From positions 84,816,001-84,880,000 of the forward strand of contig OZ024740.1 in the NCBI GenBank assembly GCA_964016885.1: DNA of 64,000 nucleotides, written 5' to 3'. Shown here piece by piece: positions 1-64,000 of this stretch. Positions within the stretch are counted from its first letter, which is position 1. Each line of letters begins with the position of its first letter. The notes under the pieces were generated by a model. It worked only from the letters and a program-made list of their open reading frames with translations. It was not told where the DNA came from and searched no databases. Position numbers and translations under genes: made by a program. Source of the DNA: Eledone cirrhosa. Taxonomy: Eukaryota.

Positions 1-311
1 ATAATTCTTAGTCTTTCTCTTTTTAGATAGATACATAGATATAACGTTGCGCTTTTATAATATCTGTCTGTATGCCTAGATGTCTGCATTACGACATTAT
101 GACACAGTGTGTGTGTGTGTATATATTTATATATAGTGTGTGTATATATTTATATATAGTGTGTGTATATATTTATATATAGTGTGTGTATATATAGTGT
201 GTAACGTTTTTCGAAATATTTACTTCTGCGTTCACAGATTGATTTTTTTAGTTTCAGAAGATCCCGTTAAGGGTGAAAGCAGCGATTCTTTACTTAAACT
301 TTAATCTGTTA

Positions 312-339
<28 letters not shown>

Positions 340-347
<8 letters not shown>

Positions 348-494
348 TATATTCGTGTACAGATATTTTTGCATACACAATAACAAAATATAAACAAACG
401 CATTTATTTCACGAGGCTCGATAAGGATAAATATATACCAAATAGATAAGAACCCTAGAACAAATCCCAAGCAATGCCGGGCCATTCTGCTAGT
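340..494 (+). mobile_element. Helitron-like 3' end (inverted homolog at 11080-11240; similar end at 16744-16772)
   Basis: Ends cccaagcaatgccgggccattctgCTAGt. Matching TC-start 5' ends (tctatatat..aaaac..tgtctgt) at about 11241 (+), 12654 (-) and 12952 (+). Confidence 0.55.
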
Positions 495-1368
495 AAATAA
501 TATCAATATCTCATAGATTCAGTATTATGTGAGATAAAACCTTTACCGTGAAAACACTATAGTATATATATATAGTAAATGCTAAAGGGCTAAGGTATTT
601 TCTTCAAAAATATCTAATAAGATAAGGATGGCTCTTTTGTACCAGGCAGATGCAATGTTTATTTATTTTTACACACATTAAACTTAAATGTTGTTTACAT
701 TGAAAGTATGATGGTTGCCATCAAGAGAGATAACGCCCAAGGAAGTAAACTGAATAGAGATAGGTAGGAAGAGAGAAAAAAATCCAATTCAAAATCAGAA
801 CAAAACATTCAACAAAGAAAAAAGTGAGATTTTGAGAGAAAATAGTAACATTAACTCGAACATTCATTACTATACAGTAAAAAACAAGTTTTGACCAAAT
901 AAACGAAAGGAAGAAAACAGCAACAGATAAAAGGCAAGCAGTTAACACAAAGTGACTGGCCGAGAAAATATATTCTTGGCAGAGTTATATAATGAAGCAA
1001 GCTGCAGGTGACCATGTCTTGATCATACAAAACCGTTTCTGGCTTGTTTTCTACAGCTGGATGCCCTTCCTAATGCCAACCACATTTACAGTGTGTGCTG
1101 GGTGCTTTATGAGGTGACACCTACATGACCACCTTACAGTGTGCATTGGTCGTTTCTTTTTGTCATGTCTCCTACACAACCACTTTACAGTATTGACTGG
1201 GTGCTTTTTGTCGTGACACCTACATGACCACATTACGATGTGGGCTGGGTGCTTTTTGTCATGACTCCTACATGACTACTTTACATATTCTAAACCATAT
1301 ACACACACAGCATAACTACACTGTAATATCATACATATTAAATATACAATAGTCAATACACTAATAAC

Positions 1369-1555
1369 TGTTTCTACTTTTGGCACAAGGCCAGCAATTA
1401 CCCAGTTCATTACTGGTACTTTATTTTATCGACCCTGTAAGGATGAAAGGCAAAGTCAACCTCGGCGGGATTTGAACTCAGATCGTAAAGGGACGTAACT
1501 ATGTTGGAAAGCATGGCGTCCGACCCGCCACCGATACTGCCAATCCACTGCCCCT
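1369..1555 (-). mobile_element. tRNA-derived SINE (Nin/Deu-like core) with 17-bp TSD
   Basis: A-box TGGCAGTATCGG and B-box GAGTTCAAATCC, then GACTTTGCCTTTCATCCTT...GGGTCGATAAAATAAAGTACCAG. TSD GTCAATACACTAATAAC at 1352-1368 and 1556-1572. Confidence 0.85.
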
Positions 1556-2288
1556 GTCAATACACTAATAACATTGCAATAACATACATGTCAAACAATG
1601 CTACATAACGTTAATAATACTGAGTAATGAATGACATGTATTAACACATATTGGTAACATATGCTAGCACACACACACATACAGCCATACACACACACGC
1701 ACACTTACAATCATCATCATCGTCATCTTATAGCCCTTTTCCACACTGGCATGGGTTGAATGAGTTTCATGGGTTGTCACAGTCTGAAACTAGATAGGTC
1801 AGATCAACCCATCTTGTTCATACATTCCATATTTGGCATGTTTTCTATGATTAGATGCCCTTCCTAATGCTAACCACCTTACAGAGTGTACTGGGTGTGT
1901 TTTTTCATGGTACCACTGCTACAACTTTACAGAGTGCACTGGGTACAATTTTTTGTGGTACCAACATTAACACTTTACAAAGTGTACCAGTTATATTATA
2001 TCATGGCACCAGCACTAGAGAAATTGTGCTCATCCTCACTGAAGGGCACTCTCAAACCCATCAAATCCCGCCGAGGTTGACTTTGCCTTTCATCCTTACG
2101 GGGTCGATAAAATAAAGTACCAGTAATGAACTGAGTAATTGCTGGCCTTGTGCCTAAAGTAGAAACAAATATTGTCTCCAATTACTGATGCTGTAGCCTC
2201 TAATTACTCACTACATTTACTTTTTATGTTACAGTGCTTGTACACTATTGAATAAAACAAAAACAAGAAATGTGATCCAGAAACTTAC

Positions 2289-2395
2289 ATAGATTTAGCT
2301 TGCTGCCATGTTTTTCCCCATACATAAACTCCATGTCTTCGGACAAGGACAGCACATGTTTCTGGATAATCCTGCATAGCTCGAGCCATGGCATC
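2289..2395 (-). CDS. APIP: APIP coding exon 7: [35 protein letters not shown](M)
   Basis: Third Zn-ligand motif [13 protein letters not shown]. ctgcag acceptor, gtaagt donor, 107 nt. The final exon (CECYDYLF-like) was not found in 1-2288, so the gene probably continues left of the window. Confidence 0.96.
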
Positions 2396-2493
2396 CTGCA
2401 GAAGCAATGAAAATATATGAAAGGTAATGATGGAAATCTTCCAGATTATTGACTTTATGAACCTCTGTCAATTTCAATAAGTGTTTCAGGTGT

Positions 2494-2709
2494 TTAACCC
2501 TTTAGCATTTAAACCTGCTGGAATTCTCTTACCTCTTTCTGTCAAACCAGCTATAACTGGCCACTCATACTGATGTTAAGGTATTGTTCTCAAAATAAAT
2601 AATATCAAAATCTCATAGATTTAATATTATGTGAGATTATTATGTGAGGTAGTGTTTACCGTGAAAATATAATAGTAAATATAGAGTAATGAAAATGCTA
2701 AAGGATTAA
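2494..2709. mobile_element. piggyBac-type MITE (TTAA TSD, CCCTTTAGCATTT TIR)
   Basis: TTAA-CCCTTTAGCATTT...AAATGCTAAAGGA-TTAA. Related copies at 35962-36181 and 37638-37863, and partial copies near 495-590, 11970-12101, 32840-32947 and 48800-49000. Confidence 0.75.
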
Positions 2710-4957
2710 TCAACAGCATGCTCATGAAATTAACTTGTAAATGTCTGAGCATTCTACAGACACATGTACCATTAATGTAATTCTGAGAGATTCATCATGA
2801 CACAATGTGTGACAAAGCTAGCCCTTTGAATTACAGGTACAATCCATCTGACAGGCTTCCAAACAATTTCTGTCTTCCAATCTTATCTAGTCATTAAATA
2901 AATATGTAAGTGGTTGAGTATTCCATAAACATGTGTACTCAGGCAGAATCAGTGTGATACAAATTATGACAAAGATAGTACAATCCATCCAACAGGCTTC
3001 CACACAATTTCTGCCTACCCAATTTCATTCACAGGTTTGGGTGGATCTGAAGCTATGGTAAAGTTACTTACCCATGATGCCACACTGTGGGATCAAGGCT
3101 AATGACACTTGCCTAAGATATCATGTGGTGGGATTGAAATTGGGACCTAATGATTGTGAAGCAAACTTCTTAACCATTCAGCCATATTACATCCTCAACC
3201 TTTTATATACAATATTTATAGCTACACTACAATTCGATGGTTTAAGCTTTAATCATTATCATCAAATGTATTATTCTAGAATATGCACATGACAGAGTAG
3301 TTAAAAAGTTTTCTTCACAATCACGAGGTTCCAGGCTTGATCCCAGTGTGGCATCATGAGTAACATTACCATAGCCTCAGATCCATCCAAGCCTGTAAGT
3401 GAAATTGGGTAGGCAGAAATAGCTTAAACTATTGAATTGTAGTGTAGCTATAAATATTGTATATAAAAGGTTGAGGGTGTAATATGGCTGAATGGTTAAG
3501 AAGTTTGCTTCACAATCATTAGGTCCCAGTTTCAATCCCACCACATGATATCTTGGGCAAGTGTCATTAGGCTTGATCCCACAGTGTGGCATCATGAGTA
3601 AGTAACTTTACCGTAGCCTCAAATCTATTCAGGCCTGTAAGTGAAATTGGGGAGGCAGAAATTGTGTGGAAGCCTGTTAGATGGATTGTATTAGTGTCTA
3701 TCTATGCCAGAATGATTCTGCCTGAGTACATGTGTTTATTGAATACTCAACCACTTACACATTTATTTAATGAGTAGAATAATCAATTACTAGAACAACT
3801 GACTTATCATCGAAACTGATGGAGGATCTATTATATGGTTCCATACTGGATTAAAATTGGTAACTTTTTATCCATACTTTGGATTCTTACACTATGTTTA
3901 AAAATAGAGCTTCTTTGTTTGAATTCTGTTTGGGACCATATACATATTGAGAGAGGTGATGAGTTGGCAGAGATGTTAAGAAGTCAGATAGAAATCCTTG
4001 CAATATTTATTTTGGTTGTTTGTACTCTGAGTTCAAATCTCACCAAGGTTAAATTTGCCTTTCATCCTTTCAAGGTTAATAAATAAAGTACCAGTTTATT
4101 GTGATGAATTGGCAGAATTTTTAGAGCATCAAACCAGATGCCTTGTTGTATTCTGAGTTCAAATTCCACATAGGAATTCAAATCCCATCCATAGCCAGAG
4201 CTAATCACTCAACCATGAGACTACAACTGATTGTGAAATCTGCAATGGAAGGAGAAAGATTGTGACCATCTACTACTGCAGTCAAACCATGATGATACAT
4301 ATATACATATATACAGCAGACGTTTTGAGAATAGCTATCATTAAGCAAGTTTAATTTTTTACCTTAACCTTTCTTCAAACATATTTCTCATAAACTACTG
4401 CCTGTAATTTTATATAAAGTTTGAAAATAATCAAGAATATAGAGGAATTTTGTAATATAACTAACTTTTTAAGATTAAATTTGTGTTTGGAACATAACTT
4501 ACAGGTATTTACATAAAATTATAATGGCAGGGTCAATTTCAGGCAGTTTAAAATCAAAAGCATTAAAGATTTGTTCCTCTGAAATGACTTAATAAGAACT
4601 TGAATCCAGTTTAATACCTTGTCATAATGTATGGTCTCCCAAAAGTATTTCAATTTAAAAGATTACCAACAAAAATCTGAAACTTGTCTCTACTCTCAAT
4701 TTAAGGATTTTTTTCAGATGCCAATTAGATAGCTTCATCTGCATGTGTGATCTACTTCAAGTTTTAAAAGAACAAAGGAGTCTATATATGGTTACTCAGC
4801 TAACTAGAAATAGCGGCTAAATAATTTGAATTATATCCTATCATCTTAAAAAAGATAGGATGGTCATGGATGAAAACATCTTTGATCATAGGTCTACTGA
4901 ATCAGATCTGACCTAGGGTTCAACAACAACAACCTTAAAACCGCTGGAATGTCTTAC

Positions 4958-5031
4958 CTTAAGATCCCGTTCCTCTGGAGTATTTTCAATTATAGGGACA
5001 ACTAACAAGTCATTGTACCGATAATTAACAT
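4958..5031 (-). CDS. APIP: APIP coding exon 6: (N)VNYRYNDLLVVPIIENTPEERDLK
   Basis: Matches YRYDD.LVVPIIENTPEE.DLK. cttcag acceptor, gtaaga donor, 74 nt, phase 1 to 0. Confidence 0.96.
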
Positions 5032-5130
5032 CTGAAGTCAATAAAATATCTTCATTAAAGTATAAAATTATAATTTACAGTAAAGGCATAGCTATAGAAA
5101 CAGATTAGACTATATATATGTGTGTGTGTG

Positions 5131-5941
5131 TGGATCCCAGGTTCAATCGGGGGTAACCACAGTAAGTAAGATACTCAATACATAGCAGAATATAAATAAT
5201 TAACATAGAAATGGCTTCTACAGGACTAGAACTGTTTCATTCAAAGGAAATCACCAGGAAATCCCTTTTTAAACAGTCTAACTGACGGTTTGTTAAGGAA
5301 ATTCCCCTTGTGGTCTTTCAGGGTAAAGTGCGGGGTCTTTACCATTAAGAGTTCAGTTTGGTCATCTAATTTAAGGGACTTTGCAAGCTCTTTTGCAACT
5401 CAATGCCAACTCGTCCACTTTTTTGTAAGTGGTCGTGATTGCATTTTTTGCCAGCTTCTTATAGGTTTGTAAGTCCACCACATATAGGTTTTTAGTTTTA
5501 TCAGAGGGAACATGGAGATTGGGGGAACTTTTCATTTTCCGCATTTCGTCTTTTAGATAGGCCTGGAATGGTGTGTTGGCTCTCCAAAAATGTATGTCTC
5601 TGATCATTTTGAAGAGATCTTCCTCAAATGATTCAAGTAGGCTGTTGGTGGGTGGTGCCTTATTCATTTTGAAGCCGAACTTCTCATCATTGGTAGATGC
5701 TACATCAGGGTGGTGGAAGAAGAAGGCTCTCCATCTAATACACTTAATGAACTCGTCTGTACGTCTGATGAGTGTTTTTAAGTACTGTTTCCTTGGGGGC
5801 ATCGGGATATTCTTCATGGAAATATCCATATCGAGTTTGATCAGCATGGTTTCTTGGTGATGGTTAAAAAGGGGTCAGTAATGTGATGATTTCCTTCGAA
5901 TGAAACAGTTCTAGTCCTGTAGAAGCCATTTCTATATTAAA
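5131..5941 (-). mobile_element. Internally deleted Penelope-like element (N-terminal region to RT motifs 1-2) flanked by inverted pLTR-like repeats
   Basis: ORF 5371-5847 (SMKNIP...IRWRAFFF...FEEDL...PSDKT) continues after a frameshift as ...FTLKDHKGNFLNKPSVRL, typical of PLE RT N-termini. About 55-bp inverted repeats at 5200-5254 and 5886-5940. Confidence 0.8.
5216..5260 (-). ncRNA. Degenerate minimal hammerhead ribozyme in the Penelope pLTR
   Basis: ttc-CTGGTGA-tttcctttgaat-GAAA-CAG-ttctagtc-CTG-TA-gaa. The inverted copy at 5883-5924 has GTGATGA, so the two-copy consensus is CTGATGA. Confidence 0.55.
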
Positions 5942-5950
5942 TATATATAT

Positions 5951-8934
5951 GAAATCCATGGAGGCTATGGGTTTGGTACTAGAAATGAGGAAGGCTCCAG
6001 AATCCTGGAATTCTGTGATGCAAATAACCTAACTATCTGTAACACTAACTTCAAAAAACGTGACAATCACCTCATCACCTATAGATCCGGGGAACACACA
6101 AGCCAGGTAGATTATATCCTTACCTGAAGACGTGACAGAGTGTCTGTTGTAAACACTAAATCCCTCCCCCATGAAGAATGCACCTCCCAACATAGACTGA
6201 TAATTAGCGACCTCATAGTCAGGACGAGACGTACTCGACAGCAGAAGAGGACTATCCTCAGGAGAAAAATATGGAAGCTAAAGGACCCCACAGCCAGAAA
6301 TAAATTTCAAAGCATATTACTTGATGCTTTCGACAGTAAGGAAGAACATTTAGAGTTGGACAATATAGAGGGACAGTGGGAATTTCTGAAAGCAAACCTG
6401 CTGATGGCGACAGACGAAGTCTGTGGCTGGAGCAGGCCTGTAGGCAGGATGAGAGTAACATGGTGTTGGAACAGTAAGGTGGAGGGGTCAATTAAGGCCA
6501 AAAAGCAGGCTTGGAAAGTATGGCGGGATGGGGGAAGTAGAGAAGACTATCAAGTGGCCAGGAGGGAAGCTAGGAGACAAGTGTACTTAGCAAGAAGGGA
6601 AGCTGAGGAAAGAAAGTTCAAGCATGTTCTACAACGCGAGGACCAAAAACGTGAGGTGTTCAGGATTGCTAGGCAATGCGTCAAGGAAAACCGTGATATT
6701 GTCGGGGAGAAGTGTGTACTTAACGATGATGGCATACTTGCCATCGCCGACGCTGATAAGAAGGTAGCTTGGAAGTGTCACTATGAAAGGCTACTAAATG
6801 AGGAGAATAAATGGGAGAATGACAGTCTCCCCCATATCGACCCAATAGAGGGACCAGCAGTGTTAGTCGAGGGGAGTATAATAAGTAAGGCAATCAAGGA
6901 TATGAAGACGGGTAAGGCGGCTGGGCCTTCGGAAATAGTTGCTGAGATGCTGAAGGCATCTGGCACGGTGGGACACACCATGGTCACCCGCATAGTTAAC
7001 CAAGTCGTACAGAATGGGGTTGTTCCGAAGGACTGGCATAGCAGCATCATCGTTAACTGTTATAAGGGTAAAGGAGACGCCCTAGATAGGAGTAACTATA
7101 GAGGCATTAAATTAATCGACCAGGTCATGAAGGTCACGGAAAAAGTAATAGCACAACTAATCAGAGAGAGAATTGACCTAGATGAAATGCAGTTCGGGTT
7201 TGTGTCAGGCAAAAGTACCACAGACGCTCTTTTCATTGTACGACAACTACAGGAGAAGTACCGAGCTAAAGGTAAACCCCTCTACTTAGCCTTTGTCGAC
7301 TTGGAGAAAGCCTTCGACAGAGTCCCCCGCTCCATTATCTGGTGGGCTCTTAGAAAACTAGGCGTTGACGAATGGCTTGTGAGAGCTATACAAGCCATGT
7401 ATAAAGAAACAGTCAGCAAGGTTAGAATTAACAACGAATATAGTGAAGAGTTTAGCGTAAAAGTTGGCGTCCATCAGGGCTCTGTTCTCAGCCCCCTACT
7501 ATTTATTATTGCCCTTCAGGCTATAACAGAGGAGTTCAAGACCGGCTGCCCATGGGAACTCCTATACGCAGACGACCTGACACTCATAGCGGAATCAATG
7601 GCCGAGCTAGAGAAGAAATTCCAAACATGGAAGCACGGCCTAGAATCAAAAGGACTTAAAATTAACCTGGCTAAGACTAAGGTTCTAGTTTGTAGGAAAG
7701 AAAATAAGGCGGCGGTCCCTTCTGGGAAATGGTCGTGCTCGGTGTGTAGGAAAGGCGTAGGTAGAAACTCCATTTTATGTCCTAAATGCAAAGTATGGGT
7801 GCATAAAAGATGTAGTGGGATCACAGGTAAGCTAACTAAGAACATAGATTTTACATGTGGCCGGTGCTCTGGCGCAATAAGTAGCAGCAAGTGCCCACAA
7901 AATACTAGCTCTTTCAATTGCGCAGAGGGTTCTATAGAAATAGTGGACAGCTTCCGTTACCTGGGTGATAAAATCAGCAGTGGGGGAGGGTGCTCTGAAA
8001 GTACAGTAGCTAGAGTCAGAACTGGTTGGAAAAAGTTCAGAGAGCTTATACCACTATTAGCTGCTAAAGGGTTCTCCCTAAAAATGAAAGGCAGGTTGTA
8101 CGATGCCTGCATACGAACAGCAATGTTGCATGGCAGTGAGACCTGGGCATTGTGTGCAGAGGATATACGCAGACTAGAGAGGAACGAAGCTTGCATGCTC
8201 CGCTGGATGTGTAACAGTAATATACGTGAACGGCAAAGCATAAACGAACTAAGGAAAAAATTAGAAATAAGAGGGATCAGATGTTGTTTACTCGAGAGAA
8301 GGCTACGTTGGTATGGACACGTGATGCGCATGAAAGTCAATAGCTGTATAACAAAGTGCAGGGCAATAAAGATAGACGGTAGCCACGGAATAGGCAGACC
8401 TAGAAAAACCTGGGACAAGCTGATAAACTCCGACCTCACACACTTACACCTCTCCAAGACAATGTCACTGGACCGAGACCTTTGGCGGTACTCAGTAACA
8501 GAGAAGACCCGCCTTACCTAAATACATAGTAAAACCTACTACAGCCAGTAGGCATCTCTAACAAAATACCCCCCCCCCCACCCGTCCCACCACCACCACC
8601 ACCACCACCACCCCATCCACACCACCCCGTTCTATGTAAAGTTATGTTGGTGCCACACCATCCAGGCCGAAACAAATGAGATCGTGTAGGTGTCACGACA
8701 AAAAAACACACAGTCCACGCTGTAATGTGACCGTGTAGGCAACACGGTAAAAACCTCCCAGACCCACACTGTAAATGTGGTTGGTGTTAGGAAGGGCATC
8801 CAACTGTAGAAAACCTGCCAGACAGTCCTATGCGAGCAAGACAATCACTCTTGCCTCAAGTGGGACTACCCCCGTCCAAACCCATGCAAGCGTGGAACAC
8901 GGACGTTAAACGTTGATGATGATGATGATGATGT
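5951..8934 (+). mobile_element. 5'-truncated young RTE-clade LINE (APE endonuclease C-terminal part, RT, 3' UTR, (GAT)n tail)
   Basis: Frame from 5951 reads EIHGGYGFGTRNEEG...QVDYILT*RR (single TGA at 6125-6127) and continues into ORF 6140-8521 with YRGIKL, QFGF, FVDLEKAFD, GVHQGSVLSP, LYADD, FRYLG and RRLRWYGHVMR. Ends in gatgatgat and is flanked by (TA)n. Confidence 0.95.
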
Positions 8935-9314
8935 ATATATATATATATATACATACATACATATATATCATCATCATCATCATTTCATTTTACGTCCGCT
9001 TTTTCCCTACTTGCAAGGGTGGGATGGGAACTGATTCTGGCTTGATTTCTACAGCTGGATGCCCTTCCTAAGACCAACCTCATTTACAGTGAGTGCTGAG
9101 TGCTTTTTTGCCATGGCACCTCCGCGACCACTTTGCAGTGGAATGATATGGACCCCAGTCCCTATCATCTCATTTCTACAGCTGAGTAAACTGGAGTAAA
9201 ATGTAAAATAAAGTGTCTTGCTCAAGGAAATAACACATCACCCGGTCTGACAATTGAACTCACAACCTTTCGATTGCAAGGCCAATACTCTAACCACTAA
9301 GCCATGTGCCTCCA

Positions 9315-9890
<576 letters not shown>

Positions 9891-10628
9891 AAAAGGTGAA
9901 GTTGGAAATAGCACAGAAAATACATTTTAGGGTCTGTTTTTCTTTTTTTTCCTTTCTTTGATTCGTAAAAGTTACATTATTGAAAAGATGACATTATTGA
10001 AAAAATGAGAGGGACAATTCTTTTAAAAAAGAGTTTTATAATGTATATAATGTATATAAAGTATTACCGGTTTTGATGTATTATTAATATTCATCTTATC
10101 AAATGTTGAGTATTACAATTAAAAAGAATTAATAGGACTTAAAAACTAAACAACTAGACAACTACCAAAACTGCTGCTACTATCATGACTACACACCTCT
10201 CTCTATATATACACAAGAACTCATTCTCCAGTTCACTTCTGAGCAAGGAAGATGGGAAAAAAACTTTCTCCAACACTTAATTATAAATCTTTAATTTTTA
10301 GTTTTTAAGTCCTGTTAATTCTTTTTAATTGTAATACTCAACATTTGATAAGATGAATTTTAATAATACATCAAAACTGGTAATACTTTATATACTTTAT
10401 ATACATTATAAAACTCTTTTTTAAAAGAATTGTCCCTCTCATTTTTTCAATAATGTCATCTTTTCAATAATATCACTTTGACGAATCAAAGAAAGGTAAA
10501 AAAAAGAAAAACAGACCCTAAAATATATTTTCCGTGCTATTTCCAACTTCACCTTTTCTCTATATCCACTGCTTTGTATAGAACCTTACTTCCCTTTTCT
10601 AGTATATATATATATATATAATATTATT

Positions 10629-10806
10629 ATTGGCAGTATCGGTAGAGGGTCGGACGCCATGCTTTCTAGCATAGTTACGTCCCTTTACGATCTGAGTTCA
10701 AATCCCGCCGAGGTTGACTTTGCCTTTCATCCTTACGGGGTCGATAAAATAAAGTACCAGTAATGCACTGGGTAATTACTGGCCTTGTGCCTAAAGTAGA
10801 AACAAT
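10629..10806 (+). mobile_element. Same tRNA-derived SINE family
   Basis: Near-identical to the reverse complement of 1369-1555. Confidence 0.85.
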
Positions 10807-11789
10807 TATTAAAGTGAAAAAAAAGTTGGTTGATCAAATAATCTACCGACTTTAGTCATAAACAAATGTAAAGCACTCTAGGACTTGTGTTCCTTAAAGT
10901 ATTATCAATAAGGTATCAACCAGAGTGCCAATATTATAAAGGTGGTTTTAAAAGTACATCCTCTATTTATTGTATAGTCTTGTTATACATATTTCGAAGA
11001 CGTCTTTGAAATACATATAACAAGATTATACAAAAAATAGAAGCTGTCCATTTAAAACCATCCCACTTCTTTATAATATACTAGCAGAATGGCTCGGCGT
11101 TACTCGGGAATTGCTCTAGGGTTCTTATATATTTGATATATATTTATCCTTATTGAGCCTCGTGAAATAAATACGTTTATTTATATTTTGTTATTGTGTA
11201 TGCAAAAATATCTGTACACGAATATATAATTATATATATATCTATATATCTAAAACAGAGAATGTCTGTCTGTTGTCAGCTCACTAAAACTTGAGAACCA
11301 CCCAACCGATTGTTTTCAAACTTTACACATGTAATACTTATGGTCCTGTGAGTGTTTTGAGAAAAAATATTTCAAATTTTCAATGCCCTAGGGACCGCAT
11401 TAGGTGATTTAGCGATCTCTCTCTATAATTCTTAGTCTTTCTTTTTAGATAGATACATAGATATAACGTTGTGCCCTTATAATTGTTTCTACTTTAGGCA
11501 CAAGGCCAGCAATTACCCAGTGCATTACTGGTACTTTATTTTATCGACCCTGTAAGGATGAAAAGCAAAGTCAACCCTTATAATATATGTCTGGCTGTCT
11601 GCATTACGTCATTATGACACGATCAGTGTGTGTGTGTGTGTGTGTACATATATGTATCGTAATGCAGACAGCAAGACATATAGCTTTCCTTCCCCTCTTC
11701 CAGCGTCTCTCTCTCTCTCTCCCGCTATCCCCCTCTTTTAGTCTGTCTGTTTCTTTCACTCTCACTCTTTCTCTTTATAACTCACTCAC

Positions 11790-11966
11790 ATTGGCAGTAT
11801 CGGTAGAGGGTCGGACGCCATGCTTTCCAGCATAGTTACATCCCTTTACGATCTGAGTTCAAATCCCGCCGAGGTTGACTTTGCCTTTCGTCCTTATGGG
11901 GTCGATAAAATAAAGTACCAGTAATGTACTGGGTAATTGCTGGCCTGTGCCTAAAGTAGAAACAAT
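11790..11966 (+). mobile_element. Same tRNA-derived SINE family
   Basis: Near-identical to 10629-10806. Confidence 0.85.
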
Positions 11967-12756
11967 TAATACTAAAGGGTTAAGGTATTGTTCTCAAAAT
12001 AAATAATATTAAATCTATGAGATTTTTATCTTATGTGAGATAAAGTCTTTACCATGAAAATAATATAGTATATATAGAGTAATGTAAATGCTAAAGGGTT
12101 AATTCCATCAGACCATGTGAGAGAGTTTATAATCACTCACACACACATACACACTCACGCATGCAAACGCACACAAACTCACACACACACGCGTGCACGT
12201 ACACACACACACAATAGTTATTCCACTGTCACATATATTTGACGCATGCAACTCTCAAAAGACGGCGTCTGTCACTCTCTCTCTCTCTCCCGCTATCCCC
12301 CTCTTTTAGTCTGTCTGTTTCTTTCACTCTCACTCTTTCTCTCTGTAACTCGTTCACATTTCTCCCCTCTATCGAAAAACGCTGTGACGAATGGGGAGAA
12401 GGAGGAAGAGGAGTAGAGACCCACTTCTTCACTTCTCCTCTCCGTTTCTTTCTCTCCCCTCTCACTCCCTCATTATGTACAGACATTGGCCACTTCACTA
12501 ATTCGATCCCTAGGTCAGAATAATTTGAAATTTTTTTTTGTTCAAAACACTTCCGGGGCCATACGGGTTACATGTGTAAAGTTTGAAAAAAAACGGTTTG
12601 GTACTTCTCGAGTTTTCGGGAAACAGACAGACATCCTCTGTTTTATATAAATGAGATTTTTTTAATGAAAAAAACGAGATGTCTTACACGAGTGAAAGTA
12701 TAAGGAAAAGAAATTGAAAATACAACTGGAGTCTTTTTAAGAATATTTATTTGTTT

Positions 12757-12793
12757 CCTTTACCGGTTTCACAGTTCTTATGTTTTTCAAAAG
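12757..12793 (-). ncRNA. Degenerate minimal hammerhead ribozyme remnant
   Basis: ctt-TTGAAAA-aca-taagaac-tgt-GAAAC-CG-GTA-aag, with palindromic ACCGGT helix III and a following AATAAA. The CTGANGA box carries two mismatches. Confidence 0.45.
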
Positions 12794-13359
12794 TAGAATT
12801 GAGATGGAGGGTTTGTGGATTTTCTCACATCTAAGAAAAACCATAAACCCTCCATCTCAATTCTACTTTTGAGCATAAGAACTGTGAAAGGAAACAAGTA
12901 AATATTCTTAAAAAGACTCCAGTTGCATTTTCGATTTCTTTTCCTTAAATATCTATATATATAAAACTGATGTTGTCTGTGTGTGTCCTCATTTTTGCAA
13001 AGTCTATACAAAGCCACATTTCTACTCCGATTGACTTCAAATTTGCATTTATATATTCCTTGCAGTCTAAAGATACTAACTGCTGCTTTTATTTTTCAAT
13101 TTTCTGTTGTTAAAGGGGTGTCAGGCGTCGGTTATCGATCGCCGTCGAGCCCTTATAATATCTGTCTGTATCTCTGGCTGTCTGCATAACGACATTCTGA
13201 CGAACACGTCATTGCTGACGTATTATCTTCGCTACATTTACACACACACACACACTTATATATACATATATATATATACACATATACAAAGATATACACA
13301 TATATAGATATACACATATACACATATATAAATATACACATAAAAATATATGTATATAT

Positions 13360-13413
<54 letters not shown>

Positions 13414-13503
13414 ATATATATATATAGATACATACATATATATATATGCATACATACACACACACGTATATATATATATATGTATCTGTATATATATATA
13501 TAT

Positions 13504-14894
13504 TTGACAGAATCCCCCACTCCATTATCTGGTGGGCTCTTAGAAAACTAGGTGTAGATGAATGGCTTGTGAGAGCTATACAAGCTATGTATAATGAAAC
13601 AGTCAGTAAGGTTAGAATTAACAATGAATATTGTGAAGAATTTAGTGTAAAAGTTGGTGTTCACCAAGGCTCTGTCCTTAGCCCCCTCTTATTTATTGTT
13701 GCCCTTCAGGCTATAACAGAAGAGTTCAGGACCGGCTGCCCATGGGAGCTCCTATACGTAGACGATCTAACGGTCATAGCTCAATTGATGGCTGAACTAG
13801 AAAAGAAGTTCCAAACATGGAAGCATGACCTAGAATCAAAAGGCCTTAAAGTTAACTTGTCTAAGACTAAGGTCCTGGTTTGTGGAAAGGAAGATGAGGC
13901 ACAGGTACCCTCAGGGAAATGGCCTTGCTCAGTGTGTAGGAGGGGAGTAGGCAGAAATTCAATTTTATGTCCCAAATGCAAAGTATGGGTGCATAAAGGA
14001 TGTAGTGGGATCACAGGTAAACTATCTAAGAACGTAGATTTATATGTGGCCGATGCTCAGGTGCAATAGGTAGCAAGTGTCCACAGGATACTAGCCCCTT
14101 CTATTTCCCAGATGGTTCTATAGAAATGGTGGACACTTTCTGTTGCCTGGGTGACGAAATTAGCAGTGGTGGAGGGTGTTCTGAAAGTGCAGTAGCCAGA
14201 GTCAGAACGGGATGGAAAAAGTTCAGAGAGCTTATACCGCTGTTGGCCACAAAAGGTTTCCCTCTAAAAATGAAGGGCAGATTGTATGATACTTGTATAT
14301 GAACAGCAATGCTACATGGCAGTGAGACATGGGCATTGTGTGCAGAGGATCTGCATAGACTGGAAAGGAACGAAGCATGCATGCTCCGTTGGATGTGTAA
14401 TAGTAATATGCGTGAGCGGCAAAGCATAGATGAACTAAGTGAGAAATTGGGAATAAGAGGGATCAGATGCTGTTTACTCGAGAGAAGACTATGTTGGTAT
14501 GGCCATGTGATGCGGATGAAAGATGACAGCTGTATAAAGAAGTGCAGGGCGATCAAAATTGCTGGTAGTTACGGAGTAGGTAGACCCAGAAAAACCTGCG
14601 ACGATCTGATAAATTCCGACCTTGCACACTTGCACCTCTCTAAGACAATGTCGCTGGACCGAGATCTTTGGCGCTACGCAGTAATACAGAAGACCCGCCT
14701 TGCCTATGTACAAGGCGAAACCTACAGTCGGTAGGCACCTCTTAACCAAATATACACCCCAATCCACTACCCCTACCCTATCCTCCCACTCCCACCAACA
14801 CCACCCTCTCTCTATAAAGTTGGTACCACAACATCCAGTCCAAATAAATGAGATGATCGAGATCGAGATCGTGTAGGTGTCACGAGAAAAAAAC
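13504..14894 (+). mobile_element. Second 5'-truncated, frameshifted copy of the same RTE LINE family
   Basis: ORFs 13446-14069 and 14309-14734 are closely similar to the 6140-8521 protein ([17 protein letters not shown]..., LHGSETWAL...). Contains a frameshift and a stop; starts in (TA)n. Confidence 0.92.
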
Positions 14895-17800
14895 ACATCA
14901 TTCTTAAACTCTGGGGCTGGAAATCATTTGGTTATTTTAAATAGAATATTAGTCTAATGACTCCATTTATACCATAAACTTGGTCTTGTCTTTGCATGAA
15001 ATTGTTCTTCTCGTTCCACATAACGACTTATTATCCTCGCTTTTTTTCTGTTCATTAATAGGGAACGTCTTCACGAACCAAAATATCGTCTTCCTGTTTT
15101 TGTTGTAACGTTTCTCGAAATATTTACTTCTGCGTTCAAAGATTGAATTTTTTTGTTTCAGAAGATCCCGTTAATGTTGAAAGCAGCGATTCTTTGCTTA
15201 AACTTTAATCTGTTCTTATAACAAATATATATATATATATATATAGGGAGAGAGAGAGAGATGATATATATATATATATAAACGAGGATAATGATGATGA
15301 TATATATATATATATATATATATCATCATCATCATCTTCGTTTAACGTCCACTTTCCATGCTAGCATGGGTTAGCATGGGTTAGACGGGAGTTCTCCCAC
15401 TTGAGGCAAGGTTGGTCGGGTGACCGTGTCTCACTCATATAGGACTATCTGGCAGGTTTTCTACGGCTGGATGCCCTTCCTAACACCAACCACATATATA
15501 TATACAGATACATTGTAGGTTGCTTTAAGCTGTCTTTTATTATTCAAAAAACTTCTTGCCAATAAACATTAACCCTTTGTGCGCCATTCATCTAACTGTA
15601 GACCAACAAATACCAAAAAACGGAGCGTTGAGAAGAATGATGGCGAATGAATGTTCGAGATAAGCAGTTTCCTCCCAAGCAGTTTCCTCCCAAGCTGTTA
15701 GTTCACGCGGGATTCTCTGCTACACCTTTTCATAATAATACCGAACAACGTACTGCTGGTCACTCCTTCCTCCAAAAGCCGTACAAAGCATCTCTCTCTC
15801 TCTCACTCTATATATATATATTTGTTATAAGAACAGATTAAAGTTTAAGCAAAGAATCGCTGCTTTCAACATTAACGGGATCTTCTGAAACTAAAAAATT
15901 CAATCTTTGAACGCAGAAGTAAATATTTCGAGAAACATTGCAACCGAAGGAAAACAGGAAGACGATATTTTGGTTCGTGAAGACGTTCCCTGGTAATGAA
16001 CGGAAAAAAAGCAAGGATAATACGTCGTTATGTGGACCGAGAAGAACAATTTCATGCAAAGACAAGACCAAGTTTATGGTATAAATGGAGTCGTTAGACT
16101 AATATTCTATTTAAAATAACCGAATGATTTCCAGCCCCGGAGTTTAAGAATGATGTAAATAAAATTGAAAATGAAAATGACAGAGGTTATTAAAATAGTA
16201 AAAGTAAATAGTGAAGATTTAGGCCAGTACATACGTATGTGCCGACGAACATACACATACATATACATACGCACACACAAATACATACACACATACAAAC
16301 ACACACGCATACATGCACGCACGCACGCACGCACGCACGTGCGTGTGTGTGTGTGTGTAAGCCTTATGCATTTCTACAGTATTTTCACCAAACTTAAGAT
16401 ATAGGTTACTTATGTACTTTGGATGGTCATGGGCACTTTCAGATATTGATTATAGGGCCTCCCGGCAGATAACCCCCTTCAACCGCTTCCTTGGAGTCGA
16501 CTGAAGCACTGCAGTGCAATGCAACAAAACGTCATAACTTCTGTAGTTCGCAACCGATTTTCACAAAACTTGACACATGGGCTACGTTTGTTCTGCAGAT
16601 GAATGTGAATTGGCACATATTGAGTAGGGGACCCCTGGGGGCAGGAACCCCCTTTGGGAAAAAGCCGATGATTTTGTAAAAGTATAGTTTTCGAAGCAGC
16701 ACTGAAGTATTGACATAAATGGTATACATAACTGCTATTTAATACGCGAGCAATGCCGGGTACCTCTGCTAATATATATATATATGTGTGTGTGTGTGCA
16801 GGATATCTGAGGTTAAAAGGCCAAGGAAAACAATGCTCAATGTATTGCAAGAGAGCTTGTTCCGTATAACAAACATTTGATACACTTAACATATGTACAA
16901 CGTTAGGTTTCAGTGTCCAGTTATGGCCACTACTGTATAGTAGAGGAACTATTTCCACACTGGCCTCTTGGGTGCCAGGACAAAATTTAAGGTTATGCAT
17001 ACATGTTAAGTATATAAAATTTTAATTATACTATATATGTATATATATATAAAATTCTTAAGAAACAGGTAGCTGTGTGGTTACTTGATAAAGTGTATTT
17101 AGAAATAAGAGGAAAGCACAAATAGGGGACATTCCCATCATCAGTTGACTGCTGGAGAAAGCCTCGGACTGAAGTCCAGTAGCTGGTTTAGACTTCTCCC
17201 TCTCTCTCTCCCGGTTACTCATACACATACATGTGCTTTTGATGTTTCCCTCTTTTTCGGTATGTTCTCTGCATTTTTTTCTTTTTTTCTTTCTTTTTTC
17301 CCTTCTGTTATATTTTTTCTCTCTCTGCTTTTTTCTCCAATAACTTCCAATAGTTATTGACGCACTGGAGCTAGATACTTGTCTTTAATGCATTGAAATG
17401 TCCGTGATCTCCAGCAGACAACTGATGATGGGAATGTTCCCCCGTTTTTGATTTCCTCTTATTTCTAAATACACACAAACACACACACATATATATGTAT
17501 ATGTGTGTGTAAAAAGTAAATGGAAACAACAAAACAAATAACATGGTACAATGAAGAAATATATTAGTTTAACATTTGATACAGTAAAAAAAAGAGTCTT
17601 TATATACATATATATATATGCAAAAGGCAAACAGAAATAACAAACAAATGACACAGTACAATGAAGAAATATATTAGTTTTATGCTTGATATTGTAGCAA
17701 AAGAGTCTTACCATTCCGGATGCTAGTCATTCATCAGAAAATAGAATGAGAAATTAAAGAAGAAATAGAAAGATTGACAAGATGAGCAATGGCAGAAACA

Positions 17801-18014
17801 AAACATGTTTTTTAGAGAAACATCAGGTCTATGGTGAGATGGAGATGGTGAGAAGGGAGTAGTCAGAAGATAAAAGTGGAGGAAAAGTGGTAGTGAGTCA
17901 TGATTTATGTGTGTGCGTGCAGGTGTGTGTGTGTGTGCGTGTGTGTGTGCAGGTGTGTGTGTGCGTGCAGGTGTGTGTGTGCATGTGGGCAAATGCGTAT
18001 GTATGTCTGTGTGT

Positions 18015-18722
18015 GTGTGCTAGTAAGTAGGAAAGAAAACAGGGCTCTGACTCCTCCAGGGAAGTGGCCCTGCTCAATAAGTAAAAAAGGAGTAGGCATA
18101 AACACTATATGAGGTACACAATGTAAATCTTGGGTTCACAAGAGATGTAGTGAGACAATAGGCAGACTAACAGAAGGAAGACTTTGTGTGTAGATGTTCA
18201 GGGTTAATTGATAGTAGCTTCAACAATGATACAAATCTTTTCCAGGAAGGACCCATAGAAGTGGTTGATAGCTTCTGCAAAGTGCTATGCTGCAAGACTC
18301 TGAAACATGGGCACTGACTGCAGATCATATGTGCAGGTTGGAGGAATATGAAGAAAGCATGCTTTGATAGATGTGCAATGTTAATGTAAGAGAATGACAG
18401 AGCTTGGATGAACTGAGAGAAAAACTAGGTATAAGAAGAATCAGTAGTTTGCAAGAGAGAAGACTGCATTAGTATGGACATGTGATGCGCATGGATGATG
18501 ATCGCTGAGTGAAAAAATGCCAAGAAATCCCAGGAGAAGGAAGCTGCAATAGAGGGAGGCCAAGGAAGACCTGGGCAGAGGTGTTAAGAGCTGATCTCAA
18601 ATCACTGAAATTCACAGTGGAGATGGTGAAAGATTGTGATGTTTGGAGAGAAGTTGTGCTGAAAAGGACCCATCTAACTCATGCAAGCATGGAAAAATGG
18701 ACATAAAACAATGATGATGATT
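18015..18722 (+). mobile_element. Degenerate RTE LINE 3' fragment
   Basis: [20 protein letters not shown] and RGRPRKTWAEVLRADL. Ends in catgcaagcatggaaaaatggacataaaacaatgatgatga. Confidence 0.8.
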
Positions 18723-18744
18723 AGGTATTAATAAAATGGGTGTA

Positions 18745-18776
<32 letters not shown>

Positions 18777-19323
18777 CCTTCATCAGCAACAACATTTTAT
18801 GTCTATTTTTCCATGGTTGGACGAGTCTTTTACATTACAGTCTCCCCACACTCATTACATTCTTTCATTGTCTCCTCTGTGTGTTTCATGATTTGAGATC
18901 AGCATTTATCACTTATGCTAAACAAGATAAACTGTAACAAAATTGCAGAACATACTAAAATTGTCTAACATTACAGTATGTAAAAACTAAAAAAATAAAC
19001 ACTGTAAATTGTTAATTTTGTTTCCCTTTAGTTGATGACAAATGAACTTGATGTGGTGAAGTAGAGGTAGAGGTGATACTTTGTCATAATTAATTAATAA
19101 AGCTGTGATGTCCCACTGGTCCTATCTTCTACTTGTAGAAGTCAAATGTGACTAAGAAGGGTTTAAGTCAATAGCAGGTGAGTCTAAAATATCATCAGCC
19201 AGCTTAACAGCTGCAGCAAGGTTGGAACAAATTGGTTGATTTTCAGTCATTTTACCTTGTTGACACTGCTTTCAGGTAAGTGCCTATAAGGTTCTATAAT
19301 GTTGATAATATTGCTGAAGACCT

Positions 19324-19853
19324 TGTAGTGACCTACATTCCGCGGGCTCACATACATTCTCTGTGCGTGATTTGGCTCAGTTCAGCCAATCAGCGCCAGT
19401 AGAAGAGATGTATCTCTACGCGCCCTGAGGAAGAAATTCCCCGCGAAGATTTGAAGAATCTCTCTCTTGTACCGGAAACTTCAAGCCAGCAACACGCATA
19501 ATGTAACGGTGAGATTTGCACCCTAGCCTCACCGGCTTAACGGCGCAACGGCACATTCCCTTTTGTAACCTCTTTGTATCTGTAACTTCAACCATATAAA
19601 TAAACAAACATTTCATCTCTAATTACTGCTGTTGAAATCGTTGTTATGTTACTTGTGTCTCAATGAAATCTATAATCCATGCTGCTGGAATTGACGACCT
19701 GACGAAAGGAATATTGTAAATAGATGGTAAATAGATCGAGGGACCTTCCCTCACGTCTATGTCAACAAGATAACCCAACGAGGATACTATCTCTTACCAC
19801 ACTGGCAACTAACGACCTTCAATCATCTACCCTGTTAAAGTGGTGACTACTCA
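19324..19853 (+). mobile_element. Probable solo LTR
   Basis: GC/CpG-richer 530-bp block beginning TGTAGTGACC and ending GGTGACTACTCA (imperfect inverted ends, TG...CA). Internal CCAAT and TATAAATAAA. No clear TSD. Confidence 0.45.
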
Positions 19854-19859
19854 ATAAAC

Positions 19860-20830
19860 AATACTGCTAAAGTGGTACTGTTAAAACCTTTTTGTGAGCG
19901 TTTTACATGACCAAAGAGCTTTAGGACTTTTGATGATGTACATTATATGAACTAGTTTATCAGCTTCTAGTAGATCTACAGTTTTTATATGATCAAGTAG
20001 TAGTAGTTTGTGGTTTGTCATGAACCTTATACTGTGGATTTGAAAGGTCTCAATTTTATTAATCATGAATGAGATCCAGTTCACACATTCATGACCATAA
20101 AAGATAACATATAGGACATACTAATTATAGATTTTACATTTGATATAAAGGGGGATCCATTTTATGGTTAAAAAGTTTCTTATTTTCCTTAAAAGCTGTC
20201 CAGCCTAAGCCTATTCTGTGACAAACTCTAACAGTTATTCTTGACATTTTATGGCCAAGATAGAAAAATTCTGAAACTTGTATGGGGTTATCATATGGTG
20301 TAAGGTGTAGAGGTTGATTATTCTTATCTGTTGACATAGATTTAGTTTTAAAGACATTTACAAATAGCCTAATTCTGCAGCATGTCTAGCTAGAGCATCA
20401 AGATATTTTTTGCCTATCTCGACTAGAACAGTTTACAGTGGCTGTTTTATTGGCATAACTAAGATTTAACAGTAGCTGGTCATTGATAGAAAAATCTGAG
20501 TTGCATTCTGCTTCCGATCTCAAGATGCTATGACAATGAAGAGTAAAACTGAAAGGATGTCACCTTGTTTTACACCTTTGAGGATACTGATATGCCTAGG
20601 GATGCCAATGTCTGTTTTTATTGCTGCTGTAGACTTATCATATGTTTGTTTTCGGAGATTTAAGTATCTCTTGTTGAGGTGTATGTTATCCAGCAATTTC
20701 CAGAGAGAAGGGAGTTTCACACTATAAAATGCTTTGGTGAGATTTGGCTACATACACTGGGTTGTTAAATTGCTTATTCAATAATTTGCTCCAAGGCAAG
20801 ATGTTTATTTTCCAAGCATTGTGTAAAGAA
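19860..20830 (-). mobile_element. Old, highly degenerate non-LTR (RTE-like) RT fragment
   Basis: Fragments KGVKQGDILSVLLF, VSEFFYLG and RIGLGWTAF in broken frames. Confidence 0.7.
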
Positions 20831-21789
20831 ACTTTCCATTCCTTACATGACTGCTGAACTGAATAGGGTAGCTTTGCCATTGTAATTTTGAATGTCTATG
20901 ACAGTTCTTTGTCTTCATGTGTTTTCCTTAATATCATCCTCTTCTGTCACTACATTTTTGGGGGTATAATCTCTTGCAAGCTACGATTATACCTTGATCA
21001 TTTAGCTGGATCATGGAGATAATATTTGGTGGCAAGAACATACATATTATTTTACCATAATTACTGACAGAGCAACAGAGTGAACACCAAAGCAGTGGAA
21101 AAGAACCAGAGGGTGGCCAAAGGCCTGATGGCACAATGATCTGACCAGATACCTCAACCCCACATAGCCCAATATGGCCAGAGATAGGAAGCGATGGCAG
21201 GCAACCAGGGAGGGGTTCCTCCCACAGGAGTGAGAAAGCCCTGGACTTTGGACTTTGGACTAACAAGTTAGTGAGCACCTGGATGAGAATATCTATTGTC
21301 CAAAATAGTTAGAGCCTTCACCTCATCAGCAAAAAGTTTGAGGTCAGCTTCCTAGTATTTAAATATTGCAGGAATAAAATGCAAGAAAAACTAGTCATTA
21401 AAGATATGCTTGTTGAACTGTGATTTCTTGGAATGGCAATAATGCACTGATAGCTGGTGATTCATGCCTTTCAAATCTTGCAAATGTAATGACCTCCTTA
21501 CCATCAATAAATTTAAAAAGTGCATTCATACAATACAATACTCAAAAGTTGTCCTTTTAGAATGATTTGAAAATTTGTAGAGGGGAACATTGTTTACAAG
21601 TAATATACTTTTATCATTGTTTTTATGTTCACTTTTTCCATGCTTGCATGGGATAGACACAACTTCATAGGACAGTATTTTATTGCTGAATGCTCTTTCT
21701 AATATGAATCCTTATTGCTTCAAAGAATCGTCAAACTGCTGAGCGATATTAGCAAACATCACTGGCCATCCAAATGGTGTCATTTACAA

Positions 21790-22385
21790 AGACACACAGA
21801 AACAAACACAAACACACAGACACACACATTCACAAATCAACACACACACACATGCACACATGCAAACACACAAACACAGAAACAAACAAGAACACAAATA
21901 GACACACACACACACAGAAACAAACAAAAACACACAGAGACGAACAATCACACACACACTTATATGTGTGTACAAACAGAAAGGAAGTTGTATGACCATA
22001 GGTCTGCTCCATCAGAGTCCAAAGTACACTGTGAAAACTGATGGGATGGTCATAACTAGAGTGCTTTTGATCAAAGATCTGCCCATTCATAATTTACTTG
22101 ACCACACATGCACACGCACACATATGTACGTACATATTCACACACACACAAACACATACATACACACAAACACATGCACATGCATGTACACACATGTTCA
22201 CACACACACGCAAACACATACATACACACAAAACACATACACACTCAAACTCATGCACATACATGCACACATTATCACATGCTCACACACACACACAAAC
22301 ACATACATACACACACACATGCTCTCGCACACACAAACACACACATTCACACAAAGACAAACACACACACACAGACAAACACCCA
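21790..22385. repeat. Degenerate (CA)-rich simple repeat
   Basis: Low-complexity CA/CAAA/CATA tracts that generate spurious H/T- and V/C-rich ORFs. Confidence 0.9.
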
Positions 22386-22451
22386 TATGAGAGCTTCCAT
22401 ACAGTTTCCATCAGCCAAACTTCATTGACAAGCATTGGTCAGTGGCAATAA

Positions 22452-22669
22452 TGGTTTCTGATTTAGGCACAAGGCCAGCAATTTGGGGTGAGGAGAAAGT
22501 CGATTAAATCGACTCCAGTGCATGACTGGTACTTTATTTTATCGACCCCGTAAGGATGAAAGGCAAAGTTAACCTCAGCGGGAGTTGAACTCAGAACGAA
22601 AAGGGCCATAACTCTATGCTGCTAAGCATGTTGTCCAACGCTCTCCCGATTCTGCCAATTCACCACCTA
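22452..22669 (-). mobile_element. Same SINE family, with TSD AGTGGCAATAA
   Basis: Core and A/B boxes present. TSD at 22441-22451 and 22670-22680. Confidence 0.8.
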
Positions 22670-22785
22670 AGTGGCAATAAATAATGGTTTCTTATATAGG
22701 CACAAGGCCAGCAATTTTTGGGAAGGGGAAAGTCGATTAAATCGACCCCCATCAGTTTCTAACTAAGATCAGATTTTTTACTTAC

Positions 22786-22908
22786 TTGATTTACACTTTT
22801 TAATCCCTTTGATCATTTCTATGTGAGTAATGAGAAATTCTGTTCCTGGGAACAACAAGGTAGCCATTACAGCAGACTTTGAATGTGTGTGAATCACAGC
22901 ACCAGCAC
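22786..22908 (-). CDS. APIP: APIP coding exon 5: (G)[40 protein letters not shown]
   Basis: Zn-binding HTH(S) motif of the class II aldolase fold. ttgcag acceptor, gtaagt donor, 123 nt, phase 1 to 1. Confidence 0.97.
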
Positions 22909-23131
22909 CTGCAACAAAACAACACAATATAAAGAGAGACTTTTATTGAGATTTTAAAAACAAAAGGGAAAATATTTATACAAAGCAATAAGGAAATAAA
23001 GAATAGAAGAAAAAGAAAAGAAATAAAAAGAAAGAAGAATTAAACAACAAAAGAAAGGGAATGCATACATACTCACATGACTAACAGAAGAAGGTATAGA
23101 AATACTCAAGAAATCAGACAGTATATCTCAC

Positions 23132-23249
23132 CTCTCATTGTATATGCATTCATAAACAAGGGAGTGCATTGTGAAATCTTTAACTTTTTGGCAGGTGGTG
23201 GTTCAGCAGTTGTCTCCTCTTTCATGTTCACAACAAATAGATCTTCGGG
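23132..23249 (-). CDS. APIP: APIP coding exon 4: [39 protein letters not shown]
   Basis: Contains the conserved SQCTPLF (catalytic Cys) motif. ttctag acceptor, gtgaga donor, 118 nt, phase 0 to 1. Confidence 0.96.
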
Positions 23250-23821
23250 CTAGAAAACATAGTTAAACTCATTTATGAAGGGTGATAATTTGGCAGTAGG
23301 GCATTAGATAAAATGCCATTGCAGTATTTGTTCTGGACTTTACATTCTAAATTCAAATTTTGCCAAGGTCAACTTTTATCCTTCTGGAGTTGATAAAATA
23401 AAGTACCAATCAAATACCAGAGTTGATTTAAACAACTTTACCCATCCCTCATTTTCTGGTGCTGTACCTAAATTAGAAATCAATATTTGTCATTTATTTC
23501 TTATCCCCCCCAGTCAGATTTGTAAGAGCACACAGACAGTGAATTAAAAATCTCACAACTTTCCCAAAAGTGGAATTAGGTAAATGAGGATATATACGTT
23601 TTAACAGAATTATATATTAAACTAAATAGAATAATGAAACAAACTGATATGGATTTACAAAGGTTAAATTTTGGCTATGCCATTCTAACTGAAGAAAGTT
23701 CAATAATGCTAGTGCTGAATGGGATATATGCAGATTTATTACATCTAACATTTTAATGGAATTATAAATTAGTAAGTCTAAATATCAAAAAAAAAATAAC
23801 AATGAAATTAGTGTGTACAGT

Positions 23822-25117
23822 ACCCAGGTGCACTACAACTCATCAAAGGTGCATGTATAGTACATAAAATAATGTACAAATGTCAGGAAAGTGAACAGTG
23901 TATGAGTCATGATATGCATGTGTGCATGTGTATGGAGGGGGATATCAGGTGTAGTGTTGGCAAATTTCAGGAAGCATGGAGGTTTTAAAGGATGCAGTGT
24001 CCTGGCAGCTAACAACTGATGCAAGTAGTTTGTTCCATGCTTCAGCAACTTTGAGCGTGAAAAAATGTTTCTAAAAGTCATGGGAGCTGTGCTGTTTTCT
24101 GACTTTGTAGGCATGTCCATGGGTATTAGACACATGGAATTCAAAAAGGTACTCAGGGTTGTTGTTGGCAAGATGGTTAATAATTTTGTGGGTGTTTACC
24201 AAGTCAGTTGCCAGACGCCAGAGCTTCAATGTATCCATGCCCAGGGAAGCAAAGCATTCATAGTATGGTTGATGCCTGATGGAGGGTATTCGCTTGGTTG
24301 CACATCTCTGAACAGTTTCCAGGAGGTCAATGTTCTGAGCAAGATAAGGGTTCCAGACTGGTGACACAAATTCTAAGTATGGCAGCACCATAGCTATATA
24401 CAGCTTTAAATAGATAGCTGGAAAGCAGCTGACAAAGGTCTTGCTGAGTGATGCCAAGACACCCTCGGCCTTCTTGATAATTTTAGAGACGTGCTTTGTC
24501 CAACGCAAATTCCTGCTGACATTAATGCCCAGGTCACGTTCCCAAGAAGGCTTCTTGACATTAGTGTTGTGGAAGGAGTATGTGGACGCTAGGGTTTTCC
24601 TCCCAAAATGCATGGTGATACACTTGTCCACAGCCAGCTTGAGTTGCCAGTCCATGATCCATTGCTGCATTGTGTCCAGGTCTGATTGCAGGAAAGATCT
24701 ATAGTGTTCAGGATCTGTCCTTTTTATCTCAAGGTACAGCTTGATGTCATCTGCATATTTCAGCACTGTGGCATTCTTTAAGTTGGCATCTATGTCATTA
24801 ATATATGCAACAAACAAAAGGGGACCAAGAACAGATCCCTGCAGTACACCAGATATCTCATAGGGTGAAGAATGCTGTCCTAGAACCGTGACTACCTCTT
24901 TTCGACTGAGAATGAAGGACTTCAACCAGTTAAAAAGATCATCTCTCACACCCATTGCAAAGAGTTTTGCCATAAGTCTTTTGTGTGGCACAGAATTGAA
25001 AGCTTTAGCAAAATCAAGGTAAACAACATCCACCCATGAGCCACCATCAGTGATCAGGGTGATGTCTTCAAGAAACTTTATAAGTTTGTCACAGCAGCTA
25101 GAGTTAGAGATGAACAA
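23822..25117 (-). mobile_element. 5'-truncated CR1-clade LINE RT fragment
   Basis: ORF 24071-25117 contains VDVVYLDFAKAFNSVPHKRL, QGSVLGPLLF, YADDIKLY, ERDLG, LETVQRCATKRIP and THGHAYKV. The frameshifted tail continues in ORF 23833-24171. Confidence 0.88.
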
Positions 25118-26070
25118 GGCCTCTTCCTGATAAGGACTTTCACCTTTGCTAAAGTTTATTTTTAGACCTTTCAGCTTTAAATGCCAGCTTTAAACTCCTC
25201 AGTGATGGCCTGATGTACACTGATAAACAGAAGTGGACTGAGCACAGAACCCTTATGGATACCCACCTGCACTTCAAATTCATCACTGTACTGATTGCCA
25301 ACTCTTCCCTTGCTAGTTGCACCTTTATACAAGGCTTGCACAGCTCTCACAAGCCATTTGTCAACACCTAACTTCCTAAGTGCCCACTTGCTTACAGAGA
25401 GTGGGGACCCTGTTGAAGGCCTTCTCCAGATCTACAAATACCAGGTACCTCTCCTGTAATTGTTTCACCAGAAAGGGGAGATGGTTGTACCCCTACTTGG
25501 CATAAATCCAAACTGCATTTCATTTAATTTGATTTTGTCTCTAATTAGTTGTGCAATAACCCTTTCAGTAACTTTCATGACCTGGTCTATCAACTTGATG
25601 GTTCTGTAGTTATCTCTCTCTAATGCACCATTATAGCACTTTACAATGATACTGCTGTGTCAGTCATTAGGTATGACACCATGCTATATTGATTGATGAA
25701 TTATGCATCTAACTGGCTCATAACCTACCATGCTAGATACTTTTATCATCTTCGTAATTCTACCAGATGGTCCAGCTGCCTTCTTTACTTTCAGGTTCTT
25801 AATTGATGGCTTTTATGGCTGGTCCCTCAGTTGGGTCTACATAGGGTAGGCCCTAATTGTCAAATTTATTTTCTTCATTCAGCAGTCTCTCATAGAATGT
25901 TTTCCATACCTCCTTCTTTTCAGCATCAGCAGGGCAAGTGCTCTACAATCATTTCAGACACATTTTCCCACCAAACAAATCAAGATTTTCTCTAGCACAG
26001 TGTCTCACCATCTGGAACACTTCACACCTCTTATCTTCACAACATAGGACATGTGCAAACTTGTTTTCTG
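25118..26070 (-). mobile_element. Degenerate RTE LINE RT fragment
   Basis: Reverse strand aligns with RTE segments (NYRTIKLIDQVMKVTERVIAQLIR, FVDLEKAFNRVP, SVLSPLLFI) with many stops and indels. Confidence 0.8.
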
Positions 26071-26082
26071 CCTCTGTATATA

Positions 26083-26125
<43 letters not shown>

Positions 26126-26554
26126 CTTTCTCTCTCATCCCATCCATGGCAAGCAACATGTAACCCCTCACTCTTACCTCCCCACCCTTATCAGGCCTGG
26201 TTGAGGATAAAAGTGCCCTAATCTCGAAAATATTTGTGCTGGTGCCACAAGATGCATTCAACTCACACTATATAGCAGTAGTGTTAGTGCCATAATAAAT
26301 GCACCCAGCTCATTCTGTAAGGTGGTAGTGCTGATACTCTGATAAAAGCACTCAGTCCAGCCTGCTAGATGGTAGTGGTTATCCTATGATAAAATGCTAC
26401 CAGTACACAGAGTGAAGTGGTTGGCATTAGGAAGGGCATCCAACTGTAAAAACCATACTAAAAAGGTAATGTATAAGCAAGAAATTTCTTAACCACACAG
26501 TTATGCCTGTAGATAAATCAATGAAAATAAAAATAAAATAGATGAAAAGCCAAC

Positions 26555-26603
26555 CTTGATTTTTTCTTTCTGAACACCTGAAGGAGCAACATATATTTCA
26601 TCC
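26555..26603 (-). CDS. APIP: APIP coding exon 3: DEIYVAPSGVQKEKIK
   Basis: Matches APIP DEIYIAPSGVQKERI. tttcag acceptor, gttggc donor, 49 nt, phase 2 to 0. Confidence 0.95.
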
Positions 26604-27825
26604 CTGAAACAGGTAAAAATATACATATATCAATAAGCTGTTGTAATATGTTTGAAATTACAAAATATATGGCAGCATTGTGGCTGTACTGTTTCTGAGA
26701 ATACTTAACCAACCACTTTACAGAATGACTTTCTCGATAATTTTTCTACTTCTGACTCCTGTTAAGCTTGTAAATTAAAAATCTTCAAGTCATAGAAAAA
26801 CAAATATATGGGAAAAGGGATGGTTTCTGAATAAACAAACTCTTTAATAATCAATTATTATTAGTACTAATCAAGTACTGGTGGTTAGTATAATAAACTA
26901 ACCTCTCCTCACAAATTTGTGACTTTGTGTGCTTATGTTAGAAGTGATTATAATAAGGTAATATGTCAATTACTGGAAGTCAATTTTTTCGTTTAATCAA
27001 TGCTGTATTAACTTCTAGCTAAGTTTGGAACAAGGGTTTCAGATTTTGATCATATGTGATGCACATGTATAATGATCACTGGGTGGTGCCAGGAAATCCC
27101 AGTGGAAGGAAGCCACAGTAGAGATTGACCAAGGAAGACTTGGGCAGAGGTGGTGAGAGCTGATTTCAAATCACACAAATCACAGGGAATCACAGAGGAG
27201 ATGATGAAGGAATGCAGCAAGTGGAGAGGTGTTATGCTGAAAATGACTTGCCCAACCAATGCAAAGGTGGAAAACAGACGTAAAAACAACAACAACGATG
27301 ATGATGATCATCATCATCAGCATCATTTAACTCTTAACATCTTGTAATGAGCTAGGAGATATCTAAAAATAGGTTTGTTAACTTAAATGTTTAGAGTATC
27401 TTTCCTAGTGAACAGACCATTGTGAAAATTTACAGTAAACTAAAATTAAAACGTATTTGTGAGTTTTAAATCGAATAATAATAATATTCAAATTGTTTGC
27501 AAGCAAACAGCCACATTATGCTATGTTTTTTAGATTATCATCACCTCCTTTTGTTTTAGCAGTCACAGAGAGAAACAACCGACAATAATATAGTTTCTGG
27601 GTTATTGCCCTTTGTCAAGATTGTGTATTTCTCTTCTGTGACTCACTACAATTATTGACAATATATAATGTTCATTAAATATACATCAGCTGATTAGCCT
27701 AATTTGTATACTGAGGGATTTTACAGCTGGCTTTGCCGAAAATTAAAAACAAAATTAGAATTTAGTTTTTCATTCTAACATAGCGTATACGTAAATATAT
27801 TTGTGTTTCATATCAAATAACAATA

Positions 27826-28043
27826 ATTGTTTCTACTGTAGGCACAGGGCCAGTAATTTGAGAGGGAAGGGAAAGTCAATTAAATTGACACCAGTGCATT
27901 ACTGGTGTTTTATTTTATCGACCTTGTAAAGATGAAAGGAAAAGTTAACCTCAGTGGGATTTGAACTCAAACGTAAAGGGTGATAACTCTATGCTGCAAA
28001 GCAGGGTGTCTGACACTCTACCAATACTGCCAATCCACTGCCA
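27826..28043 (-). mobile_element. Same SINE family, inserted in the centre of an older fold-back repeat
   Basis: Core sequence recognisable. The flanks are inverted copies of each other. Confidence 0.75.
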
Positions 28044-28512
28044 TCCTTTTGTTCTAGTTTGCAAATGAATTGAATATTATTTGATATAAAACTCATGAAC
28101 ACATTTATGTATCCACTATGTTAGAGTGAAAAACTAAATTCTAATTTTGTTTTTAAAATAAAAACATTGATTTGTAATGTGATGCAATCGTAATGCTGTT
28201 TTGTATTTTTCAAGAATATCTTGTTAATGTGGTTTCATGCGGTACAGGATTTTAAGAGTTAAACAACTCTGTTACCAAAAAGTGACTATCACAGATATAT
28301 CTGAAATCATTTTCTACTAATAACATTTATGTTGTTCTGACGACAAAGGAATGTAGATGGATCCCTTACAAAAGAACGACATCTTAAAATCATGTCTGAG
28401 AATACACCAGAGTTTAGTAGCTAGCATGATAAAGAGGATCAGCACTAATAGTCCACTCTAAAGTTGCCTAGACTTTGGAGCAGGGAAAACTTAGTGAGGT
28501 AAGTGAAATAAA

Positions 28513-28743
28513 TACAGTGTGAGTCATAAGTAACCGGGCAGTCAATGCATTTTTATTACAAGGTTCACAGATAATTTTTTTCAACATCCACTTATTTACG
28601 TGTGATCAGCCATTGTTATATGTTTTTTAGTTGCTTTTGTTTGATATATTTATAATTTCGTAAGATATGACTAGAATTTTAGTAAATATTATCACTTGGA
28701 ATATAAATGTTGGACTGCTGGATTACCTATGACTTACCTTGTA
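28513..28743. mobile_element. Tc1/mariner-type MITE
   Basis: TA-CAGTGTGAGTCATAAGTAACCGGGCAGTC at the left end; the reverse complement of the right end reads TA-CAAGGTAAGTCATAGGTAATCCAGCAGTC. Confidence 0.65.
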
Positions 28744-28883
28744 TTTGGTTTGAATTGCTGTAGGTTATTGGTTGAGGGGGATAGGACATGAACAATGAAA
28801 ATGTCCTGGGAAGGATAAAGATTTTAAATTAAAATTTAGATAATATTTATACCTTTCATACACACTTTCAGAGTAATACTTAC

Positions 28884-28978
28884 TGGTGTTTTATGCTGAT
28901 TCCTCCACCAGTTCCTGTACACCAATCAAGATGATAGAATTGACGGCACAATTCTGGTATCAAGTTGCGTGGATGTTC
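28884..28978 (-). CDS. APIP: APIP coding exon 2: [31 protein letters not shown](Q)
   Basis: Matches the APIP/MtnB N-terminal motif ([24 protein letters not shown]). aag acceptor, gtaagt donor, 95 nt, phase 0 to 2. Confidence 0.95.
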
Positions 28979-30012
28979 CTTTAGAAAAACATCAGTAGAA
29001 ATATCAAAAGTAAATTAATATGAAAACAATAAATCTAATAATAATACATTATTTAAAATATTTTCTTTCATTAATAAGTAAAAAATGAATAAAAGATATT
29101 ATATTAAAAACATTGGAGAGGTGGGAAAAGTTCAGCATATTAAATTTAGAGCTTAATTTCAATACAAGTTAGGTCAAATGTGTGCCATATATATCATTAA
29201 TGTAAAAGATATGAACACTACATCTTCTATTCTCTAAGAATTGAATAAGACTAAACCCAATTCTAGCCTCCACTGGCAGATGTCTTTGATTTTTTTAAGT
29301 ACTACAGAATATAACTATAGTGTTTTAGTTAACAGAAAATTTATTGACAGATATAAATATCTTGTTATTATATACAATATCTTCAGAGAGAGAAAAAATA
29401 AAGGAATTTGCCAGAATAGTTTAAATTCTGTCTTGGGATTTCCTCAGCAACTGAGTGCCATTTTTAACATGGAGACTGCTTGTAAAGCCAGAATTGCTAA
29501 GTGCTAAAGTAAATGGGATACATTAATTTGCAAATATAAGGCATTCTTGGCAATTATTATGATTAATAAATTGCCAGTGTGTTAACCATGTTTTGTTTCA
29601 ATGTAATACTGTACTCAATTTAACTTATGCTCCTGGATAATCAAGTACTAGGGTGATACAATGTAGAGAGGCCACTTTAACCCTTTGATAATCATATCTT
29701 TAAAGAAACATACAATTCTAATTTCCAGTTGATGTTGAAAATATTCAAGAATTTGAAGAGACTTTGCAAAATATCTAACTTTTTGATTCATTGATATATC
29801 AAACCAATGTTTTGTTCACAATTTAATAAAAGTTTTTCACTTAAAATTTTAATAGAATGTTTTCAATGAACATTTTTAAATAAATGATTTTGTATCATAG
29901 AACCAGGGTCAGTTTCAAACTGTTTTGTGACAAACAGCTTCTAGTATTTCTGGCACAATAATATACAACTCAATGTTATGAAGTCAATCAACATGGAAAC
30001 ACACATATTCAA

Positions 30013-30053
<41 letters not shown>

Positions 30054-30488
30054 CATATACATAAACTAGACAGAGTCATAGATATATATATATATATGTT
30101 TTTGGCAACCATTCACGGTGTGGCTCAATGACGAATTAATTAATTAAATAATTAACAATCAGAGCAATATATAAGAAAGTTAGTCCATAGAATCATTTGA
30201 TAAAATATATACAGTATTTCTTCTCCCAATCAGCATAATTAACCACATAAAAAATCAATTAAACGAGGCTATAAGTTTAAAATGTACTTATGAAGAATAC
30301 TGGGTAAATCTTCTGTGGTTGTGGATCGCGGATAAAATAGGTTTCATTTATTTATCTATTGTTTCTTCATAGGCACATTTTAAACTTATAGCCTCATTTA
30401 ATTGATTTTTTGGGGTGGTTGATTATGCTGATTGGGAGAAGAAATACTGTATATATTTTATCAAATGATTCTATGGACTAACTTTCTT

Positions 30489-30519
<31 letters not shown>

Positions 30520-30557
30520 ATATTAACAAATGGAAACTATATTTATAAAACCTTATT

Positions 30558-30623
30558 TATTTTATTATACATATTTCAAGGGCCACCAAGGCAAATTATG
30601 GTGCGCTTTCATCAGATAAAATA
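30558..30623 (-). ncRNA. Hammerhead ribozyme-like motif (slightly degenerate)
   Basis: Minus strand reads tattttat-CTGATGA-aag.gcacca...tggtgg..ctt-GAAA-TAT-GTA-taataaaata. Core boxes are intact; helices I and III are imperfect. Confidence 0.55.
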
Positions 30624-30850
30624 CAATACAGATTTGTTTTATAAATAAATATTGACATACTCTGAAAAAAGACAACCTTAATTTGCCTTGGTGGCCCTTG
30701 AAATATGTATAATAAAATAAATATGGTTTTATAAATATAGTTTCCATTTGTTAATATATTGTATATTTACTCCATTAATCTGTTGAGTGCTTTATATCAG
30801 TTATAAAAATGTTTAAGCTTGTTGAATCCCAACAAATTAAATATAACCTC

Positions 30851-30889
<39 letters not shown>

Positions 30890-33039
30890 CGTCCGAAACC
30901 TTAAGACCCTCTTCCTGCTATTTCAAGTGTTAAACTAATATATTCCTTCCATATACTGTACAGTTTGTGTTGTTATTTCTGTTTACCTTTTACATATATA
31001 TATATATATATATATAATCTTGCTATTTTCTAGTCTTGTTATACTTTTATCAGTGAAAGAACAACCATTTTCTGTCTATGACAAGACAATTTACATGGGT
31101 TGGATGAGTTGCCTCTAACACTGTCCTTCACCCTTTATGATCTTTTGTCATCTCCTTCAGAACCCTGATCTGATATTAGCTTTTACTAGATCTACCCATG
31201 TCTTCCTCTACGACAGGTTCCCAGGTTCTATCTATTGGGATTGCTTTACACTTCATTACTAAACTGCCATCCTCCATATAAATACCACAGTTCAGTCTAC
31301 TTTTTGGCACACTACATCAGATTCTTCTTATATTCAACATCATAAAACCTCTCCTTCACTTGGTGAGAGAATTCCTTTGTTGCCAGCAGAGGTAATCATT
31401 ACTTCAACTTTTTCCACATCATTCTTACACTGGTTACTTCCATCAACTGCTTCTAGGGAGCCTTCAGAATATTTCCTGGATGCTATTACAAATAACATCA
31501 ATTACATACAAAGTTTTCCTACATATACATATGTATGTAAATATCGTCATCATTTTTATATATGCTTTTCCATACTAGCATGGATCGGATGAGACATTTT
31601 ACAACAGTATCTTATGACTGGATGCCCTTCTTGATTAGGTTAGTCACCGTTTTTTTGCATGTTCAACAGTTGACCCATCAAACATAAACTAATATCACTG
31701 ACTGTGATGTCAAATGTTAAGCAAAGACATGAAAGGAAACATGCACACAAACATACACACATGCATGCATACATACATACATACATACATACATACATAC
31801 ATACATACATACATACATACATACATACATACATACATACAAATATGTAAAACATTCCAAAAATTCTGCATCTAATAACTGCATATACACTTGTACAGAT
31901 ACAAAACATATGCACATGCACACATACAACTCAAAACATACACATCCACACATACAATAACATCCATACCTGCACACACATCTACCTACTTGATGTGTAA
32001 ATTCCAATGAGAGAGTCTTCTATCTATCTTAGAAACCGGCTCTCTCTCTCAAGTGGCAAACATTTGTGAAATTATAAAATTCAAAATACCATATAATGCT
32101 AAATATTGATGTTTAAATACAATCTGAAATTAAAGATTACCCAAGCTGTGAACAACTTTACATTTGATTCTGATAAAACTTTGTCAAAACTCTTACAGGA
32201 GATCAATGTCTATTTTTAGAATTAAATACATCATTGAATAGGAAAAAGTCGTCATGGCTAAATGTATATCTCCTGTAACCAAATCACTGTATCAAAGATT
32301 TGTATGAAGCATATAGAATCTGACCCCCAAAAGTTTGTTTATGCAAAAGGTGAAAAATCTGTGAAACTTCAAAATCTCAGAATTAGGCTTTTCCCAAAAA
32401 CATTTAAATGAACAAAAATAATGTTTCATTGGGAAAGCAAACACAAAATAATATTGATGATAATAATAATGATGATGATGATCAAATTAACCATATCAAC
32501 ACTAAAAATATCATGGATTTTTAATACAAAGTTGTTACAAAGAAACTGTATCTACTCTCATAGAAGATATACCATCATATAAAAAGTTGGTGTACTCTAT
32601 GAACGTAGTTGGCTTCTCTCTGATATTTCACATCATGATGATACAGATGTATAAAATCAGATGGACAAATCTATTGTGTTTAGCCTCAGTTCCATTTACA
32701 TATTTGTCAATGGAGTGAGATTATTATGTCTTCTTTCATAGCTTTTCAGTGATTGCATTATCAAAGATCCTTAAAAATATCATCTGCTCTGGTTTCATGA
32801 GATATTCTCTCTATGTTCAAACCAGTTGTATCATACTGACGTTAAAGTATTGTCCTCAAAATAAATCATATAAAAATTTTGTAGATAAAGCCTTTACTGT
32901 GAAAATACAATAGTAAATATAGAGTAATGTGACTGCTAAAGGGTTAAAATAGCTGCAGGTATATAGTGAGGTGTGCTTCTGGTTCCATTGTTTTCAAATT
33001 TTACATCAAATTCGTTTTTGTCAATAATGTTATAGAGCT

Positions 33040-33390
33040 ACATTTGAAAGTGTGTGTGTGTATGTGTGTGTGTGTGTGTGTATGTGTGTATAGCTAGATC
33101 TGAATGTGTATGAGTAGCTACATCTGAATGTGTATGTGTAACTACAGTTGAATGTGTGCGTAACATCGGCATATGCATGTGTGTGTGTAACCACATTTGA
33201 ATGTACAGTGTATGTATGTGTAACTGCATTTGAGTGTGTTTGTGTAACTACACCTGAAATGTGTGTGTGTGATGTTATATTGGAATGTGTCTGCGTGTAT
33301 CAAGCTACATCAGAATGTGTGTGTGTGTGTGTGTGAAGCTACATCTGAAAGTGCATGTGTTTGTTTGTGTGAGTGTGTGTGTGTAACTCC
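33040..33390. repeat. (TG)n tract punctuated by an actacatctgaa-like unit
   Basis: Recurring ctacatctgaatgtgt motif; also at 33740-33845. Confidence 0.75.
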
Positions 33391-35961
33391 CTTTGGATGT
33401 ATGTATCGAGATCTTTGGCGTTTGCAGTAATACTGAAGACCCACATTCACATGCACACGGACAGAAGCATACATCTGGTATGCACCTCTTAACCACTATC
33501 CTCTCTCCCCATTCCATATACCTCCCACACCCTAACACCCCACCTACATCTGATCACAACACTCTTACTCTGTAAAGTTGTCGTGTTGGTATCATGACAA
33601 AAAGCATCCAGCCATAGAAACCAAACAAGAAACAGTTCTGTATAAACAAGACAGTCACCTGATCCAACTTGCCTCAAATGAGACAACCCATCTAACCCAT
33701 GCTAGTGTGGAAAATAGACATTAAATGATGATGATGATGATGTATGTGTAACTATATCAGAGTCTGTGTGTGTGTGTAATTAAATCTGAATGTATATATG
33801 TGTGTTACTACACCTGAATGTGTGTGTAGTTAGATCTGAAAGTGAGTTTGTCTCAAACCCATAGGCTCATCAGGCTCAAGCTTATACATGTTTGACATGG
33901 TGTTGTCTGAGAGTACAAAACTCCGCCTCCCCACCAACACCAGATAAGACACCAGTCCATTACAGGGTTAACCACTAGTTACTGATACTGCTGCTGCTGG
34001 TACTCATTTTTCAGCTGAGTAGGCTGGAATAAGAACACAAAGTGCCACTTAACCCAGGAATTGAACCCACAGCCTTATGATTATTAGCCCAACATGCTAA
34101 CCTCTAGGCCACATGACTCCACTTGCATGCATATGTGCAATGTGGATGTAACATAACCAAATGGTTAAGAAGTTTGCTTCACAACCATTAGGTGTTGGCT
34201 TTCATCTCACTACATGGCATCTTAGGCCAGGTGTCATCTACCATAGCTTTGGGTCAATCCATGCCTTGTGAGTGAAACAGGGTAGACAGAAACTGTTTGG
34301 AAGCCAATCAGATGGACTGTACCTGTAATTCAACTGGCCAACCTTCTCACACACTGTATCATGCTGAATCTCCCTGAGAATTACGTTATGGGTACCTGTT
34401 TCTATGGAATGCTCTGCCACATACACATTAATTCCACAAGCAAGCTGTTCAATTGATCGAACAGTGAGAACACTCATTGCTGAAACTGACAGAGGTCTTT
34501 TCCATATGGGTAACATGAAAAAAAACATCTGTGCTATATGTGTACTAGTGGAATAGTACAAATACTACTGTGCTACATGTTCAATATTTCACACAATTTG
34601 AATAGATCTTTCCTGTTTGAACCATCTTTATTAAGGACTGAATCTATTTTACACAGAATTAATTAGACCTATTTTGCACTGAACTAAGATTACACATGAT
34701 TTTAAAAAATTAGGATTTACCTTTGTTTTCAACATCCTTGATTTCTTTCAACATTCTTTTTTCTTAATGAAAGTATTTTTAATTTGGTTTCAATTTTCTG
34801 AATCAAACCTTTCAGTAGTAATTCCTCTTTATCATTGTTCATTTATTCTTTTGGAGTGATTGTTTGCTAAAGACCTTGCATTGTTGTATGTATAATACTT
34901 ATGTCTGAGAAAACTAGCCAGCTTGAATTAAACATCATGGATGCAGTCCAAATTATTTAAGAAAATACAATACAGACAAGATGGAGTAAACAAAATAAGA
35001 ACAATCCAGTGATTTATCAGTTGTCTCTAACTCCTTTCTTCCTTCCTTCATTGAAGCCTCAACTCTTGGTGGAGTTATAGAGGCAATGTAATGACATACA
35101 GCATGTCTTTAACATTTTAAACCTAATGGAGCTCATCCTACTACAGGTCTTCCCAGAGCTAATTTCTAACAGAGAGAAGATGAAAGAGTGAGGGAGGAAA
35201 AAGAGAGAGAGGAAAAAATGAGACAGTGAGAAAGAACCATCATCCATACTGGACTGGTACTTTATTTATTGACAATGTTGGTGCCACAACAAAAATCATC
35301 CAGTCTACCCTGTAAAAATGGTAGTTGCTGATGCCACAAAAAATACTCCCAGTACAAGCGGTTAAGAGATTAGCACTAGGAAGGGCATCCAGCGAAAGAC
35401 ACCTAAGCCCAAAACAGAATGTATGAGCAAGACATGGTCACCTGTCAATCCATCAAACCCATGCAAGTATGAAAAATACACATTAAATGATGATGATGAT
35501 GATAATGAAAGGAATGATAGGTAAAGCTGATCTAAACAGTAGAGTACAGAGAGCCAGAACAATTACTACAAAGCTATCTATCCAATACTCTAATGACATT
35601 GCTAATTCACCACCTTTACCTCTAACTGTAGAAAGGATAACTTGCTGCATGAAGGAAATTATTTAAAGATTATTAAGAAATATTTCTGCTTAACATCAGT
35701 CATGCTACAAAATGCTAACCCAGCCTGGATGTTTGTAACAGAGTGGAACTCACTAATGGCACACACATGCCAGGGGATGATATTAACTGAATGACCGAGT
35801 AAATCTACCATCCAAGGACAAGAGCAATCCCTCCAATGAACCTTCACACATTTTTTTCTTTTTGCCTACCACATTTCATTTGCTAGGCTTTGATCATCCT
35901 CAAAATTACATTAGAAATCACTTTCCCAGGGTACAGTAGTGGGATTGACCCTGACTCTTGC

Positions 35962-36181
35962 TTAATCTTTTAGCATTTAAACCAGTCGTATCCAGCCAGA
36001 ATTCTCTCACCTCTTTCAGTTCAAATTGGCCATAACGGGCAACTCATACCAACATTAAGGTATTGTTCTCAAAATAAATAATATCAAAATCTCATAGATT
36101 CGATATATATTATGTGAGGTAAAGCCTTTACTGCAAAAATACAATAGTAAATATAAAGTAATGCAAATGCTAGAGGGTTAA
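35962..36181. mobile_element. piggyBac-type MITE copy
   Basis: TTAA...TTTAGCATTT / AAATGCTAGAGGG-TTAA, with internal sequence shared with 2494-2709. Confidence 0.75.
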
Positions 36182-36881
36182 GTTAGAAACAACATAGTTT
36201 CAAGGTTAACTTCTTAACCACACAGCCATACTTAATGTTATGTAAAGTACCATATATTTGGGCTAGTCATTATCTTAAGTTTAAAATGGTTAACAGTAGT
36301 GATCTGCTATTGCTGAGTATTGAGAATTCCTATTGGCAGTCATAAAATTGTTATGACATCTCTAAAATGTCTAAGGAAACAAAAGACTAAAAAAGAAAAA
36401 ATGGGAAGAATAGAGCAGTAATAGTATATGAGGCATGCATGTACATAAATAAATATATACATATATAAGGCATATATATATTATAGTTTACAGGATATGA
36501 ACAAGCACATATAAATATAATGTACACATGTGCACACACACACACATGTATATATATATATCATCATCACCGTTTTACGTCCGTTCTTCCATGCTAGCAT
36601 GGGTTAGATATATATATAAAGTGATTATATATATATATATATATAAAGTGATTCAGTGAATTACTGGTGGTGGTACCAAAACAAGCACTCTATGCATAAG
36701 CAGAGTATATATATTAGAAAAAATGAGGAAGTTTCATTTACCTGTATAACATTTTTATTGTGTTTCGCAGAGCATTGGCTCAAGGTCAACCCATAGGAGT
36801 TATTGACTCAAATCCATTATCGATCTACTCATCAGATTGATGATGTTTTTTTTTTGTTTTTTGTTTTCATTTGTCACATCA

Positions 36882-36971
36882 CCAGTCTGATGAGCAGATC
36901 GATAATGGAGTCAGGTCAATAACTCCTACGGGTGATCTTGAGCCAATCCTCTGCGAAACGCACGTAACAGG
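36882..36971 (+). ncRNA. Type I hammerhead ribozyme (Penelope pLTR-type)
   Basis: CTGATGA (36887-36893), helix II GCAGA/TCTGC closing a long loop, GAAA (36955-36958), minimal helix III AC-gcac-GT, cleavage triplet GTA (36964-36966), helix I ccagt/acagg with one mismatch. AATAAA at 36981. Confidence 0.75.
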
Positions 36972-37637
36972 TTGATACACAATAAAAATCTTATACAGGT
37001 AAAATTCCGTTATAACGAATACCATTATAACGAATTTTTCAGTATAACGAATTTTTTTTTCAATCCCCAGCCACACGCTCGATGTGTTAGGTCGATCTCG
37101 TTATAAAGAATTTTTCGTTACAACAAATTTTTTTATACTCCATGAATTTTGTTATAACAGATGTAAACGAAACTTCCTTGTTTTTTCTAATATATATATA
37201 TATATATATGACCGTATGGAAGCGAGATGCAGACCGTATGGAAGCGAGATGCAGACCCCCTGGCTTGTCTGGGAGGTCAGTAGCCCTGCTTCAGTATTGA
37301 CTTGGTCTATGTAAACCCATCTAAACCTTGCTATCAGAGAAAGTGGACATTAAATGATGATGATGACGATGATGGTGATTATGTATGTATATGCAACGAA
37401 AATATCGGTGGTAAAAAAAAAAGAAGAGTGTTTTATCTAGTGAAGAGAGCTAATTTATTATGATCCATACACGGAACATGTATTGTATTACCATAGGCAT
37501 GGCAGCAACTGCAACACTTTGGCCTAATTCATCAGGCACAGAATATCTCAATGAGATCTTGTTTTGAAATTGCATGTTGAAAAGGGCCATAATCCCCAAA
37601 ATATGTTGCTCCATTTTCTAAGGGAGATGACTCTTGT

Positions 37638-37863
37638 TTAATCCTTTAGCATTTAAACCAGCCGTATCCAGCCAGAATTCTCTCACCTCTTTCTGTATAA
37701 ACCAGCCACATACCAACGTTAAGGTATTGTTCTCAAAATAAATATCAAAAACTCATAGATTCGATATTATGTGAGATAATTACGTGAAGTAAAGCCTTTA
37801 CCGTGAAAATGCAATAGTAAATATAGAGCAATGTAAATCGTAAATATGGAGCTAAAGGGTTAA
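37638..37863. mobile_element. piggyBac-type MITE copy
   Basis: TTAA-TCCTTTAGC...GCTAAAGGG-TTAA with the same internal sequence. Confidence 0.75.
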
Positions 37864-38264
37864 TAATATGAATTGCTATTATGTATGTTTGTGTATTCAG
37901 TTTGTTGTTTATAATTCAAATCAATTGATAGTGTGGTCTAAGTAATTGAAAACAGTGACATGCAGAATAGAGTATTATGTGTAGGAATTATGGCAGATGC
38001 AGCACATCTATTTATGATGACTGGGTGTCTGGACCATAAAAGTAGGTGTCTCTTGAGGTGTAAGCAGCCATCATAGACCTTGTTCTTTGTGTGTAGGTAT
38101 TTTTTCGATGAGTTCAACCTCTGTAGAATCCTGAATTTTTCACTAAGACCAAGGAAAACATCTCTTTATCCATTGATGTATGGAATGGACATTTACAGGA
38201 TTCTCCACTTTATTTGATGGGCTACTCCTTTATCTTTTAACTGCCAGGCTTGTTTTGCTAGGGT

Positions 38265-38440
38265 TATCATCATTTCAGGGTGCCTAAAGTTTTTTCTATG
38301 CCCATTCCATGAGTTAAAAAATAACTGCTAAAAACAAACCTGCTGAAGATCCAAGATGCTCTTGCAGGATAAAGGAAGACTGCCTTTTGCAGCAGAGCTG
38401 TAATTTCAAGTCCATTGTGCAAGAGGCCAAATTTGCAACA
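38265..38440 (-). mobile_element. Possible 3' end of an R4/Dong-like non-LTR element
   Basis: LEITALLQKAVFLYPARAS resembles the LQKA.LLGTARI C-terminus of restriction-endonuclease-type non-LTR elements. Short and degenerate. Confidence 0.35.
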
Positions 38441-39769
38441 ATCACCACCACCCATGTAGAGAACAGTGAAAGATATGTGGGTATGGTACAAGGTCAACTT
38501 AAATAATGATTCTACTCGCATGTCTCTTTCTTTAGGCACCCTGAAATGAGTGCACATATAGAAATATACGTAAACACTCATATGTGCACACATGCACATG
38601 CATGCACACACACATATATATACAAACATTAAATTTGTTTTTAATATTTATGACAGACATGTCATGTCTTTAAAAATAAAGTTCTATATTACATGTTATT
38701 TTATCATGTATCTGTATGTAAGTGAAAGTAGTTTTTGAAATTTTACATATAGCTGAATCTGTAAAACTAATGCAAGAAATTATGGAAACCTCAACAGGAC
38801 AACTTGTTAAGCCAGAATTATAGTTATACATATATGGCAAAGTAGGACATGAGCTAGTCACTCACATAGTCAATCAGGTTATAGAATGCGTCATATCAAA
38901 TGAAAGGTGTAGCGATATGATTATGATCTACTACAATAGTGGTATGATTGTCAAATGCACTAGAGAAAGACAATTACAGTGGTATCAAATTATTGGATCA
39001 GGTTATGAAAGTCACAAAGTTATTGTACAGAATTAATCATGCTTATGTATAAAGTCTGATGTTACAGATTGGTCTTGAATATGGAAGGTGTGTACCAGAT
39101 TGAAATAAATAAAGTAAGCATTTCACTGGATGTGTTAGTGTGGATGAAAAATAGAAAAGAAATGAGCTGAGAAAAGTGCTGGATATAAGAAGAATCTGAT
39201 ATAGCGTGCAAAAGAAAAGACCATGTGAAGCTTATGGACGGTGTCAGCTGCATAAAAAAATCCTGAGTGCTTGAAAGGAGACCTAGGAAGACACGGAATG
39301 AAGTGGTGAAGACTTATCTCAAGAGGTTGAACCTCATAAAGAAGATGACAAAGAACTGATGATTGGTGATGTGCAGTGCTGGAGAAGATCCACACTGGTG
39401 CAAGCATTACTCCTTTCCCAAATATTACACACACACTCTCTTTTCTGTTTACCCTCTTGGCTACATTTGCCTAGAAAGAATGAAGACAATGTATAATACA
39501 GTAGACTTTCTCATAACTAAATGCTCCCAGTATACTGTATAAAGTATCTTATGAATGATCAGAGACAGCACAGAATAGAAGAAATTCTAGTCTTGTTGAG
39601 GACATAATAACTTTAGTGTTGGTGACATGCTAACATGCCACCAGAAAACTCTGTAAAGTGATTGTTGATGTTAGGAATGATATCCAGCCATAGAAACCAT
39701 GCCAAAAATGAAACATACACATGAGACATATATGCCATAGTAAAGACAAAAAATTTAGCTGTTAAGAAA

Positions 39770-40045
39770 AACATCCAGTCCTAAATAAATGAGGTTGTGT
39801 AGGTGTCACGACAAAAAAAAAAACACACACTCCATGCTGTAATGTGGCTGTGTAGGTAACATGGTAAAAACCTCCCAGTCCACACTGTAAACGTGGTTGG
39901 TGTTAGGAAGTGCATCCAGCCGTAGAAAACCTGCCAGACAGTCCTATACGAGCGAGACAACCAATCTTGCCTCAAGTAGGACAATTCCCGTCTAAACCCA
40001 TGATAGCGCGGAAGATAGACGTTAAACGATGATAATGATGATGAT
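39770..40045 (+). mobile_element. RTE LINE 3' UTR fragment
   Basis: Matches 8660-8934, including the (GAT)n tail. Confidence 0.8.
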
Positions 40046-41089
40046 CAGAACTTTACACCTGTCTAGGGAGTGGCTCTATACTCAGTATGCAGAAAAGAAG
40101 TAGGTAGAAACTCAATACAATCCATAATACAAACAATGTGTGCATAGAATGAGCAGTGTGGTTTCAAGCAGGCTGACAACAAAAAAGGACTTCATATGGC
40201 ATGTGATAGATACATAAAAGTAGTAGTTAGCAGTAAGAGCAACAAAGTAAAAAAATTCTTTCAACTGTTGTGAAGTATTGCTAGAAGTAGTTAACAACTG
40301 TTACCTAGGTGACCTGATTTACAATGGAAGTGGCTGGTGCAGAAAATTAATAGTCAGAGTTAGAACAGCTTGGAAAAAGTTCAAATTTATAGTGCAGCGG
40401 GTATTTTACAACACTGCACCATCTATACATGTGGTGTTTAAAAGTCATTAAAAAAATCAGTCTACAGTATATTTCTTACTTTAATATTTATAACGTTCAC
40501 AATAAATGCAATTAGTGGCTGTTTAATCTTAAGTTTCATCCAAGTGATCAGTTTTTCAAAATAGACTGTTTTTAAAAGTCAATAACTCTTCATCATCATT
40601 TAACATCAATATATTCTATGCTGACATGGGTTGGATAGGTTGTGACACACCAAATTTGTCCTTAATAGGAGCTACAGTCCTGACAAACAACCCAGGACAT
40701 CTACATACTTTTGAATTTTGGCATGGTTTCTACAGCAGGATGGTTTTCCTATTACCAACCACTTTACATAGTGTACTGAGTGCACTTTATCATGAAACCA
40801 GCACTAAGGAGGTTGTCATATCTTTAACACAACTGTATAGTCTTCCAAACCTTTTGGCATTTCTACAGTTGGATGCTCTTCCTAACACCAACTACTTTAT
40901 AGAGTGCACTGGGTCCAATTTTTCATGGTGCAAGGACTTGGGAGATTGCTGGTTACTGTCATCATTGACTTGAGTGAAGAACCCTCTCTACCCTGTGTGG
41001 GAATGGGATGGTGTACATTCATTGTTTTGTATTTGTTTTCTGTTATATTTTTTATTATAAGTCAGTCAGACGAAAAGATCTCTCGGCAC

Positions 41090-41235
41090 TCATAGAATAG
41101 CCTTGACCTTTGAAGATCTCCCAGACTTACAATAATTGATCTTTGAAGGCCTCACAGACATGAAATAGCCATGATCTTTGAAGGCCTCACTCACATAGAA
41201 TAGCCTTGACCTTTGAAGGCCCTGCGCTTTGAAGC
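41090..41235. repeat. Short tandem repeat of about 36-38 bp (aatagccttgacctttgaaggcc)
   Basis: Four imperfect units visible. Confidence 0.7.
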
Positions 41236-42329
41236 CACAAGTAGGGATGAAATAGTGAAAACATTTCCTGAATTCACCAGAGCTGCAGCAGTCACTGATA
41301 TTTAGATATTCAGATGATTGCAAATGATACGCAACACCACCTATAGACATCAAATAAGTAATTCTGATGAGTCGCAGGAAATTTAAATATCTACTCATGT
41401 TTATGTCCAGATTAAAAGAGGTGCCAGAAAATTGGTGACATACCTGTATTAATTTCTAAATCCACAGACAAAAGGCCACCATTGAATTAAGTGAGATCTA
41501 ATAAGGCTGCATCAACTGTTAACACCCTGTACCACATAAAACCACATTAGCAAGACATTTTTGCAAAGAAAAAACCATCACTATGGCTGCATCACATTAG
41601 AAATTCAAGGCTTTACTCTAATACTGCAAATTTCCACAATGATTTGTCCACTAGTAAAGATACTATGAATATTTGAATTAACAAACCCATTTTTAAAGTT
41701 ATTTTCTGCTAAATCATAACAAGATGTTAAGAGATAATGTAAATTTTATATTTATTATTAAAATCTAAAATGTAGAGAACTATTTTAAGATGAAGACAAG
41801 AAATAGTATAATGTGACATAAATCATTTTATTTAGTCAATGTTATAAACATTAGAATTATTTCTAGTTGTTAGGTAAGATTAACCATAACTGGGATCAAA
41901 TATTCAATAGCTAAATAAAGATTTTGAACATTGGCACAAGATGAATATTGGTGAAAGGAATAATTGATTAAATTACCAGAATATGACTGGTATTTTATTT
42001 TATCACCACCAGTTGGATAAAAATCAAAGTAATTCTGCCAAGATATAAATAAAAATAAATGTTGCAAGTTATTTTGTACTTTGCTCTATCATTCACTACT
42101 TTTAGTTTTTGTTTTCCTATTTTTTTTTACCACTTAGTCAGAGAGGGAAGGGCAACATCTACAATGCTTTAATCTTTCACAACCTTTGAGACTTGTGGAA
42201 GAGATGAACTTATCCACAAACCAAAGATGTGACACAAATGCTTACAACAGAGTGAACTCTGCTAAAGACATACAGGGACCAAGTGGTAGTGTTCAACAGG
42301 GTGACAGATTAAGTCAATTACTCATGTTT

Positions 42330-43330
42330 TTTTTATTCCGGGGTCATTCTGCAGATAAAAATCGATAGGGGGGGTCACCTTTTTTTAGGTATCGAAAATT
42401 AAGATTTTTGGCTCTAGCTCTCACATTTTGCCACCGATTTCGTTCAAATTTTAAAGCAAAATAGAATTTATCTTTGCACATCCTGTAATGGCCTTATATT
42501 TTGCATTTGTTGTTCAGGGACGGCGTGGCAGCCACTTAAATATTCAAAAATACCACTTTTAGACTCAAATTTCCACTTTTTCGGCTCTAGCTCCCACATT
42601 AATCAATCTACTTTGTTCAAATTTTACACTACGCTAGATCTGATTATTTCACATCTTAAAGTGGCTTTACATTTTGGATTTTTTGTTCAGGAACAGCGTG
42701 GCAGCCGCTTAAATATTCGAAAATACCACCTTTTCGGCTCTAGCTCCCATTTTTCAACCGATTTCGTTCAAATTCGAAACTTCAGCTCTACCTCACACAT
42801 AAATCAATTTATTTGGTTCAATTTTTATACTGCGATAGAACCTATCATTGCACATCTTATCGTAGCTTTATACTTTGCATTTTTTGTTCAGAGACGGCGA
42901 CCTATCATTAGCTCCCACATTTTTCAACCGATTTCGTTCAAATTCGAAACTTCGTCTCCACCTCACACATAAATCAATTTATTTGGTTCAACTTTTATAC
43001 TACGATAAAACCTATCATTGCACATCTTATAGATGGTCAAAGGCAAAACAATGGCCACTGACGTCGTCTGAGCTTTTAGTTGTGTATTTGAGAATTCATC
43101 GGTTTCCAATCAAGTAGCATGAGTGTTAGAGGTCATTACCTCCCTCCCCCAGCATGCCCCTTCGTCAGTCACCTACGTTTCTCAGTGATAGAGGTCATCA
43201 CCACCCTCCCCCACATGGCCTGTGTGTGTCCATAGATGAGTCATCGAGAAGCAGTCGCTAAGATCAACACCTTTTCATCAAAGCAGATATTATTTTACCT
43301 ACCCAGGCAACGCTGGGTACTGCTGCTAGT
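42330..43330 (+). mobile_element. Non-autonomous Helitron-like element with internal tandem repeats
   Basis: 3' hairpin ACCCAG-gcaacg-CTGGGT (43301-43318) followed by CTAG-T (43326-43330). Repeated block ggctctagctcccacatttt..ccgatttcgttcaaatt. The 5' boundary is uncertain. Confidence 0.6.
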
Positions 43331-43429
43331 ATTTAATAAATTATTGTATCAAATTTACTGCCTCAGATCAAAATGAGCAGTTTCCATTTTACCTTTGATA
43401 AGAACATAACAATCTTTCTGATGCAAATA

Positions 43430-43810
43430 TTTCAATAAAATGCACTCAATACATTTTGGAAAGTGGAAATGCTGGTTCCATGATAAAATGCATCCACTAC
43501 ACCCTGTAAATTGGTAGGGCTGGTCCCACAAAAAATGTACCTATTACACTCTGTTAAATGCAAGTGCTGGTGTCAAGATAAAATGCATCTGGTACATTCT
43601 ATAAAATTGTAGTGCTGGTTCCATAAACTGCATCCAGTGCACTCTGTAAATTGGTAGTGCTGGTACCATGATATAATGCACTTAGTACACCCTGTAAAGT
43701 GATAGTACTGGTGTCACAATAAAATGCATTCAGTACATTATATAACATTGTAGTGCTGCTTCTACAATAAAATGCATCTTGTACACCCTGTAAAAACCAT
43801 GCCAAAAATG
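43430..43810 (+). repeat. Degenerate minisatellite of about 45 bp (gtagtgctggt.cc...ataaaatgca.ccagtacac.ctgtaaa)
   Basis: About eight units visible. The same unit occurs at 1060-1290, 1860-2020, 26250-26450 and 60930-61050 and in the RTE 3' UTR. Confidence 0.7.
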
Positions 43811-46800
43811 AAATCTTAGACCATGACAACCCACCGAACTGATGGCAACATGGAGAACATGTAAAATGATGACAAAATATAAGTAAAACAAATTATATGC
43901 TTGTGTAATTTTCTTTTCTCAATTTAGTTTTAACCTTTTCAGTTACTGTGTCCACAAAGGTTACATTTATTTGGTTACTGTATACAAGAACCTTCATCAC
44001 ATTATGTTCCAAACACCAGCTTAATAGCAACAAGGCTAGTTATATTACTAAATCCCTCCAAAATCTTATTCTCAAAATGATTTGAAAATCATAGGCAGAG
44101 TTTGTATTCAAAATATGATAAAGAAAGGATTGGAAGGGTCAGTTTTTTTTTTTTTTTTTTTTTTTTTTTAAGCGAGTATGTTAGAATCAATGTCCAAACG
44201 TGTGATAAGACAAGTGGAGGAGAGAAGCAATAGTACAGGCTGTTACAGATTATATTGCGGTGATGGTAGAATAGTGGTGTGTTATTTCACCTGTGAACTA
44301 ACCTCCACAGCTGGGTGAGAATTTGGGCTTTACTGTACTATGACATTGATTGCCAGTTAATTAAATAAACTCCAATACTTGACTGATATATTATTCATTT
44401 TACCAACCACAGAAGAACGAAATGCAATGTCAGACTCAACCAATTTGAACTCAAAATCTAAAAAGCCAGAACAAATACTACAAGGCACTTCGTCTGGCTA
44501 GCAATTGAATCAGTGATAAGGTTAGCAAGAGAGGACTCTTTAGTCTTCTTGAAGATATGACATCTCTAGTGTTGATGCCACAAGAAAAGGCTTCAATTAT
44601 ACTCTGTAAAGTGAGTGTAAGAAAGGCAAAGATGACATCGGCAAGATTTGAAAACATTGTAAAGAGTTAGAACAAATGCCACAATGGTATTTTATTCGCC
44701 AATCCACCATCCTTGTTAAGTTAATAATATTAGAAGTGTCTTAGTGGCCAGTTCTAAACATACTTTAAGGAAATCAAGTTAATTGTGATGCACAATATTT
44801 TCTAAGTACCCTCTATGGAAGATGGTAGATCACCTTGAATATCGATGAGGGATTATATAAAATCAGCTCTACCAGTGCCAATTTAGGGCTAAGCAACAGA
44901 GAAGATATTAATGGTTAGCAAACCAGGAAGACCATTAGTCGAGAGTACTCAATACATGCTAAGGTGCAGTGGGGTAGTAATATAGTTATTATTCTACAGA
45001 ATCAGCTTACCATAAGGAATAACTATTTTGAATTATTGGTGTTATTATATTATCATATATATATACATTAAATTATGATGACGATATATGTATGAGTGTG
45101 TACACACACACCCACACACCATACAATATAATTCAAATACAAGTTATACAATGATGTTAGAACATTTTCGAATACTTAACAAGATAAACTAATTAGACCT
45201 AAGATCTTAAAATTATTATAAAATAAATTAAGCTTATGTAATTCTGTAAACAAAGTATTGTGAAAATCAAATACACTGCCTTCACCACAACCGTCTATTG
45301 AGTAGTGAAACTGGAACTAAGATGTTTTTCGGTCCTCTCATTATTCATTTCATTTTGCATAGATAGATATAAGGTAATTTTAATCATAGTAAATTATTCT
45401 CTTTACAATGTCAGCAGACCATCAGTAAAGAGGTGATTAACCTTATTAACTACACAAGAACCTAATCTGCCTTGATTTAAGTAGCACAGGTGAGATTTTG
45501 AGGTCAGTATAGCAAGCTAACAAATAAGTGGTTAATTCTTTTCTCGACCTCCAACAAAGAACTCTACCTTCACAAGGTACCTATTTATGTTAGAAAGACG
45601 AGAGTACTGGTGCCTCTACAAAGTAGCTATTTAGGATAAAACATAAAACAACAGTGGTAACCTCAAAAGCTTCTGTATGTTTTTTGAGATTATCAATGTT
45701 CTTTAGCTATGACTTCATTTTTTTTAGTGTATCTAGGACTATATTAGCTGAAGCATCCCTTTTCAAGGAAGTAGGGTGTGATTTGAGGAAGTTTTGGCAG
45801 TTAATTCTAGGTCAAGAGACTACATAGACTCTCTAATTAGCTAGTCATGAGGACTATTGTGTCCTCTGGTTATGTTAGGGTGTATTGTAGTTGAAATGTT
45901 GCATGAGTATGTGATTTCTTTCAACCACATTTTGCTCCTAATAACAGGAATATGCAAAATGCAAACAAAAATCTAGGAGCACTTTGTTAATCAAGAACAT
46001 TTGTCTTGCAAAAATTTGGCTCACCAGTTCCTCTCCTACATCCTCAGTTTAATATCCATTTCTCTAGCTTAGTAAGGATTGGATGAGTTTGACATCTTTC
46101 CATGTTTCAATACTGCTTCATTCCATCTGCAAAGCCAAATTTTCTAAATTCCTTTCTAAACAATAATGAAAATAACCATCTTCATTACACCAAAGGGGAA
46201 AAAGCAGTAGCCATGTCCCTTTATTTTTTAATTTCCAGAGCTTCTAGGATTACTGACAGAAATGATTCATGATTGAGAAGTGGAGGATTAAAAGTCATTT
46301 CCAATAAATCAGTAACAAGCAATACAGTAGGCTCCCAGAATTTGTGAAACCATTTCATTACTATATTTATAATAAAGACATCACTGAATTTGAAGAGATT
46401 TTGTAATACAAGTTAGCATTTGGAACATAACTTCAGAAAACTTTGCCCATAAAATTACGATGGAAGGCTTTTAGATGAATAAACAGCTTTGTATCTTAAA
46501 ACCAGAAATAACTAGATATCGAAAGTGTTAATTTTCTAGAAGTTACAAAAGAAAAGATGAAACAGAAAATTTAATGAGACAATATCTTAGAAATCTGAAA
46601 ATGATCAGCATAAGATTTAAAAGAATTAAGATTAAACCCATCAGGGAAACAATAAAAAGGATGAGAGTTCCATACGACAGGTATTCAAGGAAAGAAACAA
46701 CTAGAGTAGAAACTCTTGATACAAGAGATACCTGCAGCAGTTGGAGGTAGCAATACTCAATTAAATTATCTTCATAAAGGTGATCCTGATCAGAATGCAT

Positions 46801-46818
46801 ATAACAAAATGAACTCTA

Positions 46819-47057
46819 TTAACCCTTTAGTTACCAACCCCAGCCAAAACCGGCTCTGATTCTATGGAATAAAATCACCCATTTTAAAAATTTCCAATTT
46901 AAATTAAAATCTTCCAACATAATTTTATATAAGAAACTTACACCAAGTTACTATTTTAGTAATGAAATAAAAATAGTGTTAGAAATCCTTCAAAATTCTT
47001 CATTAATTAATTAAATTAGACTGTATTTCATTAGAAATGCAGTCATGAAAGGGTTAA
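46819..47057. mobile_element. Second piggyBac-type MITE family
   Basis: TTAA-CCCTTT...AAAGGG-TTAA with a different interior. Related fragments near 29677, 53011 and 62350-62475. Confidence 0.6.
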
Positions 47058-47878
47058 AGACACTCAGGACTAGGTGTGGATGTTAAACTGGGTAACAGAT
47101 AAAGCTCCCCCCCCCCCCTTCGGCACAGTTTCTGTAGATACAATTTCGCACACAAAGGTTTGGTTTGGCCTGAAGTTATGATTGAACACTTGCACAAAGT
47201 GCTACACACCAAGATCTACCTGAACCTGAAACCATATAAGTATAAAACAAACTTCTTAACTACACATGCATTGCATTAAAAAGGGGTGACAACATTCTCT
47301 AGCAAATGTGTACTACCAATAATTTATTAATCCTAATATTTGAAATAAGAACCTCACAAGTATTGAGGTTGATATAATCTATTGTTCTTTTCTGCTAAAA
47401 TATGTAGCCTGGTGTGTAAGTTATAAGTCAATAATAGTCAGACAAACTATGCCATATGGTATTTAAGAAATAACGACATAATAAAACTAACTATACTACT
47501 AGCATTAAGACATTCCCTAAAAAAAAACAATATACAATGGTAATGAAATATATTATATGTAATAAAAACACACAAAGTCATGTGTCATAAAGTTGTAATA
47601 AAATACACACTGTAGCTAAATAGAATATCAATATTCAAACATTAAGTTTAAAAAAGGTTTTACACTTATCTCTATTTTTTCCCCAGACAAACTGAGGCAA
47701 TACTATAACTAAAAGGGGAATATAAATGCAGGATTAGCTTTGTGGTTAAGAAGTTCATTTTACAACCACCCAATTCCAAATTTGATCCCATGGTAATGAG
47801 GACAGGTCTTACAATAGTCTTAGGTAGACAAATGCCTTGTGAGTAAAATTGAGTAATGGAAAATATGTGGAAACCATC

Positions 47879-47912
<34 letters not shown>

Positions 47913-49199
47913 GTTCTAACTGCTCACAGAATATTAGAACCAACATTTAAAATATTTGATAAAATTGATATACCAATCGAAACCGGTAATATTTGATAAA
48001 ATTTAAATCCACTTAATGTAACAATTATAAAATTACTCATTGTCGGATTAAATAAAAATATAATCGTTAAATATACCTGAGTGCTTTTTCACTTATATTT
48101 TTTATCTATAACATTTGATCTTTAGGGTTCAACTATATATACATGACAGACCAGCCAACATATACTCTTGAGTCTCAAATAATGGGGGGGGGGGGGGAAT
48201 AAGCGGGGAGTTAAAAAATCGGTAAATTTTCTAGGTTATCTCCGTTGATTTTTTTTTTAAAAACCAGAATTATTCGTTTAATTTATATAATGAGACCTCA
48301 ACCCATCCTATCTATTTTATAACATGGGATTTCTAGTAATGTACTTTTTTGTATGTTTTTTAATGTATAAAAAAAATTTAAAAAAAAAAAAAATTGTGGG
48401 TGGGGTGTATGAAAAATTAATAAGCGGGGAGGGAGAGACATGAGAGTACCAGTATAGAAAAGCAAGTGCAAAATAATGAATAGACACACAGTTAAATAGA
48501 CTATGTATGTTCATATCAGTGGGGTTAGAACATTATAAAGAAATACCCTGTATTCATGTCAGATTGAATTATTTCCCCTTACACTAATGTTCTCTTCCCA
48601 TTTTTCATGAGAAAAATAAATTAAAGTAGCAATATACTTTTAGTTAATGTCCCAGCATGGTCGCAATCCAATGATTGAAACCAATGACAGATTAAAAAAT
48701 GTTATTTTTATATTATTTTCAATTTACTGCCTGCTTATAAATTAAATATGCAACTATTTCATTTCTACAATAGTCATCATCATCATTTAAAATCCATTTT
48801 CCCTTTACCATTTATATTATTCTATATTTACTATTATATTTCCATGGTAAAGGCTTTACCTCACATAATATCGAATCTATGAGATTTTGATATTTATTTT
48901 GAGAACAATACATTAACATCACTATGAGCGGCCAGTTACAGCTGGTTTGAACAGAGAGAATTCTGGTCGGATACAATTAGTTTAACTGCTAAAGGGTTAA
49001 ACTCAATTAATCGTAATATTTGAAATAAGAACGTCACAAGTACTGAGGCTGATATAATCTACTGTTTTCTGCTAAAATGTATAGCCTGGTGTGTAATTTA
49101 TAAGTTAATAGTAATCAAACTTACTCAAGATACTATCAGTCTTTTCACAACTTCCCTATATACAGCTCAACATCATTCTCATCTGCAGCTACCTCTACA

Positions 49200-49420
49200 T
49201 ACAAAGGGGAGCTGAAAAGTTCCTGATTTTAAGAATATCACGAAAGGATAGATAGAAGCCCAACCTTCCGGGTTCTTTTTACAGGGCTTAAAAAAACTGA
49301 AGAACTGCTGCAATAAGTGTGGGAATCTGAGAGGGTAATATGTTGAATAAAATCATAATTAACTGATCCTCTTGTATTTTCTTTTACCCAAAGCCAGTAA
49401 CTTTTTCGCACCACCTCGTA
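49200..49420. mobile_element. Mariner-type MITE
   Basis: TA-CAAAGGGGAGCTGAAAAGTTCCTG... / ...CAGTAACTTTTTCGCACCACCTCG-TA imperfect TIRs with TA TSD. Confidence 0.65.
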
Positions 49421-50864
49421 TATGGAATATATGAGCAAGATGAGGTCATTCTACCTTGCTTGGTCTTGGAACATGAAACCCATGCTAGTACAGAAATCAT
49501 GTGTATGCACAAAGTGAAAAAAATATATTTAATATATATTTTGTTTATTCAATCCAAGCTGATGTTAATATACATTTGCTCAAGCATGAACAGATGTATA
49601 TAGCATTAAACTTGAAGTAGCAATGGAGTGAATTATCAACTTCAAATATATATATAATGACTATCAATTGTCTTAACATAAACAAATCAACAACGAATCC
49701 AACGTTATCTATGAATTCAAGTAAACACAATCCATAAACCTTCATTCAACTCCCTCCACTCACCAGACATAAAAATAACAATTAAACACAAGCTACAAAA
49801 CCATCCCCTGCAGCAATTACTGTTAAGGGGGTGATGGATATAATCAGGCTGCATATATATAAAGAACAAAGAGAAATATGTAAATTCAATGTGATAGGAT
49901 ATATATATTTTTTTAAATACAAAAATATTAGACAATCACAAATCTTTCATCTATTAATAGCTTTTGGTCAACCCAATCCTTGTGAACAATATTGAGTACA
50001 TGGAAGCCTGACTGGTGGGTTGTACCTGTAATTGAAAGGGCCAACCTTGTCACAGACTGTGTCAAGCTGAATTTCCCTGTGAATTACGTCAAGGGTACAC
50101 ATCTCTATAGAATGCTCAGCCACTTGCACATTAATTTCACAAGCAAGCATTTGAAGAAACTGGAATACTTATTGCTGAAAACAGCAGAGGTCCATTCCAT
50201 ACCAGTTTGATGTAAAAACAGCAATATTTGCTGACTAAATCAAGCCTCATTGGTTAGGACATTACACAGGGGAGAAAATAACAGAATTATTGAGGTGTAA
50301 ATTATAATGAATGCAGGCATAGTTATGTTTAAGAAGTTCGATTGCTTTAAAATTATATGGTTTCAGGTTTGATGCCACTGTGCAGCATCTTGTGAAAATG
50401 TTTTCCAATATAAACTTGGGTTGACAAAAGACTTGCAGGTAGAATTTGATAGACAGAAACTGTGTGGAAGCCTGTCAGAGAGACCATTCATATTCTTGGG
50501 TAGTAGACTTAATCTGCTGTTCAGTTTAACACCATGTCCTTTCCTTTGAACCCCTTTAATAAAGAACACTCTGAGGTAAACATTCAGACCAAATCTCCAA
50601 TATAAGGATAGCTAACTCCCTTTCCTATGCCAGTTTTGAAGGCCCTGAAAAGGGGCAGAAACACTGCCTGTTCTCTTTTGATTAAGCCATTAAAAAAGAA
50701 AAACAAAATAGAAACATCAAGTAAAGTTGGATTCCTTCCCCAATTATCTCTAATTCATGAAATGAAATTTAGAATTACAATGCATCTATCTGTAAAATGC
50801 ATTACAAATATGGTGCTTTCCCAGCAGCTATGGGATACACATAACACCTATAATTGCAATCAGT

Positions 50865-51220
50865 GGATGCAGCATGGTCAAATAGTTAAGGAGTTAACTT
50901 CACAATCATTAGTTTCCAAGTATGATTCCACTGCGTGGCATCCTGGGCAAGTGTCAGTTACCATAGCCATGGGTCGACCCATACCTTGTGATCACAATTA
51001 GGTAGGCAGAAATTGTTTGGAAGCCCATTGAATGGACCATACCTGTAATTCTAAGGACCAGCCTTGACACACATCATGATGAATCGTCTTGAAAATCACA
51101 TTAAGGGTACTTATGTTTGTCGAATGCGCAGCCACTTACATGTTGATTTCACAAGCAGGCTAGGCCATTGATCAAACAACTGGAACACTCATCGTTGAAA
51201 CAGATGGAGGTCCATTCCAA
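50865..51220 (+). mobile_element. Second tRNA-derived SINE family (related copies near 34150-34500, 49960-50200, 50320-50480, 47730-47875 and 2710-3200)
   Basis: Recurrent blocks ggttaag...ttcacaa, catc.tgggcaagtgtc, gtag.cagaaa.tgt.tggaagcc and acctgtaatt...ggccagcctt. Confidence 0.6.
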
Positions 51221-52296
51221 TTGCAGTTAATAACAAGACAAGAGAACAGATTTGAAACCATCAACATCATAAACAGACATTAACAAAGAGTTTTATTTAT
51301 CTCTTAATACCTGACTCCCAGAGATCGTTATGGCAATACTTCTTGCTATTGCTATAACTATATGGCAATAAAATTTACTGAATCCTTTAACAGCTACTAA
51401 AGTGATGATGGTGGTCGCTGAATATGTTATCTCTTGTTTGTTTATTTTGGGCAGCACTACTAGCAGGAAGACATGAAGTTACCAGAGTATACTTCACTAA
51501 AAACACTGAATGACCAGATGGTGTTTCGCCCCAGAATTCTTGATCAAGTAAACATGAGCAAAGGCATATGGATTATGACCAACCCATCTATGTTGGGCTA
51601 ACCTATTCAATGTACCATCACTATTTAAAAGATGATTTAAGGGAAATTAGGCTGCTATTTTTAGCAGTCATATAGAAGTTGGCTCAGCCTTTTATGGTTT
51701 TATATAAATGTAGCTTTTTATCTCTAAATGGGACCTGATTAAACAAAGCTTCTGATCAAAAATATTTTACAAGAATATTATCCAATTTGTCCTTCCTGGG
51801 AAGTTTAGCTATTTCTAGCTAGTTAAACGGACATTATTTTGTAAGGCCATGTGCACCCAGGACCACATTATCCAATGTGCTCCTTAGAATGTAAGATTTA
51901 GCTGCTGTTTCTAGTAGATCAAACAACCATGTAGACAATCCTTTGTTGATCTGAATGCTTCGTGAATTCAGTCCTCAATATTTTCAATTATTAAAAACAT
52001 CTCATTCAACAAATGTAAATGACAATAAAATTGGGACCCTACCATTAATAAACCCAAGAAATCTCCCATGAGATGCAAACTCATAGGACACCTAATCCTA
52101 TGCATGTAGGAGCTGTATCAACAACAAATTACAAAGATAAAGCTATTTGTGAGTTGCAGAAAGTTTCCATCATTCATTTGAGAGCAAATAAAAAATAAGT
52201 CAGTTCAATTAACATAACATTATATATATACACACACACACATCAATTTCATCATCTATATTGTCATACTCATTGCTATCAATCATCATTGTTTTA

Positions 52297-52484
52297 TGGT
52301 GGATTGGCAGTATCGGTAGAGGGTCGGACGCTATGCTTTGACGCATAGAGTTACGGCCCTTGCCATTCTGAGTTCGAATCCCGCCGAGGTTAACTTTGCC
52401 TTTCATCCTTACGGGGTCGATAAAATAAAGTACCAGTAATGCACTGGGTAATTGCTGGCCTTGTGCAAAAAAATAGAAACAATT
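52297..52484 (+). mobile_element. Same SINE family
   Basis: ggtggattggcagtatcggtagaggg...gagttcgaatcccgccgagg...tagaaacaat. Confidence 0.85.
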
Positions 52485-53764
52485 ATGTTTTATATTATAC
52501 AGCATGGCCTCAGCCGGATGGCTGAAACAGGTAAAAGAGTAATAAACTTTTCATGATCTAGTGAAATAAATTACTAATGTGTTTCAATTAATATATAGAA
52601 TGATCAAGAATTTAAGGATTTAGTTCAATTTGATATTAGGAACATGACTAAAAGCTTTTACATGAAATTGACAGAAAGTTCAAATTTGTATATATACACT
52701 TTGAAATGGACAGATTTTGTATCACAGAACCAAGACAATGTTAGATGGGTTGATATCAAAAGGTCTATCACATTGTCCAGAAAGTGTGAACTAACATTGT
52801 CATACTGACTATCATCATCATTGTCATGTTAGATATTACATACACCATTAACATCACATTATCCAGAAAGTGGGAACTATATTAGGTAAATGTGACAACT
52901 CTTTAATTGATTATGTTCTATCATTCTTTTGTTAGACCAATTAAGAGTTCAATGGCAGTGGAAACATAAAACTCTGTGTGAGGTACTCAACATATTAATA
53001 GAACAGGTTGTTTAACCCCTTCATTACAATATTTCTAATGAAATATACTGTGTGTTTTAATTCATTTTGAAAATAATCAAAAATGTTGAGGGATTTACTA
53101 AAATAACTTTTTCATTTTAAGCTGCTGTTTGAATCAACAAAATTTCCTGACATAATGAACTGCTTTGTATCATAGAAGAGTCAATTTCAAGGGATTAAGT
53201 ACATTAGCATTTCCTTTGTAAAATACATTTCTGAAATTGAATAAGCAACAAATAATAATAATAATAATGGTAAGTTATATAATAATAAAAACATGGTTGT
53301 ATCAGCAGCAGCAATAATAATAATAATAATTACAAATAGGTGTTTTTTTTTATTCTTCATATATTTGTTTGAATTTTTTATCCAGTTAGAGAAGAGTGAA
53401 AGTTTCAAAAGAAGGATATGTATGCATGTATATATAAATATATACACATGCATATACATGTGAGTGGTTGTATATACACACACATATATATATATATATT
53501 CATACATAAACCAACAGAGAACAAGAGGGCGAGAAAGATATAGAGTATGGTCTGGATTGGAACAGAAACCACACACATATACACACACATAAATTAAAGT
53601 CAGAGATTTCAAAAAATAAACACACATGCCCACACAAATTCACATATCAATTGTGAAATTATACATCATCTGTAAACAAAAGTAGGAAAATATCTGGCAG
53701 TAGAGCAAAGTGGATATTTTTGAAGAAGTCAACATTTTGATTTCAGTTTAGATGTGGGGAAGTT

Positions 53765-55489
53765 TCAGGAACACAGTTTGCAAGGGTTATCACTGCCATT
53801 CACACAAGACACATGGAACCATCTAGGGCAATTGTCACAACCAACCCAATTAATGTCTTCCTGGTCAGTTTCAGGGTCTTCTTCCAGGCAGATATAACAA
53901 ATGCTATCATCAATTTCTTCTTTAACATCATCAACAGTTTTACTTGCTGGCAGTAACTTCTTTTTAGATTTACTTTTATTTTTCCGTTTCATTTTAGGTT
54001 GAAATCTCAGGATTGCTTCTTTTATTAATGCAGCTTCATCATTTTCTTGTGCATTTTTCTTTTGTTCTTTGTTTGGTGGGGCTTTGTCATCTCCCTGTAG
54101 GCCTCTTTTTTGACGTTTAGAAGGTTTTTTCACAGATTTTGTTTTTTCATTTGAGAAAACAGAAGACCGAGGAGACCTTTTGGCTTTTGTTTTAGAATTT
54201 GATGCAGACTCTGTTACTGCTTCAGCATCTTCCGTTTCCGTTGATTGGAGACCAGATGGACCAGCATCTCTCTCCGATCTATCTAAATTTTTAGAAGAAA
54301 GTAGCTTACCCTTTTCCACATCCAAAGGACAAAAACCAGACTTACGAAATCCATTGATGAGGTTATCTTTTCGGGCAAGGAAGGCTTCATCAAAGAAGCG
54401 CTTCAATAGAGAAGGAAAAACAAGCTTTTGGACCGATTTCAGACTAGACTCCTTATAGTATGTCTGGAGAATCCTATGCCACACTTTTTTGGCTGGTCCA
54501 TACACAGAAATCTCAAGAGGTTGCAGAGCACCTGAGGAATGTGGAGGTAAGCAAACAAGATGTACCCCAGCATTCCTGGCTTTTGAAGCTGTTTGATAGG
54601 TAATATGTGAGCCATTTCCATCAAAAAACACAATTATTGGTTTCTCCCTATTTTTTACAAAAGGTAAAAATGTCTGTGTCACCCAGTTTTCAAATACATA
54701 ATCATCCATCCAACCAGTTTCTGTAATGTTGTATGTAGTCCCAGCAGGGCCACCCATCATCCACGTATCGTACAGGTATTTACCTTTGTAAATAACGTAG
54801 GGAGGCAGATACTCTCCCTCAGCATTGCCACAAAATAAAACAGTGTAAAGAGTCTTACCCACCGACGGCACTACATACTGACCGTTCTTAATGCCACGAT
54901 GATGAAAAGTCTTTTTCTTTTTCGGATCGAGATTAAGTCCCGTTTCATTTAAATTGTAAAATCGTTCCGGTAAATCTGTTATGCCCAATTGATTCACCAA
55001 CTGACTCAACATTTGAAAAAAGCCATCGATAACCACATCAGTGAGTTCTTTAATTTTTGCAATATTTACATAATCTGGTTTTCTCAAAGTTAGTCTGTCT
55101 TTCCAGCGATTCATGAAATGCTGAAGCCAGTCATCTCCAGGTACATTGTTTTTAAAAACAGTTTGCAGATCCATAGAATCAAAGTAACTTTTCACAATAA
55201 GTTTCAGTTGGTCATTATCCAACGTCCACCCGAGATCACCCAAATACAATAGTGCCTCTATTAAATATTCTTCGATTTCAGTTGACAGAACTGTATCACG
55301 ACCCGATCGAAAATGAGCACTTTCGCGTTTGTTAACCCATCTTTCTAACGTGGATCTTGGTACACCAAACTTCCGAGCAACTGAACGAAAAGTCACACCT
55401 TTACCTCCGTTTTTGTAGCAGTTTATAGCATTCCTCAGATCATCTTCAGAAAATGTTTTCAAAGTTTTTCTTTTGTATAATCGGGGCAT
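53765..55489 (-). CDS. Intronless pogo/CENP-B-like (DDE_1) transposase-derived protein, 574 aa, with psq-type HTH, CENPB-type HTH, altered DDD domain and C-terminal PHD finger
   Basis: Uninterrupted ORF from ATG at 55489. Motifs: FRSVARKFGVPRSTL (HTH), PGDDWLQHFMNRW (CENPB-type HTH), YNLNETG / FFDGNGSH / LPPHSSGALQPLE (DDE_1), and a C-terminal C4HC3 CYIC...CDNC...H..C...CKLC. No terminal inverted repeats recognised. Confidence 0.92.
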   Translation of the reverse strand: MPRLYKRKTLKTFSEDDLRNAINCYKNGGKGVTFRSVARKFGVPRSTLERWVNKRESAHFRSGRDTVLSTEIEEYLIEALLYLGDLGWTLDNDQLKLIVKSYFDSMDLQTVFKNNVPGDDWLQHFMNRWKDRLTLRKPDYVNIAKIKELTDVVIDGFFQMLSQLVNQLGITDLPERFYNLNETGLNLDPKKKKTFHHRGIKNGQYVVPSVGKTLYTVLFCGNAEGEYLPPYVIYKGKYLYDTWMMGGPAGTTYNITETGWMDDYVFENWVTQTFLPFVKNREKPIIVFFDGNGSHITYQTASKARNAGVHLVCLPPHSSGALQPLEISVYGPAKKVWHRILQTYYKESSLKSVQKLVFPSLLKRFFDEAFLARKDNLINGFRKSGFCPLDVEKGKLLSSKNLDRSERDAGPSGLQSTETEDAEAVTESASNSKTKAKRSPRSSVFSNEKTKSVKKPSKRQKRGLQGDDKAPPNKEQKKNAQENDEAALIKEAILRFQPKMKRKNKSKSKKKLLPASKTVDDVKEEIDDSICYICLEEDPETDQEDINWVGCDNCPRWFHVSCVNGSDNPCKLCS

Positions 55490-56339
55490 GACTATTCCTT
55501 TAACTTCCCACACGACTTCTTCTGCAGGATTTGTTTTGGTTAACTCTGTTATTAAATAGTGTGGTTATACACCCCTCCCTGTGGTTTGTTCTAATTGTGT
55601 CGATCTTATAACAAAAGGTTACAAATATCAAGTAAATTCTGGCCCCTCCCAGAACACATCTTGTTCTTGAAACATAAACATAGTTTAACCTACCACATCT
55701 CATACAAGTCAACGAGCCTTAGCTAGTTTTGTTAGGTATTCAGCGGAAATATAGACACATCATTTTAGTAATATTCTAATATAGAAACACACAATACACT
55801 GGTTCTTACATTTCCGCCTTTTTGTTTAATCTTGTCTTTCTTTCTTTCCAGCACGATAGTGGATCCTGGATTAGAATAGTTCCAACGGATATCATCAAAG
55901 TAAGTCCTTTTATCATAGTGCTCCGATTAAACAAGGCAAAACTGGCAGAATTTCACACAGAGAAAGTTAACAGTTTTATCATATTAATAGCTTTGGGGAA
56001 CAACTAAAAAAATCCATTCGATAAAAATTTCGATTTAAAACTTCCAAGACATTTAAAGTTAAAAGACTGGAGTGTTTATTGGTAAGGTCAAACGACCTAA
56101 AATGATATATTCCACACAGCATTACATTGTAGGAAGGATTTTCACAACCTTCAATACGGAAGGAACCTTGTTACTTTCATTTGATCTGACTGATCGAGTT
56201 ATTGCTTTTCAACAGAGTATTATATATCTCCCCCATCGTATCCCCAGATGGATTTCCCCCTTATTTCGTCGTTAGCACCAACTAAAACTTTCTGCCTCCT
56301 GTCTACCACCACTAAAAAGGAATAATGTTTAATTAGCAC

Positions 56340-56415
56340 GGAAATACAGCGAAAGAACGTCATTGGCTGGAGAGAGAGATAGAGAGAGAGAGAAGACTAA
56401 ATTTTTACTTCCGAT
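56340..56415 (-). promoter_or_regulatory. Putative separate promoter for the nested pogo-derived gene
   Basis: Minus strand carries AGCCAATGACGT (CCAAT box plus CRE half-site, about 56357-56368) and an ETS core CGGAAGT (about 56407-56413), about 0.9 kb upstream of the ORF and inside APIP intron 1. Confidence 0.4.
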
Positions 56416-56655
56416 ATTTAGAAGTAGTTATATTGCAATATTGCATGGCAAAGATATAGATATGAGGCTGTTACTAAAATACAAATATACATTGATCTGA
56501 GATAATTGATAAAATGCGTGCGTGTATGTCTCTTTACAATGATGAGTGTGCGCGTGTCATTTGTTATTCTGTTCGTAACTCTTGCCGGGAAATCAGCACG
56601 ATTGCCATCGGAAAGAGTGGGGAAATAAGATCATAGGCATGAAAAGCAATCTTAC

Positions 56656-56664
56656 TTCGTCCAT
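56656..56664 (-). CDS. APIP: APIP candidate coding exon 1 (M-D-E), followed by GTAAGA donor
   Basis: Minus strand reads ccaATG GAC GAA|gtaagat. The phase-0 donor joins exon 2 to give [14 protein letters not shown]. It lies directly beside the promoter motifs at about 56770-56820. Only 9 coding nt, so the assignment is an inference. Confidence 0.7.
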
Positions 56665-57490
56665 TGGTGAGAAGGTTTGCGTGAGAAGGCAGTCTTAGGA
56701 ATGTGTTCTGAATAGAGTTCGTCTGGATCCTACTTTCCACACTTGCCGCGTAAACACAACATAATATGGAGGAAGTCTCGGACCGCTAGTACTGACTTCC
56801 GGTCTCACTACAATTCTCTCACTGTCGTTAACTGATGCGAGATTTTCTTTTTAAAACAGTATAAAAATTTGATTTTTTAGAAAAGTTAATAAATATATTT
56901 AGGCACAATATGTATGTATTTATCTATAATTCCATTATGTATATATATATATAAATATAATTATAAAAACTAAATAGCTATTTTTTTTATGGCGAAGCTG
57001 ACCACCGGCGAATATTCGAGTCACTAACAATCTTTATTTTGTAAAAATAAATTTTATACACTACATATGTATATTGAGTGCTCTTGGATTTTTTTATATA
57101 TGATTATACACAGAACACACATTAATATAAGTCTTTTACTAACTACTATATTTGTGTATGTGTGCGCGCGCGCGCACGCGTACATCTGCTTATGATGTCT
57201 GCTTAGTGGGGTGAACACCTACCTCTTGGAGCTGCCTAGTTTTTTGTTTTGCCTTTTTTTTTTTCCACCTCCAACCTATCATATACAGTCCATTTTTTTT
57301 TTTTTTTTTTTAATTAGCCTCCCTGTTCGGCAGCAACTGCTTTAAAAGTGGGTGGACTCGACCGTCGCTCTCCACATATACGCACCTCATTTCAAACAAC
57401 CTTCATTGACTTTTTCTTGAATTTCCCCATCGTAACGGACGACTTTAAACAACAAGCTTAATTATTTATTTAATCAACTGTGAATTTGAA
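56665..57490. promoter_or_regulatory. Putative bidirectional promoter between APIP and FIBP
   Basis: Divergent ATGs about 0.83 kb apart. ETS/GABP-type ACTTCCGG at 56795-56802, ZNF143/THAP11-like ACTACAATTCTC at 56807-56818, GCGC run near 57163-57180, locally raised CpG. Confidence 0.65.
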
Positions 57491-57702
57491 ATGGCAAATA
57501 CGATCAGTGAGGTTGATGTGATGGTGGGCAGCCGTTTGATCGTTGATCCAGAGGTATATGAATATTGGTTAAATGGTAACACAGCACATGAAGCAGCCAT
57601 CAGTTTACAACAGAACGGGGTGCTTATCAAGTACCAAGCAACATTCGATGATCTTCTTAGCGACACCAGAGACTATTACCGTACTTTTGCAAGTCTCGAA
57701 CG
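57491..57702 (+). CDS. FIBP: FIBP (acidic FGF intracellular-binding protein) first coding exon
   Basis: MANTISEVDVMVGSRLIVDPEVYEYWLNG...LLSDTRDYYRTFASLER parallels the FIBP N-terminus ([24 protein letters not shown]...SDTMDHYRTFHMLER). GTGAGC donor at 57703. No downstream exon found in the window. Confidence 0.9.
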
Positions 57703-60700
57703 GTGAGCAAATTAATAATAATAATGTGCGGCAAAATGCTTTCTTCTATATAAACATTTTTTTTATCTTCTGTTTCCTCCTATCTCTCTGTCTCTTCTCT
57801 AATGCATTATATACACACGGCCCTCTACGTAGTCGCTGGACATGCTAAAAATAGTAGACCAATTGCACTGAAATTATAGAACTATCACCTCGAAATAGAA
57901 GATATACTTTGAATAATTTACTGTCCTAGATGCTCAGTGCACAAAAGAAGGATAAATTGTCACGGTTAGAATAATTTTGATCGTAAGTTGGATTAGTTAG
58001 AACTGAAGCTAAACAACAGTATGATAGTTAATGACTGGAACATCTTTGATCATAGAGTCAATTGGAGTTGACCTAGGGCTAAACAACAACTACCGATCCA
58101 GTGAGAAAGCATGTAAGCGATTCTCGACCTAGAGTCCGTGAGCTAAGTTCAAAATTTCAAATACTTTGTTAAAAACATAATATACACACATTATTGGATA
58201 TCAATTCTTCCGCCAACATAAACAAATTATTTTCACCAACATAAACAAATTATTTTCACCATATAACAATCTAGGGGATGGTGGAGTGAATGTAACTAGG
58301 AGGCATGTTTCTGCTGCGACCATCCCATCATTATATATATATATAATAATTTAGATGAGTTGATAATACAACCATTATTTTTATTAATTATATATATATA
58401 CACACACACACAGAATGTGTGTGTGGTGTCTAATTTGCCCTTCCTTTTTTAAGATGGTAGGATGTAACTTGTGGGAGTTTGACCGTGATATCTAGCAGGT
58501 TGAGTAACCGCTTAGAAGCACGCTCATTGACTCGTGAATAATTGTGGTTCAGTCCCGAGTCAGCCCTAATTGAACAAACCCATGATCAAAGTGTTCCTGC
58601 CAGAACCATAGTCTTTTTCCACATATGAATCTATCAGCTGATTCGCTTGATGTTATTTAGCCCATAGTCAATCCAACTCGAGTAGCTTCATGTATGATAA
58701 GCGGAGTTTCAGTCGTGACCATCCCATATTTTCGGGCACATGACTATATTATCTAATGACCTTTTTAAGACATTGTGATTTTATGGAAATCTAGCTGCTA
58801 TTTCTAGCAAATTGAACTACTACATAGACTTTCTCGTTAGCTCAGTCAGCTGATCTGTTGTGCTTGTAACTATTAGTGTTGTTATTTATGTTAGTAATGA
58901 GTTTAAAAGATTTTATTAGTTGTAGAATAACGTTAATTAGTGTAATTAATGTTATTACTCTTTTATAGTAATGTAAATATACATTTTACATAAAAACAGT
59001 CCCGATAAATTTTATCTTTCTTTTTATATCGTATAAATTGACTTTATTATATAACCATAAGTAAATGATACTTTTTACCACAATTATTTTTTATATAGCA
59101 GAATTATGATTAAAAGAGTTCTCGTTGTAGTTATCCCGTTTTGGGTTATACTGTAGAACACTAGGGTAAAATAATGTATACTTAATTCTGGAGCCGGCCG
59201 AACTGTCCAGAGTTGATGGGAAGAGACCAGATAGCCTTAGCCTTTGTCCCTGGGTAAGAAGTAGATGTTTCTTTGGGGAAGCCTCTGTCAGTGACTCTTT
59301 TGCTCCTTCCCATATCTTGGATGCTGCGGTAAATTTAAGGGTTGCTGCTTCCATAGCTGAACAGAATAAAATTCTAAAGTTACCGGCAAACTATTTTTTC
59401 GCTGGCAGCGAAGTTCTTGTCATCGTTAGCGGCTTGCTTTACCGATGTGTCAGATGATGCCCGTGAAGGTGCTTGGTTGTTCCAGCGCCTTAGTCTCGCT
59501 ATCACCCTCTTAATACTGCGAGCGTGTTGACTTGTCTCAAAAAGTATTAGAGGGAGGTTTCGGCACCCCGTGTGGTGTGTGACCGATCGACACACTTGGT
59601 GCTGAATTAATATTTACTTTTGTTTTGATTATGTATTTTTATGTGAAATATTTATGTAATTCAGTATTGACTATATTATTTGTGTGAATATTTTCATTCT
59701 GTAAGGATTATAAATAAGTGTTCATCTACAGGCATTCATTAAAAAATGAAAGCATTAGTATAAGTACTCTTTCCTTTTCTGTAATGAAAATAGTATGAAT
59801 ATTGAAAGGTTTCGGATTCTAGTCTTTCACTTTTTCACAATGTTTTAAATTCAAAATGATTAAGTACGTAAATATAAATATATAAAAACGTATGTTGTTT
59901 AATGTGCAAAGGCATTTCCATCCTTTAAAAAAATTAAAGCAACGGAATTCCGAACTTTACGGAAATGTGTTCTTTCGGTGTTTACAATTGAAATGGCCTC
60001 CCGTAGCAAACATTTTTCTTTTTTTCTTCTTCCATACGTTTTTATTTTTTATATAGAATGTGTTGGCAAATAGAAAACAAAAAGAAGAGGAGAATAAGAG
60101 TAAGAAAAAAGGAAGGGAATTAAGCAACGAAAGAAAGGTTGGGACAACAGGCCCAACACCCTAGTCTGAACGGTGTTTCAGCTGCGCCCAGCAGTATTTC
60201 GTTTGCATTTACAGAGTATAAATAATTTTGTTTGCATTTGAAATGTATAGATATATTTTGTTTGCATTCGTAATTATATTTTCATTCTTAAGAGAACATT
60301 TTCAAAAAGTGAAACAATACAATTTTGCTAGAGTATTCTCCCTTGAGACACTCCCCATTCCTACCGTTACTTTATTTCCAGATTTAGGCTATATAAAATT
60401 ATTTCATCGAATGTGCCATTCACTTTTAAGACATTAAGGTTTTGATTTGAGGCAGATTGGGCAAGTATTTCTATCAGGCCAATTGACGATGTTTTATCCT
60501 TCTCTGAAGGATGAACAACAAAGTTGACATCGGCAAGATTTGGTAGTAAAGAGCTGAAAGAACTACATAAAAAAAGAAATTTTAGAATTGTGCAAATCAT
60601 GGAAGCAAGTGTCATCCCAGTTTTTGGTATTCTCTAATTTGTAATGACTATTTTTAACATTTTAAAAGTGTTTGAAGTATTTAAACCATAATTTACCTTG

Positions 60701-61367
60701 TAATATTTGACACAAAATGTAAACTTAATGCACAAAATTAAATGCAAATTAATCTTTTAGTGTCCAATGCAAGGAAAATATGTTTCTTGGTTGTATACTT
60801 CATTAAACTTGTGTAGATGGTCCAGGAAGCTTGTGTCCAACAAAATATTTTAACTGTACTGATGCCACTGTGACTGGAAGCTACTATGTTAGCAATCAAA
60901 CATAAAGGATTTGAGAAGACCTTCAGTCTCTAATGCTGATGCCACAATACAATGCACCCAGCACATACTGTAAAATGTTAGTGTTGGTGTCATGAAAAAC
61001 ATACCCAGTCCAGTACATTCTGTAATGTGTTAGTGGTGGTACCACAAAAAAAATGGATGTCAAACGATGGTGTATTCTGTTCTTTGATTCATGATATGTT
61101 GTTTTATATGGATGGGACAAGTCAGTTGGATTAACCCTGGTATAGAGGGAGGCCTTTGTACAGTCCCTTGAATTGCTAACCATAACAGGCAAATCTCACT
61201 TTGATCACCCCTTACTGTTTTTTTTTTAATAATCTAATATTAGATATACTCTGAAAAAGAATGATGGGATGACTACAGCTGGAACTTCATTGATCATAGA
61301 CTTGCTGTATCAAGACTGACTTGAATAAAATGTAGAAGAATGAGATTAACACTTTTGATATCTTGAT

Positions 61368-62011
61368 ATCATCATCATCATCATCATCATCAACGTTTAA
61401 CGTCCGTGTTCCACGCTTGCATGGGTTTGGACGGGGCTTTTCCCACTTGAGGCAAGAGTGATTGTCTTGCTCGCATAGGACTGTCTGGCGGGTTTTCTAC
61501 AGCTGGATGCCCTTCCTAACACCAACCACATTTACAGTGTGGGGCTGGGAGGTTTTTACCGTGTTGCCTACACAGCCACATTACAGCGTGGACTGTCTGG
61601 TGGGTTTTCTACAGCTGGATGCCCTTCCTAACACCAACCACATTTACAGTGTGGGGCTGGGAGGTTTTTACCGTGTTGCCTACACGGCCACATTACAGCG
61701 TGGACTGTGTGTTTCTTTTGTCGTGACACCTACACGACCTCATTTGTTTCGGCCTGGATGTTGTGGCACCAACATAACTTTACATTGAAAGGGGCGGTGT
61801 GGATGGGGTGGGGGTGGTGGGACGGGGTGTATTTTGTTAGAGATGCCTACTGACTAGTAGGTTTTACTTTGTATTTAGGTAAGGGGGGTCTTCTCTATTA
61901 CTGAGTACTGCCAAAGGTCTTGGTCCAGTGACATTGTCTTGGAGAGGTGTAAGTGTGTGAGGTCGGAATTTATCAGCTCGTCTCAGGTTTTTCTGGGTCT
62001 GCCTATTCCGT
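61368..62011 (-). mobile_element. RTE LINE 3' fragment with internal tandem duplication of about 113 bp
   Basis: Reverse complement of about 8385-8934 with an (ATC)n tail. The block near 61488-61600 is repeated at about 61601-61713. Confidence 0.88.
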
Positions 62012-62125
62012 ATCATGATGATAATGTCAAACTGTAAAACTATCCCTGGTTCTATACAAAATTGTTTGTTTTAAAATGTTTAAATTTTTTAAAACACCTT
62101 CCATGATTTTATGTAAGAACTTTAA

Positions 62126-62345
62126 TAATGGTTTCTAATTTAGCCACTAGGCTTGTAATTTGGGGAGGAGAGAAAGTTGGTTAAATCAACCCCGGTACTT
62201 GACTGGTACTTTATTATATCGATCCCAGGAGGATGAAAGACAAAGTTGACTTTCTAGGGATTTAAACTCAGAACATAAAGAGCCATAACTAAATGCTACA
62301 ACATATTTTGTTTGGCACTCTAACAATTCTGTCAATCCACCACCC
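62126..62345 (-). mobile_element. Older copy of the same SINE family
   Basis: Diverged core (ctggtactttattatatcgatcccaggaggatgaaagacaaagttgac). Confidence 0.7.
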
Positions 62346-63532
62346 TAAACGCCAGCTTAATAATGAGAAAATATTTCATATTTCTAAATCGTTCCAAATT
62401 CTTGATTATTTTCAAAATAATTTCAAAATTACAGTCAGTGTCTTTCATTAGAAATATGGTAACAAAAGGGTTAAAGCATTCAGTAGCTAGCCATTCCCCT
62501 CAACACACTGCTCTATGTTCCACATATTCATTCACAGTAAAAAATTATTATAATAAAAAAAAAAAAGAGATATGAATGTTAATTCAATCAATCATTGTTT
62601 TATTTTCACTTCAGAAATTAAAAGTCCAAAACCGATTCAAATTAAAAACAACATTGAACTTCATAACTGAATATGGATATTATCAATTATCAATCTTTAT
62701 TTTGTTTTTATAACATAGTCAGATGATGACGGATAGTGTTCATAACCTTTTTCAGCTTCTAAGACTGGTGGGTGGAAGGAAGAAACCACTAGTCATGGGT
62801 TATCCTCAGACTAAAGACCAGGTCTAAATATTTGTAACAGAGCAAGCTTCATCTAAAAACACCCAAGAGTCACCAGGCAGAAGTGTTAACTTCATTGAGG
62901 CTCCCAAGAGTTACCTGACAAGGGTGTTAAACATGGCAATATTTTAAGTCTATCATCCCAAACAGGTAAGATACAGTAAATCTTACAAGCTTCTGCATAG
63001 TTACCATCTACCTAATTTCACACAAATCTATAGTAGAGGACATTTGCCCAAGATGCTATGCGGTGGTATCATACATGGAACCACATACTTGCAAAGTAAA
63101 CTTCTTAACTACACAGTCATGCCTGCATATAGCAAATTAAGATAAGATACACAAGAGAGAGTTCCTTCTCTAGTTCCTTAAGAGGATTTAAGTTCAGCAT
63201 TACCATATAAGCAAATGTAGTATTCTCAGTGATAGAGTATCTTCATTACATACATTTATAAATATCAAAAATACATTACATTGTAATGCCAGTTACAATA
63301 TTAGACTAATAAATGCTTTTACAATTTATTTAGTTGTGACAGTCCATGTAAGAAAAAATCTGATATATACAAAATAGTTTATATATATACTGAATTCTAT
63401 ATTAGCTGCCTTCTCCACCTATGTTTTACCTGCAGATGATGAAACTGAGTATTGGCCATATCATTTTCACCTATCTGTATATAGAGTTAAGCATTAAAAC
63501 TTAAACCACCAACAAAACATCAACCATTTTGA

Positions 63533-63983
63533 TCATCATCATCATCATCATCGTTTAACGTCCATCTTCCACGCTAGCATGGATTTGGACGGGAATTTTC
63601 CCACTTGAGGCAAGATTGGTTGTCTTGCTCGTATAGGACTGTCTGGCGGGTTTTCTACGGCTGGATGCCCTTCCTAACACCAACCACATTTACAGTGTGG
63701 ACTGGGAGGTTTTTACCGTGTTACCTACACGGCCACATTACAGCGTGGACTGTGTGTGTTTTTGTCGTGACACTTACACGCCCTCATTTGTTTCAGACTG
63801 GATGCTGTGGTACCAACATAACTTTACATTGGATGGGGTGGGGGTAGTGGGGCTGAGGTGTATTTTGTTAGAGGTGCCTACTGACTGTAGGTTTCGCTTT
63901 GTACTTAGGCAAGGCGGGGCTTCTGTATTACTGTGTATCACCAAAGATCTCAGTCCAGTGACATTGTCTTGGAGAGGTGTAAG
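63533..63983 (-). mobile_element. RTE LINE 3' fragment
   Basis: Reverse complement of about 8440-8934 with an (ATC)n tail. Confidence 0.88.
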
Positions 63984-64000
63984 TATTGCGATAAACCACA

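Follow-up and report, generated by a model that had tools for sequence, protein, structure and literature searches.

What produced the small fold-back units in the introns of APIP in this window (the whole stretch of 64,000 nucleotides that was analysed), and do they form a retroelement class of their own, as a sequence-only reading had proposed? Exon mapping places the host gene on the minus strand, with exons at about 56656+, 28883-28978 (exon 2), 26555-26603, 23130-23249, 22790-22908, 4960-5031 and 2290-2395, and all four units fall within its introns. The 3' end of exon 1 (56656..56684, minus strand; ATG GAC GAA, then a GT donor) was placed using a loose contig end from run X1. That run behaves like a spliced-transcript assembly, and transcript starts cannot be read from its contigs. 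Because exon 1 ends there, units 3 and 4 lie in intron 1.

All four inverted-repeat units exist as described and belong to multi-copy families, but the boundaries first assigned to them were too narrow and overlooked a tail present on one side only. With this tail included, units 1 to 4 extend over 5131-5950, 12649-12947, 30508-30857 and 36654-37196. TA runs adjoin their outer ends, and AATAAA lies 3' of the ribozyme in units 2, 3 and 4 and is absent from unit 1. Unit 1 comprises a tail-bearing arm (5131..5263, minus strand) with a family-1 hammerhead whose core is mutated to CTGGTGA (C3 at 5257), a middle segment (5271..5860, minus) of about 197 N-terminal codons of a Hydra-type Penelope-like element (PLE) ORF with one frameshift, and an inverted tail-less arm (5884..5950, plus) that begins within the core (GTGATGA). 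Unit 2, from a Neptune-type family, joins a tail-bearing arm (12649..12832, minus) carrying a U3-A8 core variant hammerhead with helix III ACCGGT to a tail-less arm (12834..12947, plus) with small deletions in the ribozyme. In unit 3 the tail-less arm (30508..30681, minus), sense to APIP pre-mRNA, retains an intact type I hammerhead (C3 at 30615), and the tail-bearing arm (30661..30857, plus; tail about 30770-30855) is truncated within stem II. Unit 4 pairs a tail-bearing arm (36654..36845, minus) lacking the 3' half of the ribozyme with a tail-less arm (36867..37196, plus), antisense to APIP, whose core is intact (C3 at 36887) with a loop II of about 60 nt. Nested within it is an unrelated insertion (about 37003-37162), absent from the other family-4 copies compared, which we take to be MITE-like.

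The hammerhead layout attributed to all four units proved real in kind, but its literal form, CTGANGA...GAAA, occurs only in units 3 and 4. Both copies in unit 1 (CTGGTGA and GTGATGA) have lost the type I core, unit 2 carries the known U3-A8 variant, which reads TTGAAAA throughout its family, and the cleavage triplet compatible with stem I in unit 3 is ATA rather than the GTA originally read. A strict type I descriptor (CTGANGA...GAAA...UH with stems) matched a core with three helices in two of the four units (30615 minus and 36887 plus), compared with 2 matches across 10 shuffled windows combined. With one mismatch permitted, the window gave 7 matches and the shuffles 3, 0, 5 and 4, so the excess is not clear at that setting. 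Rfam returned 107 matches in the window at E up to 5, the hammerhead family not among them, and 0 at gathering score on 4 better-preserved loci; for 8 monomers, minimum-energy folding did no better than on shuffled sequences (z -0.42 to +1.5). In the family-1 parent hammerheads, 97% of cells are paired and stem I has 2 compensatory pairs, counted over 8 related rows and representing two events. The evidence supports real minimal type I hammerheads. They share minimal type I cores, a palindromic helix III and the U3-A8 variant with the solo and paired hammerheads of metazoan PLEs (PMC4209133), from which family 1 differs in its 4-bp helix III and in replacing the conserved G10.1-C11.1 at the stem II base by T-T, and family 4 in its long loop II. 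Of 10 other inverted repeats in the window, a loose motif scan picked out 1 with a hammerhead-like layout.

A search of the arms for related copies, which the sequence-only reading had recommended, led to an ORF-bearing parent for all four multi-copy families, each unit being the 3' pLTR end of a different PLE family; the proposed PLE origin and inverted pLTR ends are thereby borne out. By motif and tblastn the parents show RT plus a C-terminal GIY-YIG, as single-ORF EN+ PLEs do. Family 1 has an intact 713-aa ORF with YRDD and YIG motifs in 5 of 6 fetched loci (98.4-99.6% identical), while in families 2-4 the ORFs, located 0.7-1.4 kb upstream of the ribozyme, are broken; Pfam assigned neither the 713-aa ORF nor the unit-1 fragment to any family. 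At two loci (L110 and L111) hammerheads flank the ORF on both sides, in L110 together with an inverted copy, which is the partial-tandem pLTR arrangement, direct or inverted, of EN+ PLEs. The Penelope coding sequence noticed in unit 1 matches the intact L110 ORF at 78% and 63% identity (tblastn, E 7e-67 and 4e-15), and lies upstream of the ribozyme, whereas the ORF lies downstream of it in the family-1 parent. A SINE-like source for the fixed 5' end of units 2-4 was considered and dropped once longer copies proved to lead into ORFs.

Clade assignment was by motif, using published criteria (PMC8557442): for Hydra, RWK-like and DKT motifs, a CxCX5C linker, CxxC plus CxH, no CX2-5CxxC finger and (TA)n targets; for Neptune, a CX2-5CxxC finger in the linker and a CCHH whose two cysteines fall between GIY and YIG. 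Families 1, 3 and 4 fit the Hydra set, with the CxCX5C linker and CxxC plus CxH around the C-terminus, scored in families 3 and 4 on C-terminal fragments only; family 1 also has RWR and DKT (RWR38, DKT116, CNCLNKEAC566, CDLC666, CMH694). Its units measure about 4.8-5 kb, compared with under 3 kb reported for Hydra (PMC8557442), because of a long microsatellite-rich 3' UTR. Family 2 fits the Neptune set, with a CX4CxxC linker (CGRSNCGTC) and IYVIKCKGCNEDYIG with downstream histidines (L206, L220, L303). It shares the CxxC within GIY-YIG with a fifth family, represented in the window by a further fold-back of the same kind, new to this analysis (9887..10605), which has a U3-A8 hammerhead in both arms, a one-sided tail and a Neptune-type parent fragment in L343.

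How do such elements leave hairpins behind? We compared loci in tail-anchored samples, which were top BLAST matches and not random, after removing, before identity, tail and 5'-end counts, three duplicate loci (L033, L137, L198) and family-4 loci repeated on the second strand, and in position-ordered samples, whose counts are raw (among them eight family-1 rows that represent a single duplicated locus, and three loci entered twice). Throughout, two arms are joined head to head within (TA)n, and each family has two fixed 3' ends. Exactly one tail was found in 60 of 66 hairpins with tail-free queries (both in 2, none in 4) and in 18 of 19 in the position-ordered samples, matching the optional one-ended tail of EN+ PLEs. 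Poly(A) sites were rejected as the tail-less ends: A tails are absent and AATAAA spacing differs among families.

Were the hairpins instead fold-back retroelements of a non-autonomous kind, the parent enzyme would re-copy transcripts of the entire hairpin or of a short arm bearing an internal promoter. Their stereotyped length and the number of near-full-length matches (at least 40 for units 2 and 3, many for unit 4) would fit, as would the few loci with a common junction (L331 and L334; L050, L055 and L075); arms starting at a start site could retain an internal promoter, as in D. virilis (PMC2377424), and non-autonomous PLE derivatives are known (PMC8557442; bioRxiv 10.64898/2026.07.22.740005). 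However, junctions mostly differ between loci, the tail can lie on either side and the longer arm can be either one, so that no unit was found copied whole with its internal structure inherited, as in a MITE-like or fold-back family. Identity across loci is the same for like and unlike arms (0.931/0.932, 0.953/0.946 and 0.830/0.829; family 1, 0.913/0.892), and therefore no master hairpin was copied. The one set of 8 identical junctions comes from the duplication of a single locus, flanks included, the shared family-3 junction falls at a 3-nt microhomology and is present in two subfamilies, insertions with two non-overlapping arms are common, and the parents carry ORFs. We regard re-copying of this kind as improbable, and the claim of a new fold-back retroelement class fails. 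Nor are the units non-LTR retrozymes: those of animals are likewise PLE-derived and ORF-less with a type I hammerhead (bioRxiv 10.64898/2026.07.22.740005), but consist of head-to-tail tandem units with a hammerhead each, whereas the arms here stand head-to-head, and a single RNA cannot contain both of two opposite-strand hammerheads as ribozymes.

The head-to-head polarity (PMC3846280) would also suit snap-back self-priming, proposed by Arkhipova et al. 2013, whereby one cDNA or antisense template folds at a palindrome and copies itself. Many junctions indeed carry short palindromes, and rare letters are common to the arms of one locus (shared with the own other arm at 0.26-0.50, versus 0.04-0.21 with other loci). 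A copied arm should nest in the first arm, yet the tail-less arm frequently extends further upstream than the tail arm, and at 13 of 40 position-ordered family-3 loci an inverted tail fragment is followed by a tail-less arm with little or no arm overlap. Snap-back may account for a subset of hairpins; as their origin in general we find it improbable.

A further feature is a fixed upstream limit, just above the ribozyme, that holds for most arm 5' ends. With limits chosen after inspection of the data, 182 arm 5' ends from the tail-anchored samples divide into 67 within 11 nt inside the limit, 96 further inside, only 4 in the 50 nt beyond it and 15 further out; the tail-bearing arm of unit 1 itself ends at the family-1 fixed point (-3). 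Among the first 100 exact matches listed, counted by hand, 20 of 22 family-1 and 10 of 11 family-3 head-to-head pairs lie within the distance that the limit allows. Long arms are commoner in the position-ordered samples (in family 1, 19 of 55 rows, a figure raised by double listing; in family 3, 11 of 48), and the depletion is seen there too, with 3 ends in the 50 nt beyond the limit in each of two families. Ribozyme cleavage was rejected as the origin of this limit, which lies on the opposite side of the core, and of either arm end, the ends being 20-60 nt or more beyond the cleavage site.

In three of the four families an initiator-like CA marks the limit, with a TATA-like box some 30 nt above it. 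A scan for YCA preceded by a TATA-like word at 28-33 nt gave one position out of 352 in family 1 and one out of 306 in family 4, both at the limit, and 4 out of 462 in family 2, two of them at the limit; the same scan found no TATA-like word at the right distance in family 3, and in the fifth family a TATA-like run stands no more than about 20 nt upstream of where the ends cluster. From this sequence context we infer that the limit is probably the transcription start of the element RNA, against which counts the internal, TATA-less promoter of D. virilis Penelope (PMC2377424). Relative to core C3, such starts would fall at about -6 in family 1, -42 in family 2, -88 in family 3 and -34 in family 4. 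Ordinary random 5' truncation, with the limit imposed by a splice acceptor, RNA structure or sampling bias, could also be considered: long arms exist, the Penelope element of D. virilis has an intron ending at helix I (PMC4209133), and in families 1 and 2 the limit coincides with a CAG that could serve as a splice acceptor. Families 3 and 4 have no AG at that point, however, comparison of loci revealed no common upstream exon joined at the limit, the limit stands 31-88 nt above the core in families 2-4, and the gap beyond it holds in the position-ordered samples; we consider such truncation very unlikely.

PLE insertion yields these hairpins as one of its outcomes, and we think it quite probable that these short insertions, ORF-less or with an ORF fragment, come from four autonomous PLE families by double priming at a (TA)n target and run-off where the element RNA begins. 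The element enzyme would nick both strands of the target, and reverse transcription would be primed twice, presumably separately for each arm, once at each of the two fixed sites. Most cDNAs would run off at the predicted start of the element RNA, and the arms would then be joined by end-joining or microhomology. The rare letters common to both arms of a locus are in keeping with this origin too. A hairpin would result when both arms pass the ribozyme, and two arms without overlap when the tail arm stops early; long arms, roughly 30% of the total, would stem from read-through transcripts. For unit 1 the best reading is that the tail arm extended to the RNA end and then jumped into the ORF, and the hammerheads would be passengers, mostly decaying. 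In L1 twin priming, primers from opposite target strands produce an inverted 5' part; here, by contrast, the positions of the two start sites are fixed and overlap between the arms is frequent. In the part of the report considered here (Frangieh et al. 2024, PMC11167929), the purified Anolis Poseidon PAc nicks and extends both strands of AT-rich targets in vitro and starts at two adjacent internal sites near the ORF start, which define the tail. Those sites lie inside the ORF, unlike the family-1 sites upstream of the ATG, and run-off at the RNA 5' end is not described in that part as a source of short hairpins.

Both the sequence class and its layout are already published. Opposite-strand hammerhead pairs 100-700 bp apart have been reported and read as truncated PLEs (Cervera and de la Pena 2014, PMC4209133), and canonical EN+ PLE insertions (PMC8557442 Fig. 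2; PMC3846280) share the head-to-head inverted 5'-truncated copy, one-ended tail, (TA)n targets, pLTR hammerhead and internally deleted derivatives between inverted pLTRs. The present copies differ in that most are only 100-350 nt long and end at a fixed upstream point, in tails of 45-90 nt rather than 30-40 nt, and in copy numbers of thousands to tens of thousands; the abundance suspected from the window is confirmed by exact 21-mers of two families that occur 32,521 and 6,624 times. What these families add is the fixed upstream limit, which offers a testable mechanistic clue. The formation of tandem and inverted PLE ends has been described as undefined (PMC8557442), and the counts that separate the models are one tail per insertion, independent arm lengths and this limit. 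The chances are about even that these short two-armed copies, in their tens of thousands, preserve a fossil record of the Penelope insertion reaction, with paired priming at two fixed sites near the mRNA 5' end, run-off at the transcription start in the manner of retroviral strong-stop DNA, and occasional jumps from that end. If so, jumps from the RNA end would also account for pLTR tandems, and the hairpins would be a large self-contained supply of intronic double-stranded RNA. One Hydra-type family, which combines intact, near-identical ORFs with over 30,000 ribozyme copies, is for that reason a candidate for biochemistry. Intronic hairpins of this kind could be RNA editing substrates, as Penelope repeats are in lizard (PMC5625713). 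In annotation they will resemble MITEs or microRNA precursors and belong under their PLE parents; Rfam gives weak miRNA matches at units 2 and 4.

All four inverted repeats claimed by the sequence-only reading exist in the window (G000:C1:84816001-84880000, on contig OZ024740.1 of a 3.0 Gb genome), namely unit 1 (5190-5256/5884-5950; 67 nt, 93%), unit 2 (12701-12947), unit 3 (30508-30616/30661-30769; 109 nt, 93%) and unit 4 (36706-37198), with boundaries originally drawn too narrowly, leaving out one-sided tails. Their placement inside APIP introns likewise holds throughout, based on exons from motifs, splice sites and a contig of sequencing run X1. APIP lies on the minus strand, with six coding exons located by motif and splice sites. 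The 1051-nt X1 contig, from a run that resembles an assembly of spliced transcripts, covers exon 2 exactly and carries 29 further letters matching window 56656-56684, with ATG GAC GAA and then a GT donor; because it joins exon 2 to this segment, units 3 and 4 lie in intron 1. Units 1 and 2 share a different intron, flanked by the exons near 22790 and 5030. Intron 1 also holds, on the same strand and about 1.1 kb below exon 1, an intact 583-aa ORF (53768-55516, minus) with HTH_psq, DDE_1 and PHD matches, which may be a domesticated pogo-type transposase sharing the APIP promoter.

Each unit belongs to a Penelope-like element (PLE) family, numbered accordingly, which we traced upstream. In families 2, 3 and 4, longer copies run via a non-coding 3' region into broken reverse transcriptase (RT) and endonuclease frames. 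Judged by the motif lists in PMC8557442, the Hydra clade would take in families 1, 3 and 4, and Neptune would take in family 2; Pfam returned no match. Exact matches to ribozyme 21-mers of families 1 and 3 number 32,521 and 6,624 in the genome, respectively (reversed controls 0 and 0).

In all families, the two arms are joined 5' end to 5' end, both facing outward into (TA)n. Within a family, an arm's 3' end takes one of two fixed positions, either near (+65, +91, +107 and +146 from core C3 for families 1-4 in turn) or far (about +125-135, +159, +195 and +211), and the far position adds the tail. Exactly one arm was tailed in 17/18, 28/30 and 15/18 hairpins found with tail-free queries, and in 12/12 family-1 and 6/7 family-3 hairpins from position-ordered samples (40 loci each). 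In the family-3 sample, 7 of the 40 loci were hairpins and another 13 had an inverted tail fragment preceding a tail-less arm, an arrangement that, among 11 tail-less family-1 loci checked, was clear in just one.

Arm 5' ends cluster at an upstream limit of about -3 to -12, -43, -88 and -31 to -37 in families 1-4, respectively. Among 182 ends from four tail-anchored samples of 30 loci each, with limits fixed after inspecting the data, 67 fell at most 11 nt inside the limit, 96 deeper, 4 up to 50 nt outside it and 15 further out. Position-ordered samples gave, for the same zones, 20/13/3/19 of 55 raw rows in family 1 (8 being one duplicated locus, with three loci listed twice) and 16/18/3/11 of 48 raw rows in family 3. 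By hand count among the first 100 exact matches listed, head-to-head pairs within 500 bp of each other are spaced by 44-80 nt in 20/22 cases for family 1 (limit 81), and family-3 pairs by no more than 187 nt in 10/11 cases (limit 193). In long copies of families 1, 2 and 4, the limit falls on a YCA that has a TATA-like word lying 28-33 nt upstream, the sole such site in 352 (family 1) and 306 (family 4) positions; CAG also stands at the limit in families 1 and 2, and family 3 has CCACT with no TATA-like word at 28-33 nt upstream.

Whole-hairpin queries found many genome matches of similar length, yet junctions differ between loci, and between loci unlike arms are as similar as like arms (like/unlike identities 0.931/0.932, 0.953/0.946 and 0.830/0.829, with 0.913/0.892 in family 1, whose sample was chosen by tail arm). 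A few loci do have a junction in common, so some hairpins may have been re-copied, but mostly differing junctions and the equivalence of arms argue against this as the rule. Rare letters are shared mostly with the partner arm (0.26-0.50, vs. 0.04-0.21 with other loci), and therefore both arms derive from one source element. Thus the earlier interpretation is partly supported: PLE parents were found for all four families, but a non-autonomous fold-back element copied as a unit does not fit the variable junctions and equal arm identities.

As shown in PMC11167929, a PLE protein in vitro nicks and extends both target strands and initiates internally at two sites, which define the tail. In the model we propose here, priming would occur at the far site from one target strand and at the near site from the other, the cDNAs would run toward the RNA 5' end, with most stopping at or before it, and the two cDNA ends would then be joined; overlapping arms would yield a hairpin, and long arms would derive from read-through RNA. 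Snap-back priming (PMC3846280) may explain palindromic junctions but cannot yield non-overlapping arms. In unit 1, the tail arm, which ends at the limit, has ORF codons 1-197 in front of it, the opposite of the parent order; that the cDNA jumped into the ORF from the RNA end would explain this more simply than a deletion of more than 4 kb ending at the limit by chance.

A CTGANGA...GAAA...GTA hammerhead layout had been claimed for all four units. A strict type I descriptor matched twice in the window, at 30615 on the minus strand (unit 3) and at 36887 on the plus strand (unit 4), and twice in total across ten dinucleotide shuffles; allowing one core mismatch gave 7 matches vs. 3, 0, 5 and 4 in shuffles. 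An intact core of this type is present in units 3 and 4 but not in unit 1, whose cores are mutated while family 1 itself has an intact core, nor in unit 2, whose core reads TTGAAAA, as throughout family 2. This core is the U3-A8 variant that PMC4209133 describes for Schistosoma PLEs. In family 1, 97% of hammerhead cells are paired across 8 rows, with two stem I pairs changed on both sides; as the rows are related, these count as two events. Neither Rfam, applied to the window and 4 loci, nor minimum-energy folding supported the predicted hammerheads; PMC4209133 reports weak cleavage by minimal PLE hammerheads and none as monomers.

According to PMC8557442 and PMC3846280, PLEs typically leave truncated, inverted copies in which the tail stands on one side, and PMC4209133 notes opposite-strand hammerhead pairs 100-700 bp apart. 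The fold-backs are therefore new examples of a published PLE layout rather than a new class, the original observation being partly confirmed, and these families may already be listed in the supplements of PMC8557442 or PMC4209133. A search of open-access papers found none linking short PLE hairpins to transcription-start run-off or twin priming. The interest lies in the copy numbers, an intact young family and a testable end-point pattern.

The window holds a fifth PLE fold-back (9887-10605) with U3-A8 hammerheads in both arms, a one-sided tail, tail-less ends adjoining (CT)n and at least 40 genome matches; at one locus (L343), a Neptune-type endonuclease fragment lies upstream of a copy. In this fifth family, a TATA-like run stands only some 20 nt upstream of where the arm ends cluster. 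A short palindrome at 10943-11060 is possibly a sixth family cut off inside stem II; its arms look like the family-3 hammerhead's 3' half with AATAAA after it. A loose scan gave no hammerhead-like motif in further inverted repeats at 1363-2173, 2886-3778, 9398-9719, 10712-11576, 14895-16156, 17093-17474, 27743-28156 and 30167-30494, some of which may be other two-armed retroelement insertions. Adjoining unit 1 is an open 797-aa RT frame (6128-8521, plus) with a broken relative at 13428-14734 (13.4-14.7 kb), both of which we take to be LINE-type and RTE-like, and unit 4 is interrupted, following a TA, by an insertion with internal repeats (37003-37162) that is presumably MITE-like. Another PLE remnant lies at 38124-38321 (minus), where tblastn weakly matches (E 6e-4) the family-1 ORF in its endonuclease part. 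Elsewhere in the genome, different PLE families are stacked in one another's TA flanks (loci L087, L170, L175, L182 and L351), and one family-1 insertion is repeated at eight loci (L353, L358, L359, L360, L365, L372, L385 and L388; G000:C1 0.35-6.7 Mb) with at least 1.0-1.4 kb of common flank at 97-98% identity, either because the block was duplicated or because a larger repeat carries the insertion as cargo.

What the first reader, a model, noticed from the sequence alone, without database searches (positions are those of the whole stretch)
53765..55489. Probable domesticated pogo transposase gene with an altered catalytic triad and PHD finger
Seen: an unbroken 574-codon ORF among decayed transposons, with no recognisable TIRs. 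The first catalytic Asp is Asn (YNLNETG, codon 54947-54949), the second Asp is kept (54620-54622) and the third is Glu (LQPLE, 54512-54514), 35 residues later. Both HTHs, a basic linker and a C4HC3 PHD finger are intact. Established: pogo transposases normally use DDD, and CENP-B, JRK, TIGD and POGZ arose by domestication. Inference: a catalytically dead DNA- and chromatin-binding host protein, possibly lineage-specific.
Basis: partly seen in the sequence, partly recalled or inferred. Interest (0 to 1): 0.75.

Follow-up and report, generated by a model that had tools for sequence, protein, structure and literature searches.

The report
Octopod domesticated pogo transposase gene
A single-copy octopus gene derived from a pogo-type transposon enzyme is conserved across octopods with two of its three catalytic residues changed, lies inside the first intron of the APIP gene, and likely now acts as a DNA- and chromatin-binding protein; the Octopus bimaculoides copy was already catalogued in 2023.

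Summary
Window 53765-55489 (-) is an unbroken 574-codon ORF with HTH_psq, a DDE_1 core and a C-terminal C4HC3 PHD finger. Its triad is N181-D290-E326, with DD35D spacing.

It is one copy in a 3.0-Gb genome and has no TIRs. Intact orthologues of 567-595 aa exist in Octopus bimaculoides, O. sinensis, Argonauta hians and unnamed runs. All 8 carry N-D-E. Among 248 non-octopod relatives none does; nearly all complete ones are DDD.

Partial codon counts give dN/dS of about 0.04 (codons 1-120) and 0.16 (codons 452-574).

Three things are new here:
- The PHD finger was not added at domestication. Mobile relatives with TIRs, 2-bp TSDs and intact DDD carry the same finger.
- The gene lies in the 27.7-kb first intron of the APIP/MtnB gene, on the same strand.
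- RNA-type contigs from three other octopods run unspliced from APIP exon 1 through the ORF.

The O. bimaculoides orthologue is already listed as 'HTH-PSQ PHD' in a 2023 supplement. This is therefore a solid new member of a known kind, of moderate interest. Its function is inferred, not shown.

The parts
53765..55489 (-). Intronless CDS (574 codons plus stop) of the pogo-derived gene
   Evidence: single copy in the genome; orthologues of 567-595 aa
55319..55450 (-). HTH_psq DNA-binding motif (residues 14-57)
   Evidence: Pfam PF05225, 26.1 bits, cut-off 20.4; helices 15-27, 34-41, 45-53 in the model
55106..55282 (-). Second three-helix bundle (residues 70-128), predicted second HTH
   Evidence: AF2 helices 70-85, 92-106, 119-128; HTH_Tnp_Tc5 found in 4 of 36 relatives but not in this protein; Foldseek alignment to full-length Mos1
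54320..54961 (-). RNase H-like DDE_1 core (residues 177-390)
   Evidence: Pfam DDE_1, E 2.5e-22; most pLDDT blocks 76-96 with three dips to 56-69; Foldseek hits to Mos1, SETMAR and Sleeping Beauty catalytic domains; 10-12 of 255 residues of the wider block 141-395 differ between octopods
54947..54949 (-). Codon 181, Asn in place of the first catalytic Asp (NLNETG)
   Evidence: N in 6 of 6 octopod rows of A3 (8 of 8 in A2). Among the 30 other rows: D in 27, H in 1, 2 truncated
54620..54622 (-). Codon 290, second catalytic Asp retained. The neighbouring His of DGHxSH is Asn (DGNGSH) in octopods
   Evidence: D in 36 of 36 rows; DGH in 27 of 30 non-octopod rows, DGN in 6 of 6 octopod rows
54512..54514 (-). 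Codon 326, Glu in place of the third catalytic Asp (LQPLE)
   Evidence: E in 6 of 6 octopod rows, D in 30 of 30 others
53906..54304 (-). Disordered basic/acidic linker (residues 396-528) with lysine/arginine runs
   Evidence: pLDDT below 50; 29-41 of about 128 residues differ between octopods; the indels shown here are multiples of 3
53771..53899 (-). C4HC3 PHD finger (residues 531-573) with two invariant Trp (W547, W555)
   Evidence: 1-3 of 46 residues differ between octopods
55490..56655 (-). 1.17-kb stretch of APIP intron 1 between exon 1 and the ORF, present unspliced in contigs of three other octopods. It contains 24 ATGs; the two further upstream ATGs counted lie in exon 1
   Evidence: (contigs of 3128, 3185 and 2930 nt)
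56656..56852 (-). APIP/MtnB exon 1 (ATG at 56662-56664; GT donor at 56654-56655). The 5' limit is uncertain
   Evidence: A 1051-nt X1 contig joins 56655 to 28977; sequence; contigs reach 56783-56852 or beyond
28884..28978 (-). APIP/MtnB exon 2 ([31 protein letters not shown])
   Evidence: PDB 4m6r, methylthioribulose-1-phosphate dehydratase, E 1.7e-14; Pfam Aldolase_II, 20.4 bits, below the 22.2 cut-off; AG acceptor and GTAAGT donor
2288..2437 (-). A later APIP/MtnB exon (Aldolase_II profile positions 123-171)
   Evidence: G000:C1:84818288-84818437 (-), 33.4 bits

Best explanation
This is a single-copy, intronless host gene derived from a pogo-superfamily transposase; it is conserved across octopods under purifying selection, and it likely no longer transposes but is predicted to act as a nuclear protein that binds DNA through its paired HTH domains and reads histone H3 tails through its C-terminal PHD finger.

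Shown here:
- Descent from a DDD-bearing, PHD-bearing pogo clade.
- Loss of TIRs and of other copies.
- A fixed N-D-E triad.
- Strong conservation of the HTH, core and PHD domains next to a fast-evolving linker.
- A position in APIP intron 1.
- Transcript-like contigs that run from APIP exon 1 through the ORF.

Inferred: catalytic inactivity, DNA and histone binding, and any regulatory role. The RNase H-like core is as conserved as the HTH domains. It is therefore predicted to serve as a dimerisation or nucleic-acid-binding scaffold rather than as dead weight.
For: Origin.
- Pfam finds DDE_1 and HTH_psq.
- Foldseek's best hits are Mos1, SETMAR and Sleeping Beauty transposases.
- HMMER finds 16,574 representatives at E <= 1e-3. 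Identity drops from 90% (the octopod cluster) straight to 43%.
- In a quick IQ-TREE of 36 rows the octopod clade has SH-aLRT 100. It sits on a 0.87 stem inside a 99-supported clade with the DDD proteins P0005-P0008. Octopod tips are 0-0.07 long, against 0.23-2.4 for all but one closely related pair of the other rows.

Parent elements are mobile.
- L029 and L030 are 98.7% identical over 2963 bp, with about 23-bp TIRs and 2-bp TSDs (TA and TC).
- L044 and L045 are 99.97% identical over 3785 bp, with about 26-bp TIRs and TA at both ends.
- Their 750- and 749-aa ORFs keep DDD and end in the same C4HC3 finger.

Domestication.
- One copy in 3.0 Gb and no TIRs.
- Orthologues in O. bimaculoides, O. 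sinensis, A. hians and Logan assemblies, with 475 of 601 alignment columns invariant.
- Differences from the window protein by domain: 6-10 of 140 (HTHs), 10-12 of 255 (core), 29-41 of about 128 (linker), 1-3 of 46 (PHD).
- Codons 1-120 against the O. bimaculoides cDNA: 23 synonymous and 4 non-synonymous changes, omega about 0.04.
- Codons 452-574 against the X6 contig: 21 synonymous and 17 non-synonymous changes, omega about 0.16.
- The ORF indels shown are 3, 3, 3 and 2+4 nt. The indels shown in the flanks and leader are 1-2 nt, apart from one 3-nt deletion in the 3' flank.

Triad.
- N-D-E occurs in 8 of 8 octopod sequences.
- Among 30 close relatives: D-D-D in 27, H-D-D in 1, 2 truncated.
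- Among 73 metagenome ORFs: DDD in 62, 11 incomplete.
- Among 145 representatives: DDD in 127, other changes in 9, 9 incomplete, and no N-D-E.
- Decayed pogo copies in the same genome mostly keep D.

PHD finger.
- Scanned alone, the tail scores 30.4 bits against PF00628, and 5 of 5 aligned tails match.
- A profile of the tails hits KDM5B (E 3.8e-6), PHF13, CBP, ALFIN-like 3, BPTF and KDM5A PHD fingers.

Expression.
- Run X1, from the same species label, contains a spliced APIP contig, so it holds RNA. It also holds 100% of the sampled ORF words.
- X6, X17 and X19 come from three organisms and three studies. Each has one contig of about 3 kb running from the ORF to APIP exon 1. Each has almost no depth over 56968-57479 upstream.
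Against: - No binding, localisation or phenotype data exist, so function is inferred from domains alone.
- Asn and Glu can still coordinate metal ions, so inactivity is not demonstrated.
- The unspliced leader carries 26 upstream ATGs, including APIP's own start. That would hamper translation. The true 5' end of the mRNA is unknown, because contigs cannot show starts.
- The kind of X6, X17 and X19 (RNA) is the tool's guess, not on record. The DNA run X12 covers this stretch only patchily, so 'RNA stops where DNA goes on' is weak.
- dN/dS was counted on 243 of 574 codons only. One of the two counts was made by eye against a supplement cell that is cut at 360 nt.
- The PHD region of the AF2 model has pLDDT of only 53-68.
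- Synteny in O. bimaculoides, O. sinensis and A. hians could not be examined.
Confidence: 0.78

Rival explanations
1. A domesticated enzyme that keeps partial nuclease activity. The N-D-E site would still bind metal and nick or cleave DNA. I recall that SETMAR keeps some activity with a D-D-N triad. On this view the protein acts in DNA repair, recombination or programmed rearrangement rather than as a passive binder.
For: - The core, including the residues around the triad, is as conserved as the HTH domains: 10-12 of 255 differences, and NLNETG, DGNGSH and LQPLE are identical in all but one octopod sequence, which reads LQPFE.
- D290 is kept in 36 of 36 sequences.
- Glu is a legitimate third residue in DDE enzymes. 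Gao et al. list DD29-59D/E for pogoR (passage seen).
- Foldseek matches the SETMAR transposase domain.
Against: - In my recollection, the first Asp is essential in every characterised DDE/D transposase, and D->N there abolishes catalysis. This was not checked here.
- Three active-site changes are fixed together: D181N, H292N and D326E.
- No TIR-like substrate is known.
Confidence: 0.13
2. An old, immobilised transposon copy that is not a functional gene. The open frame would persist by chance, or because the sequence is constrained as part of the APIP intron or promoter region.
For: - It lies in an intron 1.17 kb downstream of a promoter, where non-coding constraint is plausible.
- The leader has 26 upstream ATGs.
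- The APIP exon 1 region is more conserved (4-5% mismatch) than the CDS (7.5-7.8%).
Against: - The substitutions are overwhelmingly synonymous: 23 to 4 and 21 to 17, where about 78-81% of sites are non-synonymous.
- The ORF indels shown keep the frame.
- About 5% of single-base changes in this ORF would create a stop. Yet 8 of 8 octopod sequences are open over 567-595 codons, including Argonauta at 80% BLASTP identity (88% in the A2 alignment).
- The neighbouring intron sequence is 12% diverged with many 1-2-nt indels.
Confidence: 0.03
3. A still-autonomous pogo transposon present at low copy number.
For: It has a complete transposase-like architecture, and close relatives elsewhere are mobile.
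Against: - One copy in 3.0 Gb and no TIRs.
- The local position is the same in three other species' contigs.
- The triad is altered in all 8 octopod sequences.
Confidence: 0.02

Closest known systems
Vertebrate pogo-derived host genes (POGK, POGZ, TIGD2-7, JRK/JRKL, CENP-B), as described in Gao et al. 2020, PMC7386202 (passages seen)
   Same: - A whole transposase is retained as a single-copy host gene, with HTH DNA-binding domains and a DDE_1 core.
- The triad is often partly altered. POGK is DN35D and TIGD2 is DD34S in their Table 1.
- Ka/Ks is low: the values visible in the passages read are 0.055-0.142, against 0.04-0.16 here.
   Different: - This is an independent, octopod-restricted domestication. 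Its nearest relatives are DDD transposases at no more than 49% identity, not these genes.
- The changes here hit the first and third residues (N-D-E).
- In POGK, POGZ and CENP-B the extra domains were added by fusion. Here the PHD finger was inherited from the transposon itself.
O. bimaculoides LOC106877420 / XP_014781803, listed as 'HTH-PSQ PHD' in Mukherjee & Moroz 2023 (PMC10027918, Table1.xlsx, sheet HTH-Psq)
   Same: It is the orthologue of the window gene (91% identical). It is already counted among 12 Octopus HTH-Psq transposon-derived transcription factors.
   Different: - The main text of that paper has no occurrence of 'PHD' or 'catalytic'.
- In the passages I saw, the paper states Ka/Ks below 1 for its TF families. 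I did not open its Ka/Ks supplementary tables, so I do not know whether they hold a per-gene value for this gene.
- In the passages and the supplement row I read, the triad change, the Argonauta orthologue, the PHD-bearing mobile relatives and the APIP-intron context do not appear.
Fot/Fot-like and Passer families of pogo (both DD35D)
   Same: The spacing is 35 residues. The DNA-binding domains are HTH_psq, plus HTH_Tnp_Tc5 in some relatives. Gao et al. report that combination for Fot/Fot-like (Pfam).
   Different: I made no tree with reference Fot, Passer or Tigger sequences, so family assignment is open. 'PHD' does not occur in the main text of Gao et al..
H3K4me3-reading PHD fingers (BPTF, KDM5A/B PHD3, ALFIN-like, KDM7, Spp1/CFP1)
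   Same: The C4HC3 spacing is shared, and so is the W-x2-C-D-x-C-x2-W-[FY]-H-x2-C core. W547 and W555 align with the Tyr and Trp of BPTF's 'fYiGCDrCqnWyH'.
   Different: The matches are by sequence only (E 3.8e-6 to 1e-2). That these positions form the methyl-lysine cage is my recollection. Binding specificity is untested.

Membership tests
pogo superfamily transposase (descent) | DDE_1 (PF03184) catalytic core with an RNase H-like fold | tested here: met
   E 2.5e-22, 79.8 bits against a cut-off of 22; Foldseek hits Mos1, SETMAR and Sleeping Beauty
pogo superfamily transposase (descent) | N-terminal paired HTH DNA-binding domains | tested here: met
   HTH_psq is over its cut-off. The second bundle appears only in the AF2 model and in 4 of 36 relatives' Pfam hits
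pogo superfamily transposase (active element) | D-D-D catalytic triad | tested here: not met
   N181-D290-E326, although the spacing of 35 is kept
pogo superfamily transposase (active element) | Terminal inverted repeats and a TA target-site duplication | tested here: not met
   None bracket the ORF in 52500-57000. Mobile relatives do have them
pogo superfamily transposase (active element) | Multiple similar copies in the genome | tested here: not met
   1 full copy; the others are at most 36% identical and mostly carry stops
Domesticated transposase (host gene) | Intact orthologues in several species | tested here: met
   O. bimaculoides, O. sinensis, A. hians and Logan assemblies; 8 of 8 are open
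Domesticated transposase (host gene) | Same genomic position in related species | tested here: inconclusive
   Contigs of three other organisms are colinear from the ORF to APIP exon 1. Chromosome-scale synteny in named genomes could not be examined
Domesticated transposase (host gene) | Purifying selection (dN/dS well below 1) | tested here: met
   About 0.04 (codons 1-120) and about 0.16 (codons 452-574), counted on 243 of 574 codons
Domesticated transposase (host gene) | Transcribed and translated | tested here: inconclusive
   RNA-type contigs carry it. The run kind is mostly a guess, the 5' end is unknown, and there is no protein evidence
PHD finger (PF00628) | C4HC3 ligand pattern and a score over the Pfam cut-off | tested here: met
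   All 8 ligands are invariant in 5 of 5 aligned tails. The tail alone scores 30.4 bits against a cut-off of 24; the full-length protein scores only 20.1
PHD finger (PF00628) | Zinc-dependent fold and histone-tail binding | not testable with these tools
   The AF2 model has pLDDT 53-68 in this region
CENP-B / TIGD / JRK / POGZ / POGK orthologue | Closest relatives are those genes | tested here: not met
   The nearest non-octopod proteins are unnamed DDD transposase-like sequences. CENP-B_N scores 19.8 bits, below its 21.2 cut-off
Fot-like / Passer (DD35D) family of pogo | Placement with reference family members in a tree | not tested
   No reference sequences were available to me. Only the spacing and the DNA-binding domain type agree

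The most novel reading that the evidence does not exclude
A clade of pogo transposons carries its own histone-reading PHD finger, presumably to steer integration toward marked chromatin. Octopods captured one such copy inside the first intron of APIP. It now shares APIP's promoter and first exon. The choice between splicing exon 1 to exon 2 (giving APIP) and reading through (giving the pogo-PHD protein) would then couple the output of a methionine-salvage and apoptosis gene to that of a chromatin reader with an N-D-E active site.
Probability: 0.25. Interest if true: 0.65.

Novelty: new member of a known kind. Interest (0 to 1): 0.42.

Why it matters
Domesticated pogo transposases are well documented in vertebrates and fission yeast. 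In molluscs they have so far mostly been counted, not dissected.

This locus is a clean, datable invertebrate case. It has a single orthogroup, a fixed two-residue change in the active site, and identifiable mobile relatives.

It also shows that a chromatin-reading PHD finger can be native equipment of a pogo transposase. Three literature searches did not find that pairing described.

The nesting in APIP intron 1, with read-through transcripts, offers a testable model of how a captured transposase acquires expression.

None of this overturns current views, and the gene itself was already catalogued.

Tried and rejected
- Earlier notes of this scan: two look-ups returned nothing.
- Runs X1 and X5. 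Although they hold 100% and 67% of the ORF words, almost none of their contigs were laid on the ORF. The tool says a filter drops records. No conclusion is drawn from the holes.
- X20, the only run on record as RNA, gave one 620-nt contig on the leader (56115-56677) and none on the ORF. That is too little to use as expression evidence for the ORF.
- X12 (DNA?) covers the gene region only patchily, so it is not a good 'DNA goes on' control.
- Full-length dN/dS was not possible. The difference tables of read laying are capped at 40 rows. The cDNA cell in the supplement is cut at 360 nt. No relative's genome is held.
- Divergence time of Argonauta and Octopus: the argonaut genome paper (PMC9635652) gave no figure in the passages found, so no date is quoted.
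- The careful IQ-TREE search did not finish in 300 s. The quick tree is reported instead. Rows P0015 and P0022 were left out because they lack the first catalytic region.
- A canonical polyA signal: the first AATAAA is 411 nt past the stop. The 3' end of the transcript is not established.
- A possible acceptor (cctgcAG, near 55522) that would give a short spliced leader was considered. No contig shows that junction.
- The ESM Atlas search only repeated the Pfam picture.
Full report
**1. The observation**

The minus strand of window 53765-55489 holds an unbroken ORF. It is 574 aa from the first ATG and 599 codons from stop to stop.

Pfam finds three domains:
- HTH_psq at residues 14-57 (26.1 bits, cut-off 20.4).
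- DDE_1 at 215-348 (E 2.5e-22).
- PHD at 531-568 (20.1 bits, below the cut-off of 24).

Scanned alone, the last 60 residues score 30.4 bits for PHD (E 3.9e-7).

N181 is in YNLNETG, D290 in FFDGNGSH and E326 in LQPLE. Thirty-five residues lie between the last two.

The second HTH is not seen by Pfam in this protein, and HTH_Tnp_Tc5 matches only 4 of 36 family members. An AlphaFold2 model built on a 36-row alignment gives more support (mean pLDDT 68.2):
- Two three-helix bundles, at 15-53 and 70-128.
- A mostly confident RNase H-like core at 177-390.
- A disordered stretch at 396-545.
- A low-confidence C-terminal finger.

Foldseek's best PDB matches are full-length Mos1 transposase complexes (E 1.4e-7, about 400 aligned columns). 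The SETMAR and Sleeping Beauty catalytic domains follow.

No inverted repeats bracket the ORF within 52500-57000 apart from AT-rich low-complexity runs.

**2. Copy number and orthologues**

The window's genome is 3.0 Gb in 1796 contigs. A six-frame search finds one full-length match, which is the window itself. The other 16 matches are at most 36% identical, partial, and mostly carry stops. Where they cover the catalytic columns they mostly read D.

A search of 5.8 billion proteins returned 34 hits:
- Two Logan-derived proteins at 89% identity.
- An Argonauta hians protein at 80% (595 aa).
- Nothing else above 49%.

Cluster look-up adds XP_014781803.1 (O. bimaculoides LOC106877420, 574 aa), XP_029636049.1 (O. 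sinensis LOC115211605, 574 aa) and two 567-aa Logan forms. The window's own sequence is not in the collection.

In the alignment of these 8 sequences, 475 of 601 columns are invariant. All 8 read N-D-E and keep every Cys and His of the finger.

An exhaustive HMMER scan of 1.84 billion representatives finds 16,574 relatives at E <= 1e-3. Identity falls from 90% for the octopod cluster directly to 43%. Within what these databases hold, the gene is one isolated orthogroup restricted to octopods.

**3. Selection**

Compared with the window protein, the other octopod sequences differ by domain as follows:

| Domain | Residues differing |
|---|---|
| HTH region | 6-10 of 140 |
| Core | 10-12 of 255 |
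| Linker | 29-41 of about 128 |
| PHD finger | 1-3 of 46 |

Two partial codon counts were possible.

(a) The supplement of PMC10027918 prints the first 360 nt of the O. bimaculoides cDNA. I compared it by eye with window 55130-55489. It shows 27 differences, 23 synonymous and 4 non-synonymous. That gives pS 0.289, pN 0.014 and omega about 0.04.

(b) The difference table for the X6 contig is complete for 53725-54135. In codons 452-574 it gives 21 synonymous and 17 non-synonymous changes over 71 and 298 sites. Omega is about 0.16. Some neighbouring changes near indels may be alignment artefacts.

The indels shown inside the ORF are 3, 3, 3 and 2+4 nt. The indels shown in the 3' flank and in the leader are 1-2 nt, apart from one 3-nt deletion in the 3' flank.

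Mismatch levels in the contigs also differ by region:
- CDS piece: 7.5-7.8%.
- Intronic leader (55839-56362): 12.2%, plus 32 gap letters.

About 5% of possible single-base changes in this ORF would create a stop. All 8 sequences are nevertheless open.

**4. Where it came from**

Catalytic columns in relatives:

| Set examined | First position | Second | Third |
|---|---|---|---|
| 30 non-octopod proteins of alignment A3 | D in 27, H in 1, 2 truncated | D in 30 | D in 30 |
| 73 ORFs of at least 250 aa from 72 of 80 metagenome loci | DDD in 62, 11 incomplete, none N or E | | |
| 145 further representatives | DDD in 127, NDD 4, five other single changes, 9 incomplete, none N-D-E | | |

The His of DGHxSH is also replaced in octopods. 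DGN occurs in 6 of 6 octopod rows, and DGH in 27 of 30 others.

A quick maximum-likelihood tree was built from 36 rows. Two truncated rows were dropped and two transposon ORFs were added. The careful search did not finish. The tree puts the octopod sequences in one clade with SH-aLRT 100, on a stem of 0.87. That clade sits inside a 99-supported group with the DDD proteins P0005, P0006, P0007 and P0008. Octopod terminal branches are 0-0.07. All other rows are 0.23-2.4, apart from one closely related pair at about 0.05-0.06.

**5. The PHD finger is ancestral, and the relatives are mobile**

Among metagenome contigs, two pairs of near-identical copies sit in different flanks:
- L029 and L030 share a 2963-bp segment at 98.7% identity.
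- L044 and L045 share a 3785-bp segment at 99.97% identity.

The shared segments end in inverted repeats of about 23 and 26 bp. They are flanked by 2-bp duplications: TA or TC for the first pair, TA for the second.

Their ORFs of 750 and 749 aa keep D-D-D and end in a C4HC3 finger.

I aligned the tails of the window protein, P0005, P0015, L029 and L044. All eight zinc ligands and two tryptophans are invariant. All 5 of 5 tails match PF00628.

A profile of these tails hits solved PHD fingers:
- KDM5B (E 3.8e-6).
- PHF13, CBP, ALFIN-like 3, BPTF and KDM5A (2.5e-5 to 7.5e-5).

In the pairwise alignments, W547 and W555 fall on the Tyr and Trp of BPTF's 'fYiGCDrCqnWyH'. That these are methyl-lysine cage positions is my recollection, not a result.

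Seven of the 145 representatives also end in such a finger, and all seven are DDD.

Three literature searches found no paper that pairs a pogo or DDE_1 transposase with a PHD finger. The main text of Gao et al. 2020 has no occurrence of 'PHD'. Repbase-type resources and subscription journals were not searchable.

**6.

In run X1, which has the same species label as the window, a 1051-nt contig lies on 56655-56684 and then continues with letters that are not on the laid stretch. Its 30-letter continuation occurs once in the window, at 28948-28977, and once in the whole genome.

The junction has a GT at 56655/56654 and an AG at 28980/28979 on the minus strand.

Exon 1 carries an ATG at 56664-56662. 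Exon 2 (28978-28884) encodes [31 protein letters not shown]. This matches human methylthioribulose-1-phosphate dehydratase (APIP, PDB 4m6r) at E 1.7e-14 and Pfam Aldolase_II at 20.4 bits, just under its 22.2 cut-off. A further Aldolase_II exon lies at window 2288-2437 (-).

The pogo-derived ORF therefore sits in the 27.7-kb first intron of APIP/MtnB. It is on the same strand, 1.17 kb downstream of exon 1.

**7. Transcription**

X1 contains a spliced junction, so it holds RNA-derived sequence. It also holds 100% of the 175 sampled ORF words.

Runs X6, X17 and X19 come from three organisms and three studies, and the tool guesses their kind as 'RNA?'. Each gives one contig, of 3128, 3185 and 2930 nt, at depth 21, 50 and 85. 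Each contig is colinear with the window from the ORF through the leader to exon 1.
- In X6 and X17 the contig ends at 56684. That is 30 letters past the exon 1 donor, as expected for a graph branch where spliced and unspliced forms part.
- X19 runs on to 56807 and beyond.
- Over 56968-57479 upstream their depth is 0-0.93.

I read this as an unspliced read-through transcript from the APIP promoter that carries the ORF.

The caveats are real:
- The RNA label is a guess.
- Contigs cannot show transcript starts.
- The leader has 26 upstream ATGs, and APIP's own ATG would open a 23-codon uORF.
- An internal start site or an unseen splice is not excluded.

**8. What it most likely does**

Shown: a transposase-derived, single-copy gene conserved at the protein level, with intact DNA-binding and PHD modules and an altered active site.

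Inferred:
- It no longer cuts and pastes DNA. The first Asp is Asn, the third is Glu and the neighbouring His is Asn. In my recollection D->N at the first position abolishes catalysis in DDE/D enzymes.
- It works as a nuclear factor that recognises DNA through the paired HTHs and histone H3 tails through the PHD finger. The strongly conserved RNase H-like core would act as a dimerisation or nucleic-acid-binding scaffold.
- The lysine- and arginine-rich linker would supply nuclear localisation.

A residual nicking activity of the SETMAR kind is the main rival. I put it at about 0.13.

**9. Comparison with what is known, and novelty**

The closest analogues by mechanism are the vertebrate pogo-derived genes. 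POGK is DN35D, TIGD2 is DD34S, and the Ka/Ks values visible in the passages I read are 0.055-0.142 (Gao et al. 2020, passages seen). This is not an orthologue of any of them.

The 35-residue spacing and the HTH_psq domain agree with what that paper reports for Fot/Fot-like elements. I made no tree with reference families.

The O. bimaculoides orthologue is already listed as 'HTH-PSQ PHD' among Octopus TE-derived transcription factors (PMC10027918, Table1.xlsx, sheet HTH-Psq, row 20). That paper's main text discusses neither PHD nor catalytic residues. No paper in the searchable library names the accession or LOC numbers in its text.

The finding is therefore a well-supported new member of a known kind. 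It adds three details: a PHD finger inherited from the transposon, a fixed N-D-E triad across Octopus and Argonauta, and capture in APIP intron 1 with read-through transcripts.

Noticed in passing
window 6128-8521 (+), 13428-14069 (+), 24071-25189 (-): ORFs of non-LTR retrotransposon type. All three match RVT_1 (E 6e-33, 4.6e-18, 8.4e-24). The first two are followed by a PHD finger (23.7 and 25.9 bits). All lie inside the APIP intron.
   Followed up: no
window 2288-56852 (-): An APIP/MtnB (methylthioribulose-1-phosphate dehydratase) gene spans most of the window. Exon 1 is near 56656-56852, exon 2 at 28884-28978, and a later exon at 2288-2437. Intron 1 is about 27.7 kb long.
   Followed up: partly
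window 57736-60551: Very high-copy repeats. Summed contig depth in the DNA run X12 reaches 56,870 in the bin 58760-59015, with many joints and loose ends at 58455-58828.
   Followed up: no
window 61478-61708 and 63684-63788: Tandem repeats: a 112-nt unit x2.1 (98% match) and a 49-nt unit x2.1. They share a 'CCACATTACAGCGTGG' motif.
   Followed up: no
proteins P0059, P0088 (1264 aa), P0092 (1057 aa), P0095: Four of the 145 family representatives read N-D-D at the catalytic columns, and two of them are unusually long. They may be other domestication events in unknown organisms.
   Followed up: no
protein P0014 (728 aa): A pogo-like DDD protein with a C-terminal OTU cysteine-protease domain (PF02338, E 4e-7).
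   Followed up: no
L029 6398-7555 (-): A 385-aa ORF on the opposite strand overlaps the right end of the PHD-bearing pogo element. The element may have inserted into, or next to, another gene or transposon.
   Followed up: no
window 55490-55512 and 55512-55623: The 23 nt just upstream of the start codon align in X17 and X19. The next 70-110 nt are replaced by unalignable sequence of similar length (joints).
   Followed up: no
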